This document shows, in pieces, positions 1-64,000 of a stretch of DNA of 64,000 nt. The notes beneath the pieces are model-generated. The model made no database searches, had not been told where the DNA came from, and saw only the letters and a list, made by a program, of their open reading frames with translations. The translations under genes and the position numbers were made by a program. The stretch is from a bacterium. Lineage in GTDB: Bacteria; Krumholzibacteriota; Krumholzibacteriia; G020349025. Where the stretch lies: assembly GCA_031362565.1 (NCBI GenBank), contig JANLSU010000119.1, forward strand, positions 1 through 64,000, in the 5' to 3' direction. Every line of letters starts with the position of its first letter. The first letter of the stretch is position 1.

Positions 1-447
1 CGGGTTCGTCAAACCGGCGCTCACGTTCAGAAGCGGCGCCCCGCCCGGCTGGCCCTCGTAGAACATGCCGCCGTTGTTCACCAGATTCGAAACGTAGCAA
101 TCCAAGTCGCCATCGTTGTCGGTGTCGGCCCAAGTGCTGCACACCGATTCGGCCGCATCTTGAACCAGAGCCACACCCAGAACGCGCGTGAATGTGCCGC
201 TGTCGTTCCGGTACAACACATTGTTGTTGGCCGCCGCGAATCCTGTCACCACGAACAGGTCCTGATCGCCGTCGCCGTCGAAGTCGGCCCAGGCGGCACC
301 GGTGGAAAAGGACACGTGCGCCGCAATGTCGGGCGCCGCAACCGGCGTGAATGTCTGAGCGGCGGCGGGCAGAGTGGCGTGAGCCAGCAAAAGCGCCGCC
401 CATGCGAAACAACCGGCAATAGACCAACGATGGCAGCGCGTCCGCAT
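1..447 (-). CDS. Secreted FG-GAP/VCBS-repeat (CRTAC1-like) protein, N-terminal part; runs off the window edge
   Basis: Not in the ORF track. ATG at 447 follows SD AGGAGG. Translation MRTRCHRWSIAGCFAWAALLLAHATLPAAAQ is signal-peptide-like, then repeats AWADFDGDGDQDLFV and TWADTDNDGDLDCYV. Confidence 0.85.
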   Translation of the reverse strand, partial: MRTRCHRWSIAGCFAWAALLLAHATLPAAAQTFTPVAAPDIAAHVSFSTGAAWADFDGDGDQDLFVVTGFAAANNNVLYRNDSGTFTRVLGVALVQDAAESVCSTWADTDNDGDLDCYVSNLVNNGGMFYEGQPGGAPLLNVSAGLTNP

Positions 448-528
448 GGCAGGACCTCCTGTGGTGGCCGGCCAGGCGCAGCCGGAAGGCACGAGTTTGG
501 CCGCCCGGTGTGGACACTTCACGCCTAT

Positions 529-561
529 TGGGATGAAGTGCTCGCCCGGTGGGACGAATTG
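529..561 (-). promoter_or_regulatory. Putative LytTR binding site (direct repeat, 21-bp period)
   Basis: TGGGATGAAGTG (529-540) and TGGGACGAATTG (550-561) lie upstream of the FG-GAP gene, next to a divergent LytS/LytTR pair. Confidence 0.6.
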
Positions 562-630
562 TGGCCGGGATGATTCCGCGACGGATGGCAGCCGCCGTAT
601 ACTTTGATGCACTCGCGATCGAGGAGACCC

Positions 631-1785
631 ATGCACGCCGTACAGACGGGTGAACTCGCGCCGCCGCTCGAGCCGGTCCGGGCGCCCAGCGCCATTCGGG
701 CGATGCCGTTTGGACTCCGGGGCGCCGGGATGGTCCTGGCGGTGACTGCGGCATGGGCGGCGGTTGGCCTTTTCTTCGCGGCCCAATCGTGGGTCAACGA
801 CCATTTTACGGGGCGGCCATTCGATGTCGGCAACGAGCTGGTGACTCCGCTTGTCGACATGTTGCTGTGGGCGGCGCTGACGCCGGCAGTACTGTTCTTG
901 TGCCGGCGCGCACCCTTCGAGCGCGGACGGCGCGCCCGCGCCCTGCTCGTGCACGTGCCGGCGCTTGCCGCCTTGTGTGCGGTGCAGGCGGTCGCCGCGG
1001 GGGCAGTATTTTGGAAACTCGGTTTTTTCGCCGGCAAGAACTACCCGCTCGGACCGCTTTTAGGCGCGCTCATTCTGTGTAAGGCGGCGCAGAACACCGT
1101 GGCCTATGCCGCGCTTGCGGTGCTGGTGCATGCGCTCGATTTCCACGGCCGGATGCGCGTCCGCGAGGTGGAGGCGTCGCATTTGGCGACCCGGCTCGCG
1201 GCCGCGCGCTTGCACTTGCTGCGCATGCAGTTGCAGCCGCATTTCTTGTTCAACACCATGCATGCGATTTCGGCGCTCATCCCGCGCGACCCGGCGGCGG
1301 CGGACCGGATGCTGGTGCGCTTGTCGGCGCTCCTGCGCCTGACCATGGAGCAAGAGCGCTTGCAATCCGTGTCGTTGGCCAAGGAAATCGAATTCCTGCA
1401 TGCGTACCTGGATATTCAGCAGGTGCGGTTCGGCGACCGGCTGCAAGTGTATTGGGAAGTCGAACCCGCAACGCACGAACAGCCCATTCCGCCGCTACTC
1501 CTGCAACCCTTGGTCGAGAACGCCATTCAGCACGGCATCGGCGAGCGGCCGGCGGGCGGCACGATTTGGATCCGGGCCCGCGTCCGTGCTTCAAACCTCG
1601 ATCTGGAGGTGGCCGATGACGGCGTCGGTCCCGGTGTCGAACCGGTCGTCGAAGGCCGCGGCCTGGGCAACACCCGGGCGCGCCTGTTGGAATTCGCGCG
1701 CGGCGCGGCCGACCTGCGAATCGCCGAGCGGCCCGGTGGCGGTACCGTTGTGACTCTCCGCATTCCCGTTCGGAGTGCGTCATGA
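631..1785 (+). CDS. LytS/YehU-family sensor histidine kinase
   Basis: N-terminal TM helices, QLQPHFLFNTM H-box, LQPLVENAIQHG N-box, DDGVG and GRGLGNTRARL G-boxes. ATG at 631 follows GGAG. Confidence 0.93.
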   Translation: MHAVQTGELAPPLEPVRAPSAIRAMPFGLRGAGMVLAVTAAWAAVGLFFAAQSWVNDHFTGRPFDVGNELVTPLVDMLLWAALTPAVLFLCRRAPFERGRRARALLVHVPALAALCAVQAVAAGAVFWKLGFFAGKNYPLGPLLGALILCKAAQNTVAYAALAVLVHALDFHGRMRVREVEASHLATRLAAARLHLLRMQLQPHFLFNTMHAISALIPRDPAAADRMLVRLSALLRLTMEQERLQSVSLAKEIEFLHAYLDIQQVRFGDRLQVYWEVEPATHEQPIPPLLLQPLVENAIQHGIGERPAGGTIWIRARVRASNLDLEVADDGVGPGVEPVVEGRGLGNTRARLLEFARGAADLRIAERPGGGTVVTLRIPVRSAS

Positions 1786-2558
1786 CCGGAGCCAAACCGC
1801 TCACCGCGCTGGTCGTCGATGATGAGGCTTTGGCGCGCGACAAGCTGCGCACCTTGCTCGAAGCCTGTGACGATGTGGAAGTCGTGGGCGAGTGCGCCGA
1901 TGGGCCGGCGGTGCTCGAGCGCTTGCGCCAAGAACGGCCGGATCTGCTGTTCCTCGATGTGCAGATGCCCGGCATGGACGGCTTCCAGGTCTTGGATGCG
2001 CTCGAGCCGTCACGCATCCCCCAAGTTATTTTCGTGACCGCCCACGACCAGTACGCGCTGCAGGCGTTCGAAGTGCATGCGCTTGACTACCTGCTCAAGC
2101 CTTTCGATGACGCACGCCTGCGGCGCGCCTTGGATCATGCCCGCGAACGTCTGGCGCGCGAGCCGCGCGAACTGGAGGGCGGCGTGCGCGAGCTCTTGGA
2201 CCACTGGCGCCAGCAGCGACGCTATGAAAGCCGCATCGTCGTCAAGGATCGCGGCCGCGCCGAGTTCGTGCGCACCGAAGACATCGATTGGATCGAGGCG
2301 GCGGGTAACTACCTGGAAATTCACGCCGCCGGGCGGACGCATTTGGTCCGCGAGACGCTGAAAGATCTCGAGGCACGGCTCGATCCCGAGTGCTTCGTGC
2401 GGATCCACCGGTCACGGCTAGTCAACCGCGAGCGCATCCTGCGGGTGGAGAACGATGGGTTCGGTGAGTTCGTGCTGACGCTGGACGATGGCGCCACCCT
2501 GCGCTCCGGCCGCGGCTACGGCGACCGCATCCGCCGCTGGCTGCAGCGGCCGGGGTGA
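1782..2558 (+). CDS. LytR/AlgR-family response regulator (REC + LytTR)
   Basis: VVDDE, FLDVQMP, FVTAHDQYALQAF, DYLLKP; C-terminal IDWIEAAGNY and FVRIHRS. ATGA overlap with the kinase gene. Confidence 0.95.
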   Translation: MTGAKPLTALVVDDEALARDKLRTLLEACDDVEVVGECADGPAVLERLRQERPDLLFLDVQMPGMDGFQVLDALEPSRIPQVIFVTAHDQYALQAFEVHALDYLLKPFDDARLRRALDHARERLAREPRELEGGVRELLDHWRQQRRYESRIVVKDRGRAEFVRTEDIDWIEAAGNYLEIHAAGRTHLVRETLKDLEARLDPECFVRIHRSRLVNRERILRVENDGFGEFVLTLDDGATLRSGRGYGDRIRRWLQRPG

Positions 2559-2586
2559 GGCGGCGGGTTTGCGCCCCTGAAAGCAG

Positions 2587-2619
2587 ACGGCGGTCCGCGG
2601 GGACGCCGCGAACCGCCGT
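2587..2619. terminator. GC-rich hairpin between convergent genes
   Basis: ACGGCGGTCCGCGG pairs with CCGCGAACCGCCGT (one mismatch). Confidence 0.55.
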
Positions 2620-2677
2620 TGGATCGATGCATCAGGCAGAGATCAACACGGCGCTCCCAGCGGCGCGCCGGCCATGA

Positions 2678-3262
2678 TTACGGCGTGAGTTCCGGCAGGA
2701 TGAGCTGGCGGTCATGCCGTGACACGATACCGTCGTGGTTGAGGTCGCCGCGCGCCCGCATCCAGGCGAAAAAGGCCAGGTCGCTCGAATCCACATAACC
2801 GTCCGTGTTGAGGTCGGCGCGGCTCTTGGCAGCCGCGTAGGCGGCGAAGTCCGAGGAGTCGATGGTGCCGAATGGCGCCGCGAGATCCGGAACCGTACCG
2901 CCGAGGATTGCCTTGTAGACGCTAGCATCTTTGTTGTCGATGACTTGGTCCTGCGTGACGTCGGCGCGCATCAAGAAGGCGAAGGCTGCCAGATCCGATG
3001 AATCGACTTGTCCGTCACCCGTGAGATCGCCGGGGATCGGCTGAGTCGTCGGCAGCGCGCTCTTTTCGGGACCGCCAATTTCGACGGGCGGGCGCGGCAT
3101 CGGAGCCGGAATCGGCAAACGAGGCATCGACGTCGAGACGCTCGAGCTCTGGCGTTCCGGTCCGACGACCGAGTTGGTGCAGCCGGCGGCGAACGACAAC
3201 AAAACGGCCAGGCTTGCGAGCGTCACGAACGACAGCGTGCGGTGAGTTTGAGTGCGGAACAT
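2678..3262 (-). CDS. Dockerin-like / EF-hand repeat lipoprotein (paralog 1)
   Basis: ATG at 3262 with SD GGAGG; lipobox FAAGC; five Ca-binding-like loops (GDLTGDGQVDSSD, ADVTQDQVIDNKD, DLAAPFGTIDSSD, ADLNTDGYVDSSD, GDLNHDGIVSRHD). Confidence 0.85.
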   Translation of the reverse strand: MFRTQTHRTLSFVTLASLAVLLSFAAGCTNSVVGPERQSSSVSTSMPRLPIPAPMPRPPVEIGGPEKSALPTTQPIPGDLTGDGQVDSSDLAAFAFLMRADVTQDQVIDNKDASVYKAILGGTVPDLAAPFGTIDSSDFAAYAAAKSRADLNTDGYVDSSDLAFFAWMRARGDLNHDGIVSRHDRQLILPELTP

Positions 3263-3378
3263 TTTCGTTTCCTCCTGAAAGGCGGGCGAATCACCCGCTT
3301 TCTTTGGAGCAGGGGTTCGAGCGAGTCGGCCGGTGACTCCGGTGTTTCTCTCTCGAGCCGTTCTGCTCGGCTCACAGG

Positions 3379-3409
3379 AGGACTCGGACACAGCGCGGGA
3401 ACTTGGACA
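3379..3409 (-). promoter_or_regulatory. Putative ECF sigma promoter TGTCCA-N13-TGTCCGAGTCCT (copy 1)
   Basis: Exact motif 117 nt upstream of the paralog 1 ATG; four copies in the window with identical spacing. Confidence 0.7.
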
Positions 3410-3467
3410 CGCCGGCGCCAATTCTTTTTTTGCGATCCGTGGCGGCAACAGGGGGACCGAAAGCGGT

Positions 3468-3526
3468 TCGCCCCGAGGATTCCATCGCCGTGGGAGGAAA
3501 CGGCGGTCTGGAATCACTCGGGGCGA
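3468..3526. other. Long imperfect intergenic hairpin
   Basis: Stems TCGCCCCGAG/CTCGGGGCGA, GATTCCA/TGGAATC and CGCCGT/ACGGCG around a GGGAGGAA loop. Confidence 0.6.
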
Positions 3527-3571
3527 GAGGCGGACGACGATGATGGCGCGGTGTGTGATGAAACGCCGGCC

Positions 3572-3922
3572 TCAGCACTCTTCCCCACGGCATTCGGCGC
3601 AGAGATTGAAGCCGACGTGCTGCGTGGTCGGGCGCGAACGCCGCTGGCACCGGTCACAGCGTTTCGCGGTCGCGGCCTCGGTCTCGGTCACCGGCACGGC
3701 GGACTCCGTCACGGCCGCGGTGTTTTCTTCGCTGCTGCCCGAGAACATCCGCAGCAATTCGACGGCGACGCACCCGAAGCACAGTAGCGCGGTCACCGAT
3801 TCATCTTCCTGCTTGGCGTGCACGGGCCAGAGCAACCGGCTCGACATCGTTTCGCCGCATTCGACGCATTCGGCCTGGCACGCGAGATCGCGATTGGCGC
3901 GGTGTGAAAACCATTCGTACAT
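3572..3922 (-). CDS. Small Cys-rich protein with four CxxC pairs (putative double zinc ribbon)
   Basis: ATG at 3922 with SD GGAGG; CVEC, CFGC, CDRC, CAEC; preceded by the shared promoter motif. Confidence 0.7.
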   Translation of the reverse strand: MYEWFSHRANRDLACQAECVECGETMSSRLLWPVHAKQEDESVTALLCFGCVAVELLRMFSGSSEENTAAVTESAVPVTETEAATAKRCDRCQRRSRPTTQHVGFNLCAECRGEEC

Positions 3923-3996
3923 GTCCGTTCCTCCGTTTTGAATTCCTGTGGGGGTTCGCCTTCGGGTCCACTCGGACTGGGCTCGCCTCCTGTCAA

Positions 3997-4027
3997 AGGA
4001 CTCGGACACGCCCTCCAGACCTGGACA
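3997..4027 (-). promoter_or_regulatory. Putative ECF sigma promoter (copy 2)
   Basis: TGTCCA-ggtctggagggcg-TGTCCGAGTCCT, 75 nt upstream of the Zn-ribbon gene. Confidence 0.7.
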
Positions 4028-4056
4028 CGGATTCGAGCCGGGACCGCAAAAACGCC

Positions 4057-4086
4057 CGTGGCCCGCGGGGGAGGCCGCGGGCCACG
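4057..4086 (-). terminator. Hairpin downstream of paralog 2
   Basis: Perfect 12-bp stem CGTGGCCCGCGG/CCGCGGGCCACG, with a T-run shortly after on the minus strand. Confidence 0.6.
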
Positions 4087-4118
4087 AGCGAAGGCGTCTG
4101 GAAAAGCCCAAGGCGCCG

Positions 4119-4661
4119 TTACGGGGTGACCTCCGGGAAGATGAGCTGGCGGTCGTGCCGGGAGACGATGCCGTCGTGGTCGAGATCGCCACGCGCCCGC
4201 AACCAGGCGAAAAAGGCCAGGTCGCTCGAATCCACGTGGCCGTCCATCGTGAGGTCGGCGCGGCCCTTTGCCGCGGCGTAGGCGGCGAAGTCCGAGGCGT
4301 CGATGCTGCCCAGGGGCGCCGCGAGATCCGGAACCTGGCCGCCGCCGATCACCTGCGCGTCCGTGTTGTCGACGACGCCGTCGAGCGTGACGTCGGCGCG
4401 CATGATGAAGGCAAAGGCAGCGAGGTCCGACGCGTCGACCTGTCCGTCGCCCGTCAGGTCGCCGGGCACCGACGCGGTTTCGACCCCGCCCGCCTTCTGG
4501 TAGCCGTCGAACACTTCGGGAACCGACGGTTCGAGAGTGGTGCTCGTGCCGTGCTCCGGTCCGACGGCGGTGCTGTTACAGCCGGCGGCGAATGACAGTG
4601 TCAGGGCCAGGGTCGCGAGGGTCACGAACGCGGACGTGGGTTGGCTTGAATTGCGGAACAT
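4119..4661 (-). CDS. Dockerin-like / EF-hand repeat lipoprotein (paralog 2)
   Basis: ATG at 4661 with SD GGAGG; lipobox FAAGC; same five loops and C-terminal EVTP. Confidence 0.85.
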   Translation of the reverse strand: MFRNSSQPTSAFVTLATLALTLSFAAGCNSTAVGPEHGTSTTLEPSVPEVFDGYQKAGGVETASVPGDLTGDGQVDASDLAAFAFIMRADVTLDGVVDNTDAQVIGGGQVPDLAAPLGSIDASDFAAYAAAKGRADLTMDGHVDSSDLAFFAWLRARGDLDHDGIVSRHDRQLIFPEVTP

Positions 4662-4781
4662 TTCGGTTTCCTCCGGTGAGTCGGGCGTATCGCCTGAACT
4701 CCTGGGAGCAGGGGCTCGTGAGGATCTGGGATGGACCATCCAACCCTTCTTCTCGCGCGCCGTTCCTGCTCGGCTCACAGG

Positions 4782-4812
4782 AGGACTCGGACAGCGGGCG
4801 AAGACCTGGACA
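4782..4812 (-). promoter_or_regulatory. Putative ECF sigma promoter (copy 3)
   Basis: TGTCCA-ggtcttcgcccgc-TGTCCGAGTCCT, 121 nt upstream of paralog 2. Confidence 0.7.
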
Positions 4813-4941
4813 CGGAATAGGCCGCAGCCCCCGGAGGTACTTCACGCGGGCCCCCTTTTGGGGCCGCGGTGACTAGAGGTTGGAGCGCGCCGGGTGGTAC
4901 GCTCCACCGACACCCGTTTGGCACGCAGGAGGACTACGGTC

Positions 4942-5817
4942 ATGCTGGAGCAGGCACGTGTGAATCCAACCGCTGCAGCCGCGATGGACGGCGCCGTGCG
5001 GTCACAGATTCAAGACGTGTGCTCCCCATGCGGTGAGTTCGTAGCGGACGCTCTCGAATGCCGGCTTCTGCGGCGCGGCGGCGAATGGTTCCGGCAAGTC
5101 TTCGACGAAAAGCGCTGTCAGCCGTACCTTTTCCTCGAACGCTTCCTGCGCAAACGCGTCATCGCGCGCCTCGGAATCGAGGCGGCCGAGCATGTCCCCG
5201 ACATCGTTTCGGAAGTAGTGTTGGGACTCCTGCAAACGCCACCACGCGGCCTGCCGGCGAATCATGTCGTCGCCATGCGGCGCTTGCTCGCGGGACGCGC
5301 GCAACGGGCGCTCGTCGATTATTGGCGCGGGGTGAAAGGGCGCACTCGGTGTGGCAATTGCGGCTATCACCACGCCATGTCGGACGGAGTCCGTCGATGT
5401 GAGTATCCCGATGCGCGGCATCCGTGGTCCGGACGCGAAGTGCCGGCCGCGGTGGATCCACGCACCTTCGACCCGGCGTGCGAACGTTACTCGAGCCGGC
5501 GTGACAAGATCGCCGAGGCCACCGATGGGCGGGATCCGCTGGCCGCGGTCGCGAGCACGGATTCCACGCCCGATCAAGAAGCCGCCGCGGGCGAGCGTAC
5601 GACGATCCTGCTCGACTGCCTCGCGGCCGTGCAGCGCCAGGACCCGCGCGCCGGGCTCGTTCTGATGTTGTCGTACTTCAAGCACAAGACCAACGACGAG
5701 ATCGCCGGCGTGATCAAGAGCACGGTGCGAACGGTGACCCGCGCCAAGGAAAACGGGCTGACGATTCTGCGCCAGGAGTTCGAGTCCCGCGGGATCCAAT
5801 TCCAGGACCTCGCGTAG
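4942..5817 (+). CDS. Atypical ECF-like sigma-70 factor with a Cys-rich insertion
   Basis: Sigma2-like VPDIVSEVVLGL...AQRALVDYWR; sigma4-like LSYFKHKTNDEIAGVIKSTVRTV; CGNC...C...C lies between them. SD AGGAGG before ATG 4942. Confidence 0.7.
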   Translation: MLEQARVNPTAAAAMDGAVRSQIQDVCSPCGEFVADALECRLLRRGGEWFRQVFDEKRCQPYLFLERFLRKRVIARLGIEAAEHVPDIVSEVVLGLLQTPPRGLPANHVVAMRRLLAGRAQRALVDYWRGVKGRTRCGNCGYHHAMSDGVRRCEYPDARHPWSGREVPAAVDPRTFDPACERYSSRRDKIAEATDGRDPLAAVASTDSTPDQEAAAGERTTILLDCLAAVQRQDPRAGLVLMLSYFKHKTNDEIAGVIKSTVRTVTRAKENGLTILRQEFESRGIQFQDLA

Positions 5818-5838
5818 GCTGAATCGAGGTGTTGCGTC

Positions 5839-6612
5839 ATGGGCGATACAGAACGTTTTGAAAAATGGCTGCGTGACGCGGCCGGCAGCCCGTCCATGCA
5901 AGAGCGGCTGGCGCGCGCCGAGGCGCAGCCCGATTTGCCCGAGGAAGTGCTGGCGGACTACTACGCTGGCGAGTTGTCGCCCGCGGAGCAGCAGTTCGTC
6001 GAGCGGCGTATCGCGGTGTCGGAAAAGATGGGCCTGTTCCTTGCCGAGTTGGACGCGGACGTCACGGAAGCAACGCCTCCGGCACCGCCACGCCCGGTTT
6101 TTGCGACGTTCCTCGCCCGCGCGATGCATTTCGTCGAGAAGTTGTTGCCGTCACCGAACGCCCAGCGGCTCGCCGTTGGCATCGCCGGAATCGTCCTCGT
6201 GGTCGGGATCTCGAGCCGTGTCCTCGATCGCCCACCGGGTGGCCTGGGGCCCGAGTACGGTGTGGCGACGCCACGCGGTGCCGAGGACCTGCAAGAGCTG
6301 GCGCTCCCGGGCGGCGCGGTCGGACTCGTGGATCCGGACTGGCCGCTACACCAGCCGATCGGATCCGTTTCCAGCGTGCGCTGGTTCGCATGGGACCCGG
6401 CGCGCGGCGCGGTGACCTACCGGTTCGAACTCCGCGACCCCAACGGCGGCATCGTGTACACGAAAGACGGACTGCCAAAGAGCGTCCTGCGTCTCCCATG
6501 GACCGTGCGCCGCTCACTCGCTCACGAAGTCCTGTACGCCTGGATCGTGACGGCGGTCGACGCCGGCGGTACCCCTCGGCTCAGAGCCGTCGGCAAGTTC
6601 AGGATCGAGTGA
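5839..6612 (+). CDS. Putative membrane-anchored anti-sigma factor
   Basis: Degenerate zf-HC2-like segment EEVLADYYAGELSPAEQQFVERRI, one TM helix, extracytoplasmic beta-rich domain; directly follows the sigma gene. Confidence 0.65.
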   Translation: MGDTERFEKWLRDAAGSPSMQERLARAEAQPDLPEEVLADYYAGELSPAEQQFVERRIAVSEKMGLFLAELDADVTEATPPAPPRPVFATFLARAMHFVEKLLPSPNAQRLAVGIAGIVLVVGISSRVLDRPPGGLGPEYGVATPRGAEDLQELALPGGAVGLVDPDWPLHQPIGSVSSVRWFAWDPARGAVTYRFELRDPNGGIVYTKDGLPKSVLRLPWTVRRSLAHEVLYAWIVTAVDAGGTPRLRAVGKFRIE

Positions 6613-6620
6613 GGTCCGCG

Positions 6621-8024
6621 TCACTTCGATTGTCGCGCTCCAGCGAGCGCCAGCAAGATCTTCCCATAGCGCGCCCGCTCGGCCGCCGGCAGCAATGTGG
6701 GATCGAGTAAAGCCGCTGGCTTTTCAGCGCGCACCCAGGTACCGATCTTCAACTCGAACGCGAGGCGCAAGGCCGGATCCTTGGAGCCTGCGATCACGAC
6801 CAGATCGACGCGACCGTCATCGTCACGGTCGTAGAATGTCCGGTGCTCTGGTTCGGGCTGTAGCGCGAACTCGAAATCCCACTTGGCCGGATCCAGATTG
6901 AACTGCCCGGCGGCGACAGATGCCGAGTCGGGGCAGCTGTTCTCGTCCAGATCGCAGAGCACGCCGGTGACAAGGCCGTTTCCAAGCCCGAAAACCAACG
7001 TTTCCATCTTGCCGTTGCGGTCGCAATCGTGCAGTTCCCAGGCCGACGCTTCGGGCCAGGCATCCGGAATCTGCAGATCGGGATTCTTGGGCCGGTCGAC
7101 GAGAAACGACTTCAACTCACTGAGATCGATGTGATAGGAGAAGTGATCCAAGCCCGACGGCGGGATCGCGAACGTCACCGCAATCACTTCACCTCGCGCG
7201 TTCACGAGCGGGCCGCCGCTATCGCCCGGGTTGATTCCGCACGACGACAACACGACGCGGCGCTTCGGAATTTGCGCCATGAGGTGCGCGAGGCTCTGCG
7301 CGTCTTGCTGCGACGTCGAGCGCAGTGTCCACATGCGCACGTCGATGTGTTCGCTCGGCCAGTCCCCGACTCCGTCCACATCGCACTGGCGCATGGTCCA
7401 CAGGAGGCCCGCCGCCGGATGTCCAATCGCGATGCATTCGCTTCCCGGCACCGCCGCCGCCGGTGACAGTTTGAGCGCGGGGAGGGTCGCGAGGTCGGAG
7501 GGTTTGCGAACCAGCTTGAGGAGCGCGAGGTCGCGCTCCCGACTTGCCCGATAGACGATTGCCGGAACGGCATCGGGGAGCACATGCATGAGATGATCGT
7601 TCATCCGCCCCATGTTGATGTCGACGATGGGTGCGCCGGTTTGCATATCGGTCGCGGCGGCAGCGATGACGTGATGATTGGTGATGATCCAGCCGTCCGC
7701 GTCGATCAGGAATCCCGATCCATGACCCATCGGGGTGCGGACCACGACGACAGCCGGGGCCACCGTCGGGTAGAGATCGAGGCCGGCGCCGCGGCTCGCC
7801 TGGCGCGGTGCCGCTCCGGGTGCCCACGTCTCCGTCTCGGCGGCGCGCAGCAAGGCGCGCTCGAGCTGCGCCGGCGGTGCGCCGAGATTGGCGCTGGCAC
7901 CCAGTGGTGCGATGGAAGTGGGAAAGTCGACGGCAACCGCCGATGCGGTCCAGACGGGATTCGCGACAAGCCCCACGACAGGCGCCCATCGCAAACCCGC
8001 GGCGAGGCGGAAAACTTGGAACAT
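6621..8024 (-). CDS. Secreted trypsin-like (S1) serine protease
   Basis: GSGFLI, TNHHV, DLALLK and GDSGGP triad motifs; signal-peptide-like start at 8024 after GAAGGA; C-terminal DxDxxG loops. Confidence 0.9.
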   Translation of the reverse strand: MFQVFRLAAGLRWAPVVGLVANPVWTASAVAVDFPTSIAPLGASANLGAPPAQLERALLRAAETETWAPGAAPRQASRGAGLDLYPTVAPAVVVVRTPMGHGSGFLIDADGWIITNHHVIAAAATDMQTGAPIVDINMGRMNDHLMHVLPDAVPAIVYRASRERDLALLKLVRKPSDLATLPALKLSPAAAVPGSECIAIGHPAAGLLWTMRQCDVDGVGDWPSEHIDVRMWTLRSTSQQDAQSLAHLMAQIPKRRVVLSSCGINPGDSGGPLVNARGEVIAVTFAIPPSGLDHFSYHIDLSELKSFLVDRPKNPDLQIPDAWPEASAWELHDCDRNGKMETLVFGLGNGLVTGVLCDLDENSCPDSASVAAGQFNLDPAKWDFEFALQPEPEHRTFYDRDDDGRVDLVVIAGSKDPALRLAFELKIGTWVRAEKPAALLDPTLLPAAERARYGKILLALAGARQSK

Positions 8025-8233
8025 ACCAGTCCTTCCGAAGGAGGCCGTTCCCAGGCACGTGTCGATCAGGTCACGCATGAAGTGCCCACTTCCATAATGC
8101 CGCCGCGCCGCCGTTTCGCACGCGCGGGGTGCAGCCAGGCCAGGGTTCGGATTGCGCGAAGCGCCGAGTATAGAGCCCCGTGCCGGGCTCGCAAAGAGGC
8201 TTGCGACCCCCCGGAACGTGGCATAATCCCGCC

Positions 8234-8836
8234 ATGGACGAAACCGAAGATCGACCGAACCGCGCCTCGCGGGACGGTCACTCGACCGAGTCACTTCTGG
8301 CGCGAGCGCGGGCCGGGGACCGATCGGCGCTCGACCTGCTCATCGCGCGTCATTCGCCCCGGTTGCTGCACTGGGCCCATGGACGGCTGCCGTATTGGGC
8401 CCGCGATGTGATGGAAACCGACGACCTCGTGCAGATCACGCTCCTGAAAGCATTGAACCACGTACAGGACTTCGTGCCGCGTCACGAAGGGGCGTTTCTC
8501 GCGTATCTGCGTCAGATTCTGCTGAACGAAGTACGACAGGAGATCCGGCGGATCCGCCGCCGGCCCGAAAAGGACACTTTGCCGGCGGATTTCGCGGCCC
8601 GGGACCGGTCGCCGCTCGAAGATCTGGTCGGGTGTGAAACACTGGAGCGATACGAGGCAGCGCTCGCGAAATTGCCGGAGGCACAACGGGCTGCAGTAAT
8701 CTTGCGGCTCGAATTCGGGTTCACCCACGAACAGATTGCGGACGCTTGTGAGAGTCCGAGCGCGAATGCAGCGCGCATGATGGTGAAGCGTGGATTGCTT
8801 ACCCTTGCATCGGAGATGGAGCATGCCGGTGAATGA
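8234..8836 (+). CDS. ECF sigma factor, kinase-associated type
   Basis: LLARARAGD, ETDDLVQ, FLAYLRQILLN, LPEAQRAAVILR, EQIA, NAARMMVKRG. An extended -10-like TGGCATAAT lies 6 nt before the ATG, so the transcript may be leaderless. Confidence 0.92.
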   Translation: MDETEDRPNRASRDGHSTESLLARARAGDRSALDLLIARHSPRLLHWAHGRLPYWARDVMETDDLVQITLLKALNHVQDFVPRHEGAFLAYLRQILLNEVRQEIRRIRRRPEKDTLPADFAARDRSPLEDLVGCETLERYEAALAKLPEAQRAAVILRLEFGFTHEQIADACESPSANAARMMVKRGLLTLASEMEHAGE

Positions 8837-10535
8837 GGGCGACGAAGAGTTTCTCGATCGCGTCGCCGACGCGATCGTAGACGGCGTGCCGGTCGACTGG
8901 CCAGAGCCGGAGACTTCGCACCCCGATGTCGGCGCGCGGATTGCGCAACTGCGAGCCCTCGAAACAATCGCCCGTGCCCACCAAGAGTTCGCGGCGAAGG
9001 TTTTCGCCTCCGGCGACGGTGCAGCGACGCTACCGGCGGACCGTTCGACCCGGCTTTCTCTTTTCGAATGGGGCTCTCTCGAAGTACTCGAAAAGCTGGG
9101 CCAGGGATCGTTCGGCGAAGTGTATCGCGCCTACGATCCGGCGCTGGCGCGCGAGGTCGCACTCAAACTCCTGCGTATCGAGCCGGGGATGACCTCGGCG
9201 TCCGGGGATCATTTCCTAGCGGAGGCGCGGCGCTTGGCCCGCATTCGCCACGAGAACGTCGTGGTCATCCACGGTGCCGATGTCCACGACGGCCGCCCGG
9301 GAATGTGGATGGACCTGCTGCGTGGCAAGACACTCGCCGAGGAGGGGGTCGGCCGTGGTCCGCTCGGGGCGCAAGAAACCGCCGTCGTGGGCGTGGCTCT
9401 CTGCCGGGCGCTCGCCGCCCTGCACACGGTCAACCTCATGCACCGCGATCTGAAACCCGCGAACGTGATGCGTGAACAAGGTGGGCGTATCGTGCTGTTC
9501 GACTTCGGTTGCGCGATCGAAACGGATCTCTCGCCGCGGCAACTCGCAGCGATCGCCGGGACACCGGTGACGATGGCCCCAGAAGTTCTCTTGCAGACAG
9601 CGCCCTCGAGCGTTACCGCCGACATCTACTCCTTGGGAGTTCTCTTGTATTGGCTGGCAAGCGGCAAGTATCCGGTGGAAGCCTCTAGCTTGGACGGGTT
9701 CCTGGAATGCCATCGGCGCGGCGACTGGGTGCCGCTTCGGAGCCTGCGCCCCGATTTGCCGAGCGACTTCGTTCAGACGGTGGAACGCGCCAGCGCGCGC
9801 CAAGTCGACGAGCGATACCCGAGCATCGGCGACCTGGAACGCGACTTGATGCGTTCTGTTGGCGTGCTTGGGCAAACCGCTTCGATTCCGGAACCGGCAA
9901 CGGCGCCGTCGCAGGCCCTGGAGACACATTCGCGTGGTCATCGGCAGAGCCGCGCCGGCGTGCGGCTGGCGGTTGCGGCGGCACTGGTTGTGGCCGTGGT
10001 CTCCGCCTTCCTGGCGCGCAGCCGGTTCGCACCGCTGCGCGCCGAGGCCACGCTCTATCGCCAAACCGGCGAGAGTGCTGAAATCCTGGTGTCCGACAGT
10101 GCGATTCACGCCGGCGATCACCTCTTCGTGATGATCGAGGGTTCGAAGTCCCTGTGTGTCTACGTGCTCTATCAGGATGCGACTGGCAAGCATTTCATCT
10201 TGCAGTCGCCGGTCGACGCCAGCGTCTTGGCGGCCGGCGTCCCGCACCGCCTGCCGGCGGAGTCCGTATCCGGCGCGGCGCCGCGCTCCTGGATCGTGAC
10301 GAGCGGCGGCGGCACGGAAACCATCGCGGTCATCGCCGCGCCGCACCGGTTGCCGCAGTTGGAAACCGAGATCCAGGACTACGCGCGGCTCGACACCGGC
10401 CGGTCCACCGCGGTGCATTCGCGCGGGATCGGTGGGGTCGTGGAGGAAGTGCGGCGGCCGCTCATCGACGTCGCCCGTCGCTATGAGAACGATGCTTGGG
10501 TGTGGAGCCGGCAACTTCGCAATGATTCGCCGTGA
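8823..10535 (+). CDS. Membrane Hanks-type Ser/Thr kinase with a DUF4384-like ectodomain
   Basis: GQGSFGEVY, VALK, HRDLKPANV, DFG, APE, DIYSLG; TM helix; ectodomain GDHLFV...VYVLYQD...GTETIAVIA. Confidence 0.92.
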   Translation: MPVNEGDEEFLDRVADAIVDGVPVDWPEPETSHPDVGARIAQLRALETIARAHQEFAAKVFASGDGAATLPADRSTRLSLFEWGSLEVLEKLGQGSFGEVYRAYDPALAREVALKLLRIEPGMTSASGDHFLAEARRLARIRHENVVVIHGADVHDGRPGMWMDLLRGKTLAEEGVGRGPLGAQETAVVGVALCRALAALHTVNLMHRDLKPANVMREQGGRIVLFDFGCAIETDLSPRQLAAIAGTPVTMAPEVLLQTAPSSVTADIYSLGVLLYWLASGKYPVEASSLDGFLECHRRGDWVPLRSLRPDLPSDFVQTVERASARQVDERYPSIGDLERDLMRSVGVLGQTASIPEPATAPSQALETHSRGHRQSRAGVRLAVAAALVVAVVSAFLARSRFAPLRAEATLYRQTGESAEILVSDSAIHAGDHLFVMIEGSKSLCVYVLYQDATGKHFILQSPVDASVLAAGVPHRLPAESVSGAAPRSWIVTSGGGTETIAVIAAPHRLPQLETEIQDYARLDTGRSTAVHSRGIGGVVEEVRRPLIDVARRYENDAWVWSRQLRNDSP

Positions 10536-12874
10536 GCCTGCGGCGCATCGGAGGAGGACAATTCGTGGGGGCGCGGCACTTCATCGCGATCGCAGCCGTA
10601 GCGTGTATCGCGTCGCGCAGTTGCGCGGCGGAGACACGGCGCGCGGTGCTCGTCGGGGTCAATACCTATGAGCGCCCTGCGCCGGCCGGCGGTCCGGCAA
10701 CCGCGGGCGAACGGCTTCGCGACCGCGGCTGGACGAACCTCGAGGGCAGCCTGAACGACATCGATGCGATGCAAGCAATGCTCGTCGGCCGTTATGGCTT
10801 CGCGCCCCGCAACGTTGCGGTCCTGCGCGACACGGCAGCAACGCGGAGTGCGATCCTGTCGCTGCTGCGGACGCATCTGGTGAAAACGGCGCAGAAAGGC
10901 GACGTGTGCGTGTTTTATTACGCCGGACACGGATCGCAAGTCTACAACTCGAAGTCCGCCGAACCCGACCGATTCGACGAGACGATCGTCCCGGCCGACG
11001 CGAACCAGGCAGCGACGTCGAACCGCGATATTCGCGACAAGGAAATCGCCGCGCTTTTCAACGACATCTTGGACCGGGGCGCAACTCTCACGGCGTTCTT
11101 CGACTGCTGTCACAGCGGTTCGATTGCGCGCGGCATCGGCGGACCCGGAAGGCTCCGGTCATTGCGCCCCGATCTGAACGACATCGCGCTCGCAGATTCG
11201 GATCGCCGCCCCAAGCCCGCAGATCGTGGCGCCCTGGTGATTTCGGCAGCCCAAGAGACGCAGAAGGCGGCGGAAATCGTCGACCCCGAGGGGCGATGCC
11301 ACGGGGTCTTCAGTTTCATGCTCGAGAAGACACTGCGCTCGGCATCGACAGCCGAGTCCACCGAGCGCATCTTCGCGCGCGTGCGCGCCCTGGTCGCATC
11401 CTCGGAGGCCGGGCAGTCGCCGGACGTCGAAGGCTCGGCCGAGCGCCTCGCCGCGCCACTTTTCGGCGGCAAAGCAACGGCAGGCGACAAGATCGTCTTC
11501 GGCATCCAGGCCGTGGATGGCAATCGGTGCCGCGTGCAGGGTGGATACGCTCTCGGTTTGTTGCCGGGATGCGAGTTGGTACCGGTGCGTGACTCGAGCC
11601 GCGCCGTGCCGGCGACGCGCATTCGCATCGATGCAACCGAAGACCTGAACTACGCGCGCGCCTCCTGCATCGGGGGGGATTTGAGCACCGTACGACCGGG
11701 CGCCCTGTTCGAAGTCGAGCGTTGGGCCACGGGGCCCGGGGCGCGCCTGCGTGTTTGGATTCCACCCGTTCTCGAAGAGGCCGCCCTGAAGCGCGCGGCC
11801 GCCGAATTCGCGGCGTTACCCCGGTCGAGCAACAGCCGCCTCATCGCGGATCCGACCGAAACGACACCAACCCACGTCGTCGCGTGGACGGGCACCGACT
11901 GGATGTTGTCCGGACCGGACGGCAAGGCAGTGAAGATTGCCGCGTCCACGGCGCAACTTGCGGCGGCAGTGAAGAGCGGCACCAAGCCAGAACAGCCTGC
12001 GAGCGTTTTTGTCCACCTGCCACCCTGTCCATCCGTCGTGTCGCGCTTGCGAACCAGTGCCGAGGCCGGCCAGTCGCCGGTGCAAATCGTCGGCAAGGAG
12101 TCGGAGGCGCAGTATCTCCTTGTGGGCCGGTGGGCGAACGGGCAAATCGAGTATGCGTGGACGGCCCGTAACGCGACTCAGTTGGATCTGGCCAGTACGT
12201 CGAGCATGCCGGTTCGGACCAACTGGTGCGCCGTGCGCTCGACTTCGACACCGGACCAGGTCGACTTGTTGCAGGACTCGGCTCTGCGTCTTGCCAAGGT
12301 CAATGGTTGGATGCAACTCGACCCGCCACCGGAATCGCAACGATTCCCGTACCACCTCGTGTTGCGCAACGTGCAATCCAACCAGAAGGTCGCGAACGGG
12401 AACACGGTGCACGACGGCGACACGATCCAGCTCTCGCTGGAGGCATCACCGTCGGATCTGGAGTTCGGGGTCGCACGCCGCTATGTCTATGTCTTCGTGA
12501 TCGACAGTTTTGGCAGGAGTACGCTGATCGTCGGTGCGAACAATACCGGCAATTTTCTGCCGGCCGTCACTTTAGCCAGCGACAAGATTCCGCCGGAAAT
12601 CGCGCTGCATAGCGATGCCGGCAGCGATTTGCACGTCTCCGAACCATTCGGCGTCGATACGTATGTCTTGCTGACGACGAAGGAACCAATCAGCGACCCG
12701 AGTCGTGTTCTGGCCTTCGACGGCGTTCGCGCCGTGCCAGTGACGCGCGGCAGCAGCGAGGAATCGGCGCTCAGCCAGTTGCTGTCGGGGCTCAACGCGC
12801 CGACGCGCGGTGCAAGCCTGCCCACCCCCGTGACGTGGTCACTCGACCGGATCGCGCTGCGATCGATGAAGTGA
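10532..12874 (+). CDS. Secreted caspase-family (peptidase C14) protease with a DUF4384-like C-terminal domain
   Basis: RAVLVGVNTY; catalytic dyad YYAGHG and DCCHSG; signal-peptide-like N-terminus; GTGA overlap with the kinase gene. Confidence 0.9.
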   Translation: MSLRRIGGGQFVGARHFIAIAAVACIASRSCAAETRRAVLVGVNTYERPAPAGGPATAGERLRDRGWTNLEGSLNDIDAMQAMLVGRYGFAPRNVAVLRDTAATRSAILSLLRTHLVKTAQKGDVCVFYYAGHGSQVYNSKSAEPDRFDETIVPADANQAATSNRDIRDKEIAALFNDILDRGATLTAFFDCCHSGSIARGIGGPGRLRSLRPDLNDIALADSDRRPKPADRGALVISAAQETQKAAEIVDPEGRCHGVFSFMLEKTLRSASTAESTERIFARVRALVASSEAGQSPDVEGSAERLAAPLFGGKATAGDKIVFGIQAVDGNRCRVQGGYALGLLPGCELVPVRDSSRAVPATRIRIDATEDLNYARASCIGGDLSTVRPGALFEVERWATGPGARLRVWIPPVLEEAALKRAAAEFAALPRSSNSRLIADPTETTPTHVVAWTGTDWMLSGPDGKAVKIAASTAQLAAAVKSGTKPEQPASVFVHLPPCPSVVSRLRTSAEAGQSPVQIVGKESEAQYLLVGRWANGQIEYAWTARNATQLDLASTSSMPVRTNWCAVRSTSTPDQVDLLQDSALRLAKVNGWMQLDPPPESQRFPYHLVLRNVQSNQKVANGNTVHDGDTIQLSLEASPSDLEFGVARRYVYVFVIDSFGRSTLIVGANNTGNFLPAVTLASDKIPPEIALHSDAGSDLHVSEPFGVDTYVLLTTKEPISDPSRVLAFDGVRAVPVTRGSSEESALSQLLSGLNAPTRGASLPTPVTWSLDRIALRSMK

Positions 12875-12902
12875 GCCGCGGGCCCAGGCATGCCTTTGGT
12901 AG

Positions 12903-15900
12903 TCAACGTTCCGACTGGGAAACGATCTCTGCGACGAGCCGGGCAGCGAGTGCCAGCGGATCGTCGATGCGCCCCTCGATACTCGTTGCAGCGATCCGTC
13001 GCTTGTCGCGCGTGAGAATGAGCAAGACTCGCACGATTGTCCGGTTGATCGTGTAGGTTCCGCTCGCGCGGATTGCACCGGGGAGGTCGTCGGCGTCCAG
13101 GCAGACAATCCGCCCCGCCGATTGGCCGCGTGCAATCGTATAGCTTTGCTCCCGCAGCAGTTGAAGCACCGCACTCGACAGATCCAGCGAATCGAAGCCT
13201 TCTCGACCGTCGAGGAAACTCGGTCGCAAGATCATCGGCTTTTCCTGCGCCAGCGGAATCTGTGCCTTGTCCGTTGATGTGAACTGGCCGATGTCAAAAC
13301 TTGCACCGTTCGGCGCGGAGATGATTGGCCGTTGAATGCCACCGATGTTTTTCGCGAGAGAAGGCACACGGTCCGTGGCGTATTGGAAGAGCCGACTCAC
13401 GTCGGCGAACTCGCCGTCGCGTAGCGCCGCTCCCCGAAGGCCCTCGAGTAGCGCGTAGGTCAACAACCCTTGGCCGTACTGCGTCGCTTCATAGCTTGCG
13501 GCGTCGGCTGCGCTCCCCATGAGGACATGAAACCCGGTGCGATCCTTGAGGCGCTCAATGGCGCGGATCTGTCCAGAGGAGACGCTACGGGGCTCGACCA
13601 GCTTGTCGGCTGCGGCGCCCGCGGCACACGTGTCGAGAATAAGGACCTGTTTCAACGCCGGAATCGCTTTCACCCAACTTGTCAACTCTTCGCTCGTGAC
13701 CGCGTTTTGCTGGCGCACCGCCGGGTCAGTGAGATCCGCGCTTCGTGCTTCTTGTGTGAGGTACGCGTACTCGCCGGCTGCCGCAGGAAGCGCCACGCCG
13801 TGCCCAGCGAGGTAGACGACCAGCACGTCCGCCGGCCGTGCCTGACGAGCCGCTGCAAAGACAGTTGCAAAATTTGCCTTCGTCGGCGGGGTGGCGCCCT
13901 CCCCACTACTACTCGACAACAGGGTCAAGTGCACTTTGGACGCACCGAACAACCGCATGGCACCGAGTTGGAGCGCACGCGCTACGTCCGAGGCATCCTT
14001 GGCTGCATACCGCAAGCGGAGCGCTGGAGACGCATATTCTGAAATCCCGCCGACGATGACGTAGAGTTCCGGCACGGTCTTCGATTGTCCATCATCAGGC
14101 GGTGTCCACTGCACCGCGACACCGCGGCTCGAGAGATATCCCTCCGCATTCGAGGCCAACACTTCGACGCGATTCGGCTCTCCAGCAATAAACGGTGCGT
14201 CTGCCAGGTCGAGTTGCAGCGATGCTGTGTGCTGAGTGGGCGAAATCACCGTCTGCCCACGTGCATCCGCCACGACTTCCTTCCCGTTCACAAGCACGCG
14301 CACCTTGCCAATGCCCCCTCCTCGGTCAGTGAGCGTGATCGTTGCCTTCGTGCTCCCGGTGGGGGGCGGGGTGACGGCCACCAACGGATAGAGCGCAACA
14401 TTCTTGAAGGCGCGGACGTCTCGTAGCGGTTCCTTGCTGTAGCCGAGAACCCTCGCCAGCAGTCCCGGCTCGAAGTAACGCTCCTTCAGTTGGTACAGGG
14501 CGATGGGTTCGTTCTCCACGACCCATGACAACCCGTCGATATCACCCGCCGCAGCGGAATCGTAACGTCCATCGGGATCAACTACCGCCCAAGTTCCATC
14601 CTGAAATGAAAGCAGTCGCACCATTTCTCTGCCGCCTGCGGCATCAAGGATCCGGATAGAACCTTCCTCGAGCGCAGCCGCTATAAATCGTCCGTTCGCG
14701 AGATAGGCCACGGCATGCACGTGGGAGTCGACGTCAACCGTCCATTTTTGTTTTGCAGTCGCGACGTCCCATGCAGAGACGATTCCGTCCATTCCTCCAC
14801 TTACAACCTCGCGCCCGTCGGGGGAGAACATCGCCGCGCACACTTGACCCGCATGCGCGCCCGGAAAGGAACCGACTCTCTGCGTCTCCGTCGAAGGGTC
14901 AGGCGGTCCAAGCAGTTGCAGCTCTCCAAAGGCAGCACCCTCCTTCCAGTCTGCCACGCTCCACAAACGGAGGCCACCAGCCCAGTCACCGAACAAGAGC
15001 TCACTTCCGTCAGGCGAAAATGACATCGTTGCAAAGACGGAAGTACCAGGCCATGGCGGGTAATCAAGGCCCTGGGTGTGGAGCGTTCGAAGCTCGGTGC
15101 CGGTCTCCGCATCCCACAGGCTAACGGTACTGTCGCCGGCCGTTGCAACCAAGTGAGTGTCGGCGGACAGGGCGACGTTCTTGATTGGCTCGCGGTGACG
15201 ATAGAGTGCTACAAGTTCGAGCTCGCCATCAATGTTCCACAGCCTGCAACGACCGTCCGGCGTTCCAACCAGTAGCCGCTTCGCATTCGCCGAAAGGCAC
15301 AGTGGTGGATGTGCACCAGCACTGAGACGATTGGAGACTCCAGCGGGCGCGCCTGTACCAAATTTCGTGATGAGTGCTCCGTGGGCGTTCCAGATTCGGA
15401 TCGTGTCGTCGCGTGCCATTGTTGCCGCGAATTGACCGTCTGGCGACACAACGCCTGTACCGCGAAGCTCCGCGTGTGGACTTCCGTCAGACCACAGCGT
15501 GACGTTCCCATTGCCCGCGAGGAAGCTAGCCGATTCTTGCGACGTGGAGAGCGCGTTCACGGGCGAGACTTTGCCTGCAAGGATTCGCTCTGTCATTCCG
15601 GTGACGACATTCGACAGCGTGGCGGTCCGAAACTGTCCCAAGACAAGAAATGTGCCGTCCGCGGAAAGTGCGAGCCCTGGGGGTGGTCCACGTAGTTGCG
15701 TCAACCACAAGGGTTGGGCAGTGCCGTAGCGACGCAGTTCGACGCCCGTGTCGATGTCCCAACAACTTGCGGTGCCATCCCAGTATCCCGCGAAGACCTC
15801 TTTCCCGTTAGGTGAAAACGCCACTGAAGTCACGACCTCGCCGCCACTCGGGTAGGTTCGCTCCCTCTTCCCCGACGCCGGATTCCAAAGTTCGAGCATG

Positions 15901-16742
15901 CTGGCGGCCGGGCGGTACAACCTGCCTGGCGTCATCGTGAACTTTTCGATCTGCCCACCACCCAGGACAACGTGCTTTCCGTCGCGCGAAACCGCGACAC
16001 CAAAGATAGGAGATGCGGCGGCAAGTCTCCGCACGACACACCCTTTGGCGAGGTCCCAGATCGCAGCCGTGCCATCGAGGCCCGCATAAAGGCAATGTTT
16101 CCCATCCGGAAAAACTGCGAGCACCTGACGCATCAACCGAAAATTGACGCCAAGATCGGTGGCGACTAGATTACCGACGCGGGTCGCGTTGTCGTGCATC
16201 GTGCGAAGGCGCGATCCAGTTCTCACATCCCACACGACGAGTGTTGCGTCGGAGCTCTCGGTGATCAACCGGCCCCCATCCGGCGAAAAGACTGCGGCCT
16301 TGGTGCTTGGGATGATTTGCAGCTTCCCTCGCCGGGTCACATTTGTAAGGACATGAGTCAGAATGTTTTTGGAGAGATCCCAAATCTCCGTGCGGCGGTC
16401 CCCTGCGATCGCGCAGTGGACACCATCGGGGGACACCGCCACGACCGTTCCGCGCGAGAGAGCGCGCAGCTGGGTCCCAGTCGACGCTTCCCAAAGAACG
16501 ACTTCGCCACCGCTGTCTGCGGTGAGAACCCAACGATCGTCAACCGACGTGGCAATCGATACAACTTGTTCGGTATTGCCGACTTGGGGAATGAGTCGGA
16601 CTTCATCCTCGTTGTTGACCTGGCTGGCGCCCGCGAATTGTCCGCAGAGTATGGAGCCCGCACACGCAAGGACAGAGATCACCCGGATCGCATTAACGCG
16701 CCTTGGGCGATCGAGCAACGCGAATGAAATGGGTGGGCTCAT
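12903..16742 (-). CDS. WD40-repeat protein with a C-terminal caspase (C14) domain
   Basis: Many AFSPDG...WD repeats; catalytic dyad YLAGHG and DTCAAG. Start uncertain (16742 or 16826). Confidence 0.88.
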   Translation of the reverse strand: MSPPISFALLDRPRRVNAIRVISVLACAGSILCGQFAGASQVNNEDEVRLIPQVGNTEQVVSIATSVDDRWVLTADSGGEVVLWEASTGTQLRALSRGTVVAVSPDGVHCAIAGDRRTEIWDLSKNILTHVLTNVTRRGKLQIIPSTKAAVFSPDGGRLITESSDATLVVWDVRTGSRLRTMHDNATRVGNLVATDLGVNFRLMRQVLAVFPDGKHCLYAGLDGTAAIWDLAKGCVVRRLAAASPIFGVAVSRDGKHVVLGGGQIEKFTMTPGRLYRPAASMLELWNPASGKRERTYPSGGEVVTSVAFSPNGKEVFAGYWDGTASCWDIDTGVELRRYGTAQPLWLTQLRGPPPGLALSADGTFLVLGQFRTATLSNVVTGMTERILAGKVSPVNALSTSQESASFLAGNGNVTLWSDGSPHAELRGTGVVSPDGQFAATMARDDTIRIWNAHGALITKFGTGAPAGVSNRLSAGAHPPLCLSANAKRLLVGTPDGRCRLWNIDGELELVALYRHREPIKNVALSADTHLVATAGDSTVSLWDAETGTELRTLHTQGLDYPPWPGTSVFATMSFSPDGSELLFGDWAGGLRLWSVADWKEGAAFGELQLLGPPDPSTETQRVGSFPGAHAGQVCAAMFSPDGREVVSGGMDGIVSAWDVATAKQKWTVDVDSHVHAVAYLANGRFIAAALEEGSIRILDAAGGREMVRLLSFQDGTWAVVDPDGRYDSAAAGDIDGLSWVVENEPIALYQLKERYFEPGLLARVLGYSKEPLRDVRAFKNVALYPLVAVTPPPTGSTKATITLTDRGGGIGKVRVLVNGKEVVADARGQTVISPTQHTASLQLDLADAPFIAGEPNRVEVLASNAEGYLSSRGVAVQWTPPDDGQSKTVPELYVIVGGISEYASPALRLRYAAKDASDVARALQLGAMRLFGASKVHLTLLSSSSGEGATPPTKANFATVFAAARQARPADVLVVYLAGHGVALPAAAGEYAYLTQEARSADLTDPAVRQQNAVTSEELTSWVKAIPALKQVLILDTCAAGAAADKLVEPRSVSSGQIRAIERLKDRTGFHVLMGSAADAASYEATQYGQGLLTYALLEGLRGAALRDGEFADVSRLFQYATDRVPSLAKNIGGIQRPIISAPNGASFDIGQFTSTDKAQIPLAQEKPMILRPSFLDGREGFDSLDLSSAVLQLLREQSYTIARGQSAGRIVCLDADDLPGAIRASGTYTINRTIVRVLLILTRDKRRIAATSIEGRIDDPLALAARLVAEIVSQSER

Positions 16743-16849
16743 CTTTTGGTAGGCCGCCTCCCCGAGTCGAACGATAACCAGCGGTAGGACACTAGCAGAA
16801 ACAGCACGAATGCTGTGCAAGCGCATGCCATGGCCTGCAGAGATGCGGG

Positions 16850-16884
16850 CGGCGGTTCGCGGCGAGGGGAGCCGCGAACCGCCG
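16850..16884 (-). terminator. Hairpin downstream of paralog 3
   Basis: Perfect 14-bp stem CGGCGGTTCGCGGC/GCCGCGAACCGCCG, nearly identical to the hairpin at 2587-2619. Confidence 0.55.
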
Positions 16885-16945
16885 TGGGTCGAAGAGTCTG
16901 GCAGGTTTTTGTGGGACGGTCGTTTCGCGATGCGTTCGGTTTCGA

Positions 16946-17500
16946 CTACGGCGTCACCTCCGGCGCGATGATGTGAAGGTCGCGGCGCGACACGATGCCG
17001 TCGCCGTCCAGATCGCCGCGGTGGCGCATCCAGGTGAGGCATGCGAGGTCACTCGCGTCCACGCGGCCGTCTTGAGTCAGGTCCGCCCGGGCGCGGGCCC
17101 CGGCAAGAGCGGCGTAGTCCGAGGCATCGATGATTCCCTGAGGCTGGGCCAGATCCGGAACCCCGCCGCTCATCAGCATCGCGAGCGCTACTTCGTCGAA
17201 TCCGTCGACCATCTGGTCGTTATTGATGTCGGCGCGCATCAAGAATGCGAACGCTGCCAAGTCGGACGAGTCGACCTGTCCGTCGCCCGTGATGTCGCCG
17301 GTGACCGTCGGGGTCACATTCACCTGGAAGCCTGCCTTCTCCAAACCCTGCAGCTCGACCGGAACCCGGCGTCCGATGGGTTCGCTGGCGCGAAGCTCCG
17401 GACCCGAGACGCTGTTCGAGCAACCCGAGGCGAACATCAAGGCGAAGCCGGAAACGGTCAGGGTGACGGTGGCGATGAGGGTGCGATTGGTACGGAACAT
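16946..17500 (-). CDS. Dockerin-like / EF-hand repeat lipoprotein (paralog 3)
   Basis: Lipobox FASGC; GDITGDGQVDSSDLAAF and four further loops; ends EVTP. Confidence 0.85.
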   Translation of the reverse strand: MFRTNRTLIATVTLTVSGFALMFASGCSNSVSGPELRASEPIGRRVPVELQGLEKAGFQVNVTPTVTGDITGDGQVDSSDLAAFAFLMRADINNDQMVDGFDEVALAMLMSGGVPDLAQPQGIIDASDYAALAGARARADLTQDGRVDASDLACLTWMRHRGDLDGDGIVSRRDLHIIAPEVTP

Positions 17501-17615
17501 GTGCGTTTTCCTCCTGAGCCGGGCGTGGGGCGCGGCTCCTTTTGCAGCGACTCGGGGGCTTCGAATCGGACTCTCCAGTTCTCGGCCCGGGAGCCTGTGC
17601 TGCTTGGCTCAAAGG

Positions 17616-17646
17616 AGGACTCGGACACGGCCCAGAAACATGGACA
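17616..17646 (-). promoter_or_regulatory. Putative ECF sigma promoter (copy 4)
   Basis: TGTCCA-tgtttctgggccg-TGTCCGAGTCCT, 116 nt upstream of paralog 3. Confidence 0.7.
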
Positions 17647-17788
17647 TGGATGGGAACCCGTCGCGGGGTCGTGTTGGGGACGCGCGAGGGGGGGCAATGG
17701 GCGGCCCTGGACCGGTTCTCGGCCCGATGTATGATGGCGCATCGACGGCGCCGAGCGGCTCGCAATCGCCAATTGCCAGGAGGACCCC

Positions 17789-18223
17789 ATGAAAGAAACC
17801 ACCGACCGTTCCGAAATCATCGAATGCCTGCACCGGGTCTTCCAGGCCGAGATGGCGGGGATCACGCGCTATCTGCACTACTCGTTCATGATCATGGGCC
17901 ACAACCGGATTCCCATCCAAAAGTGGCTCCGTGACGAGGCCACCGAAAACATGGCGCACGCGGTCATCATCGGCGAAAAAATTACGGCCCTCGGCGGCCA
18001 TCCACCCGTGACGTGGGGCGACGTCGAGGAGACGAACGTCCACACCGTGGATCAAATTCTGACCGAGAGCTTGAAGCACGAAGAGCAGGCGCTGGCGCTC
18101 TACAAGAAGCTTGCGAGCCTAGCCGGTGACGATATTGCGATCGAGGAATTGGCGCGGCGCTTCGTCATGATCGAGACCGATCACATCGAGGAAGTGCGGA
18201 AGATGCTCCGCAAGCCGCAGTGA
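17789..18223 (+). CDS. Bacterioferritin-like / ferritin-like protein
   Basis: Di-iron ligand pattern E...Y, ENMAH, E, ETDH; SD AGGAGG. Confidence 0.85.
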   Translation: MKETTDRSEIIECLHRVFQAEMAGITRYLHYSFMIMGHNRIPIQKWLRDEATENMAHAVIIGEKITALGGHPPVTWGDVEETNVHTVDQILTESLKHEEQALALYKKLASLAGDDIAIEELARRFVMIETDHIEEVRKMLRKPQ

Positions 18224-18251
18224 ACGCCGGCAAGCGCGCCGGAAAAGGCCC

Positions 18252-20636
18252 CTACCGCAGGACGGTGACGCGCATTCGTGCCGTCTCGCCGCCCGCCTGC
18301 AGGTGCAAATAGTAGACGCCCGATCCCACCTGGCGTCCGGCTGTGTCATCGCCATCCCACGTGATGTCATGCGGGCCGCCGGCGCGTTCGCCGGCATCGA
18401 TCCGGCGGACCAGGCGCCCACGGACATCGAACACCGCGACCGTGACCGTGGCAGGGCGCGGCAGCGCGAATTCGATCGTCAACAGGCCCCGAGTGGGATT
18501 CGGAAAGCCGCGTCCGAGTTCGAGCTGCGCCGGCAGCCTGGTGGCCGCGGCGGGCGTGCCGCCACCGCCATTGTCGTCGCGCGCCGCCATCGCCAAGGTC
18601 GTGCCCGTCGTCACGATAAGCTCTGGTGGGTGCGCACCTTCCTTTGAACTGTAGTAGGCGCTGTTCCCCGACGGGCTGTGGATCCCGAAGCTGTAGGTCC
18701 CGTTCCCCGTCACCGCCGCAGTCACATCGAACGGCACCCACGCATTGGCAGGAGCCGCGACCGCGGCATTGAGCGGCGCGCCGGCAAAAAACGGCGCATT
18801 CTTGAAGTTGATGCCGGTTTCGATCCACGGGGTCGTGGTGTTCCGATAGGTATCGGCGACCCGGTAGGCGAAGCCGGCGTGATCGCTCGCATCGGTGCAA
18901 TACAACCGGAGCACTGCACTCTGCACGGGTCCCGCCAGACCGCTGATATTGAACTTCAAGAACGAGTCGTAGGTTTCGCTGTCGGTCTTGACGCGGAGTG
19001 TCGTCGCTGCCCCATACGTGCTGGACCCGGACGACGAGTTCACTTTGGAGTCCTGGACCGCCAGGAGCGTCACGACGCCGGCAGCTGGCGGCGGCGGTGG
19101 AGGCGTTCCGGTGTCGTCATTCACGATGGTCCCCACGGCTTGCGCCCGTGCGACGGTCCCCGCCGAAGCGTGCGTCAGGTTGACCGCAAACGTCTCGTCG
19201 AGCTCGACGTCGGTGTCCCCCGTGACCGGGACTCGAATCGTCCGGCTGTCCGACGTGCCGGTGACCTGCAGGGTCCCGGACACCGGTGTGTAGTCGATAC
19301 CGGCGGCCGCACTGCCGGCCGATGTCGACCAATCGACGTCGATCGTGCTGCCGTCGCCGTTCGCGAGCGTGACCGTGAAGACCGCGTCCGTGCTGTTGGA
19401 GTTGCCTTCCGTTGTCTGTGCATCGGCGATCGACAGAATCGGGCCGGAGCCAATCACGTTGACCGCAACTTCATCCCAGGGATGCGACGGGCCATCGTCG
19501 GCGGTCAACCGCAACACGTAGGCGCCGGGAGCGGTGAAGCTGGCGGTCGTTGCCGCCGCGGTTGGATTGGCGAATACGGCGGGCGCGGGCCCGCTCGTCG
19601 TGGTCCAGCCGAGCGTCAAACGACCGGGCGGCGCTGGATCCCCATCGTCGGTGGAACGTGCGTTCAGGCTCGCCGCGGCCGGCAACGTCACCGCGAGATC
19701 TGGGCCGGCATCCACACAGGGTGGCGCATCGTACACCACCGGGCTGCTGCTCCACGGATTGCGCAGGAGCGTGAACGGATTGCGGCTGTCCAACGTGACC
19801 GTCACCTGGACGGGATCTTCCTCACCGCCGTTGTTGACGCAGGCGCGCAAGATGTTCGCCTCCGCGAACGGATGGTCGAGCTTCCAGGTGTGGTCGTCGC
19901 CGTGCAACAACAGCAACGGTTTGGCGAACGTCGCCGCGGCAGCCCGGAACTGAGTGAAGAATAGATTTTGATGGCTGTCGCCGGGACCGTCCTGGCTAAA
20001 GAGCACGGCCGCACGCACCCCGGCGCCGCGGTCGCGCAGTTGCTGGCTGACCCAGTCGGCATCTTGTTGGAGCAGCACGTTCCACACCGTCTGGTTCACC
20101 GACGACGGTGGTGACGGCAGATCGATGCCGAGGCACAGGACGCCCTTCGTGATGAATGACCAATTTTCGTGGCGCACGCTCTGATGCGCGGTCACCGGCG
20201 CCCCACAGAAGCCGGCGTCGAAGTCGGTGAAATAGCGCGCCCAGTACGTCCAGGCTTGGGACGGGTTCGAGCAATCCGTGGTCTCGTTGTCGCCCGGCAG
20301 AATGTAGGTCGGCACCGCGAGCGCCCGCATCCAACCGGCCATATCACGGCAAAGGGCTTCCGTGCACGAGCTCGAGCCGCTCTTGATGTCACCGATGTGC
20401 ACCATGAAATCGGCGGGGCTGTATTTATTGTGATCGCGGATCTGGCGTTGCAGCGTCGGCACTTCGCTCGAGCCGTAGGGGACGTCGCCCATCGCCGAGA
20501 AGATGAGCACTTGATCCTGGGCGTGCGCGTTGCCCCACGGCGCCACGATCCAGGCCGGCAGCACGACCAGAGCCTTTTTGCATACGGCCCAAACCCTCGC
20601 CCCGCGGGGAGATTCGGATCGCTGAAGGTGTCGCAC
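18252..20636 (-). CDS. Secreted multidomain protein: metallophosphoesterase-like + PKD + Calx-beta + DNRLRE/CBM96-like + FlgD-Ig
   Basis: GDVPY, HIGDIK, GDNE, HGDDH; VDAGPD; SIADAQTTEGN...ELDETF; YSSKEG; FPNP...WDGDDTAG...SGVY. Start uncertain. Confidence 0.8.
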   Translation of the reverse strand: MRHLQRSESPRGARVWAVCKKALVVLPAWIVAPWGNAHAQDQVLIFSAMGDVPYGSSEVPTLQRQIRDHNKYSPADFMVHIGDIKSGSSSCTEALCRDMAGWMRALAVPTYILPGDNETTDCSNPSQAWTYWARYFTDFDAGFCGAPVTAHQSVRHENWSFITKGVLCLGIDLPSPPSSVNQTVWNVLLQQDADWVSQQLRDRGAGVRAAVLFSQDGPGDSHQNLFFTQFRAAAATFAKPLLLLHGDDHTWKLDHPFAEANILRACVNNGGEEDPVQVTVTLDSRNPFTLLRNPWSSSPVVYDAPPCVDAGPDLAVTLPAAASLNARSTDDGDPAPPGRLTLGWTTTSGPAPAVFANPTAAATTASFTAPGAYVLRLTADDGPSHPWDEVAVNVIGSGPILSIADAQTTEGNSNSTDAVFTVTLANGDGSTIDVDWSTSAGSAAAGIDYTPVSGTLQVTGTSDSRTIRVPVTGDTDVELDETFAVNLTHASAGTVARAQAVGTIVNDDTGTPPPPPPAAGVVTLLAVQDSKVNSSSGSSTYGAATTLRVKTDSETYDSFLKFNISGLAGPVQSAVLRLYCTDASDHAGFAYRVADTYRNTTTPWIETGINFKNAPFFAGAPLNAAVAAPANAWVPFDVTAAVTGNGTYSFGIHSPSGNSAYYSSKEGAHPPELIVTTGTTLAMAARDDNGGGGTPAAATRLPAQLELGRGFPNPTRGLLTIEFALPRPATVTVAVFDVRGRLVRRIDAGERAGGPHDITWDGDDTAGRQVGSGVYYLHLQAGGETARMRVTVLR

Positions 20637-20767
20637 GAGCGCCCCCTGGAAAGATCGCGTCGGGGCGTGCACGGGGGCGAGCGCGCCTCGAAAACCTGTA
20701 GTCCAGAGAGTATACACAACGGCAAGCGGCGCAGTCCAGCCGCGGATTGTCGCCGGCGATGCCGGGG

Positions 20768-22846
20768 TCAGTCACCGCCATATTTAAGGCCAAAGAGGAA
20801 ACTGCGCTCCATGCCCGGTTCGATGAAACGCCCACCCACACCATTGATGAACACCGACCCCACGTAGCGCGCGTCGAAGATGTTATCGCAGCCGACGAAG
20901 GCGTCCAACCGGCCGCCGCCGACCTGCCGGTGCGCCCCCACGGTGATGTCGGCGATCCCGTACGCCGGCACCCGGTTGGTGTTCGCATCGTCCGCAAAAT
21001 ACTGGCCCAACGAGTGAACGCCCGCCTCGACAAACGCCCCAAACGGGGCTTCCCAGCCCAGCTTTTCGTCGAGAATGAAGGGCGCAATCCCGGCGCTCTG
21101 GTTGTCGGCGAAATTGCCGAGCTGGTTGCGGTATTCGACGTAGCGATTGCGCGACACGCTGCAGGCCAACCGTGTGTAGACGCCACTCGCAAGGCGCAGC
21201 TCGCCGCCGACTTCGACGCCAAGCCGGCGCGACTTCCCGGCAGTCGAATAGTACGCACCGTCATCGAATGGGATGATGTCGTTGTACACATCCAGCCCGT
21301 ACAGCGCCAGGTCGTAACGGAAAAACGACTTGCCGTCCGGGCTCAGCGCCTGCGTCCCCTTGGTCCCTAACTCCAGGGTGAAACTATGCGCCAGCTTCAA
21401 GAATGGATTCAGGCCGGTCAAGGTGTCGAACGGCGCTGGTGGATCGATCTCGTTGTAGGCCGGTGCTTCGATGCCGCTCGACAAAGCCAGATAGACGCTC
21501 TGGCTCGGCCGGATCCGGAACGCCGCAGCGACCCGTGGACTGACTCGATTCATCGACCGCTTGGCGTCGAGCGCTGGATTCTGGAAATCCTCGAAGATGA
21601 AACGCACCAGGTCGTAGTGCGCCCCGGCGGAGACATTCAACTTCGCCGTTGGGTGTGCCTCGAGCTGCGAGAAGATCCCGAGAGTATTGATCGCTTCACG
21701 CTTGTTCGCGAACGGGGCGGGACCGCTGGCGCGCGTCCCGTTCGGACCCAAGTTGTAGAAGAGCACGGTGCCGTCCTGGTACGCATCGTCCACCCCGTTC
21801 GTCCAACGCAGGTCGAGATCCCGCGCTACAGGGACCTGCCAACGGTACGAAACGCCGCCGCCCGTGTGGACGCGCGTGAAGTCGCGGAAGCGGTTGCGCT
21901 CGGCTCGATGCAGGACCTTTGGCTCCACAAACGCACTCACGGACAACAGGTCGTCCTTCTGCCAGCCATGCTGCAGGCGCACGCCGAGACGGCCGATCGA
22001 GTTCTCGCGCCGATAGTTGCGAGTCACGAACGTCGGATCTGCCAGACGAGGGTCGGCGGCGAATTCGTCGGTGGTAAGCGCTCCGGGTTGCTCGTTCTTG
22101 TTGCGCGTCGCCGCGAGAAACACGCCCAAGTCCGTTGAACGCGACAGTTGTGTCAAGATGGATGTCTGCAACGTGGTTGTGGTGCTTCGACTGTGACGCC
22201 GCCAACCATCAAAACGTGTGTTGGACACGGAAAGACGCGCATCGGCGCTGCCGAGGGGCAATGTGCCGATGGCGTGCTGCCGCTGCAAGCCGAAGCTGCC
22301 GAAGGCGGTCCGCAGTTGGAACGAGCGCGGGCCGATCCGCGAATGCGTGAAAAGATCCACCAGCCCGCCCGACGCGGAGCCAAAGAGCGCCGAGGCGTTC
22401 GAGCGCACGACACGCACGCGCTCGATCGAGCCCATGTCGGCAAAGTCGAGGCTGGTGCGTCCATCGGGCTCGGTCAGCGGGAACCCGTCGAGCTGAATGC
22501 GGATGCCGCGCGTGGTGCCGGCGTTCGAACGCTCCCCGGCGCCGCGCGCCCCGAAACCGCGGATTGTGATGCGCACGTCTTGCCCGCCCGAACGGCTCTG
22601 GGCAATGACACCAGGCACGGTGTCCAACGCCTCATCCAGGCCGATCTGCCTCTCGGTCTGCAGATCCGCCGCCAGCACTTCGCTGATCGCGACCGGGCTC
22701 GAGAGGCCGCGCCCCGGCAGGCGATCGCCAGTGACCCGCACGGTGTCCGTCATTGCGGTGGCGCTTCCGGCCTCCGAAAAGGCCCGCACCGGCACTAGGA
22801 ACGCCGCGAGCAAGATCGTGAAAACGGCGGCCATTCGGCGCTCCAC
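20768..22846 (-). CDS. TonB-dependent receptor
   Basis: TonB box DTVRVTG; plug IRGFG...IERVRVVR...ALFG; terminal NIFDARY...PGMERSFLFGLKY. Confidence 0.92.
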   Translation of the reverse strand: MERRMAAVFTILLAAFLVPVRAFSEAGSATAMTDTVRVTGDRLPGRGLSSPVAISEVLAADLQTERQIGLDEALDTVPGVIAQSRSGGQDVRITIRGFGARGAGERSNAGTTRGIRIQLDGFPLTEPDGRTSLDFADMGSIERVRVVRSNASALFGSASGGLVDLFTHSRIGPRSFQLRTAFGSFGLQRQHAIGTLPLGSADARLSVSNTRFDGWRRHSRSTTTTLQTSILTQLSRSTDLGVFLAATRNKNEQPGALTTDEFAADPRLADPTFVTRNYRRENSIGRLGVRLQHGWQKDDLLSVSAFVEPKVLHRAERNRFRDFTRVHTGGGVSYRWQVPVARDLDLRWTNGVDDAYQDGTVLFYNLGPNGTRASGPAPFANKREAINTLGIFSQLEAHPTAKLNVSAGAHYDLVRFIFEDFQNPALDAKRSMNRVSPRVAAAFRIRPSQSVYLALSSGIEAPAYNEIDPPAPFDTLTGLNPFLKLAHSFTLELGTKGTQALSPDGKSFFRYDLALYGLDVYNDIIPFDDGAYYSTAGKSRRLGVEVGGELRLASGVYTRLACSVSRNRYVEYRNQLGNFADNQSAGIAPFILDEKLGWEAPFGAFVEAGVHSLGQYFADDANTNRVPAYGIADITVGAHRQVGGGRLDAFVGCDNIFDARYVGSVFINGVGGRFIEPGMERSFLFGLKYGGD

Positions 22847-22998
22847 GCGAGACCCTCCCAAAAGATGACACGCTATGAACTGCGCGCGCGGTGCAAGGAC
22901 ACCGCTGCAGATCGTGAAGTGGGGCGATCGACTCAGAACGATTGAATCATACAGGTCAAGTCGACATTGCGGCAAGGCGTCCGCCGCCGCCGGTGCCG

Positions 22999-23421
22999 CT
23001 ACTCACCGATAATCTTCACCAAGACCCGTTTCTGGCGCCGGCCATCGAATTCGCCGTAGAAGATCTGCTCCCACCGGCCGAAGTCGAGTTTGCCGTTGGT
23101 GACTGCGACGACGACCTCACGGCCCATGACCTGGCGCTTGTGATGCGCGTCGCCGTTGTCCTCGCCGGTACGGTTGTGGTGATAGCGTTCGGGTGAAGCA
23201 TCATACGGCGCCAGCCTTTCGAGCCAGCGTTTGTAGTCTTCGTGCAGTCCGGGTTCGTCGTCGTTGATGAACACCGAGGACGTGATGTGCATGGAATTCA
23301 CGAGGCAGAGGCCCTCGCGGATTCCACTCGTACGTAGCGCGGCTTCGACCCGGTCCGTGATGTTTACGAAGTCCATGCGGACCGGAATCTCGAGCTTCAG
23401 GTATTCGGTATGCGATTTCAG
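22999..23421 (-). CDS. yjbQ: YjbQ/UPF0047 family protein (secondary thiamine-phosphate synthase)
   Basis: [30 protein letters not shown]. The family-like N-terminus extends to a CTG at 23421; the first ATG is at 23376. Confidence 0.9.
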
Positions 23422-23439
23422 CCGGGGACCCCTTTCGGG

Positions 23440-24216
23440 TTAGGCCGTGTCCAAACCCCAACGGGCGCGAATGCCTTTTTCGATGCGGCCGAACAGGAAC
23501 CGGTCGAGCGCCAACCCGAACAGGATCGTCAGCACCATGATCGCCAACACCTGCGACGCGTCGTTCAGCTCGCGCCCCATGTACAGCAGGTAGCCCAGCC
23601 CGACGCTCGACTTGATGAGTTCCGCGGACACTACGCCGTGCCATCCCAAGGTCCAGCCGAGTTTGATGCCGGTCACAATGCTGGGCAGCGCCGCCGGAAT
23701 GATGACGCGATACGGCATGGCATAGGCCGGGGTGCCCAGAGTGCGGGCGGCGCGCAGATACAACGGCGGAATATTGAGGATGCCGCTCGAGGTGGCAATG
23801 GCCACCGCCGCGACCGAACTCATGATGATCACGAAGTAGATTCCGCGATCGCTGAGCCCGAACAACAGCAATGCGATGGGCACCCACGCCGCGGTCGGCA
23901 GAGTCTGCAGGCCCAGAAACAAGGACCGCAGGCAGCCGTTGATGACACGGCTGACGCCCATCAGCAAGCCCATCGTGAGCCCGATCGCCGCTGAGATACT
24001 GAACCCCAGCGCCATCCGTGCCAGCGTGGCGCGGATGCTGGGCCACAGCATGCCGTCGACACCCAGCTCCCATAGGCGCCGGGCAACGTGCACTGGCGAC
24101 GGGAACAGGTACTCGCGAACCAGCCCCAGGCTGAAGATCAATTGCCACACCGCGATCAGCGTCAAATAGAACGCGAGAATCACGAAGTTAAGCGCGTGGT
24201 TCGTTTTCTTTGTCAT
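23440..24216 (-). CDS. ABC transporter permease, sulfonate/nitrate/taurine (SsuC-like)
   Basis: FPSP, LQTLP, RAARTLG EAA loop, VIIPAALP, AELI...GLGY. Confidence 0.9.
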   Translation of the reverse strand: MTKKTNHALNFVILAFYLTLIAVWQLIFSLGLVREYLFPSPVHVARRLWELGVDGMLWPSIRATLARMALGFSISAAIGLTMGLLMGVSRVINGCLRSLFLGLQTLPTAAWVPIALLLFGLSDRGIYFVIIMSSVAAVAIATSSGILNIPPLYLRAARTLGTPAYAMPYRVIIPAALPSIVTGIKLGWTLGWHGVVSAELIKSSVGLGYLLYMGRELNDASQVLAIMVLTILFGLALDRFLFGRIEKGIRARWGLDTA

Positions 24217-25036
24217 GCGTCTCTTCCAGCTGTGCTGCAATACGGTTGGCGTAGTCCGCCACTTGCGGGTCGTTGATGTCGCGCGGCCGCGGCAAATCGA
24301 TCGCGATCTCGGCCTCGACGCGCCCGGGGCGGCCGGTGAAGACCAGGACGCGGTCCCCCAGGCAGGCGGCTTCGCGTGCATCGTGTGTCACCGCGACGAT
24401 GGTCTTGCCGGTCCGTACCAGGATCTCCTGGAGTTCCGTGTAGAGCTTGGCGCGTACCAGAGCGTCGAGCGCGGCGAAGGGCTCGTCGATCAGCAACAGT
24501 TGCGGATCGGGTGCCAGCGCTCGCGCCAGCGCCACCCGTTGCTTCATGCCGCCTGAAAGTTCATGCACTGCAGACTTGGAAAACTCGGAGAGATGCACCA
24601 GTTCAAGCAACTCGAGCGCCCGCTCCCGCTGCTTCCGGCGCCGGAATCTGTAGCCAGGCTCCCAGCGCAATCCGTACACGACGTTGTCGAGCACGTTCAG
24701 CCACGGAAACAGCGCGTGCTCCTGAAACATCATCAGGCGATCGTTGCCGGGGCGTCGAATGGGCTTGCCGTCGAGGAGAATCTGGCCGGTCGTCGGCGCC
24801 GCGAATCCGGCGATAAGGTTGAGGAGCGTGGTCTTGCCGCAGCCCGAGGGGCCGAATAACACCAGGAATTCACCGGCTAGGATGTCCACATTGACCTCTT
24901 GCAAGACCTCCACCGTCTGCGAAGTGGTCTCGAACGACTTCGAAACCGCGGTGATCCGCAGCTTGACGGCTCCCGGACGGCGGGCCGGTGGGGCTTCGTT
25001 GTCGGTGGCCGGCACGCGTATCATCTCAATCCGCAA
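24188..25036 (-). CDS. ABC transporter ATP-binding protein (SsuB/TauB-like)
   Basis: GPSGCGKT, LSGGMKQR, DEPFAALD, VTHD, LPRPR. Confidence 0.93.
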   Translation of the reverse strand: MRIEMIRVPATDNEAPPARRPGAVKLRITAVSKSFETTSQTVEVLQEVNVDILAGEFLVLFGPSGCGKTTLLNLIAGFAAPTTGQILLDGKPIRRPGNDRLMMFQEHALFPWLNVLDNVVYGLRWEPGYRFRRRKQRERALELLELVHLSEFSKSAVHELSGGMKQRVALARALAPDPQLLLIDEPFAALDALVRAKLYTELQEILVRTGKTIVAVTHDAREAACLGDRVLVFTGRPGRVEAEIAIDLPRPRDINDPQVADYANRIAAQLEETHDKENEPRA

Positions 25037-26054
25037 TGGGTGGCAGGCGTCGCGCCCGCAGCACCTTGTTCAAGATTCCCAGCCCATAGATCCCGTGCAG
25101 ATCCGGCGGCTCACGCAGAAAGCCGACCTGGTGTGCAGATGCAGCCGATTGGCGCAGGGCTACGGGTAACGGATCCCACGTGAGTTCGACGCGTCCCAAG
25201 GCGCGCTCCACGACCTCGGGCAGCAAGGCCTTGCCGCTCTCCTTCTTGATTTCGGCGTTCAGAATGCGGGCGGCTGCCGGCTTGTCGGCATTGATCTGTT
25301 GGGTGACATCGATGAGCGCGCCCAGCAGCTTCTCCACGAGTTGCGGGTTCGTGGCAAGGAACTCGCGGTTGACGATGAGATGCGTGGTGACGTATTTGCC
25401 GCCCGGCCAGAGGGTTTTCTCGTCCAGGAACAGCTGGCCGCCGCCTTCCAGTTCCAATCGCGACACCCAAGGTTCCACGGTCCAGGCGCCGTCGATTTCC
25501 TTCTTTTGAAACAGCGTCAGCTGGTCGGGATTGGAAAGCGCCAGAAGCGCCAAGTTGCCGCCCTTTTCCTTCAACTTGTAGCCGTGCGCCGCGAACCACA
25601 TGCGCGCCGCCACGTCCTGCGTGTTGCCGAGTTGCGGCGTCGCAATCGTCTTGCCGCCGAAGTCGCGGTCGGTGTGAATTCCCGCGTCCTTGCGCAGGAC
25701 CAAGCCTGTACCGCCGCTCGCCGCTCCGGCGACGATGACGAACTCCTGCCCCTGCGACTTCATGAAACCGTTGATGGCGGGATTCGGTCCCACGAACGTC
25801 GCATCGATGGCGTGCGAGAACATTGCTTCGATCGCGCTCGGCCCGGCGTTGAACGACGTCCACTCGATCGGTACGCCGATGGCTTTCTCGAACTGCCCGC
25901 CGGCGCGGGCGTAGAGTGCCTGCGCGTGCGTGATGTTGGGACAATGGCCCAACCGCAATACCCGCGCCTCGGCGGCTGCTGGACATGGCGCGGTAGCAAG
26001 CGTTCCGGCAATGCAGGCGAGAAGAAGCGCGAAGCGCGTGCGGCTGGCTCTCAT
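25026..26054 (-). CDS. ABC substrate-binding protein, aliphatic sulfonate family (SsuA-like)
   Basis: Signal peptide; PNITHA, FNAGP, GPNPAING, ATPQLGNTQD, EPW. Confidence 0.88.
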   Translation of the reverse strand: MRASRTRFALLLACIAGTLATAPCPAAAEARVLRLGHCPNITHAQALYARAGGQFEKAIGVPIEWTSFNAGPSAIEAMFSHAIDATFVGPNPAINGFMKSQGQEFVIVAGAASGGTGLVLRKDAGIHTDRDFGGKTIATPQLGNTQDVAARMWFAAHGYKLKEKGGNLALLALSNPDQLTLFQKKEIDGAWTVEPWVSRLELEGGGQLFLDEKTLWPGGKYVTTHLIVNREFLATNPQLVEKLLGALIDVTQQINADKPAAARILNAEIKKESGKALLPEVVERALGRVELTWDPLPVALRQSAASAHQVGFLREPPDLHGIYGLGILNKVLRARRLPPIAD

Positions 26055-26184
26055 GGATGCACCTTTCGGTGACGTCGCTCGATCGCCGCGCACAGTGTGG
26101 CACACGGATGGCGCTCGAGTCCACCCGGGGAACGACATGACGCTGCTGTAACGTTGCGCACCAAAGGTGTCCGAGTCGAGCCGT

Positions 26185-27243
26185 TTATCGTTGCGGACGG
26201 TAGAGATCCTTGACCGAACCCCACGAGCGCTGTTGAACCGCCGTCGGCCCGCCCAAAGTAACGATCTGCGTCTGAAACTGGGTCATCGTGAGGCCGGTGA
26301 TCGTGTCCAAATTCAACCGCTCGCGCTCGAAGGCTAACGTCGAAGCCAGGCCTGGACTACCGGCGTCCTGCAGCGTTTGAAGGATATCGAGCAAGTTGTC
26401 TTGCATTGATTGCGACACTGTCGCGGCCCCGCCCGATCCATTCACGAGGGCGCTCAGAGCGGCAATCCAATCGTCCTGGGCTTTGAGAATGCGGATCGCC
26501 AGCGACGGTGCAGCGACGATGGCCTGCACTGCGCTGCCTCCGAGTTGGTCATACAGCGCAATGTAGTATTGCCCACTGGTGGTCGAAGACAAGACTTCAT
26601 CACGATAGCGTTGCAACGTCACCGTCGGCGGATCGCTGCCGGGACCTTGCGCGGCGCCTTGCCGGCTCCGCCCTTGCTCGGGGCAGAACCCGGGAATTTG
26701 CAGCGCGCAGAGCAGTGCGCCGTAGAACTCCCATGCGCACACATCCCCCTTCGCGCTGACGCCCGTCTGCGAAACCCAAGCAATGTACAGCGTCCCTGGC
26801 GTGCCGACGGCGGCGTTCGGCGCCGCGCCGGTCAGAGAGAAGTAGCCCCATCGCCCGATCCAACCTGGATAGAACTGCACCGGTGCTTCGTCCCCGAAAG
26901 TGCGCGTGGCGGTGCGCGCCGTCGCGCCGGGTGGAAAGAGAACCGCGCCGAGCGGTGGAGACAAGCTGCTCACGGTACTCACGCTGAGACCGTCTCCGAT
27001 CGCGGCTTGGTCGAGCACGAGCGGGAGTTGCACCGTCGGACTGGTGACGACCCAGTACGAACCCTCGTTCGACGGTAAATAGGCGTCGGCCGCATCGATG
27101 GTCACGGTCGTGACTCGGGCCGGGCGCGGTGCGGCGGCGGATTGGCTGGCGCCGGCCACAAGAGCCCCGGAGGTCAACACGACAACGGCAAACAATCCGA
27201 TGCGGGTTTGTGACGCGGCGTGCAAGGCGTTACGTTGTGACAT
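26185..27243 (-). CDS. Secreted hypothetical protein with a C-terminal WGSVKDLYR tail
   Basis: ATG at 27243 after GGAGG; signal-peptide-like N-terminus; ends TAVQQRSWGSVKDLYRPQR. Confidence 0.7.
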   Translation of the reverse strand: MSQRNALHAASQTRIGLFAVVVLTSGALVAGASQSAAAPRPARVTTVTIDAADAYLPSNEGSYWVVTSPTVQLPLVLDQAAIGDGLSVSTVSSLSPPLGAVLFPPGATARTATRTFGDEAPVQFYPGWIGRWGYFSLTGAAPNAAVGTPGTLYIAWVSQTGVSAKGDVCAWEFYGALLCALQIPGFCPEQGRSRQGAAQGPGSDPPTVTLQRYRDEVLSSTTSGQYYIALYDQLGGSAVQAIVAAPSLAIRILKAQDDWIAALSALVNGSGGAATVSQSMQDNLLDILQTLQDAGSPGLASTLAFERERLNLDTITGLTMTQFQTQIVTLGGPTAVQQRSWGSVKDLYRPQR

Positions 27244-27423
27244 GAATGAACCTCCCGCACGATCGATGTCGAAGATCGAAAAGCTCCGCGGACCTGCGAC
27301 CTGGCAGTAACGAGGATGTGACGCGACGGTATACATTTGAGGATCGGGTTGCAAGCGTGTCCCCGGCGGAGCGATCGCGACGCGTGGAGATCGCAAAAAC
27401 ACGGAGCGTAGCAGTTGATGTTG

Positions 27424-29457
27424 CTATCGAGTCGTACCGATCTCGATGCCGAGGGCCATTTGGCCGTCGCGCGCCCCGCGGGCAACATCCAGCCGGAGAA
27501 GTTCGTTCCGCCCCGGGAGCTGCAGCCGGAGTCCGGCGCCAAAGTCGGCCTGTGTGGCGGCCGAGGCGCGTTCGAACGGCGAACCGGGTCGCATGCCATC
27601 GACGAACGCGGCGAATCCGAGCGACAAGAGGCGGCGCGGCCAGGGCCAAACTTGCGTCTCGAGTCCGCCGTGCACGAGCTGGCGCGCGAACCCCTTGCCC
27701 GTCACAACCCCGCCGTCGAGCAGTGGATGGGCGCGCAACAGGAAGGTGCCGACCGGGCCCGAGCCCGCATTGGGCCAGAGCAGAAGCGGCGCATTCGAGC
27801 TGGCGGCGGCTTCGCCCGCACGACAGAGAATCCGCACCGTTCGGCGTTCAGCGCTGGTGCTCGAGCACCAACTGGCGAACAGATTACCGGTGGCATAAGG
27901 TTCGCGGCCGTGGGTATTCCAGGCGCGCGACACGCTGCCGCGCAACACCAATCGCTCGTTCGCGGCGCGCCGTTCGAGTCCGGCCTCGGCGACGACATCT
28001 TTGCCACGGCCGCTCCAGTGTTCAAGCGCACCGGTCACATCCAAGTGCCAATCTGCGGTGGCCCATTGGCCGCAACCGATGGCACTGCGACGGCGAGTCA
28101 CCAGGTCGAGTTCGCCTGGGGTTGCGTCCGCCAACCGATACGACTGGCGTTCCCAAAGCGCGTCGACGTGCCAGATCCCGAACGTACTCCAAGTCGACGG
28201 CACGTCGAGTCGCGCGGTGAACGCCGGCCGCTCTTTCCACCAGCGCCAGCTTGCACTCCACAGCTCGCCGTTGCCGGTTGGGGCGGCGAGTTCGAGGCGC
28301 AGCGTGCGCTCCGTGAGCGCGTGCACGGCGGCGGCGGGCAGAAAGGAATTGCCAGCGTTCCAACGCGGGCGCTCGAGCACGTTGACATTCACCTGCGCGG
28401 TGCCGCCGGGCTGTGGCACGTAGTCGATGTGGGCGATCTCTTGGCTTGGAAGCGACGCCAGCCGGCGGCGCGAACGGCGCAGAGACGCATCGGTCAACAG
28501 CGTGCCGGCCGGTTGATCGAGAAGACGCGTCACGACGTCGTAACGAGTCCGATCGAGCCCGTCGATGCGGGTCAGATCAACGCGCGGTTCGCGGATCTCG
28601 TTCCACGCCTCGAGCGCTGCAGCCGCATCGCCTTGCACGAAGCGCGCGGCAGCAAGAAGTTCGTACGTATATGTGTCACCGGGCTGCAAGCGGGCGGCGC
28701 GCGCTGCCAGATCTCCAGCCTCGCGCCAACGCTTCTGACGGAACCGCACGCCCGCCAATTCAACGAGCGGCAGAGCTGCGACGGGGTCGGCCTCGACGGC
28801 TGTCGTGAGCCGTTGTGCCGCGGATTGGAGTTCGTCGTCTGGCACCAGGTACGCGTCGAGCGAGGATTCGCCGGAGGGGCGCTCGGGCGGCAGGATCAAG
28901 AGGCCCCAGCTCCCTGCATCGCGCCACGTACGCTGCAACTGCCCGGCATCGACAACGCGAAATGGTCCGCGCCCCGGGTCGTGCAACGCGAAACGATTGG
29001 AGCTCGCCCCGACCAGCACGACGTAGTGGTTGCCGCCGCCACTTTCACGCACGAGCGCCACGACCGGCCGGCCGCGCTGCAGTTGCACGCGGGCTTCGGC
29101 GAGTCCGCCGCTGAAGCGGAACGCCCGCCAACCGTGCTCGCGCACGGCACGTTCCAATGCGTTCGCCTCGATGCCGGTGCCTTTGGCATCCACCAGCGCG
29201 GCGAAATCCTCGGCGCGAACCGCAGGTTCACCCCAAAAGCGCATGACCATTGCCAGCGCTGCTCCACCGCAAAGCGCCGGACTCTGAGGCACGAACGGAA
29301 CATCGAGCCAATGCACTCGCGCCGCCGTTGCGGCTTCTTTCGCCGTGGGCGCGTTCGCGGTTGCCGAGGATTCCACCGGAGAGAGCGCCATCGGTCCGGC
29401 GTGGACCGCCGGCGCGAGAAGCCAGGCGGCCACGGCGAAGCGCCAGCATCGCCTCAT
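27424..29457 (-). CDS. C39-like cysteine peptidase fused to TPR, POTRA-like and predicted beta-barrel domains
   Basis: VPFVPQ...CGGAALAMV, HYVV, HDP; IDGLDRTR POTRA-like segment; C-terminal ADFGAGLR...LRLDVARG. ATGA overlap with the upstream gene. Confidence 0.75.
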   Translation of the reverse strand: MRRCWRFAVAAWLLAPAVHAGPMALSPVESSATANAPTAKEAATAARVHWLDVPFVPQSPALCGGAALAMVMRFWGEPAVRAEDFAALVDAKGTGIEANALERAVREHGWRAFRFSGGLAEARVQLQRGRPVVALVRESGGGNHYVVLVGASSNRFALHDPGRGPFRVVDAGQLQRTWRDAGSWGLLILPPERPSGESSLDAYLVPDDELQSAAQRLTTAVEADPVAALPLVELAGVRFRQKRWREAGDLAARAARLQPGDTYTYELLAAARFVQGDAAAALEAWNEIREPRVDLTRIDGLDRTRYDVVTRLLDQPAGTLLTDASLRRSRRRLASLPSQEIAHIDYVPQPGGTAQVNVNVLERPRWNAGNSFLPAAAVHALTERTLRLELAAPTGNGELWSASWRWWKERPAFTARLDVPSTWSTFGIWHVDALWERQSYRLADATPGELDLVTRRRSAIGCGQWATADWHLDVTGALEHWSGRGKDVVAEAGLERRAANERLVLRGSVSRAWNTHGREPYATGNLFASWCSSTSAERRTVRILCRAGEAAASSNAPLLLWPNAGSGPVGTFLLRAHPLLDGGVVTGKGFARQLVHGGLETQVWPWPRRLLSLGFAAFVDGMRPGSPFERASAATQADFGAGLRLQLPGRNELLRLDVARGARDGQMALGIEIGTTR

Positions 29458-29840
29458 CCCGCGAGCAGGATCACGATAAGCAGGATGACGATCAGAGCCC
29501 CGGTCGTCAGATAGATCGTCGTGGCTCCACCGGCGAGCTGTGCTTGAGCACTCGCCGCCTGCGCTGCCAAGCGCTCGAGCTCCGGACCTTCGAGAGTCGT
29601 AGCTGCCGCTTTGGCGCGGGTCAGATCCAGGCCCGAGTTCGCCGCCAGATCGCGCACTTCCGGCCGTGACAAGAGGCTTTGAATCGCGGCGCGCTGTGAT
29701 GCTTGGTCGCTGACCCGGGTGGCGATCGCCACCTGCATCTCGGCGCGGCCGACCGTGGGCGCGATCTGGGCCGTGGCACGCCCGGCGCACAGGGTCGAGG
29801 CCAGAACGAGAGTCACCGAAAGAACCGATTGAATTCGCAT
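29454..29840 (-). CDS. PA2779-like protein
   Basis: Signal peptide; LLSRPEV...ELERLA...AGG, then a C-terminal hydrophobic helix LIVILLIVILL. Confidence 0.75.
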   Translation of the reverse strand: MRIQSVLSVTLVLASTLCAGRATAQIAPTVGRAEMQVAIATRVSDQASQRAAIQSLLSRPEVRDLAANSGLDLTRAKAAATTLEGPELERLAAQAASAQAQLAGGATTIYLTTGALIVILLIVILLAG

Positions 29841-29936
29841 TGCAAGGCTCCTTTGTTTCGAAGTCGCGCCGTCCCGAAGTCCTTTCGAGACCTCCGAGCG
29901 GATAGGGCAGTCGTTTCGTTCAGCCAGCCGCCTGCC

Positions 29937-30083
29937 TTACAGCGGCTTGCGTCCGGCAATGATGCGAAGCAAAACCACGACGACGGCGATCACGAGCAAC
30001 AGATGGATGAGGCCACCGCCCACGTGGCCGATGAACCCGAGCAGCCAGAGAATGACTAGGACGACTGCAATCGTGTACAGCAT
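29937..30083 (-). CDS. lmo0937-family (DUF5670) small membrane protein
   Basis: Below the ORF-track cutoff: MLYTIAVVLVILWLLGFIGHVGGGLIHLLLVIAVVVVLLRIIAGRKPL; SD GGAGG. Confidence 0.88.
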   Translation of the reverse strand: MLYTIAVVLVILWLLGFIGHVGGGLIHLLLVIAVVVVLLRIIAGRKPL

Positions 30084-30137
30084 TTGAAATTCACCTCCGT
30101 CGCAACGTGCGTGACAACCACGCAGTTGGCTCGCGGC

Positions 30138-30350
30138 TTAGGCGCGGCGGCGGCCGGACGCCAGGAGCGCCACACCGCCGATGAGCGCGATCGCGCCGAC
30201 GACCGGCGGAATCGGCACGCTCTTGTGCTCTGTTGCGGTGGCTTTGATCCCACCGACCTCGACGAGGGTGTGCTGGCGGTTGTATCCGAAACCGCCATAC
30301 ACGAGCGCCACAATTCCCACGATCACGAGTACGATGCCGAGAGTTTTCAT
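30138..30350 (-). CDS. Small two-TM membrane protein (DUF3185-like)
   Basis: MKTLGIVLVIVGIVALVYGGF...IPPVVGAIALIGGVALL; SD AGGAG. Confidence 0.8.
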   Translation of the reverse strand: MKTLGIVLVIVGIVALVYGGFGYNRQHTLVEVGGIKATATEHKSVPIPPVVGAIALIGGVALLASGRRRA

Positions 30351-30721
30351 CCTGCACGCTCCTTTGATTGTTGTCGCCGCTCGAGAACTTTCTCGACAGT
30401 GCGCAGAATCTCGCGTGGATCTGCGCCGGATTGGCGCACGGTGCGCAGCAACGCCCCTGCTCCAGGTGTCGCGGCGGCCCAGGCGCGCGTCTTGGGATCG
30501 ATCCCGGTGACGAGGCGCTCGAGGGATGCGAATGTCGCCCCGGCGCCGCGCAACTCGCGGGCGAGCTTCCGGAGTAGTTTCTCGGAGGGGCGGCGGCGGT
30601 CGTGTTCGACGTCGGACAGGTGCGCTGCCGAAATTCCGAGTTGGATCGCAAGCCCTCGTAAACTGATGTCGGACTGCAACCGGAGCCTGCGAAGTTCTTC
30701 ACCGAGGAGCGGGGCGTTCAT
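30347..30721 (-). CDS. XRE-family HTH transcriptional regulator
   Basis: GEELRRLR...SLRGLA...ISAAHLSDVE...PS. Confidence 0.85.
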   Translation of the reverse strand: MNAPLLGEELRRLRLQSDISLRGLAIQLGISAAHLSDVEHDRRRPSEKLLRKLARELRGAGATFASLERLVTGIDPKTRAWAAATPGAGALLRTVRQSGADPREILRTVEKVLERRQQSKERAG

Positions 30722-30965
30722 GCCTGGACGTTAGCTTACATGGCGAACAGAAGCAAGATTTCGCGGTGTTACAAGTGATATTTGCGATTGCGGAAACGTC
30801 ATGAATAGAAGTTCACACTGCGTTCACGCCGTCGGTTTCGTGAGCAACGCGTGACATTGGGATGACAAAGTCGTCATAATTCAAAAGCGTTTGGACACCA
30901 AGCGGTGGTTTGCCGACAATGATGAGTTCCAGAGCACTACAGATCTCAGAACGAGGAACCACAGC

Positions 30966-33227
30966 ATGAAAACCATCCGCAGTGCCATGACGCGATTCGT
31001 CGTCGCAACCCTTGCCGGCCTGGCGTTGCTGGCACCTTTCAACCCGACCGCCGCTCACGGCCCGCTCGAAGAGCAGATTGCGACGGTCTCACAGGCGATC
31101 CTCGCACATCCGCAAGACGCCGCACTCTATTTGCAGCGCGGTGAATTGCGGCGGTTGGCGCACGACTGGGACGGCGCGCAAGGCGACTACGACCACGCCT
31201 CTCAGCTCGAGCCACACCGCTCCGAGACAGCGCTGTGCCGCGCGGCCTTGGCGCTCGACAGGGGTGACAACGCGGCGGCGCTGCAAGAATTAAACGCGTT
31301 CCTCGCCGAACACCCCGGTCATGCCGAGGGATTCCTCCTTCGCAGCCGCGCCTGGCGCGCAGCGAGCCGCCTGGCCGAAGCCGTTGCCGATTTGGATCGG
31401 GCGATTGCGCTGCTGCCGAACCCGCGTCCGGAGCAGTATCTGGAGCGCGCGCGGCTGGTCGCGGGTGCGAATGGAATGGGCGTCGACGCAGCACTTCGCG
31501 GCCTCGACGCCGGAATTGAGCGGCTCGGGCCAATCGTGTCGCTGGAGTCGTACGCGATCGATCTCGAGACTGCCGCCGGCAGGCCCGGTGCGGCGCGAGC
31601 GCGATTGACGCGGATCGAAACGCCGGCCGCTCCGCAACAGTCGCAGCGCGCCGCGATTGTCGCGGCATCCGGCACCGGTGCGGGCATCGCGGTCACGACT
31701 CTGACGCGCGCGCCCTATCTACAAGTCGGTACACCGACGAGCGTCGTTGTGCGATGGCGCACCGCCCTGCCTTCGGACAGCCGCATCCGCTACGGTGATG
31801 CCCCCGGAAGTCTTGGCAACTCTGTCGACGACCCGGCGCTCGTCACCGAGCACGAACTGATGCTCACCGCTCTCACGTCCGGCACCCAGTACTACTATTC
31901 CGTCGGCACCAGCACCGAGACTCTCGCCGGTGACGACGCGTCCCACTTCGTAGTCACGTCGCCGGTTCCCGGCGAGCGCACACCGTTACGCATTTGGGCG
32001 ATTGGCGATTCGGGCCAGCCCGGCTCTTCGCAGCTCGCGGTGCGCGACGCCTACAGCACCTATACCGGCACCCGCGGCACCGACGTGTGGCTCATGCTGG
32101 GCGACAATGCCTACAACACCGGCACCGACGCCGAGTATCAAGCGGGTGCCTTCGACCCCTACAAGACCATGCTTGGCCAGTGCGTCCTGTGGCCGACGCG
32201 GGGCAACCACGATCTCGTCTTTGCGGGCGCCAACAACGACTACTACGACATCTTCACACTGCCGGCGTCGGGCGAGGCCGGCGGCATTGCCTCGGGCACC
32301 GAGGCTTACTACTCGTTCGATCACGGCAATGTTCACTTTGTCTGTCTCGACTCGGAAGGCTCGAGCCGTTTACCAACAGGCGCCATGGCGGTGTGGCTGT
32401 GTGCGGATCTCACGGCCAACCATCGTGATTGGACAATCGCCTACTGGCATCATCCGCCTTACACCAAAGGCTCGCACGATTCCGACAACAACAGCGACAG
32501 CGGCGCCCGCATGCGGGACATGCGCGCCACGTTCGTGCCCATCCTCGACTCGCTCGGCGTGGACCTGACGCTGACCGGCCATAGCCACTCCTACGAGCGT
32601 TCGTTTCTTCTCGACCGCCACTACGGCGTGTCGACCACCCTCACACCGGCGATGATCTTGAACCAGGGCAGCGGCAATCCCGCCACCGACGGTGCTTATG
32701 CCAAGGCCACTCTGGGCTCCGCGTTCCATGAGGGCGCCGTGCACGTGGTCGCCGGCAGCAGCTCCCATACGAGCGGCGGATTGCTCAACCATCCAGCGAT
32801 GTTTACGTCGATGAACATTCTGGGATCGATGGTCGTGGACGTCGACGGACCGGCGTTGACGGCCCGCTTCGTGGACAACGCCGGCGCGGTCCGCGACTAC
32901 TTCTCCATCGTCAAAACCACGGCCACGAGCACAGAGAGCGACTTGCGCGTCGATCTGCGTCTCGCGGCGGCGCACCCCAATCCGTTCATGGAACGGACGT
33001 ATCTTTCGTACTCGCTGCCGGCCGCCGGATCGGTACGCCTCACGGTGCACGATGCCGCCGGACACCGGGTCGCGACGATCGTCGACGGTCACCGTCCAGC
33101 GGGCCCGCATGCTGTCGACTGGAACGGCCGCGACGAACGCGGCCGGCGTGTGGCTGCGGGTGTGTACTTCGCGCGCCTGCAGTTCGCGGGGGCGTCGCGC
33201 CTCGGCAAGATCGTCTTGTCGCAGTAG
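30966..33227 (+). CDS. TPR + purple-acid-phosphatase-like metallophosphoesterase + FlgD-Ig secreted protein
   Basis: Signal peptide; TPRs; PYLQ FN3-like domain; GDSG, GDNAY, GNHD, HHPPY, GHSHSYER; PNPF...WNGRD...AGVY. Confidence 0.88.
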   Translation: MKTIRSAMTRFVVATLAGLALLAPFNPTAAHGPLEEQIATVSQAILAHPQDAALYLQRGELRRLAHDWDGAQGDYDHASQLEPHRSETALCRAALALDRGDNAAALQELNAFLAEHPGHAEGFLLRSRAWRAASRLAEAVADLDRAIALLPNPRPEQYLERARLVAGANGMGVDAALRGLDAGIERLGPIVSLESYAIDLETAAGRPGAARARLTRIETPAAPQQSQRAAIVAASGTGAGIAVTTLTRAPYLQVGTPTSVVVRWRTALPSDSRIRYGDAPGSLGNSVDDPALVTEHELMLTALTSGTQYYYSVGTSTETLAGDDASHFVVTSPVPGERTPLRIWAIGDSGQPGSSQLAVRDAYSTYTGTRGTDVWLMLGDNAYNTGTDAEYQAGAFDPYKTMLGQCVLWPTRGNHDLVFAGANNDYYDIFTLPASGEAGGIASGTEAYYSFDHGNVHFVCLDSEGSSRLPTGAMAVWLCADLTANHRDWTIAYWHHPPYTKGSHDSDNNSDSGARMRDMRATFVPILDSLGVDLTLTGHSHSYERSFLLDRHYGVSTTLTPAMILNQGSGNPATDGAYAKATLGSAFHEGAVHVVAGSSSHTSGGLLNHPAMFTSMNILGSMVVDVDGPALTARFVDNAGAVRDYFSIVKTTATSTESDLRVDLRLAAAHPNPFMERTYLSYSLPAAGSVRLTVHDAAGHRVATIVDGHRPAGPHAVDWNGRDERGRRVAAGVYFARLQFAGASRLGKIVLSQ

Positions 33228-33242
33228 TCTCAGGCCAGAGAG

Positions 33243-33272
33243 TGCCCAAGGAGGCTCGTGCCTCCTTGGGCA
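33243..33272. terminator. Perfect hairpin between convergent genes
   Basis: 13-bp stem TGCCCAAGGAGGC/GCCTCCTTGGGCA. Confidence 0.65.
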
Positions 33273-33283
33273 AGGCCGTCCGG

Positions 33284-34570
33284 TCAGATGAACCCGAGAA
33301 ATGCCAGCAGATCCGAGCGCTGCTGCGGGGCCAGCCGTTCGAAGAGATCGCGCGCTCGCGCCGCCTCGCCGTCGTGAGCCTGGATGGCGTCGGCGATGCC
33401 GACGGCGCGTCCGTCATGCAAGTACGGTCCGCTCACCCTCAATCCCCACAGCGGTGCCGTCCGCATCTCGCGTCCCTTTGCCTGCCCCTGCTCGATCCCG
33501 TCGCCAAGTGACCCCATGTCATGCAGAAGAAGATCCGAGAACGGGAAGATGCGGCGGAAGGAGAGCGCCGCGACACCGCGCACTTCGCCGGTGATGAACG
33601 ACGGCTGATGACAACGCGCGCACTGGACGCCGGCGAAAACGCGCGAGCCACGCACGACCGCATCGGTGGGTGGTCCAGCGACGGGTGGTGGTGCCAGAAA
33701 GCGCATGAAGTCCGCGAACTTCTCGACCCCGTCGCTCATACCGTTGCCGTCAAGATCCGCGTCCTCCATTTCACTTCCAGGTGCGCCGTCATCACAGACG
33801 ATCGCGCCACCTTGCGGGGCGCTTTCGTTCGGGAACAGGTTGTTGGTGATTCCCATTTCATTCAAGTATGCGTCGCCGGCAAACGCCAACACCGAAGGCA
33901 CCTGAGCCTTCCAGCCGAAGCGCCCGATTGCCAGGCGATTCGTGACCGGATTTGTGACCATGTTCGGCCTTCCCGAGATTCCGTCGCGATTCCGATCGTT
34001 CGGATCCGCCAGCGCACGCAGGGCGAAATCAGGGATCGCATCGAGCAAACCCAACCCGAAGAGCGGCGTCGTTTGGCGGCCCGCGACGATGTTCGCCTCG
34101 AAGGGCACGTGTTCGGTGGGCTGAGCACAGTCACCGTTCTTGATGCCTTGGGCTTGGATGAGTGAGCCACCGAATTGCGACAGTGGGTTGAAGCTACCGT
34201 CGGCGTTGCGTTTGCCGAAGCGGGTTTCGATACCAGTGCCGGCGCCGCCGATCCCACCTTGGATGTGGCATGCGACGCAACTCACATCGTTGAATACCGG
34301 CCCGAGACCGTCTTCCGGTAGTTCGATTTCTTCGAATTCGTCTTTGCCGGCGCCAAAACGCGATAGAAGTGCGGCTGGCAATCCCGGCAGTGGATTGCCA
34401 AAGTCCAAAGACGACGATTCGATCACCGCTTTTTCGCAGTCTTGGACGAGCAGAGCCTCGTCCGTGACGCCGGGCGTGTCGGCCTGTGGGTCGGGGGACA
34501 CGGCGTCTTCGCCACATCCGGTACACCACAGGACCATCACGACCGCGACGCCAAAGCGCACGCGATGCAT
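33284..34570 (-). CDS. Di-heme oxidoreductase (DHOR) family lipoprotein
   Basis: GLGPVFN..SCVACH, GRFGWKA, CARCH, SDLLLHDMG, RTAPLWG, YLHDGRA. Confidence 0.9.
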   Translation of the reverse strand: MHRVRFGVAVVMVLWCTGCGEDAVSPDPQADTPGVTDEALLVQDCEKAVIESSSLDFGNPLPGLPAALLSRFGAGKDEFEEIELPEDGLGPVFNDVSCVACHIQGGIGGAGTGIETRFGKRNADGSFNPLSQFGGSLIQAQGIKNGDCAQPTEHVPFEANIVAGRQTTPLFGLGLLDAIPDFALRALADPNDRNRDGISGRPNMVTNPVTNRLAIGRFGWKAQVPSVLAFAGDAYLNEMGITNNLFPNESAPQGGAIVCDDGAPGSEMEDADLDGNGMSDGVEKFADFMRFLAPPPVAGPPTDAVVRGSRVFAGVQCARCHQPSFITGEVRGVAALSFRRIFPFSDLLLHDMGSLGDGIEQGQAKGREMRTAPLWGLRVSGPYLHDGRAVGIADAIQAHDGEAARARDLFERLAPQQRSDLLAFLGFI

Positions 34571-34990
34571 GGCTTTCTCCTCGCAGTTGTTTCGCTACAG
34601 AGACACGTCGGCCATGCATTCTGCGCATGCTTCTGCGCTGGGGCACGGAAGCACGAGCGGTCACACCGGGGGCTTGGGGTTCGTGACGATTTGTTCATGT
34701 GCATGGGGCGTACCGCGGCGGCGGCAGACCGGGCGTTTCCGGCGCTCGTCGGTTCGAATTCATGACGTTGCGATGGAACAGCGAAGTCGCGACAGGCATA
34801 GAGCGCAGAACATCCGGTGGACTCGAACCTCGCCGCAGAAGCACGACAAAGAATCGCCGGTAAAGCATGTGTCGTGAATGACGCTGCCGCAGCGCCGGTG
34901 TGTCCCGATACACCCGGTGGATCACCCGAGAACGGCCTTCTGTGCGCAATCCGACCCGTGTCGTTCCGACGCAACGATTTCAGACGCCGG

Positions 34991-35899
34991 TCAGCGGTAC
35001 AGCGCCTTTACGGCATCCCAGCCGACGTGATTCGCGCTCAGCACATTGGAGGTCGTGAAGCTCCACACCGGACTCGTCGCCATGCCACAGTCGAAATCCG
35101 GCGTTTCGGAGACGCTCCAGTAGTACGTCGTTTCCGGCAACAGCGGCCCTGGATCGAACTGGAGTGGTGCTTCGAAATTGAGATACACGAGCGGCGGCGC
35201 GGGATCCGTGCCGAAGTGGATCGCGGCGTTCGCCGTCCCAATACCGCAGCACACGAAGCGCCCGACGAGTTCCCATGCGAGTTGCGCGTCCATCTCGACG
35301 TTCGTGGCATGGTCCGGCGGGCTTGGATTCGCGGGGCTCGGAATCCGTGGTCCAGGCGAGTAGTCGCCCCCGCCGACGCATTGTTTCGTGAACGTCGGCG
35401 CGTCGCAGAGTGTCACCAGCGGGCAATTGAAGTTCGGATTCCCCGGCGGAATGCGCCCATTCACGTGCAGCGTGAAGTCCGTCGGCGCGCCGGGAAGCGG
35501 TAGCAGGCTGACGGAGAACAGAGTCAGAAAGGCGCCATCGGCGGACTGACAGCCGGAGAAGGCCGTTTGACAACCGTCTCCAAAGGGATCACCGATGGTG
35601 ACATTCGCGAGCGGATTCGGCGTCGACGTGTGAAGATACTCCGGCGGAAGTCCGCTGATGGAAAACTCCGCACCCGAGATCCCGGCCGGCGAGCCGAGCT
35701 GGACGACGATGTAGTTCGATTGGCCGGGGCCGGTATTGACGTAGCAGTTGGTGCCATCGGCTGCACCGAAGACCGAAATCGCGACGCCGGAAGCCTGGGT
35801 TGGAACGGTGGCAGACACGAACAGAGCCACGCCGCATACGAGCCACGCACTCCGTTGTGAAACGTGCAGAATGGTGCGGCGAATGCGCCATCGGGTCAT
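34991..35899 (-). CDS. Secreted Cys-rich hypothetical protein with an FN3-like domain and WDAVKALYR tail
   Basis: Signal peptide; NPSPPDHAT...LLPETTYYW...VWSFTT; ends VGWDAVKALYR. Confidence 0.75.
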   Translation of the reverse strand: MTRWRIRRTILHVSQRSAWLVCGVALFVSATVPTQASGVAISVFGAADGTNCYVNTGPGQSNYIVVQLGSPAGISGAEFSISGLPPEYLHTSTPNPLANVTIGDPFGDGCQTAFSGCQSADGAFLTLFSVSLLPLPGAPTDFTLHVNGRIPPGNPNFNCPLVTLCDAPTFTKQCVGGGDYSPGPRIPSPANPSPPDHATNVEMDAQLAWELVGRFVCCGIGTANAAIHFGTDPAPPLVYLNFEAPLQFDPGPLLPETTYYWSVSETPDFDCGMATSPVWSFTTSNVLSANHVGWDAVKALYR

Positions 35900-36043
35900 G
35901 ACGACACCTCGCTTTACAACAGCGCCGGGGCGCCGGGGTGATGCAGGTGGGTGAATTGTACTCCCGCCGCCGGGTCGCAGCAAGACGGCGCGAAGCCGAT
36001 GGTACTTCGTGGAGCGTTGGGCCTGGCCCGTGCGGTGATCGCT

Positions 36044-37306
36044 CTAACGGCGGGCGCGTCGCCAAGCGAAGCCCAACGACACCGTGCTGATAAGGTCTTC
36101 GCGCGACCGGGTGGGACTGCTGGCGGCAAGCGCATCCAATTCCTCGACGAAACCGAGGCTCATGGAGAACTCACCGAGCCGCAACGGCCACACGTACGCC
36201 AACCATGCCCCCGAGTAGGCGAGAGATTTCTTGAACCGCTCGTCGTAGACCGCCTGCAGTTCGAGATGCAGGCGCGGCACGAGCCTCTGGTCGAACCGCA
36301 CGTCGTAGTGGTCGTAGCTGATGAGCTGGCGGTGGGCGGCGTGAACCCGCGAACCGAACCCGGCATACTCGAGCCGCGCCCAGGCGCCGCTCCACGGCCG
36401 TGCATCGACATCGAATCCGATGAGATAGTTGGGGTCGGCGCGATTCAAGAACGTCGCGCGCGCGTCGCGGTCGTCGCCGTAGTGAGCGCGAATGCCCCAG
36501 TCGTACCAACGCAACGCCGGCGTGATGCCGAAGCGCTCCACACCGATGCGGAAGAGATCGAGCCTGGTGGTGATCTCGAGCGGCTGATACGACGGCGTGC
36601 CGTTGGCGATGCGGAGCGTCGCACCGGTTCGATGTCCGGTCCGCTCCGGCGTCACGCGCAAGATTCCAAGTTCGATTCCGCCCTGCGACTCCCACCACTG
36701 CCGGTCCACCCATTTGTCGGAGCGTTCGAAAAGTTCCTCGAGACGCGCGACGGCGAGCACCGTTTCGGCCGGCGCAAAGGCGCGCGGCGCGGTGGATGGC
36801 GGTAGTGCCGTGCCGGGCGATTGCGCGCCGATCGCCTGCCGCAGCGCGTCGATTTCGCGGCGCAAGGTCGCCAGCGAATCCTCGAGCACCTTCGAGCGCG
36901 GTTCGACGTAGACTCGTACCTCGGCACGACCGGTCGTACGCACGAATCCGAGCGGCGACACGCCGAGATACTGCGCCACATTCTGCCAGCGCGTTTCGCC
37001 AAGCCGTTCACTCAAACGCTCGGACGCCTTCGGCGTGACCTTGAAATACCGGCTCGGGTCGTGATCGCCCTCGAAGGAATAGATGTAGCCGGCCGGCGGA
37101 TAGCGTCGCAGGAGATCGTCAAGAACGGCGCGGTGTTCTGGGAGAAGTTCAGCCAGGCCAGGATCGAAAGCCAGAGTCGCAACCGAGGCCCGAACCTGGG
37201 CGACGGCCGCGGCCGGCGGGTCGAACAGGGCGAACAGCCCCACGAATACGAGCCCACGGCGCAAGGCGCGACGAACCGCGCGGCACACTTCGAAACGAGT
37301 GGCCAT
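36044..37306 (-). CDS. Secreted hypothetical protein, possible C-terminal beta-barrel
   Basis: Signal peptide, short coiled coil, aromatic-rich alternating strands ending SLGFAW. Confidence 0.65.
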   Translation of the reverse strand: MATRFEVCRAVRRALRRGLVFVGLFALFDPPAAAVAQVRASVATLAFDPGLAELLPEHRAVLDDLLRRYPPAGYIYSFEGDHDPSRYFKVTPKASERLSERLGETRWQNVAQYLGVSPLGFVRTTGRAEVRVYVEPRSKVLEDSLATLRREIDALRQAIGAQSPGTALPPSTAPRAFAPAETVLAVARLEELFERSDKWVDRQWWESQGGIELGILRVTPERTGHRTGATLRIANGTPSYQPLEITTRLDLFRIGVERFGITPALRWYDWGIRAHYGDDRDARATFLNRADPNYLIGFDVDARPWSGAWARLEYAGFGSRVHAAHRQLISYDHYDVRFDQRLVPRLHLELQAVYDERFKKSLAYSGAWLAYVWPLRLGEFSMSLGFVEELDALAASSPTRSREDLISTVSLGFAWRRARR

Positions 37307-37455
37307 GTCGGAAGCGTGGGCGTCTTTCGACCAGCAGACAAGACTTTTCGGCGCGAAATTACATGCTCGCGTGTGGAATCACACCAGAGCGGCGGTAGTG
37401 AACGTCGTGCGAATCACTCCAGCCAGCAGAGTCTGGATTGCGGTGACTGGAAGGC

Positions 37456-38133
37456 TCAGTTTCGATAGAGGAGTTTGACGTCCGACCAGGAGCGGTCTTC
37501 GATTCCCGCCACGCCTCCCGGTTTGTGCGCTCCAAGATCCGCCCACTGATACAACTGGAACTTGGCGGGATCACCGGCGGGCTTGGAGAGATCCACCGCG
37601 ATCACGAAGTAACCGCGCCCGCCGATCAGGTAGTCGGATTCACCCGACGTCTTGAAAAATACCGTCGTGTTCCAATCGCCGGCAAAGCACTGCCAGTGCG
37701 TGTCGTCGAGTCCGGTCGGATTGCTCCTGGAGCGGTAGAACTCGTGCCGTTCTTCGAGTTCGCTGCCCGCCGACAGCGTCGCGTCGACGGACACGATCCA
37801 CAGGCTTGGATCGAGAGGCGGCTCGTTGGCCGGAACGTGCTCCGGGTCGAACATGCGGCGGTGAATACGCAGTTCTTCGTCCCGGCCCCAAGAGTCCACG
37901 CCATCCGGCGTGGGCCGGTCCAACACGAACCGGAAGTCGGGGTGCAGCAATGCCGCGAACGCCGCATAGTCGCGGTGCATGTACGCGACCTTCAGTGCTT
38001 CGACGGCGTTCGTGGGTTGCGGTGTGCCGCCCGAATTCTTTGGCCCTGCCGGCCCGGACCCTGCACCGCACGACAAGCCAGCGACTGCAAGCAAGGCCGC
38101 GAACAACACGATCCAGCGTTGCGACAATTTCAT
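37456..38133 (-). CDS. Lipoprotein (NTF2-like fold suspected) with a WSDVKLLYR tail
   Basis: Lipobox GLSC; LLHPDFRF...WGRDEE; ends IEDRSWSDVKLLYRN. Confidence 0.75.
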   Translation of the reverse strand: MKLSQRWIVLFAALLAVAGLSCGAGSGPAGPKNSGGTPQPTNAVEALKVAYMHRDYAAFAALLHPDFRFVLDRPTPDGVDSWGRDEELRIHRRMFDPEHVPANEPPLDPSLWIVSVDATLSAGSELEERHEFYRSRSNPTGLDDTHWQCFAGDWNTTVFFKTSGESDYLIGGRGYFVIAVDLSKPAGDPAKFQLYQWADLGAHKPGGVAGIEDRSWSDVKLLYRN

Positions 38134-38151
38134 GATTTGTCACTCCTTCAG

Positions 38152-39072
38152 TCAGCGGCGCACGATGCGGGCCACCGGCGCCGGCGCCGCGGCACTCGCA
38201 CCACCGCTCATCATCCGCACATAGTAGACCGCGGCGGGAACCGGCCGCGCCTGCGAGTCGCGGCCATCCCACACGACATGGAAAGGCCCGGAGCCCGTGA
38301 GACCGGCCGGGAGCGAGCGCACCAAGCGCCCGGCAACATCGAAAATACCGGCGCGATCACGGCCCGGTTCGACAGTGAATTCAATCAACTGGTCTCCGCG
38401 CCCGGGATTCGGGTAGACGCGGACCCAGGGCTGCGGTGTCGCGTTGGTCTGCGCCGGTGCGTCGGTCGGTGGGTTGGCGCGAAGTTGTACGCCGTTCAGC
38501 CCCGACAACAAGATTCCGCCGTACAGGCCCGAGTGCAGACCGATGTATCCGTTGCTCGTGAAGACATGGAAGCGGACGAACGTCACGCCGTCCTGGTGGA
38601 ACCCGGCCCAAGCACCACCACACATCATCGGACCTGGCGAGCCCGAATCGACGCGCAAGCGGTTCTGATGCGCCGCGTCGCCGGGTGTCATCGCATACAG
38701 GATGACCTCGTAGTCGCCGGCCGCCACGTGTTCGAACCAAATGCAAACGTCCGTCGGATTGTTGTCACCGATCAGCATGTCGTCGAGCAACGCTGCGTCG
38801 TTGGCGGTTGTGGTGGGATCATCCACCGCGAGGATCGCGTCGCCACCCGCCATGTAGATGTTGATTCCGGACGGGGAGCCATTGACTTGAGTCAGAGCCA
38901 GGCGCTGGTACTCGGGCAGCGCACCCACGGAGTTCCAGTATCCGGCCAGACCACGCGCCGCGTAGGTCGCCTGCGGCTTGGATGCCGGATCACCAAAGTC
39001 CACATTGATGGATTGTGCCGCGCAGCAAACGGGAACAGCGAGCGCGCTGAACACGAGCGCTAGCTTCCGCAT
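38152..39072 (-). CDS. Secreted protein with a C-terminal FlgD-Ig domain
   Basis: Signal peptide, SINVDFG; YPNP...IFDVAGRLVR...WDGRD...AVYY. Confidence 0.8.
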   Translation of the reverse strand: MRKLALVFSALAVPVCCAAQSINVDFGDPASKPQATYAARGLAGYWNSVGALPEYQRLALTQVNGSPSGINIYMAGGDAILAVDDPTTTANDAALLDDMLIGDNNPTDVCIWFEHVAAGDYEVILYAMTPGDAAHQNRLRVDSGSPGPMMCGGAWAGFHQDGVTFVRFHVFTSNGYIGLHSGLYGGILLSGLNGVQLRANPPTDAPAQTNATPQPWVRVYPNPGRGDQLIEFTVEPGRDRAGIFDVAGRLVRSLPAGLTGSGPFHVVWDGRDSQARPVPAAVYYVRMMSGGASAAAPAPVARIVRR

Positions 39073-39174
39073 GGGTCCCTCCGATCGCGATGCGAGTCCT
39101 CCTAGAGCACGCGGGAATGGGCGCTGGCATCCAGGCCCCTCGCGCCGCCCGGCGGCGGCCTGGTTCATGGCGCG

Positions 39175-42100
39175 CTACCGCACGAGCGTCATGCGCCGCT
39201 GCCGCATCCCAGCCGGAGTTTCGAGGCGATACAGATATGTACCGCTCGCAACTGCCACGCCGCGGTCATCGCGTCCGTTCCACTGCGCGGAATGCTCACC
39301 GGCCGTTTCGACTCCGCTGACGAGCCCGCGGACGAGCCGGCCGCGAACGTCATAGATGCCCAGCGTCACCTTGCCCGCCGTGGGCAATGCGTAGTCGATC
39401 TTCGTAGTTGGATTGAACGGATTCGGCACGTTCTGCGCGAGCACGACATCGCGCGCCGGCGGCAGGTCGCCCGGATCCGACGTCGGTGCGTTCGGCTGAA
39501 TGCGCAGGTTGTCGATGATCCATCCCCAACCGTTCGCGCCCGGATCCGCGAACAAGCGGAAGCGCAGCAGAACGATGTCGCCGGGTGCGAAGACGTTCAG
39601 CAAATTCATGTCGTGGGCGCGCAGCATTGCGGCGGTACCACTCGCTCCGTTGTTGAATGCAGTTTCCCATTCCGGATAGAGCCGGGCATCGTAGCCCGCC
39701 TCGATCGGTGTCCAGGTAATGCCATCTTTGGTGCCTTCGACGACGACATAGTCGTAGAAACTCGGGTCACCGAAGACCGTGCCCGGTTCCCCGGGTTCGA
39801 CGATCGCCACGTCGTCGAAAAGCACATCGGCGTGCGCGCTGGCGACACGAATCGGCACCGTCAACATGTAGGTCAGGGTCGTGTTGTCGGCGTAGTTGTG
39901 CGGCGAATGGATGGCTTTGCCGACAAAGCCGGCATTGGTCGTCACCGTAAAGCCGTTGCCGACGAAATCGTTGCCCGCGGCTTCGAAATCATTGTTGTAC
40001 TGGACGCGTGCCGCTTGGAACGTGAACACATTGATGGTTCGCGAGACGGACGGGTATTGAACGCCGCCGCGATAGCCCACTGCCATCACAACGCGGATCC
40101 CGGGCGTGGTGACCGGGATTTGTATGAGCGCCGGGGCCTGCGCGACGTTCGCGGGCAGGGTGGTGACTCTTACGCCGTTCATCTGCACCTGCGTCGAATC
40201 GTACGCTGACCGCAGGTTGAGCGCGATGTCGAGCTGGCCGTCGGGTCCCTGGTACAGATTGTCGATGAGCGGCTTGAAGGTCTTGCCGGCGATCAACGAC
40301 GGAATCTTCACGCTCCAGATTCCACGCCCATGGGTGCCGGCGACGACTTCGTCCTCCGATTCGGCCAGATCCCACACGCTGACGCTCGACAACCCATTGT
40401 TCGCGAGCGCCCAGGTCGTGCCGCCGTTCGTCGACTCCACCAAGCCGATTTCGGTGGCCGCCCAAAGGTGCGTCGGATCGTCCGAGAATACGAGAAGATC
40501 GTAGACTGCGACGTCGGGGAACCCATTGGTGCTCGGACTGCCGCCCTCGAAGCCGGTGATGTCGGACCAGGTGCTGCCCAGATTCGTCGTCTTCAGAATC
40601 TTGGGGCGCCCGGCAAAGCTGAACAAAACGTACGCCGTGTTCTGATCCGTGGGATGCGTCGCGAGGCCCGAGATGCCGCCCATGGTCACGGTCGTATAAT
40701 TAGGAACCGCCGCAAACGTCGCCGCGCCGTTCGTCGACACATGAATGCGCGCTGTGGCGTCCATCCGCGCCCCGCCCCAGACGATACTCGGGTTGGCGCG
40801 CGAGATCTTCACGTCATGGAAGCTGCCGATCGCGCCCCAAGTCCCGACAGCGACCGGCGCCAGCGCCCAGCTCGCGCCAAAATTCGTCGAGCGCCAAACA
40901 CCCTGCCGGCCGACGGCACACAAGAAATCCGGCGATTGGTTGGTCTTGGCGATCTTGGTGATGAACGGCGCGTTGGCCGATCCAACGTCGGAGAGTCCCG
41001 AGGTCGCGGACGTCCAGGTGGCGCCGCCGTCCAAAGACCGCGCCAGGCCGTTGTACTGCGACCCGCCGATCATCTTGAGCGGGTCGTCGAAGTGCCACGA
41101 CGTCTCGTAGCCGTCGCCGCCGATGGCGTTGGTCCACGGCGTCAAACTGCTGGATCCGACCGGCGAGAACCACGTGCCGTTGTCCTGCATGCCGCCGAAG
41201 TAGGCCTGCGCGCCCGGCCGTTTGTCCGCGCCGTAGAACTGCGTCGTCGTCAGTCCGACGATCGGGTTCGACCAGTTGGTCGATGTGCTCGCAGAAACCC
41301 CGATGCCGCCATCGTTGGTATTCAGCAAGCGCCAATTGGGACCCACCTGCAGAACGGCGAGTCCGTGGTGGTCGACGTGTACCGAGCCCGTCGAGAGCTG
41401 CGCCGTGGTGCGATTCGTGCCGCTCAGAGTGATCTTCCAGAGGCGAATGCCGCCCACGTACACAATGTTCGTGTTGGTTGGGTCACAAACGATCGTGTTG
41501 TCATACCAGCCTTGCGCGCCGAGCCAGTTGGGTTCGGTGCCCGTCTCGACGGTTCTGGACCAGCTCGTTCCGCCGTTCGTCGAGATCCACAACTCCGAAT
41601 GCGCCGTGCCCTCGGCGGCGGCGTACAGGCGGTTCGGATCGAGGGGCGAGATCGCAATCTCGAAGCGCCCGGAGAGATCGGTAATCCCGGTGTTGATATA
41701 ACTCCAGGTTTCGCCGGCATTGACCGACTTGACGATCCCCGCCTCGTCCACCGTGCCGTATTGAATATTGAAATTGGCCGGGTTCTCGACGATCTGCAAA
41801 ATCTTCTTCACACGCCCGGCGGAGATGTCGGTCACCGCGAATTTCTCGACCCAGCTCAGCCCACCATCGACGGACTTGTAGATGCTCGAGCGCGGCAATC
41901 CCGCCTCTTTGTAACGTCCAACGGTGCAGGCTGCAAGAACGATGTTCGGATCGGTGGGATCGACGATGATGCGCGCCACATTGTTAAAGGCGGGATTGTT
42001 GATCGTGGCCGCCAGATGCGTCCAGGTCGCGCCGCGGTCGATGGACTTGAGAATGCCGTTGCCGTTGATGACGTCGACGCTGTAGAAGCTCTCGCCCGTA

Positions 42101-42678
42101 CCCACATACATCACGTTGTGGTTGCTTGCCGCCATCGCCAGCGACTGGCATGACAGGACGGGGAAATTCGCCGTCAATTCGGTCCAGGTTGCCCCGGTGT
42201 TGGTGGTTTTCCAAACGCCGCCACCCGCCGTGCCAATGAACCAGGTGTTGCGGTTCGGGTCATCCGGGTCGACGACGATCGCCAGCGCCCGGCCCGAGAC
42301 GTTGCCGGGCCCGCGCGATAGCCAGGGAAGCGCCGTCGTGACCTTTTGCGTGGCGCGCGCCCGCGTCAGTTCGCGCACCCGGTAGCCCGCCGTGTATTCG
42401 GGTTCTTGACGGTCAGCCGGAATCCGCATTTGCATCAAGATGCGCGCGAACTGATCCGGTTCGTCGAAGCCGGGACGGTTGTCCTCGTCCTCTTCCTCGC
42501 GGTCCGCCTGGTGCTTGGACCGAGGTTGGGCGTCGGCGTCGCGCTTGGACTCGAGAACCTGGGCCGCCGAACGCAGTGGCTCCGGCACGACTTGGCGGTC
42601 GAGCGCCACGCGCAGCACCAGAACCAATCCCAAGAGACTCGAGCTCGCGACCAGGGTTCCACGCCAGAGGTTTCGCAT
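39175..42678 (-). CDS. BNR/Asp-box (VPS10/GH74-like) beta-propeller secreted protein with FlgD-Ig
   Basis: GPGNVSGR; many SxDGGxTW repeats; THGRGIW; QNVPNPFNP...WNGRD...SGTY. Confidence 0.88.
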   Translation of the reverse strand: MRNLWRGTLVASSSLLGLVLVLRVALDRQVVPEPLRSAAQVLESKRDADAQPRSKHQADREEEDEDNRPGFDEPDQFARILMQMRIPADRQEPEYTAGYRVRELTRARATQKVTTALPWLSRGPGNVSGRALAIVVDPDDPNRNTWFIGTAGGGVWKTTNTGATWTELTANFPVLSCQSLAMAASNHNVMYVGTGESFYSVDVINGNGILKSIDRGATWTHLAATINNPAFNNVARIIVDPTDPNIVLAACTVGRYKEAGLPRSSIYKSVDGGLSWVEKFAVTDISAGRVKKILQIVENPANFNIQYGTVDEAGIVKSVNAGETWSYINTGITDLSGRFEIAISPLDPNRLYAAAEGTAHSELWISTNGGTSWSRTVETGTEPNWLGAQGWYDNTIVCDPTNTNIVYVGGIRLWKITLSGTNRTTAQLSTGSVHVDHHGLAVLQVGPNWRLLNTNDGGIGVSASTSTNWSNPIVGLTTTQFYGADKRPGAQAYFGGMQDNGTWFSPVGSSSLTPWTNAIGGDGYETSWHFDDPLKMIGGSQYNGLARSLDGGATWTSATSGLSDVGSANAPFITKIAKTNQSPDFLCAVGRQGVWRSTNFGASWALAPVAVGTWGAIGSFHDVKISRANPSIVWGGARMDATARIHVSTNGAATFAAVPNYTTVTMGGISGLATHPTDQNTAYVLFSFAGRPKILKTTNLGSTWSDITGFEGGSPSTNGFPDVAVYDLLVFSDDPTHLWAATEIGLVESTNGGTTWALANNGLSSVSVWDLAESEDEVVAGTHGRGIWSVKIPSLIAGKTFKPLIDNLYQGPDGQLDIALNLRSAYDSTQVQMNGVRVTTLPANVAQAPALIQIPVTTPGIRVVMAVGYRGGVQYPSVSRTINVFTFQAARVQYNNDFEAAGNDFVGNGFTVTTNAGFVGKAIHSPHNYADNTTLTYMLTVPIRVASAHADVLFDDVAIVEPGEPGTVFGDPSFYDYVVVEGTKDGITWTPIEAGYDARLYPEWETAFNNGASGTAAMLRAHDMNLLNVFAPGDIVLLRFRLFADPGANGWGWIIDNLRIQPNAPTSDPGDLPPARDVVLAQNVPNPFNPTTKIDYALPTAGKVTLGIYDVRGRLVRGLVSGVETAGEHSAQWNGRDDRGVAVASGTYLYRLETPAGMRQRRMTLVR

Positions 42679-42721
42679 CGCGACGCTTCCTTCGGTTGAG
42701 ATTTAGTGCCGGTGGCCGCGG

Positions 42722-43270
42722 CTATTCTACCATGGGAGCGTATTTTGCCGCAATTTTTACGATCGTGTTCATGTTGCGAACCGTGGCCGGGAGACCCAGC
42801 GCCTTCTCCAGGCCCACCTTGAAGAACGGCGACTCGCTCTGCTGGGCGTGGCAGAGCCAATAGGCTTCACGGCCGTGGACGTGGAAGGCATCGACTTTGG
42901 TCTCGCGGGCGAGCAGCGATTGCTTGGCCTTGGCCGGGACCGGGTCGTCGAGCAAGGCGACAAGAAGTGCCCGGGCCGATGCGCGCTCCGGTTCCGGGAA
43001 CGCTTCGTACTGCGCAAGGGCCGCGAGTTCCGCTCCCGAGCGGATGAAAGTCTTGACCTCATAGCCAAGAGACTTGCGCAGGTGCGCTTCGATCTTCGTC
43101 TGCAGTGCCGGCATGCTCTTCGACGGTGAATCGAAAATCACATTGCCGCTCGCAATGAACGTCTCGACGTTCTTGAAAGACAGCCCTTCGAAGAGCCGGC
43201 ACAATTCCTTCATCGTCACCGTGTGGCCACCGACGTTGATGGCGCGAAGGAACGCAAAGCATGTCGACAT
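42722..43270 (-). CDS. DUF1697 domain protein
   Basis: FLRAINVGG, VETFIASGNVIF, ATVRNMNT; ATG at 43270. Confidence 0.88.
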   Translation of the reverse strand: MSTCFAFLRAINVGGHTVTMKELCRLFEGLSFKNVETFIASGNVIFDSPSKSMPALQTKIEAHLRKSLGYEVKTFIRSGAELAALAQYEAFPEPERASARALLVALLDDPVPAKAKQSLLARETKVDAFHVHGREAYWLCHAQQSESPFFKVGLEKALGLPATVRNMNTIVKIAAKYAPMVE

Positions 43271-43281
43271 GAGATCCCGTT

Positions 43282-43713
43282 TCAGCGCTTGAAACCCAAG
43301 ACGAGAACACCGGCTCCGACCATGGCGATTCCGGCCCACTCGCGGACGGATGGCCGCTCGTTCAAGAACAGGACGGCGAAGAGAGCGACTAGCACCACGC
43401 TCAACTTGTCGACCGGTGCCACCTTGGATGCATCGCCAGCCTTTAAGGCGCGAAAATAGCAGACCCATGACGCCCCGGTTGCCAAGCCCGACAAGGTGAG
43501 GAAGAGCCAGGTCCGTGGTGCGAGGTGCAGCGGGTTGGTCCATTTTCCGGTCGCAGACACGAATGCGGCCAGCACCACAAGAATGACCATCGTTCGGATG
43601 AGCGTCGCGAGATCCGAATCGACGCCCTCGAGGCCGATTTTGGCGAAAATGGCGGTCAGCGACGCGAACGCCGCCGACATGAGAGCCCATTGAAACCAAG
43701 TCGATGATGCCAT
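43282..43713 (-). CDS. EamA/DMT family transporter
   Basis: AIFAKIG, LSGLATGASW, VAPVDKLSV. Confidence 0.9.
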   Translation of the reverse strand: MASSTWFQWALMSAAFASLTAIFAKIGLEGVDSDLATLIRTMVILVVLAAFVSATGKWTNPLHLAPRTWLFLTLSGLATGASWVCYFRALKAGDASKVAPVDKLSVVLVALFAVLFLNERPSVREWAGIAMVGAGVLVLGFKR

Positions 43714-43728
43714 CGCGGCTTCCCTTCT

Positions 43729-44586
43729 CTAGCCCGCAAACTCGTAAACAATTTCCGTGATCCGGCCACGCCAGTACGGCCATGGTCCTTCCGGAAGGTC
43801 CCACTCCACTTCGCCGTCCAGTGGGATGCGCATGCCATGCTGCACTTCGTACGCCCCGAAGCGGCATTGCCAGGGCGTCGCGACCGGCTTTCCATCCACG
43901 AGCCGGTAGCGGCGCGGCGCGCGCACGCGATGGATCAATCCTTGCGCATCGAAGTGGAATTCGAGCGACGCGGTGGTCGTGCCGTCCGTAAGCGTGCCGC
44001 GCGCCGAGTTCTCGTCCATTGCTTCCCAGCGAACGCCCTGGCTCGGCAGTAACACGGTTGGATACCAGGCGCCTTCGGCCAGGAATCGTAGCAACTCACC
44101 CTCGGCCACCTCGGCGGTGCCGCGAGTGTCCGCGACCGTCACGAGGCCGAGCACGGCCGCATGCAGAACGCCTTCTCCCGCCACATACGAATCGTGCACG
44201 AACACCTTCAAACCGGGCGCGATCCGGATTCGCGCCTCCCAGTCGAAGCCGGCACGCCGGGTCACCACCATCTGCGAGGAAGTGAACCGGTTCCACTTGT
44301 CCTTGGCCGTTCCCATATTGAACTCGCCGGCGTGCGAAAGATGCGCCGTGGCGACGATCGCTTGGCCGTCCGTGAGAACAGCGCGAAGGTAACGTTGCAC
44401 CGGCGCCGGCAGCCCGGCGAGTTCGCGCGCGTCATAGATCGCCGGCTGGATCGCCAGGCGTCCAGCCTGCAACGTGGCGCGCCGCTCTACGGTTCGGGAC
44501 CGCCACCGCGCGGCGCCAAAGGCGCCCGCGGCGGCAACGACGCCCACCAGCACCAGGAGAATCGCAACCGCGACCTTGATCCACAT
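43729..44586 (-). CDS. DUF6544/DUF6920-like protein
   Basis: N-terminal anchor; LPAPVQRYL, ELLRFLAEGAWYPT, TPW, GMRIP. Confidence 0.75.
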   Translation of the reverse strand: MWIKVAVAILLVLVGVVAAAGAFGAARWRSRTVERRATLQAGRLAIQPAIYDARELAGLPAPVQRYLRAVLTDGQAIVATAHLSHAGEFNMGTAKDKWNRFTSSQMVVTRRAGFDWEARIRIAPGLKVFVHDSYVAGEGVLHAAVLGLVTVADTRGTAEVAEGELLRFLAEGAWYPTVLLPSQGVRWEAMDENSARGTLTDGTTTASLEFHFDAQGLIHRVRAPRRYRLVDGKPVATPWQCRFGAYEVQHGMRIPLDGEVEWDLPEGPWPYWRGRITEIVYEFAG

Positions 44587-44604
44587 TGCATCCGGCTCGC
44601 GCTG

Positions 44605-45780
44605 CTACGGCTGGACCACGAACGCGGCCGAAGCACGCGTCGTATCCCAGTCGAGGTTCAACACCCCGCCTAAATCATCCGAATCCACGTGGATGGTGAA
44701 AGTCTCGACGGGCTGCGGCGGCGCACTCATCTTCATGTCGATCGTGTAGAGATCCTTGTCGGCTTTGTGCTCGGTACCCCATTGGCCGGTTTCGCCATTG
44801 AAGACGAGCTTCCAGCCCTCGGCCGACGGGATCGTCCAGAGTGTGTAGAACCCGGCCGGCACGACCGTGCCGCCGAAGTCGAGGGCCTTGTCGGTCTTGA
44901 ACTGCGTCGCAGCGTTGGCGCCCGTGCGCCATACTTCGCCGAACGGCACCACATCGCCGAAGACGGTGCGGCCGCGCTTGTGTGGCCGGCCGTAGTCGAT
45001 CCAAAGGGTGGCTTTCGCCTTGTTGACCACGACCACGGTATCGCGCGGTGAGAGCATTCCCAGGCCCTTGCCGGCTTTTTCACGGGCCGCGAACGCCGCT
45101 GCCATCGCGTTCAAATCGAGGCTCGCAACCCGCGTGACGGTGAACTTGCCCGTACCGCGAACCGGCGTTACGGCGAGCACGTGGCCCGCCTTATCGATGC
45201 GTACGTGGAACACGTCTCCATGCTCGTTGTTGATTTCGACCATGTCGTCGCCGCGTTTGTGCAGGCTCAACCAACTTGTGGTCGGGGCGCCGAAGAAGTA
45301 CATCGTAGAGCGCAGACTGTCTTTTTTGCTCTGCACGAACTTCATGATCTGTCCCTCGTAGCCTGCCCACGGGCTCGAGCTGGCGACAACCAGAGTTCCC
45401 TTCGGCATCGCGAGGTTGATTTTCTGCATCGGTGCACTGCCGTTCTGAACTTGCATGTGCATCGAGTCGGCGGAAAGGGTGGCGTCGACGGTTTGGGTCG
45501 GTGCGGGGGCGCCGGCAGGCGTGACGACAAACGCCATGTGCGACATGGAGCCCTTGGCGAAGTCGTAGGTGAAGTGGCGCCGCAGCACGCGCGGCGCGCG
45601 GCCGACCTGATCGACTTCGAGACGCGAGCCCGTGCGGGTGTACGTCTCGACACTGGTCGTATCTTGGCCCAGCTGGACAACGAAGTTGCCGGTGTCGTTC
45701 GCGGCGGCGGCACGGCCGGCAAGCGCACAAAGAGCGAGTGCAACGAGGGCGCGGCGGACGAACAGCATGCGGGGCTCCAA
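44605..45780 (-). CDS. DUF2911 domain secreted protein
   Basis: SPRD, IDYGRP, VPFGEVWRTGANAAT, YTLWTIP, QWG. Confidence 0.88.
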   Translation of the reverse strand: MEPRMLFVRRALVALALCALAGRAAAANDTGNFVVQLGQDTTSVETYTRTGSRLEVDQVGRAPRVLRRHFTYDFAKGSMSHMAFVVTPAGAPAPTQTVDATLSADSMHMQVQNGSAPMQKINLAMPKGTLVVASSSPWAGYEGQIMKFVQSKKDSLRSTMYFFGAPTTSWLSLHKRGDDMVEINNEHGDVFHVRIDKAGHVLAVTPVRGTGKFTVTRVASLDLNAMAAAFAAREKAGKGLGMLSPRDTVVVVNKAKATLWIDYGRPHKRGRTVFGDVVPFGEVWRTGANAATQFKTDKALDFGGTVVPAGFYTLWTIPSAEGWKLVFNGETGQWGTEHKADKDLYTIDMKMSAPPQPVETFTIHVDSDDLGGVLNLDWDTTRASAAFVVQP

Positions 45781-45902
45781 GGGCGGAAGACAGGTTCAAG
45801 CACGGCCGGCGCGCGAGCCGGAATGCGCGCGCGTCGGCCACGGCGGCATCGAGACTGCCGCAACTGTCCCCTGCTCCGCTACGGGGCAGGCCGGCGTAAC
45901 CG

Positions 45903-47327
45903 TCACACCGATGGCCGGATGTTCTGATTCATCCGGAAGAGATTCGTGGGATCGAATTTCTTCTTGAGCGTGACGAGCCGGTCGTAGTTGCTGCCGTAGG
46001 CTGTCTTGACGCGCTCGCCCTCGTCCTGCGTCAAGAAGTTCACGTAGACGCCACCGGTCGCGAACGGCGCCGCCGCTTGGAAGAGTTCGCGCGCCCAGGC
46101 GATGCACTTGGTGTCGTTGGCCGGATCGGCCCAGCGGCCGTGCACGTTCATCACGAATTGCGCGTCGCGGTGCGTATAGGCGGTCGCTTCCGGCGCCACC
46201 CGGCTGACTGCGCCACCCAACTGCGCGACCGCGATCTCGGTCTGCGGATCGGGGATCTTGCGCGCGTGGGCAATCAGCACGTCGATCAGGCCGTCGCTCA
46301 CTTCCAGGAAATCGTGCGACTTCCAGTAGTTACGTGCCCCGGGAGTCAAGAGCGGATCGAGAATCGTCTGCCAAGCCGTGAACGGATGCGGTGCGATGAC
46401 GTCGGCGAGCGGCTTCCCGAAGTCGCGCAGTGGTTTCGCCATGCGCTCGCCATCTTCGATCGTGCCGTTGTAACAGACGGCGAGGGCGAGGATGCCCTTG
46501 CCGTGCCATTCCACCGGCAGGAAGGGCAAAGGCGGCGCCAGCCGCAGCACGAACCAGCAGACGAATTCCTCGGGCGTCGTGGCGATGAAGCTGCGGTAGA
46601 AGCGCAGCACATCCTTGGCCGCAGCGAGTGGATGGACGATGAGTCCCGAGAGCACCTCGGGCCCGACCGGATGGAGTTTGAATTCGAAGGACGTGACGAC
46701 ACCGAAATTGCCGCCGCCGCCACGAATGGCCCAGAAGAGATCCGCGTTCTCGGTGGCGCTCGCCTTCACCAATTCACCGTTCGCCGTGACGACATCGACC
46801 GAATTGAGGTTGTCGATCGACAGCCCGTACTTGCGGCTCAACCAACCGAAGCCGCCACCGAGCGTCAACCCGGCGACGCCGGTCGTGGAGTTGATTCCGA
46901 GTGGTGTCGCGAGTCCGAAGGCCTGCGCCGCCGTGTCGAATTCGCCGAGCGTCACACCTGCTTCGACGTGCGCGATGCGTTTTCCAGAATCGATGCGAAC
47001 GCTCTTCATGGGCGACAGGTCGATCATGAGACCGCCATCGCAGACAGCATTACCGGCGATGTTGTGGCCGCCGCCGCGTACCGCCAGGACAAAGTCGTTC
47101 TCGCGCGCCAAGCTCACTGCCTGCACGACATCGTCGGCCGAAGCGCAACGCGCAATGAGCGCCGGCCGCCGATCGATCATCGCATTCCAAATCGTCCGCG
47201 CTTCGTCGTACTCCGACGACCCGGGCATCACGATGCGCCCGCGCAGCGCGCCTTTGAAATTCTGCAGGGCCGTTTCGGGCAGCGGCTTGTCGCCACCGGA
47301 GCGCGTTTTGATCTTCAGGTCGGGCAT
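45903..47327 (-). CDS. FAD-binding oxidoreductase (berberine-bridge-enzyme-like)
   Basis: RGGGHN, GLTLGGG, RGGGGNFGVVT, YVNF, KFDPTNLF. Confidence 0.94.
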   Translation of the reverse strand: MPDLKIKTRSGGDKPLPETALQNFKGALRGRIVMPGSSEYDEARTIWNAMIDRRPALIARCASADDVVQAVSLARENDFVLAVRGGGHNIAGNAVCDGGLMIDLSPMKSVRIDSGKRIAHVEAGVTLGEFDTAAQAFGLATPLGINSTTGVAGLTLGGGFGWLSRKYGLSIDNLNSVDVVTANGELVKASATENADLFWAIRGGGGNFGVVTSFEFKLHPVGPEVLSGLIVHPLAAAKDVLRFYRSFIATTPEEFVCWFVLRLAPPLPFLPVEWHGKGILALAVCYNGTIEDGERMAKPLRDFGKPLADVIAPHPFTAWQTILDPLLTPGARNYWKSHDFLEVSDGLIDVLIAHARKIPDPQTEIAVAQLGGAVSRVAPEATAYTHRDAQFVMNVHGRWADPANDTKCIAWARELFQAAAPFATGGVYVNFLTQDEGERVKTAYGSNYDRLVTLKKKFDPTNLFRMNQNIRPSV

Positions 47328-47448
47328 TGTTCCTCCAACGGGCCTCGAACAACTCCGGCGGCGCCTCGACTGTAATGCGGGCGAGTCGGTGGCGGAAACC
47401 CCCGATCGGCACCCCGCATGTTCATGCAGGCCGCGACCCTGGCACTCG

Positions 47449-47899
47449 GAACGGGCGGCTGTCGCGTGTGCTCACCACGCTGCTGCTCTTGCGCGCGGGA
47501 TACGTATACGCACCGTATGCATCTTTGGAGCGGGTGAACGAGGAAAACAAGGACCTGTACTACAAGGCTTTGCGCCGCACGCAAACGACACTCCAGAGCG
47601 ATGCACCGGACTGGGAGCCTTGGATCGGGTTCTTCCTGCGCTGCGTCAAGAAACAGAAGGACACCCTCGCGGCGCGGCTCGATCGCGAGTGGACCGCTCA
47701 GGGCGGTGAGGATGAATTAACGCAGCTCTCCCGCCAAGTGCTCAAAGCCCTGCGCGAACAAGACCGCCTGACCATCGCCCAGCTCATCTCGATCACCGGC
47801 GCCAATCGCAATACCCTCAAAGTGCGGCTCCGCGAGCTCGTGGCGGCCGGCCAAGTCCGCCGGCATGGCAGGGCGCGCGCGACTTGGTATTCGCTCTGA
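47449..47899 (+). pseudogene. 5'-truncated Fic-family gene remnant (C-terminal part + winged HTH)
   Basis: Homology begins at NGRLSR; the HPFxDG part of the Fic motif and the N-terminus are absent; YYKALRRTQ...GANRNTLK...ATWY retained. Confidence 0.75.
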
Positions 47900-48144
47900 T
47901 TGCGGAAAAGAAGTCGGGCGCGAAGCGCGAACAAGAGGGCAGCCTGCTGCTCTCCGGTATCGATCACCGCGGCAAAGCCTCCGGCCCTGTGCCCCGCCCC
48001 CAGGCGACAGCGCACACGTCAGCAGCCACAGCGCATAGGCCAAGAACGACGCCACCAACAGGGTCCAGCAGACGAGGCGCCACGGATCACGGATCATGGG
48101 TCACGACCAATGCTCCCGATCTTGCGACGCCCCGCCGGACAGTG

Positions 48145-48762
48145 CTAGATCAGCGCGGCGGCGCATTCGATCGCAGCGAGAATCTCCATCCGGTCCCACG
48201 TGGCGACCGGGGCACCGATGGCGTGAAGGATTTCCGGCGTCCGGCCGCGCGCCCGCGGGTGGCGCACCACACAAACGCCCTTCCGCAGTTCAAGCCCGGT
48301 GCGGAGCTCCCAGTCGACCCAGTCCTGCCAGCGGGACCCGCTGCCAACGACGCAGACGACAATTGCGGCGCGCGCAATCTTTTCTTGGATGATCTCTTGC
48401 GCCAGCACCGCCGCTGGACTCTGGAACGGCGCCCGCAGGCTGCACTCGTAGAAGTCGAGTGCAATCTTGGGATGGCGTGTCAGCTTGTGAAGGTCGAGCA
48501 CCTTCGCATGATCTTCCGCGTGCACGCTCACGAACACCCGGCGCGACTGGGCAACTTCGCGGGCTTCGCCGTGAAACGCGCGGCGCAGTTGCCGCAAGGA
48601 GCGGAATCCACGTGCGGCGAGGAAGGCGGCGATTCGCATGTCAGGCGGTGCGTTGAGGCGAAGGCCGTACCACGCCTCGATGTCCGCCACGCAGACCCCG
48701 GGGAGGGCGCGGCCAAACGCGGCGCGGACTCGCGGGCAGAACTTGCGAATCTTCGTGCTCAT
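48145..48762 (-). CDS. TIR-domain protein (DUF1863/ThsB-like) with an N-terminal extension
   Basis: RRVFVS, IVVCVVG, WVDWEL with the catalytic Glu; ATG at 48762. Confidence 0.78.
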   Translation of the reverse strand: MSTKIRKFCPRVRAAFGRALPGVCVADIEAWYGLRLNAPPDMRIAAFLAARGFRSLRQLRRAFHGEAREVAQSRRVFVSVHAEDHAKVLDLHKLTRHPKIALDFYECSLRAPFQSPAAVLAQEIIQEKIARAAIVVCVVGSGSRWQDWVDWELRTGLELRKGVCVVRHPRARGRTPEILHAIGAPVATWDRMEILAAIECAAALI

Positions 48763-48941
48763 CGGCTTTCCCCCACCAATGGCTCCCGGAGGTCGAAATC
48801 GCACCCTCGGGCAAAAATCGCGGTGACGCGCCGGATCCGTCGTCCTTGAACCAACGCGGGGAGTCCATCCGCCGGGCACGCCACCGCAACACGGCGCTTC
48901 GCCGCCGCGGCGGCCCCCGTTTGCGCTCGCCACAAGTAGGC

Positions 48942-48971
48942 GCGGGCGGCAGTACCCTCACTGCCGCCCGC
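48942..48971. terminator. Hairpin downstream of the radical SAM gene
   Basis: Perfect 12-bp stem GCGGGCGGCAGT/ACTGCCGCCCGC. Confidence 0.5.
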
Positions 48972-49050
48972 TCCGCCCTTGGGGGGGGACTTGTCCGCGT
49001 CCTATGATTGACAACGTCCCGAGGCAAGAATCTGCACGCGCCTGGAAGAA

Positions 49051-50205
49051 CTAATTTCCAACGCCCGCCCGCTGCGGCGACCGAACCCAGCGAACCGCGG
49101 TCGAGTTCGCCGCCACACCGCTGCCGGCGCTGCCCGCGCTGCCACCCCTGCCGGCCCCGCCCGCGCCCGCCCGCCGCAGCTCTCCATCACCGCCCTCCGC
49201 GAGTCCCTTCATTGGACAAACGAGCGTCGCCCGGTCGCCGGAAAAGAGCCCCCGCATCCAACGGCGCATGTCGGGCCCCGAAAGCTCCATTCGCCCGCCG
49301 GGTCGCAAGCGCCCGACTTGATTGGCGGGGTGGTCGAGTGCCACCGTGCACTTGCCGATGCGGCCATCGGATCGCACCACGAGCGAGTTGCCGCGCGACG
49401 CGTAACAGACGGTCTCGAGATCGTCCGGGGTCACCAGTTCGACACCCAGTTCATCCGCCCGCTCGCGCAGGCGCACGAACACATCGGCCATGCGTTCCGC
49501 GGCGAGATAGCCGAACGTCGCGTCCGCCGGTCCGCCGAGCGGCGACAGCGGCCGCAAGAAAACCGCGAAGCGCGGGTCACCGCCGAACTCCGCTGCGAAG
49601 GCCTCGAGGAACGACCCGAGCGATGCTTCATTGTCGGCGCTCGCATGCAGTCGCATCAGCATCCGAAACGTCGCATCGCGGCGCCGCATCGCGCTCAGGT
49701 TGCCCCAAATACGCTCGAACGTCGCGCCACCGCCGGCCCGCCGCCGCGTCCGATCGTGTTCCGCGGCCGGACCATCGAATGACACTTGATAGCGTCTAAC
49801 ACCAAGCTCGAGAAGCCGCCCGGCGACATCGGGCGTCAAGAACCAGCCGTTCGTTGTGATGTCGCCGCTGACCCGCAGCTTGGGATTCGCAACCGCCAGC
49901 CGTTGTACCGCGCCCATCACGTCGTCGATCACCGCGCGCGCCAGGAGCGGTTCACCGCCAAACCAAGCGATGGCGAGTGAATCCAGCTCCGGGGCCCGGA
50001 TTTCCAACCATTCGACGAGCGCACGCACGATCCACGGCCGCATGCGCCCCGATTCGAATGTCTCGTAGCAGTAGGTGCACCGGAAATTGCATTTCTCCGT
50101 CGGCATGACGATGACGTGCAACTCGCGGGCGTCGAGGCCGCGGTACACCTCTCGCAGCGGAACTGCGAGAGGTGTTGCCGCGCCGGCTCGTGGAGCCTTC
50201 AGCAA
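49051..50205 (-). CDS. Radical SAM enzyme with a SPASM/twitch-like domain
   Basis: CNFRCTYC, WFGGEPL, TTNG, QVSFDG; C-terminal CYA...DGRIGKC...CP. Start uncertain (a TTG at 50205 overlaps the upstream stop). Confidence 0.9.
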   Translation of the reverse strand: MLKAPRAGAATPLAVPLREVYRGLDARELHVIVMPTEKCNFRCTYCYETFESGRMRPWIVRALVEWLEIRAPELDSLAIAWFGGEPLLARAVIDDVMGAVQRLAVANPKLRVSGDITTNGWFLTPDVAGRLLELGVRRYQVSFDGPAAEHDRTRRRAGGGATFERIWGNLSAMRRRDATFRMLMRLHASADNEASLGSFLEAFAAEFGGDPRFAVFLRPLSPLGGPADATFGYLAAERMADVFVRLRERADELGVELVTPDDLETVCYASRGNSLVVRSDGRIGKCTVALDHPANQVGRLRPGGRMELSGPDMRRWMRGLFSGDRATLVCPMKGLAEGGDGELRRAGAGGAGRGGSAGSAGSGVAANSTAVRWVRSPQRAGVGN

Positions 50206-50594
50206 CGCGCATCCACGACGACGGGTGCATCGTCGTCGTCTTCGGCGAAAATGGCGCCGCCCTTTGCCTTTGCCCTTGCCCTCGCGCTCGCATTGGCTGC
50301 CGCAGGCATCGCGAGCGGCCCAACGCGAAACAGTCCCGAAAAACACCCCTCAACGGGGTTGTCCAGGAACTGAAGGACAGCGCCTCTCAGATCGGCGTTC
50401 TTGAGAGTGATCCGCCCGGTCGCTGCGTCGAATGCGACTTCGTCGCCCTCGAAGTTGCCGAGGGCGGCTGCATTGATGCCCCGCGGCTTGGCCTTCGGGG
50501 CACGCGCTCCGGGTGCGGCGCGCTTGGCGCCACGTGCTGGCGGAATCGGGCTCTTCTTGCTCTTGGGATTCGATTTCCGAGGTTCGATTGGCAT
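50199..50594 (-). CDS. Small protein, candidate radical SAM substrate (RiPP precursor-like)
   Basis: Strong SD GAAGGAG, ATG at 50594; basic low-complexity N-terminus, acidic tail ending DARC; overlaps the rSAM gene. Confidence 0.65.
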   Translation of the reverse strand: MPIEPRKSNPKSKKSPIPPARGAKRAAPGARAPKAKPRGINAAALGNFEGDEVAFDAATGRITLKNADLRGAVLQFLDNPVEGCFSGLFRVGPLAMPAAANASARARAKAKGGAIFAEDDDDAPVVVDARC

Positions 50595-50635
50595 GTGGTT
50601 CTCCTTCAAGGTTTATATCGATCCATCGATCCGGT

Positions 50636-53605
50636 TTAACGCCAGTCTCCAACTGCTACGAATCCTGCCCAGTGATACGGATGTCCGCCCGCACCGCGGG
50701 CCCGCGCTGCTTGCAGCGCACCAAGGCTCGCGGCGCGCACTGCCGCCGCCGTATCCATTTTCTTCTGGAAGTGATTCTCGTACAGCGAATGCATCCATGC
50801 CCCTGCATCCTCGTCGGCGACAGACCAAAGGCTCGCGATGACCGTTCGAGCGCCCGCCTGTTGAAAGACGCGGCGGAGCCCCATGACACCCTCGCGGGCG
50901 CGAAGCTCACCCAGCCCGGTATCGCAAGCCGACAACACCACCCACTCGACGCCTTCCAGGTCGAGTGAGGAAACTTCGTCCACCGTCAGAATGCCGTCGT
51001 CGCCTTCGACGGCGCCGGCCGCGGCGCGCCGGTTGGCGCCCGCGAATGCGAGTCCCGCAAAGGGCACATCACGCGCGGGATCGGCCAAGAACCCGTGGGT
51101 CGAGAGGTGAATCACGCGCCGGCCGGCGGCCGCAGCTTTGAAGCCGCGTTCGGTCGCCTTCTGGCCCAAGAGACAAAGCGTGTCGGCCGACACGGCGCGC
51201 GCCCACAACACCTTGATGTCCAACGCTTCGCGCCCCGAAGCCGGCAGCGGCCGGAATCGCAACCCGCTGGCCACGCGCCGCGAGTGCGCTGCTTGGGCCA
51301 TTTCGGGTGGACCGAAATCCGGATTGCCGACCGCGAGCAGTCCGACATTCCGCTGCTGCGTTCTCTGCGGCACGAGATCGCGTTCGGCGGTCAGAAGATG
51401 CACCACGGTTTCGCCTTCAACGAGATAGCGCTGGCCGTCCAACGGCAGCGCCATGAAATTGACGAGGTGGATGGCCCCGTCGGGCACGACGAACACCCGG
51501 CGCGCCGCCCGGAGCGCCGTCGCAAGTGGATCCCAGAGCGCCCGGCGCACGCGCTCGCCGTCGGCGCGACACGCGGTTTCGCCGGCAGCGAGCACCGCGT
51601 CCGTTTGATTCGCACCCGCTTGCAGATCACGCGACCATGCAGCGATCCCGGTGTCTATCGCCCCGGCGCTTCCGAGGTCGTAGGCCGCGACCGTGTGTTT
51701 GTCGCCACTGACGACGAATGCGGCGTACGCCTGTACGGGCTTCGCATTGAGCCCGCCGGCGGCGCTGGCGGTGGGAATGCGCGTGTACCGCACGTACACA
51801 ACGAGCGCCTCACCGGCATGCAGGTGGGCGGCAACCGCCTCGAAGTCGATGCGCTGCCGTTGCTGCTCGGTGTGATAGGCAGCGCTCTGTGCCGCCAGTT
51901 GTGCTTCCACGGCATCCTTGGCGGCGAGCGTCGCGTCGAGGCTGTGCTGATAGTCGGCATTCGACGCGCCGCCGGGCCCGCGCACGGCGAGCGACGCATA
52001 GCGTGTCCGCGCCCGGTCGAGCTCGCGGTCGAGACGGATGACCAGCGAGTCCTTGGAAGCGGCAACAGCGCGCCGCTCCGCCGCCACCTCGTCGAACACC
52101 AGGAGACGCGATTGCACGATGGCATCCACAACCTGGCGCGCGGTTGCCGGGTCGGGGTGCTGCGTGGCAATCGAAACGGCGCAGTCGAGACCCGAGGTCC
52201 GAATGGCCCCGTAGTCGGTCGCCTGGCGTTCCGGCGCGTGCCGCGCCATGCGCCGCAGTTGTTCGCGGCCCACAGCTTCCGCATGCAGCGCCTCTGCCAA
52301 CGCCGGCCCGATGGCGCCGGACTGGGCCGTGGCCCGCGCCAGAACCGCTTCGCAATCCATGGTGCGCGGGTGCTCGCGGCCAAACGCGTGCTCGTAGATC
52401 CGCTCGGCGGCGGCGCTCTTCGTTTGCGCCGCTTCGACGTGTCCCTCGGCGAGATCCAATTCCGCGAGTTCGATCTGACAGCTCGCCACATCCGGATGTT
52501 CCGCCCCGAGCAAATCGGTCCGCAGGTGGAGCACTTCTTCGTACCCGCGCCGTGCCGCCGGCAAGTCTTGGAGGTTCATTTGCAACTCCGCCGCGCCGAG
52601 CAGGTACGCCGCCAAGTCGAGCGGCGAAGTGCCCGGCTGCGACCGCAGGATCTTCAAAGCCTGCTCATACTTGGCCTGCGCGTCCCCGAAACGCCCTTGT
52701 TTGCGATCCAAGTCCGCGAGGTTGTCGAGAACGTTGGCGATGAGTGGATTGGTGGGCTCGAGCTTGCGGGTGCGAATCGCAAGGGCGCGGTCGAAGCACT
52801 GGCGCGCTTCCACGTAGCTGCCCGTTTCCATCAACAGGGCACCCAGGTTGTTCAGCACGCCTGCTACGGAGAGATTGTCGGTGCCCAGAGCCTTCTCGCG
52901 AATCGCCAACGCGCGGTCGTAGGCGTCGCGGGCGGATGGGAAATCGCTCGTCCACCAATACAAGATCGCCAGGCCCATGAGCGTGCGGCTCACGTTCATA
53001 GGGTCTTTGTCGAAGTTCCGCTCGCGAATGGTGAGTGATTGCTTGAGGCTCGTCTCCGCCGCATCGTAGTCGCCGAGCTTAGTAAGCAGAATGCCGAGGT
53101 CCTTGAGCGTTTCCGCGACCTCCGGGCTCGCGACGCCGAAGGCGGTGCGGCGGATCGCGAGCGCGCGCTCGTAGCAACCGCGGGCGCCGGAGAAACGTCC
53201 CGTATCTTCATACACGATCGCCAAATTGTTCAGGCTGGTGGCCACGTCCGGGTGCGTGGGGCCGGAGAGTTTCTCGTGCAGATGCACGGCGCGTTCCGCG
53301 AACTCCCGCACGTCCGCCACGCCCGAGTGCGCTGCACGCGTCGCGGCTTCGACCAAGAGATCGAGCACTGCCGCGGTCTCGGAGGAGTTTTTGCCGGACG
53401 ACGCTTCGACACGGCGGAGCGCGCTCCGCGCGTGTTGCTCGGCGCCGGTGAAGTTGGTGCTGTCGATTTGGGCCCGAATGGCGGTGATCTCGGGTGCGGC
53501 CGGCAAATCGGCTGCGCCCGACGCGCGGGGCACCGGCAACGCCCACCAACCCAACCAAGCGACGATGAGCGTCCGGCTGAAGTACGGTCGGGGCTTCCGC
53601 ATCAA
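50636..53605 (-). CDS. Secreted TPR-repeat CHAT-domain (caspase-like) protease
   Basis: Signal peptide; HPDVATSLNNLA-type TPRs; VPDG, IHLSTHG, VLSACDTG, SLWSV, HPYHWAGF. Confidence 0.93.
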   Translation of the reverse strand: MMRKPRPYFSRTLIVAWLGWWALPVPRASGAADLPAAPEITAIRAQIDSTNFTGAEQHARSALRRVEASSGKNSSETAAVLDLLVEAATRAAHSGVADVREFAERAVHLHEKLSGPTHPDVATSLNNLAIVYEDTGRFSGARGCYERALAIRRTAFGVASPEVAETLKDLGILLTKLGDYDAAETSLKQSLTIRERNFDKDPMNVSRTLMGLAILYWWTSDFPSARDAYDRALAIREKALGTDNLSVAGVLNNLGALLMETGSYVEARQCFDRALAIRTRKLEPTNPLIANVLDNLADLDRKQGRFGDAQAKYEQALKILRSQPGTSPLDLAAYLLGAAELQMNLQDLPAARRGYEEVLHLRTDLLGAEHPDVASCQIELAELDLAEGHVEAAQTKSAAAERIYEHAFGREHPRTMDCEAVLARATAQSGAIGPALAEALHAEAVGREQLRRMARHAPERQATDYGAIRTSGLDCAVSIATQHPDPATARQVVDAIVQSRLLVFDEVAAERRAVAASKDSLVIRLDRELDRARTRYASLAVRGPGGASNADYQHSLDATLAAKDAVEAQLAAQSAAYHTEQQRQRIDFEAVAAHLHAGEALVVYVRYTRIPTASAAGGLNAKPVQAYAAFVVSGDKHTVAAYDLGSAGAIDTGIAAWSRDLQAGANQTDAVLAAGETACRADGERVRRALWDPLATALRAARRVFVVPDGAIHLVNFMALPLDGQRYLVEGETVVHLLTAERDLVPQRTQQRNVGLLAVGNPDFGPPEMAQAAHSRRVASGLRFRPLPASGREALDIKVLWARAVSADTLCLLGQKATERGFKAAAAGRRVIHLSTHGFLADPARDVPFAGLAFAGANRRAAAGAVEGDDGILTVDEVSSLDLEGVEWVVLSACDTGLGELRAREGVMGLRRVFQQAGARTVIASLWSVADEDAGAWMHSLYENHFQKKMDTAAAVRAASLGALQAARARGAGGHPYHWAGFVAVGDWR

Positions 53606-53651
53606 CGTCCTCTTCGGTTCGCGGCGCGGAGCTCCTCTCCTTGGGCACCTT

Positions 53652-55466
53652 CTACGGTTCGCGCTTCACCAAGTGAATCCGCCACGTCCAAACTCCCGGC
53701 GCACGTTCCAAGTCGCGGATCAGTCCGGCGATCGTGCCGGCGTGATCCGCGGGTTTGGGCCGCGACACCAGTCCATCGATGCCGCGTGTCAGGCGCGCTG
53801 CGCCGACGGCGGCAAAGTCATTGGCGCCTTCTGAATTGACGCGCGGTAATGCCGCCAGAGTCGTTTCCAATGCCTCGATCGGTTGGCGGGCCGCGACCAC
53901 GAGAATCGTTTCGGCGGCGCCATCGCGCGCCACCGACCAGTTGGCTTCTTCGCCCTGCAAACCGGTTGGCAGCCGCAGCGCTTGTTTGCCCGGCAAGCGT
54001 GGCGCAGCACCTGGCTGGGTCGGATGCAAGACGTAGGCACGGCCTTCGTTGTCCTCGTCCAAAACCCAAACACGCAACGGTTGCGCCATCTTCAGCTCGA
54101 GAAACAACTGATCGAAGGCTTGCACCGTATCGCCGTCCGCGAGTTGTTGGCCTTTGCCGCTACGGTCGCGGAAGAGCCGGGCTTCGGCGTGGGCGGGCAA
54201 GCGGGCGGGCAGCAGAACCAATGCCGCGGCGGCAGCGCCCGCCGCGGCGACACCGAGAGCGACACGCCACGGGTGGCGAGTGAACGCGTGCCACCACGGT
54301 GTGGACGGTGGTGAATCAGGGACTGGCACCAAGTCGAGGCTCGCCAGCAGTGCCGACTGCATCTGGCCGGCACTTCCGAAGCGTTGCGCCGGATCCGATG
54401 CAAGAGCGCGCTCGACGGCGCGCGTGAACTCCGGTAGAACGTCCGTCCGCTTTTCGGCAAGCGACGCGCGCTCGCCGCGCGCCTGGCGCGTCATGAGTTC
54501 GTCGATGTCGTCGGTGTCGATCGGATAGGAACCCGTGACCAACCAGAACAGCAACCCTCCGAGCGCGTAGATGTCGGCTGCTGCCGTCGGGCGGCCGCCG
54601 CGCAGGACCTCGGGGGCGACAGAAAGCGCCGTGACCGGTCGCGCTCCGGCGTCGGCGTCGGATTCAAGATCCAATGCCGAACCGAAGTCGGTGAGCACGA
54701 TGCGCCCACCTTTCTCACGCATGACGTTCGCGGGCTTGATGTCGCCATGGACGAGGTTCGTGCGGTGCAACTCTGCCAGCGCACCACAAAGGTCGATGCC
54801 GATCGCGGCGGCTTCGCGCGCACTGAGCGGGCCGCGCGTTTCGACGCAATGTTGCAGGGTCTCGCCGCGAATGAGATCGGTCCAAATTCCCGCCCTGCCA
54901 TCGTGCACAGCACAGTCGAAGACCGTGACGATGTTGGGATGACGGACACGCGCCTGGTTGCGGGCTTCATCGAGAGACTTCTCGAGCCCGGCGGAGTCGC
55001 CGGCACGGCGCAATTTGAGCGCCACGTCGCGCTTGAGGTTGGGGTCGTAGGCGCGATACACCTCGCCGAATCCACCGGTGCCGATTCTTTCGTGAACCAC
55101 CAGCCGCCCCCAGTGCCACGCTGGACTGGGGGCCGGCATCTGCCCCGGCGGCGCATCCTCGGCCGGCTCGTCCGCATCCGGCGCGGCCGCCGATGTCCCG
55201 GCCGCCACGGGTGGCGACGGTGTGGTTCCCGTCGCTGTCGCGGCGCGTTCCTGCGCCGCACGCGCGACGTTGTGCCAGTCGGCTTGATAGGCGTCCGCCA
55301 ACCGCGCGATGTCGGCGAGACGATCGAGGCCGGCTTGAGCGTCAACGTCGCCGGCGCCCGCACGCTCGCGGTCCCAATCGACTGTCCGGTGGTCGGCGAG
55401 CGCCTCGGCAACGCGCTGCAGCCGATCGTCGCCGCGCGCCTGCTTATTTTTCCCCATTCTTCCCAT
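53652..55466 (-). CDS. Membrane Ser/Thr kinase with a DUF4384-like ectodomain
   Basis: GTGGFGEVY, VALK, HGDIKPANV, DFG, APE; TM helix; ectodomain homologous to that of 8823-10535. Confidence 0.92.
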   Translation of the reverse strand: MGRMGKNKQARGDDRLQRVAEALADHRTVDWDRERAGAGDVDAQAGLDRLADIARLADAYQADWHNVARAAQERAATATGTTPSPPVAAGTSAAAPDADEPAEDAPPGQMPAPSPAWHWGRLVVHERIGTGGFGEVYRAYDPNLKRDVALKLRRAGDSAGLEKSLDEARNQARVRHPNIVTVFDCAVHDGRAGIWTDLIRGETLQHCVETRGPLSAREAAAIGIDLCGALAELHRTNLVHGDIKPANVMREKGGRIVLTDFGSALDLESDADAGARPVTALSVAPEVLRGGRPTAAADIYALGGLLFWLVTGSYPIDTDDIDELMTRQARGERASLAEKRTDVLPEFTRAVERALASDPAQRFGSAGQMQSALLASLDLVPVPDSPPSTPWWHAFTRHPWRVALGVAAAGAAAAALVLLPARLPAHAEARLFRDRSGKGQQLADGDTVQAFDQLFLELKMAQPLRVWVLDEDNEGRAYVLHPTQPGAAPRLPGKQALRLPTGLQGEEANWSVARDGAAETILVVAARQPIEALETTLAALPRVNSEGANDFAAVGAARLTRGIDGLVSRPKPADHAGTIAGLIRDLERAPGVWTWRIHLVKREP

Positions 55467-56145
55467 TCTTGCCGTTCTTGAGCCCCATCTCCTTGGCCAA
55501 GTTGACGAGGCCGCGGCTCAAGACCATGCGGGCGGCGTTTCGCGTCCGCTTCCCGAGCGCCTCCATGATGACGGCGGCACTCGCGCCCCATTCGACGTGC
55601 AGCGCGACCGCGATTTGCTGGTCCTCGTCGAGCCGTCCCAATGCCGCCCGGTAGCGGGCCTCGAATTCGGAGCCCAAGACTCCGTCCAATGGCGTCGCGG
55701 CGCCGTCTACCATGTCTGGATCCAACACCGAGAATTCCGGCTTGCCGTCCGCCCACCGGTATTCGGTCGCCACGAGATTGCGGACGATGGTGCGCAGGTA
55801 CGCCAGGAACGCGCCCGGACCTCGCGGCTCGAAGCCGTTCATCTTGTTGAACGCTTTCGTGAAGGCGATCTGCACGAGGTCTTCGGTCACGAGCCGGGCT
55901 CGGGCTCGCCCGGCCAGCTTGCCGTGCGCCGCCCGGCGGAGGGCCGGAGTGAACCGGCGCATGAGATCGGTAATGGCGCGTTCGTCCCCGCTCCGCGCCC
56001 GGATGATCAGAATGGCCGTCGTTTCGAGTGGGCGAGGTGGTTCTCCCCCCCCGCCCGTCGGGTGGTCTGGTCCGTCCAACACAAAAACCTCGCTCGGGGT
56101 CCCCGATCCGGTTTCGGCCTGGCGTGACGATTTGGGCTGGCACAT
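55444..56145 (-). CDS. ECF sigma factor, kinase-associated type
   Basis: RARSGD, VTEDLVQ, FLAYLRTIVRN, NAARMVLSRG; paralog of 8234-8836; overlaps the kinase start. Confidence 0.9.
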   Translation of the reverse strand: MCQPKSSRQAETGSGTPSEVFVLDGPDHPTGGGGEPPRPLETTAILIIRARSGDERAITDLMRRFTPALRRAAHGKLAGRARARLVTEDLVQIAFTKAFNKMNGFEPRGPGAFLAYLRTIVRNLVATEYRWADGKPEFSVLDPDMVDGAATPLDGVLGSEFEARYRAALGRLDEDQQIAVALHVEWGASAAVIMEALGKRTRNAARMVLSRGLVNLAKEMGLKNGKNGKNGEK

Positions 56146-56176
56146 TCAGTATGGAGGGGGGCCCGGCCGCTGTCCA

Positions 56177-57253
56177 TCACCCACGGCGGCGTGAGGCGAT
56201 GTCGGCGGCGACGGCCGCGACCAGGATTCCGCCCTTCAGGACCGGCTGCCAAAAGGCTTCGGTGTTGAGCAGGCTCATCCCGTTGTCGAGCGACGCCATG
56301 ACGAGGGCCCCGACGAGGGCGCCGCGGATCGTGCCTTGGCCGCCGAGGAGTGACGTGCCGCCAATCACCGCGGCAGCGATCGCGTCCAGCTCCATCATGC
56401 GCCCGGCTTCCGACGTTGCAGCCCCGACACGCGCCGTCAATACGACACCCGCGACACCGCACATGGCACCCATGATGGTGAACACCCCGGCCAGGTGCCG
56501 TTTGATGTCGATGCCGGAATAGAACGCCGCCTCGCGGTTGCCGCCGATGGCATACAAATGGCGGCCGAACGGTGTGTGCCGCGCGACCGCCGACAGCACG
56601 GCGCCGAGGGCCAAGACGAGCAACACCGGAATTGGAATCCCCTCGTAGGCGTTCATGACCGCCGTGAAGGCAAGCCCAAGCGCTGCCGCCGCGAGACCTT
56701 TCCAGGGCAGGCGCGTGTGCCGTTGCTGAGCGTCGCGGCCAATGAACAGCGCTGCCGCCAGTAGTGCCACGATCCAACCGATGGCGCGCGGCACGTACGC
56801 CTGGCCGACGAGAAGATAGGCGCGTGTGGGGGAAGTCGACACGCCACCCGTCATGCCGAGCAATGCACCTTGAAACACGAGCATGCCGCCCAGCGTCACG
56901 ATGAACGGCGGGATTCGCAGCCGCGCGACGAGTTGTCCTTGCATGAAGCCGAGTCCGGCGCCGAGTCCGATGGGCAAAGCAAGGGCGGCCGCCAGAGGCC
57001 AGCCGTGATGCACGAGCGCCATCGCCGAGAGCGCTCCGAGGAGGCCCGTCATGGCGCCCACCGAGAGATCGATTTGTCCGGCAACAATGACCAGCACCAT
57101 GGCCATTGCCAGGAGCGATGTCACCGACATTTGGCGCGCCAACAAGGCCAGGTTGCGCGGCACGAGAAATGTGCCGTGCGTCGCCACCGCGAACACGATC
57201 CAGATCACAACGAGCGCGCCCAGCATGGTGAACGCGCGCCAGCGTGCGGTCAT
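56177..57253 (-). CDS. xylH: Sugar ABC transporter permease (XylH-like)
   Basis: IDLSVG, FIVTLGG, GRHLYAIGGN, ELDAIAAAVIGGTSL. Confidence 0.85.
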   Translation of the reverse strand: MTARWRAFTMLGALVVIWIVFAVATHGTFLVPRNLALLARQMSVTSLLAMAMVLVIVAGQIDLSVGAMTGLLGALSAMALVHHGWPLAAALALPIGLGAGLGFMQGQLVARLRIPPFIVTLGGMLVFQGALLGMTGGVSTSPTRAYLLVGQAYVPRAIGWIVALLAAALFIGRDAQQRHTRLPWKGLAAAALGLAFTAVMNAYEGIPIPVLLVLALGAVLSAVARHTPFGRHLYAIGGNREAAFYSGIDIKRHLAGVFTIMGAMCGVAGVVLTARVGAATSEAGRMMELDAIAAAVIGGTSLLGGQGTIRGALVGALVMASLDNGMSLLNTEAFWQPVLKGGILVAAVAADIASRRRG

Positions 57254-58764
57254 AAGCGCACCACCCGGGTTGCGGCCGCCAGGACGGCTTCGGGGTGTGC
57301 GTCCCGGGCGGCAAAGACCGCCGTTTGATGTCCTTGATTCAAGACCACGACCCGGTGGCTCAAGCCGAGCAACTCGGGCAGGTCCGATGACACGAGCACG
57401 ACACCCAGGCCCGCGGCTGCTTGCGCCGCGATCCAGCGATACAGTTCTGCCTTGGCGCCGACATCGATGCCGCGGGTCGGCTCGTCAAGAAGCAAGAGGC
57501 GGGGGCGTGCGAGCAGCCATTTGCCGAGCACGACCTTCTGCTGATTGCCGCCGGAGAGTTCCGCGGTGCGCTGGTCGAGCGAGGTCGTGCGCGTCTGCAG
57601 CGCCGCAACTTGCTCGGCGGCGCCGCGGCGCCGCAACGCGTCATCGAGGAACCCGTGGCGAACGAAGTTCCGGAGCGTCGCGAGCGTCAAGTTCTCGAGC
57701 ACCGAAGCTTCCAGCACGAGGCCGAATTGCTTGCGGTCCTCGCTCACCAATGCCACGCCGGCGGCGATCGCTTCCGTGGGGGATCGGAACGGGGTGTCGG
57801 TGGCGCGATCCGCGACGGTCAGTTGCCCGGACACCGGTCCGCGGGCGGCGCCGAAGAGCGATGCCAGAAGCGCCGTTCGTCCGGCGCCCATCAAGCCGGC
57901 GATGCCGACGATTTCACCGGCATGCACGGTGAAGGCGGCGTTGTGGATGACCTCGGCCGCCCCGTCGCGCACGTTCCAATTCTCGATCGCCAAAAGCGGC
58001 GGACCGGGCTGAACATCTGGACGCGGGTAAAGATCGCGCACGTCACGGCCGACCATCTGCCGAATGATTCCGGCGGGCGTCGTGGCGGTGCAGCGCTCGG
58101 TGCCCACACTCTGTCCGTCGCGCAGAACCGTGATGCGGTCGGCGATCGCGAACACCTCTTCGAGACGATGGCTCACATACAGACTCGAGACGCCCGCGGC
58201 CCGCAACTCGCCCAGAAGGCGCAAGAGCCGGTTTGCATCGGCTTCGGGAAGTGCGGCGGTGGGCTCGTCGAGGACGAGAATGACGGCGTTCTTCGCCAAC
58301 GCTTTGGCGATTTCCACCAGTTGCTGTTGGCCGATGCCGAGCCGCCGCACCGGTGTCCGCGGATCGATGTCGAGGCCGACGCGCTCTAGCGCTTGTTGTG
58401 CTTCTGCATGGACGCGATCCCAACGCACGAGTCCGCGCTCGGTAGGCAAGCGCCCGAGGAGGACGTTTTCAGCTACGGATAGGTCCGGCACGAGTGCTAG
58501 TTCCTGGGCGATGAGTGCGATGCCACGCGCTTCTGCATCGCGTAATCCACGCCAGCGGACTTCCGTTTCACGGAGCCGCATCGTGCCGCCATACGTCCCC
58601 GCCGGGTAGTAGCCGCACAACACCTTGATGAGAGTCGATTTGCCGGCGCCGTTTTCGCCGCAGAGAGCGTGCACCTCGCCCGGCTCGAGCGCGAATGACA
58701 CGCCGTCCAGCGCCCGCACGCCGGGGAAGTCCTTGCGGATGGACTGCAGTTCGAGGAGCGGCAT
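57250..58764 (-). CDS. xylG: Sugar ABC transporter ATP-binding protein (XylG-like)
   Basis: GENGAGKST, two ABC domains, LSGGNQQK, DEPTRGIDVGAK. Confidence 0.88.
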   Translation of the reverse strand: MPLLELQSIRKDFPGVRALDGVSFALEPGEVHALCGENGAGKSTLIKVLCGYYPAGTYGGTMRLRETEVRWRGLRDAEARGIALIAQELALVPDLSVAENVLLGRLPTERGLVRWDRVHAEAQQALERVGLDIDPRTPVRRLGIGQQQLVEIAKALAKNAVILVLDEPTAALPEADANRLLRLLGELRAAGVSSLYVSHRLEEVFAIADRITVLRDGQSVGTERCTATTPAGIIRQMVGRDVRDLYPRPDVQPGPPLLAIENWNVRDGAAEVIHNAAFTVHAGEIVGIAGLMGAGRTALLASLFGAARGPVSGQLTVADRATDTPFRSPTEAIAAGVALVSEDRKQFGLVLEASVLENLTLATLRNFVRHGFLDDALRRRGAAEQVAALQTRTTSLDQRTAELSGGNQQKVVLGKWLLARPRLLLLDEPTRGIDVGAKAELYRWIAAQAAAGLGVVLVSSDLPELLGLSHRVVVLNQGHQTAVFAARDAHPEAVLAAATRVVRL

Positions 58765-58788
58765 TCGCGCCCTCTCAGGCAATTCGCC

Positions 58789-59880
58789 TCACGGAGTGGG
58801 AGTCGCGGCCGGCACGACCGGGCGTTGATCGGCGGGTACATCGCGGTAGATCTCGTCGCGCGTATGAAACCCATCGCCGACGATCACGGCCGCCATGTTG
58901 TCGCGATCGACGGCAACGCAATCGACGAGAATACTGGGTACGTCGATCTTGCCGTTCGGCACCGGGCGAGTCGGCTGGCCGTGCGGTTCTTTGCGTGCCA
59001 GGTGGACGGCGACCTCCGCAGCCGTCCGCGCCAGGCGTGCGAGCGGTTTGTACACGGTCATCGTCTGCGTTCCTGCCACGATCCGTTGACAGGCGGTGAG
59101 TTCCGCGTCTTGGCCCGTGACGAGCACCTTGCCCGCCAGTTTTTGCTCGGCCAAGGCTTGGATCGCGCCGCCGGCCATGCCGTCATTGCTCGACACGACC
59201 ACGTCAATGCGGTTGTGGGTGCGCGTCAGCGCGTTCTCGGTAATCTGCAGAGCTTCGATGGGCAGCCACTCGCGCGCCCACTGGTCGCCGACGATCTTGA
59301 TATCACCGCGATCGATGGCCGGCTGCAGGACGTTCAACTGTCCCTTGCGAAAGAGATGCGCATTGTTGTCGGTCGGAGCCCCGGCGATCAGGAGGTAGTT
59401 GCCCTTGGGCACCCGCTGCAAGACGTACTCGGCTTGCAACTCGCCGACCCGCTCGCCGTCGAAGGACATGTAGAGATCGAGATCGGAGTCTTGGATCAGC
59501 CGGTCATAGGCAATGACGGGGACGTTCATCTTGTGCGCCGCCTCGACAATGGAAGCCGCGGTCTTGCCGTTGTGGGCCGCGACCACGAGCACGTCGATAC
59601 CCTGGGTCAGCAGATTGTCGGCTTGGGAGTTTTGCAGCGCGTCGTCGCTGTTGGCCGCCTGCACCAACACCTTGGCGCCCAACTCTTCGCCGCGTGCCAC
59701 GAACAAATCGCGGTCGCGTTGCCAGCGCTCTTCGCGGAGGGTGTCCATGGAAAAGCCGATGACGACGGGTAAGTCACCGGCGCCGCCAGGCGCCGGTTTC
59801 TTGCTGCAGCCGAGCATCGCGCCGGCCAGGGCGGCGACGGCAAGAATCGAAATCAGCGTAGCGCGAATGCCGATGCGCAC
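58789..59880 (-). CDS. xylF: Sugar ABC substrate-binding lipoprotein (XylF-like)
   Basis: GTG start at 59880; lipobox LGC; ERWQRD, AYDRLI, PTDNNA, TGQDA, MTVYK. Confidence 0.85.
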   Translation of the reverse strand: MRIGIRATLISILAVAALAGAMLGCSKKPAPGGAGDLPVVIGFSMDTLREERWQRDRDLFVARGEELGAKVLVQAANSDDALQNSQADNLLTQGIDVLVVAAHNGKTAASIVEAAHKMNVPVIAYDRLIQDSDLDLYMSFDGERVGELQAEYVLQRVPKGNYLLIAGAPTDNNAHLFRKGQLNVLQPAIDRGDIKIVGDQWAREWLPIEALQITENALTRTHNRIDVVVSSNDGMAGGAIQALAEQKLAGKVLVTGQDAELTACQRIVAGTQTMTVYKPLARLARTAAEVAVHLARKEPHGQPTRPVPNGKIDVPSILVDCVAVDRDNMAAVIVGDGFHTRDEIYRDVPADQRPVVPAATPTP

Positions 59881-60054
59881 CGGCGTGCCCCCGTCCCAAG
59901 GGTGAAGTCCGGAGGCTACGGGCGCCTCGGATGCCCCGTCAACTGGTGCCGAGAACGTGTGGTAAGGTCCGCGACACGCGCGCAGCGAACCCACCGTCTT
60001 CATCGCCGCGGAGGTCATGACATCACGAAGCTTGGAGGGCGCTGGCTTTGCGCC

Positions 60055-62958
60055 GTGACCTTTGCGTTGGGCGTTGCGGTCGCGGTTCCCGCGACCGCGA
60101 CTAAGCTCACCGCCGAAGTCGATCCCTTCATCGGCACCGGTGGCACCGGCCACACCTATCCCGGCGCCACAACGCCGTTCGGAATGGTCCAGGTCAGTCC
60201 GGACACGCGGCTCGACGGCTGGGAGGGTTGTAGCGGCTATTGGTACCCCGAGAAATACATCTACGGTTTCTCGCACACCCACCTCTCCGGAACCGGCGTC
60301 GGCGATTACTGCGACATCCTCTTGATGCCCGGTGTGGGCGAGGTGCGGTTCGACAACGGGGCCGGCGGCAAGCCCGGATACCGGAGTGCGTTCCACCATG
60401 AGGAAGAATGGGCCACTCCTGGATACTATGCGGTGCACCTGCTCGACTCGGATGTGCGCGTGGAGCTGACGGCCACGCCGCGGACCGGACTACATCTATA
60501 TACATTCCCAGGCGATGGGGCCGGCCACGTCCTCCTCGACCTCGTGCACCGCGACGAGGTTCTGGATAGCAGTGTGCGGATCGTGAGTGATCGCGAGGTG
60601 CGGGGCTTCCGCCGCTCGCGCGGCTGGGCCCAGGACCAACGGGTGTATTTCGCCCTGCGCTTCTCCCGGCCGCTCGTCTCGCATGTCATCCAACAGGACG
60701 GCGTGCGCTCCGCCGATATCACGGCAGCGGCGGGCAAGGCGATTCGCGCCGCGTTCGAGTTTGGCCGCGGTGCGCCGCTCCGTGTCCAGGTCGCACTCTC
60801 GGCCGTCGATGAGGCGGGCGCGGTGCGCAACCTGCAGGCAGAAGAGGCGGGCGCCGGTTTCGAAGCCGCGCGCCGCCGCGCCGAACAATCTTGGGAGAAG
60901 GAACTCGGGCGCATCCGCATCGACGGCGGCACGCCCACCCAGCGCCGGGTGTTCTATACGGCTCTCTATCACGCCTTCTTGCAGCCGAATCTCTACAGCG
61001 ATGTCGACGGGCGCTATCGTGGCCGCGATCTGCAGATTCATCACGCCGATGCCGGTAATCAGTACACGGTGTTTTCACTCTGGGACACGTTTCGTGCCGC
61101 GCACCCGCTGTACACGTTGCTTCTCTGGGATCGCACCCGCGACTTCGCCCGCACCTTCCTGCGCCAATATCAGGAGGGCGGTTTGCTGCCGGTTTGGGAA
61201 CTGGCTGCCAACGAGACGAACTGCATGATCGGCTATCACGCCGTGCCCGTCCTCGCCGAGGCGATCTTGAAAGGCATCCCGGGCATCGATGCGGAGAAGG
61301 CGTTCGAGGCGATGTGCACGAGTGCCGCCCAAGACCGGCGCGGCCTCGACGCCTACCGGCGCCACGGCTTCATCCCCGCCGACGAAGAAGGCGAGTCGGT
61401 GAGCCAGACGCTCGAGTACGCCTACGACGACGCCTGTATTGCGCGCGTCGCTGCCAAGCTGGGCAAAGACGCCGGCGAACGCGAGTTCCTGCGCCGGGCG
61501 CGCGCCTACCGGCATCTCTACGATCCGGCAACCGGGTTCATGCGCGCCCGTCTGCACGGCCATTGGTTCGACCCCTTCGACCCGGCGGAGGTCAACTTCC
61601 ACTACACCGAGGCCAACGCCTGGCAATACACCTTTTGCGTGCCGCAGGATGTCGGTGGACTCATCCGCTTGCACGGCGGTGAACGGCGCTTCGCGGCGCA
61701 GCTCGACTCGCTCTTTGCGACGCAGTCGCAGCTCCACGGCACCCAGCAGGCCGACATCACGGGCCTGATCGGCCTATATGCCCAAGGCAACGAACCCAGC
61801 CATCACATGGCGTACTTGTATGCGTACGCCGGGCAACCGTGGAAGACGCAGGCGCTCGTCCGGCGCATCGCCGACGATATGTATCGCGACGGACCGGAAG
61901 GCTTGCCCGGCAACGAGGACTGCGGACAAATGTCAGCTTGGTATGTTTGGTCGGCACTCGGCCTGTATCCGGTCGACCCGGCGTCCGGCGATTACATTCT
62001 CGGCAGCCCACGCTTCCCACGTGCGACGCTGCAACTCGGCAACGGGCGGCGGTTGGTCATTCGCGCTACGCCGAACGTCGCCACGGATCCCTACGTGCAG
62101 GCGGTACGGTTCGACAACGAACGGCTCGATCGTGTCTCGGTGACCTGGGATGAACTCATCGCCGGCGGCGAACTCGCATTCACGATGGGGCCAGGGCCGG
62201 CCGCTGCGCCCACTTCCCGGCCGCCGGAGCGCTTGCCGCCGTCCGATGTGTTGCCGGCGCCGTTCGTGGCGCAAGGCGCGCGCCTCTTCACCGGCAGCAC
62301 CACCGTGACGCTGGGCTGTGCGGATGCGGCCGCGGCCATCCACTACACGATAGATGGCTCGGTGCCGATCCTCGCTTCACCGGTTTTCGAAACCGCGGTG
62401 CAAGTCGATCGAACCACGACCATCCGCGCCGTTGCGGTGCATGATGCCGCCCGCAGTCCGGTGATCGACTTGTCATTCTTCCGCAAGATCCCCGGCCGGC
62501 ATGTCGAGCTGCACGCGCACTACACGCCACGCTACGGTGCGGGCGGCGACGACGCACTGATCGACGGCCTGCGCGGCAAAGCCAACTTCCGCCTCGGCGC
62601 CTGGCAGGGGTTCCAAGGCCAAGACCTCGAAGCCCGCGTCGACCTGGGCGCCGCGCCAGAACTCCAACGCCTGACGCTCGGCTGCCTTCAAGACACCCGT
62701 TCGTGGATTCTGCTGCCGCTGGCGGTCGATTTTGCGGTTTCCACCGACGGAGTGCACTACGAGTCCGTTGGCACCGCGACACACGATGTCCCCGACCGCA
62801 ACCTGGACGTCCTGGTGCGCGATCTCCAGGTGAGCTTTCCGCCGCGGCGGGCGCGATTCGTCCGCATCCGGGTGCATTCTTACGGCCCGCTTCCCGCCTG
62901 GCATCCGGGCGCCGGCAGCCCGTCGTTCATTTTTGTGGATGAGCTCGTCGCCGAGTAG
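60055..62958 (+). CDS. GH92 alpha-mannosidase with C-terminal FN3-associated and discoidin-like domains
   Basis: VDPFIGT, GFSHTHLSGTG, SLWDTFRA, SQTLEYAYDD, YTEANAWQY, GNEPSHH, GNEDCGQMSAWY. Start uncertain. Confidence 0.93.
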   Translation: MTFALGVAVAVPATATKLTAEVDPFIGTGGTGHTYPGATTPFGMVQVSPDTRLDGWEGCSGYWYPEKYIYGFSHTHLSGTGVGDYCDILLMPGVGEVRFDNGAGGKPGYRSAFHHEEEWATPGYYAVHLLDSDVRVELTATPRTGLHLYTFPGDGAGHVLLDLVHRDEVLDSSVRIVSDREVRGFRRSRGWAQDQRVYFALRFSRPLVSHVIQQDGVRSADITAAAGKAIRAAFEFGRGAPLRVQVALSAVDEAGAVRNLQAEEAGAGFEAARRRAEQSWEKELGRIRIDGGTPTQRRVFYTALYHAFLQPNLYSDVDGRYRGRDLQIHHADAGNQYTVFSLWDTFRAAHPLYTLLLWDRTRDFARTFLRQYQEGGLLPVWELAANETNCMIGYHAVPVLAEAILKGIPGIDAEKAFEAMCTSAAQDRRGLDAYRRHGFIPADEEGESVSQTLEYAYDDACIARVAAKLGKDAGEREFLRRARAYRHLYDPATGFMRARLHGHWFDPFDPAEVNFHYTEANAWQYTFCVPQDVGGLIRLHGGERRFAAQLDSLFATQSQLHGTQQADITGLIGLYAQGNEPSHHMAYLYAYAGQPWKTQALVRRIADDMYRDGPEGLPGNEDCGQMSAWYVWSALGLYPVDPASGDYILGSPRFPRATLQLGNGRRLVIRATPNVATDPYVQAVRFDNERLDRVSVTWDELIAGGELAFTMGPGPAAAPTSRPPERLPPSDVLPAPFVAQGARLFTGSTTVTLGCADAAAAIHYTIDGSVPILASPVFETAVQVDRTTTIRAVAVHDAARSPVIDLSFFRKIPGRHVELHAHYTPRYGAGGDDALIDGLRGKANFRLGAWQGFQGQDLEARVDLGAAPELQRLTLGCLQDTRSWILLPLAVDFAVSTDGVHYESVGTATHDVPDRNLDVLVRDLQVSFPPRRARFVRIRVHSYGPLPAWHPGAGSPSFIFVDELVAE

Positions 62959-63024
62959 GCAGGGTGGCCGCGGGCATCTTTCTCGAACGCCGGTGTATCA
63001 TTATTGGCATCGGGGAGGCGCGCC

Positions 63025-63255
63025 GTGCAAGTACTGATCGGGATTCTGGTCCTTGCCGCCATCGCCGCCGTCGTTCTGCGGGGGAAGGGTTCCCGCTTCA
63101 AGCGCGGCCGGCGTATCAAATGCGACGGTTGCCGCCACCTGCGCCGCAAGTTCGACGATGGCGTGATGTGCGGCTACGGTTCACGCGAAGTCTTCAAGAC
63201 CTCGGCGCACATTCGCATGTGCGGCGATTGGCAAGCGGCCGAGCGCCGGCGTTAG
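63025..63255 (+). CDS. Small membrane-anchored Cys-rich protein
   Basis: SD GGAGG with a GTG start; N-terminal TM; CDGC...C...CGDW. Confidence 0.65.
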   Translation: MQVLIGILVLAAIAAVVLRGKGSRFKRGRRIKCDGCRHLRRKFDDGVMCGYGSREVFKTSAHIRMCGDWQAAERRR

Positions 63256-63280
63256 CCGCGGCGCCCGGGCCGCCGCACGA

Positions 63281-63805
63281 TTAGAACGACCAGTTGACGA
63301 TCGGCAGCACCGGCAGGCTCTTCTTGTCCTGAATCACATTCACGAGGCCGATCTGCAGGCCGTTCATTTTCTGGGTGATGTTGAGCAGCCCCAACTGAAA
63401 CCCACGCATCGACTTCGTGTTGTTGATGACGCCCCACTGGAAGCCGTGCGCCGCGTCGGAGCCGTTATACAGCCCGGTCGCCAAGCCTTCGAACGTCTTC
63501 GAGATGTTGATGTAGCTGCCCTGCCAACCGGTGAATTTGCCGTCGACCAGGCCAATAATTGTCCACTGCACGCCAGTGAAATCTCCCGTCGTGCGGCTGG
63601 CGATCCCGTAGTCGAGACCCACCATGTCGTGATTGACACCATAGATCACGTCGAGTCGCAGTCCATGAACATCGGTTGCGGGCTTGAAAATTTGCACCGG
63701 GCTGAACAATGCGATCTGAATCGGTTTGGCATCGCCCGCTTGCACGGTGGTCGCAGCCACACTCAGCGCGAGGGTCAACACGGTTGCGATGGCTGTACAG
63801 CGCAT
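63281..63805 (-). CDS. LA_2272-like repeat secreted protein
   Basis: Signal peptide; G[FLV]QxGxxN repeats; ends LPIVNWSF. Confidence 0.8.
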   Translation of the reverse strand: MRCTAIATVLTLALSVAATTVQAGDAKPIQIALFSPVQIFKPATDVHGLRLDVIYGVNHDMVGLDYGIASRTTGDFTGVQWTIIGLVDGKFTGWQGSYINISKTFEGLATGLYNGSDAAHGFQWGVINNTKSMRGFQLGLLNITQKMNGLQIGLVNVIQDKKSLPVLPIVNWSF

Positions 63806-64000
63806 TCTCGTCTCCAGGGTGGGGTCGTAGGGTTCAGGTTGTCTCGTCCGCAGTGGCGAGACGGCGTAGTTTCGTCGATTGCGGCGCACGCGTCAAGCAA
63901 GGCGTCTTACATGTTGCCCTCATCCGCCGACGGGCCATAGAGGGACGGCACCGCAACATCGTTCAAGCGCAGATAGACACCGAGCTGCGCCCGATGGTGG

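Follow-up and report, generated by a model that had tools for sequence, protein, structure and literature searches.

The region at positions 2678..17646 of the window (the entire 64,000-nucleotide stretch of DNA that was analyzed), about 15 kb in length, is read here as a composite of two independent envelope-signaling modules and one stand-alone gene, with a probability of roughly 55%. Module 1 (window 2678-8024) looks like a rare Cys-rich sigma factor accompanied by an inhibitor, a protease and a regulon of four genes, all its own, and module 2 (window 8234-12874) looks like a sigma/kinase/caspase operon of a type that recurs and is undescribed. The initial annotation had joined these parts in a single cascade in which proteases act by way of kinase or anti-sigma and the dockerin genes are the output. 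Every component that it listed was found; the components separate, however, in the neighborhoods of relatives, and nothing was found to connect the dockerin regulon with the kinase or with either caspase, which leaves one input-to-output circuit unsupported. Gene content, motif uniqueness, synteny, paralogy and a predicted sigma/anti-sigma interface are established in this analysis.

Motif-Bearing Small Genes

Three dockerin lipoproteins and a fourth small protein, CysSmall, are encoded by genes that share a promoter-like motif:

2678..3262, minus strand: dock1, lipoprotein of two dockerin-type Ca-binding modules, 194 aa (Dockerin_1, 36.4 bits)
3380..3409, minus strand: motif copy 1 (TGTCCAAGT-N10-TGTCCGAGTCC), candidate ECF-type promoter of dock1
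3572..3922, minus strand: CysSmall, 116 aa, four CxxC pairs, no signal sequence (translation)
3998..4027, minus strand: motif copy 2, upstream of CysSmall
4053..4090, minus strand: terminator-like hairpin, 16-bp stem then T run, closing the dock2 transcript
4119..4661, minus strand: dock2, dockerin lipoprotein, 180 aa (Dockerin_1, 31.2 bits)
4783..4812, minus strand: motif copy 3, upstream of dock2, inside the divergent gap to sigX
16946..17500, minus strand: dock3, dockerin lipoprotein, 184 aa (Dockerin_1, 37.4 bits)
17617..17646, minus strand: motif copy 4, upstream of dock3

The motif (TGTCCANGT-N10/11-GTCCGAGTCC) has 4 matches in the window vs. 0.00 expected (100 shuffles), each upstream of one of these genes, and a search of the 5.4-Mb genome with the 30-nt motif at up to 2 mismatches returned 4 matches in total, all of them at this region. 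The motif halves are spaced like those of ECF promoters (17 nt from TGTCCA to CGAGTCC), and no sigma70-like promoter was predicted between motif copy and gene in any of the four cases. These data support a regulon private to these four genes, recognizable by a motif that resembles ECF promoters, and they bear out the earlier observation that small genes with a common promoter motif bracket the cluster, with dock1, CysSmall and dock2 at the left and dock3 at the right.

The description of this set as a dockerin-lipoprotein regulon holds for dock1, dock2, and dock3 (Pfam Dockerin_1 cut-off, 22.9 bits) and fails for CysSmall, which is CxxC-rich and carries no signal sequence. The three dockerin proteins contain four Ca-loop-like D-x-[DN]-x-D-G motifs apiece and begin with a hydrophobic stretch with A-[AS]-G-C at its end (in dock1 a lipobox-like A-A-G-C closing the signal); dock1 is 63% identical to dock2 and 54% to dock3. 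The dock2 gene has its own terminator-like hairpin before the next motif copy. CysSmall has no paralogue in the genome and no family match in Pfam or NCBIfam, and its atlas neighbors are unnamed, the nearest named one being of zinc-ribbon type at 0.89. In rarity the dockerin-lipoprotein family is on a par with sigX (25 vs. 6 clusters); one of its members lies on a 3457-bp contig, and an 85%-identical sigX homologue is recorded on a contig also of 3457 bp.

A two-component pair flanks the region as a rival regulator:

604..2558, plus strand: LytS-type histidine kinase and LytTR response regulator (domain search)

LytTR regulators bind paired direct repeats, with a site spacing of roughly 21 nt. 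The motif could be read as a binding site for such a regulator, made of two direct repeats of GTCC-R-N-GT at a 19-nt spacing, and the four genes as LytS/LytTR output, given that GTCCRNGT is common to both motif halves and that the pair immediately adjoins dock1. This explanation is considered highly improbable: the 19-nt spacing departs from that of LytTR sites, the sequence after the repeats gave no sigma70-like core promoter, the motif accompanies sigX on contigs that do not extend far enough to reveal a LytTR gene either way, and the genome encodes at least seven paralogous LytS/LytTR pairs and holds no further motif copy. The pair is probably a mere neighbor. The preferred candidate reader of the motif is sigX, an assignment made by adjacency alone.

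sigX, antisigX and a Trypsin-Like Protease

The remaining members of module 1 are the following:

4942..5817, plus strand: sigX, divergent ECF-like sigma, 291 aa (TIGR02937, 28.4 bits, below the cut-off of 42.9)
5839..6612, plus strand: antisigX, single-pass membrane anti-sigma candidate, 257 aa (TM-like segment at 108-126)
6621..8024, minus strand: trypsin-like S1 protease with HtrA-like core, convergent with antisigX (Trypsin_2, 76.4 bits)

The sigX family is very rare (34 representatives among 1.84 billion). The TIGR02937 match in sigX spans residues 92-295, and the protein carries two Cys4 clusters, one N-terminal and the other in an insert of about 70 aa between sigma2 and sigma4, these eight Cys being invariant or near-invariant across 16 family members. 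Pfam sigma domains are matched by part of the same 16 (Sigma70_r2 in 3, r4_2 in 9, Sigma70_ECF in 5), and ED..QE is present in distant members. A first structural model of sigX was poor (pLDDT 51) and a second reached 72.9; Foldseek gave no match at E<=0.001, the top rows were nearly all sigma factors, ECF sigmas first, and the sigma4 part superposes on 3hug with a TM score of 0.81-0.88. Taken together, sequence and models suggest a sigma-like, probably ECF-like, protein. Upstream of sigX lies a conserved CTGGAA-N17-TGnTAGGCT element, and the motif is absent there; therefore the usual argument from ECF autoregulation cannot be used.

The candidate topology of antisigX comprises a cytoplasmic N-terminus, one TM segment and an outer domain of about 120 aa. 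The predicted complex of sigX with antisigX(1-100) reached an ipSAE of 0.81 (best of 3 controls, 0.00), a mark that 116 of 157 solved complexes attain, against 2 of 215 pairs that are mismatched; the alignments used were shallow (6 and 5 rows), and the prediction may echo sigma/anti-sigma pairs already solved. Across runs contact agreement was at least 78% and partner pLDDT at least 77, and in the model antisigX contacts both sigma2 (residues 60-126) and sigma4 (216-290) of sigX.

In the trypsin-like protein His, Asp and GDSGG are seen, domain searches gave no PDZ, and weak HtrA/DegS-type NCBIfam matches fall far under their cut-offs; its N-terminus is the least clear among the putatively exported proteins. 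Synteny was sampled in five short metagenome loci with sigX (L027-L031). The antisigX gene follows sigX in all four loci long enough, and in L028, the only one reaching that far, a convergent trypsin-like gene (66% identity) occupies the same position; the sigma/anti-sigma pair is thus supported, together with a serine protease dedicated to it and kept in synteny. Motif-bearing dockerin genes diverge from sigX in two loci, L031 with 1 mismatch to the motif and L029 with 4, the first motif half stands at the contig edge in L027, and neither motif nor dockerin gene was found beside sigX in L028 and L030.

The ECF2-Kinase-Caspase Operon

Module 2 consists of three genes that overlap by 14 nt (ECF2/kinase) and 4 nt (kinase stop/caspase start) and is a translationally coupled operon:

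8234..8836, plus strand: ECF2, canonical ECF sigma of a kinase-linked family (Sigma70_r2 42.8, r4_2 35.0, TIGR02937 66 bits; TIGR02937 cut-off 42.9)
8823..10535, plus strand: Hanks-type Ser/Thr kinase (HRDLKPAN, DFG, TM segment at 380-398)
10532..12874, plus strand: C14 caspase-family protease with C-terminal DUF4384-like domain, putatively exported (Peptidase_C14, 79.9 bits)

The two ECF sigmas claimed by the initial annotation are thus present, one divergent (sigX, 28.4 bits) and one canonical (ECF2, 66 bits), as are its two transmembrane transducers, antisigX and the Hanks kinase, with one TM-like segment each. The kinase has a cytoplasmic kinase domain, one strong TM segment and an outer DUF4384-like domain; the caspase contains AGHG and DCCHSG. 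The DUF4384 matches of both window proteins lie below the Pfam cut-off of 27 bits (23.3 bits for the kinase), the G003 orthologue of the caspase scores above it (29.0 bits), and BLASTP found no similarity between the two DUF4384-like regions (E = 18).

The operon is a variant of an ECF-kinase-TPR-CHAT cassette that has two further copies in this genome, among four paralogous ECF-kinase pairs and five ECF2-like sigmas. Three of the four pairs were scanned whole: in two of them the kinase matches DUF4384 and TPR-CHAT comes next, and the kinase of the third (C89) has neither. Relatives of ECF2 occur in 34 of 208 genomes of the phylum; at 20 sampled loci from 13 other genomes the kinase adjoins the sigma in 19 and TPR-CHAT is the third gene in 7. 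A kinase-linked ECF sigma with a caspase is supported. Upstream of ECF2-like genes TAnAAT-like boxes occur and no shared ECF motif was found, a pattern that fits post-translational activation of these sigmas. The acidic residues of sigma2.2 are retained as [DE]-T-x-D-L-V-Q in ECF2 and all 24 aligned relatives; their loss in kinase-dependent ECF43 sigmas makes this a point against the two-module explanation.

A kinase-activated ECF2 could itself read the motif, sigX having other, unseen targets. ECF2 has no recognized regulon, kinase-linked ECFs are often not autoregulated, dock3 is found on the same side of the cluster as ECF2, and an excerpt of the Casas-Pastor 2021 supplementary text places Dockerin_1 in the conserved neighborhood of the kinase-linked ECF217s1. 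The motif-bearing dockerin genes nonetheless directly adjoin sigX on metagenome contigs, motif-like sequences are not enriched near 23 ECF2-like loci (20 from relatives and 3 from this genome), and five ECF2-like sigmas face one motif set only; we regard this alternative as doubtful and retain sigX as the candidate reader.

A Stand-Alone Caspase and the Case for Separate Modules

The last protease of the region lies between module 2 and dock3:

12903..16742 (alternative start 16826), minus strand: WD40 beta-propellers and C14 caspase domain (Peptidase_C14, 42.9 bits)

With it, the three proteases described earlier (trypsin-like, caspase with DUF4384-like domain, WD40 with caspase) are confirmed by Trypsin_2 and Peptidase_C14 matches. 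Its N-terminus has a signal-like segment; all extracytoplasmic calls made here are N-terminal hydrophobic segments recognized by eye and by a Kyte-Doolittle scan. The protein is a member of a widespread stand-alone family nearly absent from this phylum (more than 1000 relatives in other phyla at 53-65% identity, just 5 weak matches in 207 other genomes of the phylum), and local GC is 0.60 vs. about 0.65.

As one circuit, the three exported proteases would work as a single cascade, either switching on the kinase or degrading the anti-sigma, and the dockerin genes would be the output of both sigmas. The adjacency of all parts, the motif-bearing genes at both ends of the cluster and the ECF217s1 neighborhood cited above speak for it. 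It is an unlikely explanation all the same, since co-occurrence in other genomes holds within each module and not for the whole set. None of the 20 sampled ECF2-like loci contains sigX, a dockerin gene, a trypsin-like gene, a C14 caspase or the motif. The 207 other genomes of the phylum contain three near-full-length caspase-DUF4384 relatives; each is surrounded by housekeeping genes (one locus with a hybrid histidine kinase), and the 10 kb to either side include neither a sigma nor a Ser/Thr kinase. A loosened motif is not enriched at ECF2-like loci (9 in 0.224 Mb vs. 58 per Mb genome-wide; another loosened form, 2 in 0.224 Mb vs. 4.3 per Mb), and the WD40-caspase, with its lower GC, has its relatives in other phyla. 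The composite of two modules and a stand-alone gene is therefore preferred, in its pure form not accounting for the position of dock3, 12 kb from sigX and past module 2.

Proposed Mechanism

We infer every biochemical step of the two-module explanation. In module 1, sigX would be transcribed from a housekeeping-type promoter and tethered to the membrane through antisigX. In response to an envelope signal, the co-conserved trypsin-like protease would cleave antisigX in its outer part as the site-1 step, and an RseP-type protease would act next (the genome has two M50 genes). Freed sigX would then read TGTCCA-N17-CGAGTCC promoters and turn on the CxxC-rich cytoplasmic protein and the three tandem-dockerin lipoproteins, which would bind Ca. 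Both conserved Cys4 clusters of sigX are probably metal-holding and may supply a second input, metal or redox. In module 2, ECF2 would be activated by its own membrane kinase, whose outer DUF4384 domain may be a target or a partner of the exported caspase from the same operon.

Comparison with Known Systems

Module 2 resembles kinase-activated ECF pairs such as ECF43 EcfP/PknT of Vibrio parahaemolyticus and EcfK/PknS of Xanthomonas citri, other kinase-linked groups being ECF59-62, 217, 267, and 283 (PMC13147305, PMC7826278, in part): a transmembrane Hanks kinase directly follows ECF2 and the operon has no anti-sigma. ECF2 differs in keeping the sigma2.2 acidic residues that ECF43 is described as having lost (PMC13147305), and its third gene encodes an exported caspase-fold protease, of which the excerpts of these sources make no mention (PMC13147305, PMC7826278). 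ECF217s1, a kinase-linked ECF with Dockerin_1 in conserved context, belongs to another phylum (Planctomycetes), and the excerpted text mentions no caspase, promoter motif or second sigma (Casas-Pastor 2021 supplementary text).

Caspase-fold modules have been tied to ECF sigma signaling elsewhere. In DdvS/DdvA of Myxococcus xanthus the module is periplasmic (TPR-CHAT) and its cut is proposed as the first proteolytic step (PMC11506125); CHAT lies there inside the anti-sigma itself, with no kinase described, whereas here the caspase is separate and putatively exported and the membrane partner is a kinase. The Type III-E CRISPR 'Craspase' (Csx29 (TPR-CHAT), Csx30, Csx31, RpoE) also couples a caspase-fold protease to an ECF sigma; some Csx30 substrates end in DUF4384, and the authors remark on frequent fusion of this domain to proteases (10.1101/2022.08.17.504292). 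That system is cytoplasmic, RNA-triggered and described there without a kinase, whereas the protease and DUF4384 domains of module 2 are predicted outside the cytoplasm.

Module 1 is closest to sigmaE-RseA-DegS-RseP of E. coli, with an ECF-type sigma, a single-pass anti-sigma that in the predicted complex clamps both sigma2 and sigma4, an S1 serine protease gene alongside and M50 site-2 protease genes in the genome. It departs from that system in the trypsin-like protease without PDZ, in antisigX, which has no zinc motif or known sensor domain in Pfam or NCBIfam, in the presumed target motif, which is not upstream of sigX, and in the high divergence and two Cys4 clusters of sigX. Conserved Cys in the Cys-rich ECFs (CorE/CorE2, ECF238, ECF287/288) are thought to sense metals, as shown for CorE2, and sit in a short C-terminal Cys-rich tail, with no anti-sigma described (PMC7826278); sigX, in contrast, combines an N-terminal Cys4 and a Cys4 insert of about 70 aa in the sigma2-sigma4 linker with a candidate anti-sigma.

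Gene Content of the Region

The host genome comprises 5.4 Mb with 65% GC, the window covers 64 kb of a 97-kb contig, and the host phylum is represented in the collection by 208 species representatives of a single class. The gene map, built from the ORF listing, codon-position GC and Pfam and NCBIfam scans, contains the following features.

Genes of the cluster and its immediate flanks (coordinates, strand, description)
604–1785, +, LytS kinase
1782–2558, +, LytTR regulator
2678–3262, −, dock1, dockerin lipoprotein
3572–3922, −, CysSmall, 116-aa CxxC protein
4119–4661, −, dock2, dockerin lipoprotein
4942–5817, +, sigX, divergent ECF-like sigma factor
5839–6612, +, antisigX, candidate membrane anti-sigma factor
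6621–8024, −, trypsin-like protease
8234–8836, +, ECF2, canonical ECF sigma factor
8823–10535, +, Ser/Thr kinase
10532–12874, +, C14 caspase with DUF4384
12903–16742, −, WD40 + C14 caspase
16946–17500, −, dock3, dockerin lipoprotein
17789–18223, +, Dps-like gene

The inventory of proteases, transducers, sigma factors and small genes drawn up in the initial annotation is borne out, since each component appears in the gene map with its Pfam or NCBIfam matches and, in the translations, its catalytic motifs (His, Asp and GDSGG in the trypsin-like protein, HRDLKPAN and DFG in the kinase). The proteases are probably exported, judging only from their N-terminal hydrophobic segments, which are least clear in the trypsin-like protein. 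These components had also been joined in a single circuit leading from proteases to dockerin lipoproteins, a proposal that was to fall if they did not co-occur in other genomes. The full set does not co-occur elsewhere, whereas co-occurrence is found within each of two modules: sigX, antisigX, the trypsin-like protease and the motif-bearing genes (module 1), and the operon of ECF2, kinase and C14 caspase (module 2). Because the whole set is absent elsewhere while each module holds together, the region is read here, with a probability of roughly 0.55, as two modules and a passenger gene.

sigX and Its Neighbors

sigX appears to be a sigma factor, highly divergent and seldom encountered. Its TIGR02937 score of 28.4 bits falls short of the 42.9 cut-off, and Pfam gives no match at E ≤ 0.01; five close homologues occur among 5.8 billion proteins, and a profile search gathers a family of 34 proteins at E ≤ 0.001 among 1.84 billion representatives. 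Across 16 full-length members, as distant as about 20% identity, eight cysteine positions are strictly or almost strictly conserved, four of them N-terminal (C27, C30, C40, C59) and four in an insert of about 70 residues between sigma2 and sigma4 (C137, C140, C153, C180). The ED..QE signature is present in more distant members, and relatives match Sigma70_r4_2 (9/16), Sigma70_ECF (5/16) and Sigma70_r2 (3/16). A first AlphaFold model from 6 sequences was too poor for use (pLDDT 51) and one built on 16 sequences reached pLDDT 72.9. The best rows of a Foldseek search with the sigX model are nearly all sigma factors, ECF sigmas first, none of them at E ≤ 0.001; good superposition is limited to sigma4 (3hug, TM 0.81–0.88).

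Searches of genome contigs returned no full-length sigX relative. Among 30 relatives there is again no full-length relative and a single weak match confined to sigma4, and the family profile (16 members) run against the 207 other genomes of the phylum recovered, among the matches listed, only sigma4 of ordinary ECFs. Relatives of sigX occur in five metagenome loci, each of at most 3.1 kb. sigX is followed by antisigX in all four loci that are long enough, and a convergent trypsin-like gene (66% identity) occurs in L028, the sole locus reaching that far. In L031 and L029 a dockerin gene with the motif (1 and 4 mismatches, respectively) is divergent from sigX, L027 retains the first motif half at the contig edge, and the sequence upstream of sigX is different in L028 and L030. 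On these short contigs module 1 thus appears, from gene order, to travel together. A CTGGAA-N17-TGnTAGGCT element conserved upstream of sigX in the window (4815–4941, +) and in L027, L028, L029 and L031 resembles a housekeeping promoter of the extended -10 type.

AntisigX has one membrane segment, and its assignment as an anti-sigma factor is plausible from modeling. The predicted complex of sigX with antisigX residues 1–100 has an ipSAE of 0.81 (best of 3 controls, 0.00). Contacts agree between runs to at least 78% and the partner pLDDT is at least 77; in the benchmark for this score, 116 of 157 solved complexes reach the mark, as do 2 of 215 mismatched pairs. The predicted contacts fall on sigX residues 60–126 and 216–290, i.e., sigma2 and sigma4, so that a cytoplasmic helical domain lying on both, which defines class I anti-sigma factors, is found in the model only. 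The prediction supports binding, possibly as a partial echo of solved sigma/anti-sigma complexes. AntisigX does not look like a zinc-binding anti-sigma factor (zf-HC2 E = 0.24, no Cys or His in residues 1–95).

The trypsin-like protease matches Trypsin_2 (76.4 bits) and displays HHV, DLALL and GDSGGP as the triad of the trypsin fold. By analogy with the regulated proteolysis of anti-sigma factors, it would make the site-1 cut in antisigX; the genome also encodes two M50 (RseP-type) proteases.

The Motif and Its Four Genes

When the sequences upstream of the small genes (dock1, dock2, dock3 and CysSmall) are aligned, all four show a common 30-nt element, C-R-TGTCCANGT-N10-TGTCCGAGTCCT. It has four matches in the window vs. 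0.00 expected (100 shuffles), and the same four and no others in the 5.4-Mb genome at 0, 1 or 2 mismatches. A promoter scan placed no sigma70-like promoter in the four intervals from motif to gene; over the 15.8-kb region it gave 3 promoter-like sites vs. 2.1 expected, none in those intervals. The 3′ end of dock2 is a strong terminator (16-bp stem and T run, 4053–4090) just before the CysSmall motif, and related GC-rich hairpins with a CCGCGAACCGCCG core lie 3′ of dock1 (2600–2622) and dock3 (16866–16888). Given a motif for each gene, these terminator or hairpin ends and the lack of sigma70-like promoters, the four genes look like separate transcription units under one private promoter type. 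A GAGCCG...CGGCTC hairpin also occurs just 3′ of the motif in the dockerin leaders (3340–3392, 4743–4795 and 17577–17629, all −; L031:707–759), with compensatory changes in 2 of 9 pairs among the four sequences compared, which lends it weak support.

Three of the four genes encode lipoprotein-like proteins of about 185 aa with two dockerin modules each. Dockerin_1 scores are 36.4, 31.2 and 37.4 bits for dock1, dock2 and dock3 (cut-off 22.9), with four Ca loops per protein, and all three have the duplicated Ca-binding loop-helix segment of type I dockerins. The family numbers 25 clusters, almost all metagenomic, a rarity about that of sigX; one 7772-bp contig has two dockerin genes. A search of genome contigs with the dockerin alignment reached 17 loci, all through short dockerin-repeat matches and all lacking sigX and ECF2; the best (35% identity) is in a Phycisphaeraceae MAG and one (L050) has a weak kinase match. 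Cohesin-like domains occur at four places in the host genome, three of them at or above the cut-off (C55:124584–124988, C29:4891–5184, C14:68010–68369, contig labels), and could be partners for the dockerin lipoproteins. The domain on contig C14 lies about 7 kb from an ECF-kinase-CHAT cassette. The fourth gene, CysSmall, encodes a predicted cytoplasmic protein of 116 aa with four CxxC pairs and no Pfam or NCBIfam match, and an Atlas search with it led to unnamed clusters only.

At this locus no autoregulatory copy of the motif, with up to 4 mismatches allowed, lies upstream of sigX, of ECF2 or of any protease. Two readers of the motif other than sigX were considered. The 17-nt gap between TGTCCA and CGAGTCC is that of ECF-type -35/-10 elements, and ECF2 might be the factor that recognizes it. 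The surroundings of ECF2-like genes show no enrichment of a loosened form of the motif; recognition by ECF2 is unlikely. These genes have TAnAAT-like boxes near their starts and no common ECF motif. Alternatively, the LytTR regulator encoded next to dock1 could bind the motif repeats. LytTR sites are paired direct repeats about 21 nt apart, located upstream of a core promoter; the repeat cores of the motif are 19 nt apart and the scan places no sigma70-like promoter after them. This explanation is the least probable of those weighed here.

The ECF2-Kinase-Caspase Operon

ECF2 is an ECF (group 4) sigma factor of sigma2 and sigma4 only, with scores above the family cut-offs (Sigma70_r2 42.8 bits, cut-off 24; Sigma70_r4_2 35.0, cut-off 25.7; TIGR02937 66, cut-off 42.9). 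The ECF2, kinase and caspase genes overlap by 14 and 4 nt and therefore form one operon. The caspase displays AGHG and DCCHSG (Peptidase_C14 79.9 bits, cut-off 21.4). DUF4384 (PF14326) scores 23.3 bits in the kinase and 18.1 in the caspase, both under the Pfam gathering cut-off of 27, and reaches up to 46.9 bits in paralogous or related kinases and 29.0 in a caspase orthologue; the two regions of the window show no similarity to each other by BLASTP (E = 18).

The cassette of ECF sigma, kinase and caspase-fold protein recurs in this genome and in other genomes of the phylum. Four further ECF2-like/kinase pairs were found in the genome by tblastn, and in two of these paralogues (window 50639–56145, −; contig C14:54895–60719) the sigma gene is followed by a DUF4384 kinase and a predicted exported TPR-CHAT protein. 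Genes of the radical-SAM and ThsB-TIR-like types come next after the first of these two cassettes. In the fourth pair (G000:C35:1400–3310) the kinase is spread over several frames, either a pseudogene or an assembly error, and the pair was for this reason excluded from the Pfam comparison.

ECF2-like sigmas occur in 34 of the 208 genomes of the phylum, this one included. Twenty of the 58 matches listed outside the host genome (the top of the list minus short contigs, 13 genomes) were sampled: the kinase lies directly downstream in 19, TPR-CHAT is the third gene in 7, one contig stops after the kinase, and none of the 20 contains a C14 caspase, sigX, a dockerin gene or a trypsin-like gene. The outer domains of the ten kinases scanned are DUF4384 (4), FG-GAP (4) and TPR (1), with one unmatched. 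Four pairs from other genomes of the phylum (L086, L087, L089 and L090) have an FG-GAP ectodomain. Downstream of them are genes for large proteins whose C-terminal domains are T9SS-type or FlgD-Ig-like (L087, L089), for DUF11-repeat proteins (L090) or a gene with no family match (L086), and these pairs may represent a further output class of this sigma family.

Near-full-length relatives of the caspase-DUF4384 protein occur in only 3 of the 207 other genomes (38–42% identity), beside tRNA synthetase, ribosomal protein and Band-7 genes. No sigma factor or Ser/Thr kinase is encoded within 10 kb on either side of them, one locus having a hybrid histidine kinase, and six 20-kb loci around caspase relatives gave no tblastn match to other window proteins. 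A second caspase adjoins the relative in two genomes (L022 in G098, L023 in G099); it has a PPC pre-peptidase domain, and a Bax1-inhibitor-like membrane protein is encoded nearby. Because some paralogues and relatives carry TPR-CHAT as the third gene and the caspase relatives sit outside sigma/kinase loci, the C14 caspase of the operon, with its own DUF4384, takes the position that belongs to TPR-CHAT elsewhere.

In sigma2.2 (residues 61–69) ECF2 reads E-T-D-D-L-V-Q. The pattern [DE]-T-x-D-L-V-Q is shared by 24 aligned ECF2-like sigmas (ECF2 and 23 relatives), with an invariant Thr at the second position and acidic residues at both sigma2.2 positions in nearly all, and many also have an S-P-L-[ED] stretch in the linker. 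The invariant Thr and this stretch are candidate phosphosites. The kinase would activate ECF2, and the caspase would act on, or pair with, the DUF4384 ectodomain of the kinase.

The WD40-Caspase Gene

The WD40-caspase has AGHG and DTCAAG (Peptidase_C14 42.9 bits, cut-off 21.4). Its caspase and C-terminal parts have more than 1000 relatives of 53–65% identity, in proteins of about 1200 aa from Acidobacteriota, Planctomycetota and Gammaproteobacteria MAGs, and the 207 other genomes of the phylum contain only 5 weak matches (29–30% identity). Local GC is 0.60 vs. about 0.65 elsewhere. Most simply, this appears to be a separately acquired gene.

Two Modules or One Circuit

The main observation that the two-module reading leaves unexplained is the position of dock3, which has a perfect motif yet lies 12 kb from sigX, on the far side of module 2. 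The explanation would be either the splitting of a dockerin array by an insertion or a link between the modules. Synteny of the flanks in five family relatives is uninformative, as the LytTR and CBM96 proteins there are merely 38–51% identical and scattered. The worth of the single circuit, the claim to a full input-to-output pathway, is reduced because the parts do not travel together, and this circuit is as unlikely as recognition of the motif by ECF2. A fuller version, slightly less probable again, has one system in which the caspase and the trypsin-like protease report on a Ca-dependent surface layer of dockerin lipoproteins, through the DUF4384 receptor kinase and the membrane anti-sigma, into two sigmas; sigX would be a new ECF-like kind that senses metal or redox by two Cys4 sites and is tuned by CysSmall.

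Under the preferred reading of two modules and a passenger, each module has its own interest. sigX with a complete, tiny, motif-marked putative regulon offers a compact system in which to study the effect of a probable metal site inserted in a sigma factor, and the ECF-kinase-caspase operon would assign a signaling role to bacterial caspase relatives and a function to DUF4384.

Comparison with Known Systems

Full-text searches covering few subscription journals found no published description of an ECF/kinase/exported-caspase operon and no published sigX-like sigma. New here are an ECF-like sigma with two Cys4 clusters and a putative dockerin regulon of its own, and a form of the recurring ECF-kinase-caspase-fold cassette in which the caspase is of the C14 type.

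Several components have counterparts in described systems. In module 1, the trypsin-like protease shares the His-Asp-Ser trypsin fold with HtrA/DegS (S1C) but has no C-terminal PDZ domain (none in Pfam), and its NCBIfam HtrA/DegS scores of 27–53 bits are far under cut-offs above 400. In CorE2 and other Cys-rich ECFs the C-terminal tail is short (PMC7826278). The supplementary text of that paper records Dockerin_1 proteins in the vicinity of ECF217s1 and CHAT-TPR proteins in that of ECF54, and DUF4384 in the anti-sigmas of ECF25. In DdvA/DdvS a periplasmic TPR-CHAT domain is found inside the anti-sigma itself (PMC11506125). The general idea of a caspase that acts on, or pairs with, a DUF4384 ectodomain gains support from the Cas7-11/Csx29 preprint, in which some Csx30 substrates of the CHAT protease have DUF4384 at their end and the domain is described as often fused to proteases (10.1101/2022.08.17.504292).

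The established kinase-linked ECF groups include ECF43, 59–62, 217, 267 and 283 (PMC7826278). As in ECF43, a Hanks kinase gene adjoins the ECF2 sigma gene. In ECF43 the acidic DxxD of sigma2.2 is lost and a phospho-acceptor Thr is in place (PMC13147305), whereas ECF2 retains the acidic residues as [DE]-T-x-D-L-V-Q.

Follow-up and report, generated by a model that had tools for sequence, protein, structure and literature searches.

The pentapeptide RGIGG occurs both in the periplasmic sensor of a receptor Ser/Thr kinase (kinase 1) and in the metacaspase-like protease encoded beside it (the caspase), within the 64,000-nucleotide stretch of bacterial DNA that we analysed (the window). With slightly more belief than doubt, we explain this identity as the meeting of two different, non-homologous conserved motifs, the kinase loop being, more tentatively, a candidate recognition element for a protease. 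The five-residue identity as such is probably a product of chance in an Arg/Gly-rich proteome. Judged by sequence comparison, it is within the separate families that each motif is conserved above chance; the match between kinase and caspase does not exceed it.

Receptor Ser/Thr kinases are known activators of ECF sigma factors, while what their outer domains sense is mostly not known. The outer domain described here belongs to a very large family, has an exposed Arg-Gly loop as its most conserved feature and travels with exported caspase-fold proteases. If a protease acts on this loop, the result would be a bacterial protease-gated kinase pathway in which the residue to mutate is exactly defined; otherwise, the attractive but misleading "RG code" is set aside and the loop motif is defined for future work.

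The kinases and their sensor loop

Kinase 1 (8790..10535, plus strand) is a Hanks-type Ser/Thr kinase whose single membrane helix (aa ~390-409) is followed by a periplasmic sensor, and kinase 2 (53652..55466, minus strand) is its full-length paralogue, with 208 of 577 residues identical (BLASTP, E 9e-86). Pfam and motif evidence assigns both to the Hanks-type class: Pkinase (PF00069) scores 126.3 bits in kinase 1 and 129.2 bits in kinase 2 (cut-off 31.7), with the motifs HRDLKPAN, DFG and APE in the former and HGDIKPAN, DFG and APE in the latter. Translation of kinase 1 likely starts at the ATG at 8823 (Met12), because the alignment of its relatives P0008-P0010 begins there. Upstream of each kinase lies an ECF-type sigma factor gene. 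The one preceding kinase 1 (8180..8836, plus strand; Sigma70_r2 2.6e-11 and Sigma70_r4_2 1.3e-8 in Pfam) overlaps the kinase start with its 3' end, and the one preceding kinase 2 (55444..56145, minus strand) matches Sigma70_r2 at 2.1e-7.

The ectodomain module of kinase 1 (aa 415-581; 10032..10532, plus strand) comprises a DUF4384-type beta-sandwich, a short helix, the conserved loop, a helix and a closing strand, and its AF2 model, based on a 39-sequence alignment, reaches a mean pLDDT of 88.5 and a pTM of 0.84. A profile of the module retrieves 2023 cluster representatives at E<=1e-3 and matches kinases 1 and 2 at E 1e-74 and 1.5e-78, both with the R-G loop. The DUF4384 (PF14326) scores of kinase 1, kinase 2 and the caspase C-terminus (23.3, 22.6 and 18.1 bits) all lie under the gathering score of 27, which relatives found with the ectodomain profile exceed (34.3-45.6 bits in L150, L051, P0134, P0135 and P0171). 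A Foldseek search with the ectodomain model gave no match at E<=0.001, and the best VIA-align hits, an S-layer protein (Z 9.1) and an AGS-C domain (Z 8.5), are generic Ig-like sandwiches only.

The RGIGG predicted in this ectodomain is present at 10422-10436 (aa 545-549), preceded by HS, and forms part of the loop H-S-R-G-I-G-G-V (aa 543-550; 10416..10439, plus strand). Kinase 2 has LT-RGIDG at the equivalent position, as had also been claimed (aa 559-565; 53772-53786, minus strand), and BLASTP aligns RGIGG with RGIDG. Among 153 kinase relatives the Arg is kept in 153, the following Gly in 152, an Ile or Val in 141 and the two further Gly in 137 and 132, with I, V, L or M at the +2 position in 151. 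From these alignments the consensus L-R-G-[IV]-G-G-[LVM] emerges as the hallmark of a large and widespread periplasmic sensor-module family, composed of the DUF4384 sandwich and its tail. At 36 other loci in the phylum the R-G loop is present in 27, and L-R is kept in 8 of the other 9. We found no description of the loop in the available text of the literature on DUF4384, and among the matches listed for the string "RGIGG" there were only clinical papers unrelated to the motif.

In the model the kinase loop reads as exposed and not as buried. Only at residues 129-136 of the module (HSRGIGGV), between ordered elements, does the pLDDT drop below 50; a 5-sequence alignment gives the same picture, and even with 39 sequences aligned the model gives the loop no contacts.

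The caspase and its linker

The caspase (10532..12874, plus strand) is a predicted exported protein of 780 aa, counted from a GTG start at 10532 that overlaps the kinase 1 stop; P0012, its copy in the database, has 11 residues fewer. A signal-like N-terminal segment, on account of which we read the protein as exported, precedes its C14 domain, and a DUF4384-type module closes the C-terminus. Its Peptidase_C14 domain (79.9 bits, cut-off 21.4 in Pfam) and a His-Cys dyad (H133 of A-G-H-G-S, C193 of D-C-C-H-S-G; each kept in 121/121 relatives) place it among the C14 peptidases, and profile searches (464 relatives at E<=1e-3) assign it to a family of metacaspase-like proteins of ~770 residues. Among solved structures, metacaspases 9, 4 and 1 match it best (profile comparison, E 4e-34 to 6e-30).

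As predicted, DCCHSGSIA-RGIGG is present in the caspase (aa 191-204; 11102..11143, plus strand), with RGIGG at 11129-11143, 7 residues past the catalytic Cys193. The conserved part of this motif is CHSGS-x-A-R-G only: D191, C193, S195 and R200 are kept in 121/121 relatives and G201 in 115/121, while positions 202-204 vary, with Gly at +3 and +4 after R200 in 10/121 and 9/121. Conservation in homologs is seen for the kinase loop and for the caspase R-G, and is not seen for the caspase I-G-G. In 197 distinct linkers of the family, Ile occurs at +2 in 19, Gly at +3 in 15 and Gly at +4 in 19. The +2 residue is L, I, Y, V, M or F in 147, and G-[ILVM]-G-G is found in two, P0002 and its 64%-identical relative P0013, which marks I-G-G, on these alignments, as specific to the kinase 1-linked lineage.

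The p20-p10 linker (aa 197-233; 11120..11230, plus strand) holds a second invariant Arg, R209, and ends at a conserved R-G-A-L-V strand. Profile alignments of the caspase to metacaspase-9 and -4 break directly after CHSGS, which is the place of the p20-p10 linker in type II metacaspases. Type II metacaspases autoprocess in this linker. Since metacaspases are the closest relatives and an Asp is conserved two residues before the Cys, we infer that the caspase may cleave after Arg or Lys and process itself in the p20-p10 linker. Orthocaspases are described as cutting after basic residues (PMC6426788). Like AtMC4, AtMC9 and bacterial orthocaspases, the caspase has the His-Cys dyad, D-x-C-H-S-G and a linker starting right after CHSG. 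It differs from these enzymes in its family's linker, which is short (~36 residues) and opens with an invariant S-x-A-R-G absent from the aligned metacaspases, and in the signal-like N-terminus and the terminal DUF4384-type module.

These features bear on an unlikely reading in which the enzyme recognises R-G-[IL]-G-G both in its own linker (R200), for autoprocessing or self-inhibition, and in the kinase loop (R545), so that by functional mimicry the two would compete for, or be cut by, one active site. Each Arg is invariant within its own family, R-G-hydrophobic is common to both (147/197 linkers, 151/153 kinases), the kinase loop is the sole low-confidence stretch of its model, and the caspase segment sits where the metacaspase alignments break. 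Both the kinase ectodomain and the caspase are extracytoplasmic, their genes overlapping or being at most 30 nt apart, and G-[IL]-G-G is confined to the kinase-linked caspase lineage. Against mimicry, this is a single lineage and hence one evolutionary event, and on the metagenome contig L150, where the kinase-caspase pair is kept, a kinase RGIGG stands against a caspase RGLGG, which is not identity. Moreover, words as long are shared with unrelated frames and with the cytoplasmic part of the kinase, and most kinases of the family pair with a TPR-CHAT protein or have no adjacent protease.

The C-terminal DUF4384-type module of the caspase (aa 606-777; 12347..12862, plus strand) is homologous to the kinase sandwich (hhalign probability 93.2% and 92.3%). 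When the comparison is restricted to the tails (kinase module 100-167, caspase 712-780), which bears on whether the caspase T-R-G may correspond to the kinase loop, hhalign gives a probability of 0.6%.

Chance and the wider RG sites

To share at least one pentamer is common for proteins of this composition: when kinase 1 and the caspase were shuffled 2000 times, 53.5% of the shuffles did so. In a genome-wide control, the 37-residue caspase linker has a pentamer in common with 381 open frames of at least 200 codons. Kinase 1 ranks first in the number of linker residues covered by shared words, with 13, followed by unrelated frames with 11, 11, 11, 10, 10 and 10, and one unrelated open frame has a 9-mer in common with the linker. 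An 8-mer shared by the linker and kinase 1 itself, LRSLRPDL, lies in the cytoplasmic lobe of the kinase, out of reach of a periplasmic protease; long shared words thus arise without periplasmic meaning. Recent copying of DNA was rejected as their source: the DNA of RGIGG differs at 3/15 bases, all in third codon positions, and that of LRSLRPDL at 6/24, including AGC versus TCA for Ser. Other observations count against chance: kinase 1 is still the top-ranked frame of the genome-wide control; from the column frequencies of the family, I-G-G after the caspase R-G has a probability of ~7e-4; and G-[IL]-G-G after the invariant caspase Arg appears only in the lineage adjoining kinases of the kinase 1 type.

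The remaining RG sites on which the original prediction built are present: TPRGA at 6268-6282, ASRGA at 7785-7799, VTRGS at 12740-12754, PTRGA at 12800-12814 and SSRGV at 14118-14132. We consider very improbable the reading that one protease network uses them all for cleavage or as bait, whether they lie in the anti-sigma-like protein, in the pro-region of the trypsin, at the C-terminus of the caspase or in the WD40-caspase. The sites exist, and two in the caspase C-terminal module are kept in relatives, R759 (PTRGA) in 109/121 and R739 (VTRGS) in 63/121. The proposed code does not rise above the R/G background: six proteins (4890 residues) contain 36 RG dipeptides against 34.1 expected from composition. 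Their rate is 7.4 per 1000 residues, whereas the 3441 long open frames of the genome have 8.9. For small-residue-RG the rate in long open frames across the genome is 3.5 per 1000, so that ~17 are expected by chance in the six proteins, and the sharing of words is matched by unrelated frames. By these counts the other listed sites are background. The 257-residue protein with TPRGA, which had been called an anti-sigma factor, matches no Pfam family.

Gene neighbourhoods and the use of the loop

Such kinases occur three times in the genome, and in 3/3 a sigma factor gene lies upstream and a caspase-fold protease gene downstream. The protease is a TPR-CHAT protein in two cases and the metacaspase-like enzyme beside kinase 1; downstream of kinase 2, the TPR-CHAT protein is predicted to be exported (50636..53605, minus strand; CHAT 196.8 bits, TPR_12 182 bits). 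At the 36 other phylum loci, where the scan covered ORFs at most 700 nt from the kinase (74 of 199 candidate ORFs), a sigma factor was found in 22 and a TPR-CHAT gene in 16, with 2 further TPR genes cut by contig ends. Within that range, 18/36 loci have no caspase-fold gene among the ORFs scanned, and a Peptidase_C14 neighbour was seen in none of the 36. Conversely, of 80 genome loci that carry a member of the caspase family, only 4 have a kinase of any kind no more than 4 kb away. A search of the phylum of G208 with the ectodomain, which sought independent kinase-C14 pairs, gave 0/251 genomes at E<=1e-15 (12 candidates scored per genome). Pair-specific covariation of the kinase loop with the CHAT motif E-G-[VIM]-x-[GA]-L was rejected, with 37 identities in 16 pairs against 36.6 when permuted (P = 0.5).

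The likeliest single use of the loop, which we put forward tentatively, is that the exported caspase-fold protease encoded just downstream docks on the invariant kinase Arg or cleaves after it. The loop would then be an exposed recognition element of the periplasmic sensor, and the acting protease would be the C14 enzyme at kinase 1 and TPR-CHAT at kinase 2 and many relatives. Cleavage at the loop would alter the output of the kinase towards the sigma factor. Several findings count against a protease site: among the ORFs scanned, no caspase-fold gene was seen at half of the 36 loci and no C14 gene at any of them; kinases seldom adjoin genes of the caspase family (4/80); and on the primed side the kinase motif is conserved for five residues (G-[IV]-G-G-[LVM]), which is unusual if only P1 matters.

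A role of the loop unrelated to proteases is also improbable in our estimate. It would make the loop a glycine-rich lid, a hinge, a ligand-binding loop or a sensor-dimerisation contact, its Arg binding an anionic ligand or an acidic residue of the sandwich. The glycine-rich pattern is kept on either side of the hydrophobic residue, the acidic residues D29 and D49 of the module are invariant and sited in the sandwich, half of the phylum loci scanned lack an adjacent protease, and ligand binding and the promotion of dimerisation are said to be typical of those parts of such kinases that lie outside the cytoplasm (PMC13147305). The recurrent linkage with genes of exported caspase-fold proteases argues against this role, as does the lack of contacts on the loop in the model.

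Returning to the protease-site reading, its full form is more doubtful than docking or cleavage taken singly: the invariant Arg-Gly loop would be the dock or cut site through which a co-encoded caspase-fold protease gates a sigma-phosphorylating kinase, and in the kinase 1 lineage the caspase linker (R-G-[IL]-G-G) would mimic this site. There, self-processing of the caspase and cleavage of the sensor would follow one code. In this full form the C-terminal strand of the sensor would remain attached once the loop is cut, a cleaved-but-held arrangement comparable to SEA or GAIN domains.

Known systems offer partial parallels. In the ECF43-type pairs EcfP/PknT of Vibrio parahaemolyticus and EcfK/PknS of Xanthomonas citri the kinase phosphorylates the sigma factor (PMC13147305). 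The window loci resemble these pairs, by Pfam and gene order and as a likeness rather than an ECF43 assignment, in the ECF-type sigma gene that immediately precedes the gene of a Hanks-type kinase, which crosses the membrane once and has a periplasmic domain. They differ in that PknS has TPRs outside the membrane and not DUF4384, and in that no protease partner is described in the available text on those pairs. In Craspase (type III-E CRISPR), the TPR-CHAT protein Csx29 cuts Csx30 in a flexible linker (bioRxiv 10.1101/2022.08.17.504292). Here the likeness, an analogy only, lies in a caspase-fold TPR-CHAT protein, an ECF sigma factor (RpoE) and, in some systems, DUF4384 in the C-terminal part of the substrate. 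Craspase cuts on the C-terminal side of Leu or Met (cited in PMC11506125) and is cytoplasmic and RNA-guided, unlike the window proteins, which are periplasmic and come with a kinase. For DdvA/DdvS of Myxococcus xanthus, a flexible juxtamembrane linker is the proposed target of a periplasmic TPR-CHAT module that would cleave it in trans (PMC11506125). ECF sigma signalling with such a module is common to that system and the window; the CHAT of DdvA sits in the anti-sigma factor itself, with no kinase, and proteolysis is likewise only proposed there. The ECF43 group is marked by a region 2.2 in which a phospho-acceptor Thr replaces acidic residues. Both sigma factors of the window read D-L-V-Q-I where many ECFs have Q-E.

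Cassettes of sigma factor, kinase and protease

The window, with a G+C content of about 65%, is part of contig C93 in a genome of 5.4 Mb. Kinase 1 (8790/8823-10535, +) comes after the gene of an ECF-type sigma factor (8180-8836, +). It combines a Pkinase domain and a single hydrophobic helix with an ectodomain at the C-terminus, where DUF4384 matches below threshold. Overlapping the stop codon of kinase 1, the caspase gene (10532-12874, +) encodes a 780-residue Peptidase_C14 protein that starts with a signal-like segment and continues with the C14 domain; its C-terminal part again matches DUF4384 below threshold. Kinase 2 (53652-55466, -) is a full-length paralogue of kinase 1 (36% identity, E 9e-86) and stands between a second gene for an ECF sigma factor and one for an exported TPR-CHAT protein. 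BLASTP aligns its RGIDG (53772-53786) with the RGIGG of kinase 1 (10422-10436), confirming the equivalence drawn in the original prediction, whose quoted peptides were all found where it had located them.

A third kinase, missed by tblastn with kinase 1, was recovered by a profile search on contig C14 of the same genome. In this locus (L178, G000:C14:51000-62000) the sigma gene (8977-9702), the kinase (7074-9005; loop LRLRGIGSL) and a TPR-CHAT gene (3893-7225) all lie on the minus strand; each of the genome's three kinases of this type belongs to a sigma-kinase-protease cassette. For 36 other kinase loci we scanned the 74 of 199 candidate ORFs that are no more than 700 nt away from the kinase, and one further ORF in locus L047: among these, sigma domains were present in 22 loci, CHAT in 16 and TPR genes cut by a contig end in 2, and Peptidase_C14 was found in none of the 36. 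Seen from the caspase side, a kinase of any sort lies within 4 kb in just 4 of that family's 80 genome loci, and none of the kinases at those four carries this ectodomain. The kinase 1 cassette thus departs from the common layout, with a metacaspase-like enzyme in the usual place of TPR-CHAT.

Convergent with the caspase gene is that of a WD40 beta-propeller protein of 1379 residues, which carries a Peptidase_C14 domain at its C-terminus (12903-17042, -), and three small proteins with Dockerin_1/EF-hand-like calcium-binding repeats surround the cassette (2678-3517, 4119-4778 and 16946-17500, all -). In the kinase 2 cassette the TPR-CHAT gene is followed downstream by a radical SAM gene (49051-50346, -), and the kinase at locus L068 is likewise trailed by one. 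In a Polyangia genome (L124:877-1914, +, and 3869-6220, +), a same-family caspase has upstream of it both a kinase-FGE-sulfatase fusion and a small lipoprotein-like DUF4384 protein, presenting the domains of the window cassette in another arrangement.

A conserved loop in the kinase ectodomain

A word-based search returned only four relatives of the ectodomain; across the resulting five sequences the motif's R, G, G and V were already invariant. The profile built from these five, searched against 1.84 billion cluster representatives, matched 2023 proteins at E<=1e-3, of which 403 reached E<=1e-30; most are about 600 residues long and cover the whole module. We aligned the loop in 153 sequences, namely 148 of the best 150 from the profile search plus five further proteins (P0001, P0003 and P0008-P0010). 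The Arg is present in all 153, preceded by Leu in 118 and followed by Gly (152), Ile/Val (141), Gly (137), Gly (132) and Leu/Val/Met (136). Among 36 further same-phylum loci from 21 genomes, R-G is retained in 27, and 8 of the other 9 read L-R-[SAR]. All seven long or partial family members scanned are kinases with DUF4384 above the Pfam threshold, four of them with periplasmic TPRs ahead of the module. As judged from these alignments, the L-R-G-[IV]-G-G loop is the hallmark of a large predicted sensor family tied to caspase-fold proteases, and its definition is the useful product of this analysis.

A 232-residue frame in a relative's genome (G003; L051:5983-6681, -) consists of the DUF4384 module alone, with the loop E-R-G-I-Q-G-I-V and without a kinase domain; this is a truncated kinase or else a sensor-like protein on its own.

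AlphaFold2 predicted the module (kinase 1 aa 415-581) from five sequences with a mean pLDDT of 77.6 and residues 121-140 below 50. Enlarging the alignment to 39 sequences lifted the mean to 88.5 (pTM 0.84), and the sole stretch below 50 was 129-136, H-S-R-G-I-G-G-V. The model runs from a beta-sandwich through a short helix, the loop and a second helix to a closing strand, with post-loop block means above 90; fold searches describe a generic Ig-like sandwich. Since the low confidence is confined to H-S-R-G-I-G-G-V, the only part left unplaced is the linear element with the highest conservation; by this measure the kinase motif is not buried in an otherwise confident model, in keeping with an exposed loop used for recognition.

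The caspase linker and the shared pentapeptide

Of 8000 candidates scored against the C14 part of the caspase, 464 are relatives at E<=1e-3. We aligned 121 sequences, comprising the caspase, its G003 ortholog and 119 of 120 listed relatives, and excluding P0012, the database copy of the window's own protein. D191, C193, S195, R200 and R209 are invariant and G201 is present in 115, while position 202 is Leu in 54, Tyr in 19 and Val in 10, and Gly occurs at 203 in 10 and at 204 in 9. When the aligned relatives were pooled with the ORFs of 80 genome and 28 metagenome loci, Gly followed the Arg in 186 of 197 distinct linkers, but G-[ILVM]-G-G occurred in two, the caspase itself and its 64%-identical relative P0013. 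The conservation looked for in homologs therefore holds for the Arg of both proteins and fails for the I-G-G of the caspase, indicating at the level of alignment that the R-G motif after the catalytic Cys is a family hallmark different from that of the kinase.

The nearest matches of the caspase profile are the plant metacaspases 9 and 4, yeast metacaspase 1, TbMCA2 and GSU0716. These alignments stop directly after C-H-S-G-S and restart at the R-G-A-L-V strand, which puts aa 197-233 where the p20-p10 linker would be. In type II metacaspases this linker is autoprocessed after Arg or Lys, so the putative autoprocessing that was originally suggested is reasonable here.

The kinase ectodomain and caspase C-terminal sandwiches are homologous (hhalign 93%), and any caspase counterpart of the kinase loop should therefore lie in the C-terminal tail and not after the catalytic Cys. 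In a permissive alignment only a few residues separate the kinase loop from the conserved T-R-G of the caspase (R759 in 109/121); the two tails aligned alone gave no significant alignment (probability 0.6%).

The RGIGG identity between kinase 1 and the caspase (11129-11143) is probably a matter of chance. Some pentamer is common to both proteins in 53.5% of shuffles, and the DNA of the two copies differs at third codon positions. The 37-residue caspase linker has pentamers in common with 381 of the genome's open frames of 200 codons or more: kinase 1 ranked first with 13 residues covered, followed by unrelated frames with 11, 11, 11, 10, 10 and 10. The 9-mer RLRSLRPDL is common to the linker and one unrelated frame, and ARGIGG or RGIGGP is present in three other frames. 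Eight of the 13 covered residues come from LRSLRPDL, found in the cytoplasmic lobe of kinase 1 (9735-9758) and in the linker (11153-11176). Its DNA copies differ at 6 of 24 bases, including AGC versus TCA for Ser, and each overlaps a motif of its own family (L-R-x-x-R-P-D-L-P in kinases, R-x-L-x-P-D in caspases). Because a periplasmic protease cannot see a cytoplasmic segment, this longer match is meaningless, a built-in example.

Against chance, I-G-G after R-G has a probability of about 7e-4 under the caspase family's column frequencies, and the only G-[IL]-G-G caspase lineage is the one adjoining this kinase type; on metagenome contig L150 a kinase tail reading …RQRGIGGVVEE… lies directly upstream of a caspase reading …SISRGLGGPARLRGLRPD…. 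This evidence amounts to a single evolutionary event, spotted post hoc, and we still favour chance. The general R|G code of the original prediction is not borne out, the RG dipeptide occurring at background frequency; what survives is a pair of conserved sites, an unplaced loop and a p20-p10 linker position, in co-encoded extracytoplasmic proteins, and not a proven link.

The caspase linker (11207-11224) and the tail of kinase 2 directly behind RGIDG (53745-53762) have the 6-mer RPKPAD in common; the caspase copy overlaps the family motif P-x-P-E-x-R-G.

Proposed role of the kinase loop

Known systems give a frame for the loop. ECF43-type sigma factors are described as phosphorylated by their own Hanks kinase (PMC13147305). 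The Craspase work describes ECF sigma factors under TPR-CHAT protease control, with some Csx30 substrates ending in DUF4384 (bioRxiv 10.1101/2022.08.17.504292), and TPR-CHAT control of an ECF sigma factor is proposed for DdvA (PMC11506125). By analogy with these systems, the kinase loop may be the docking or cleavage site of the cassette's protease, after the invariant Arg; this is the most likely single role, tentative as it is. The main alternative is that the loop acts independently of any protease, in binding a ligand, as a hinge or in a dimer.

Pair-specific covariation of kinase and CHAT was not found in a small sample of 16 pairs, whose members are related (37 identities vs 36.6 permuted, P = 0.5). 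The CHAT neighbours carry [RGA]-E-G-[VIM]-x-[GA]-L about 11 residues past the catalytic Cys, as in the window protein (50636-53605, -) and at L040:2837-5995(-), and at the family level this resembles the kinase loop R-G-[VI]-x-G-[LVM]. Another candidate protease for the loop is a Trypsin_2 (trypsin-like) protein, whose gene (6621-8294, -) runs divergently from the sigma gene.
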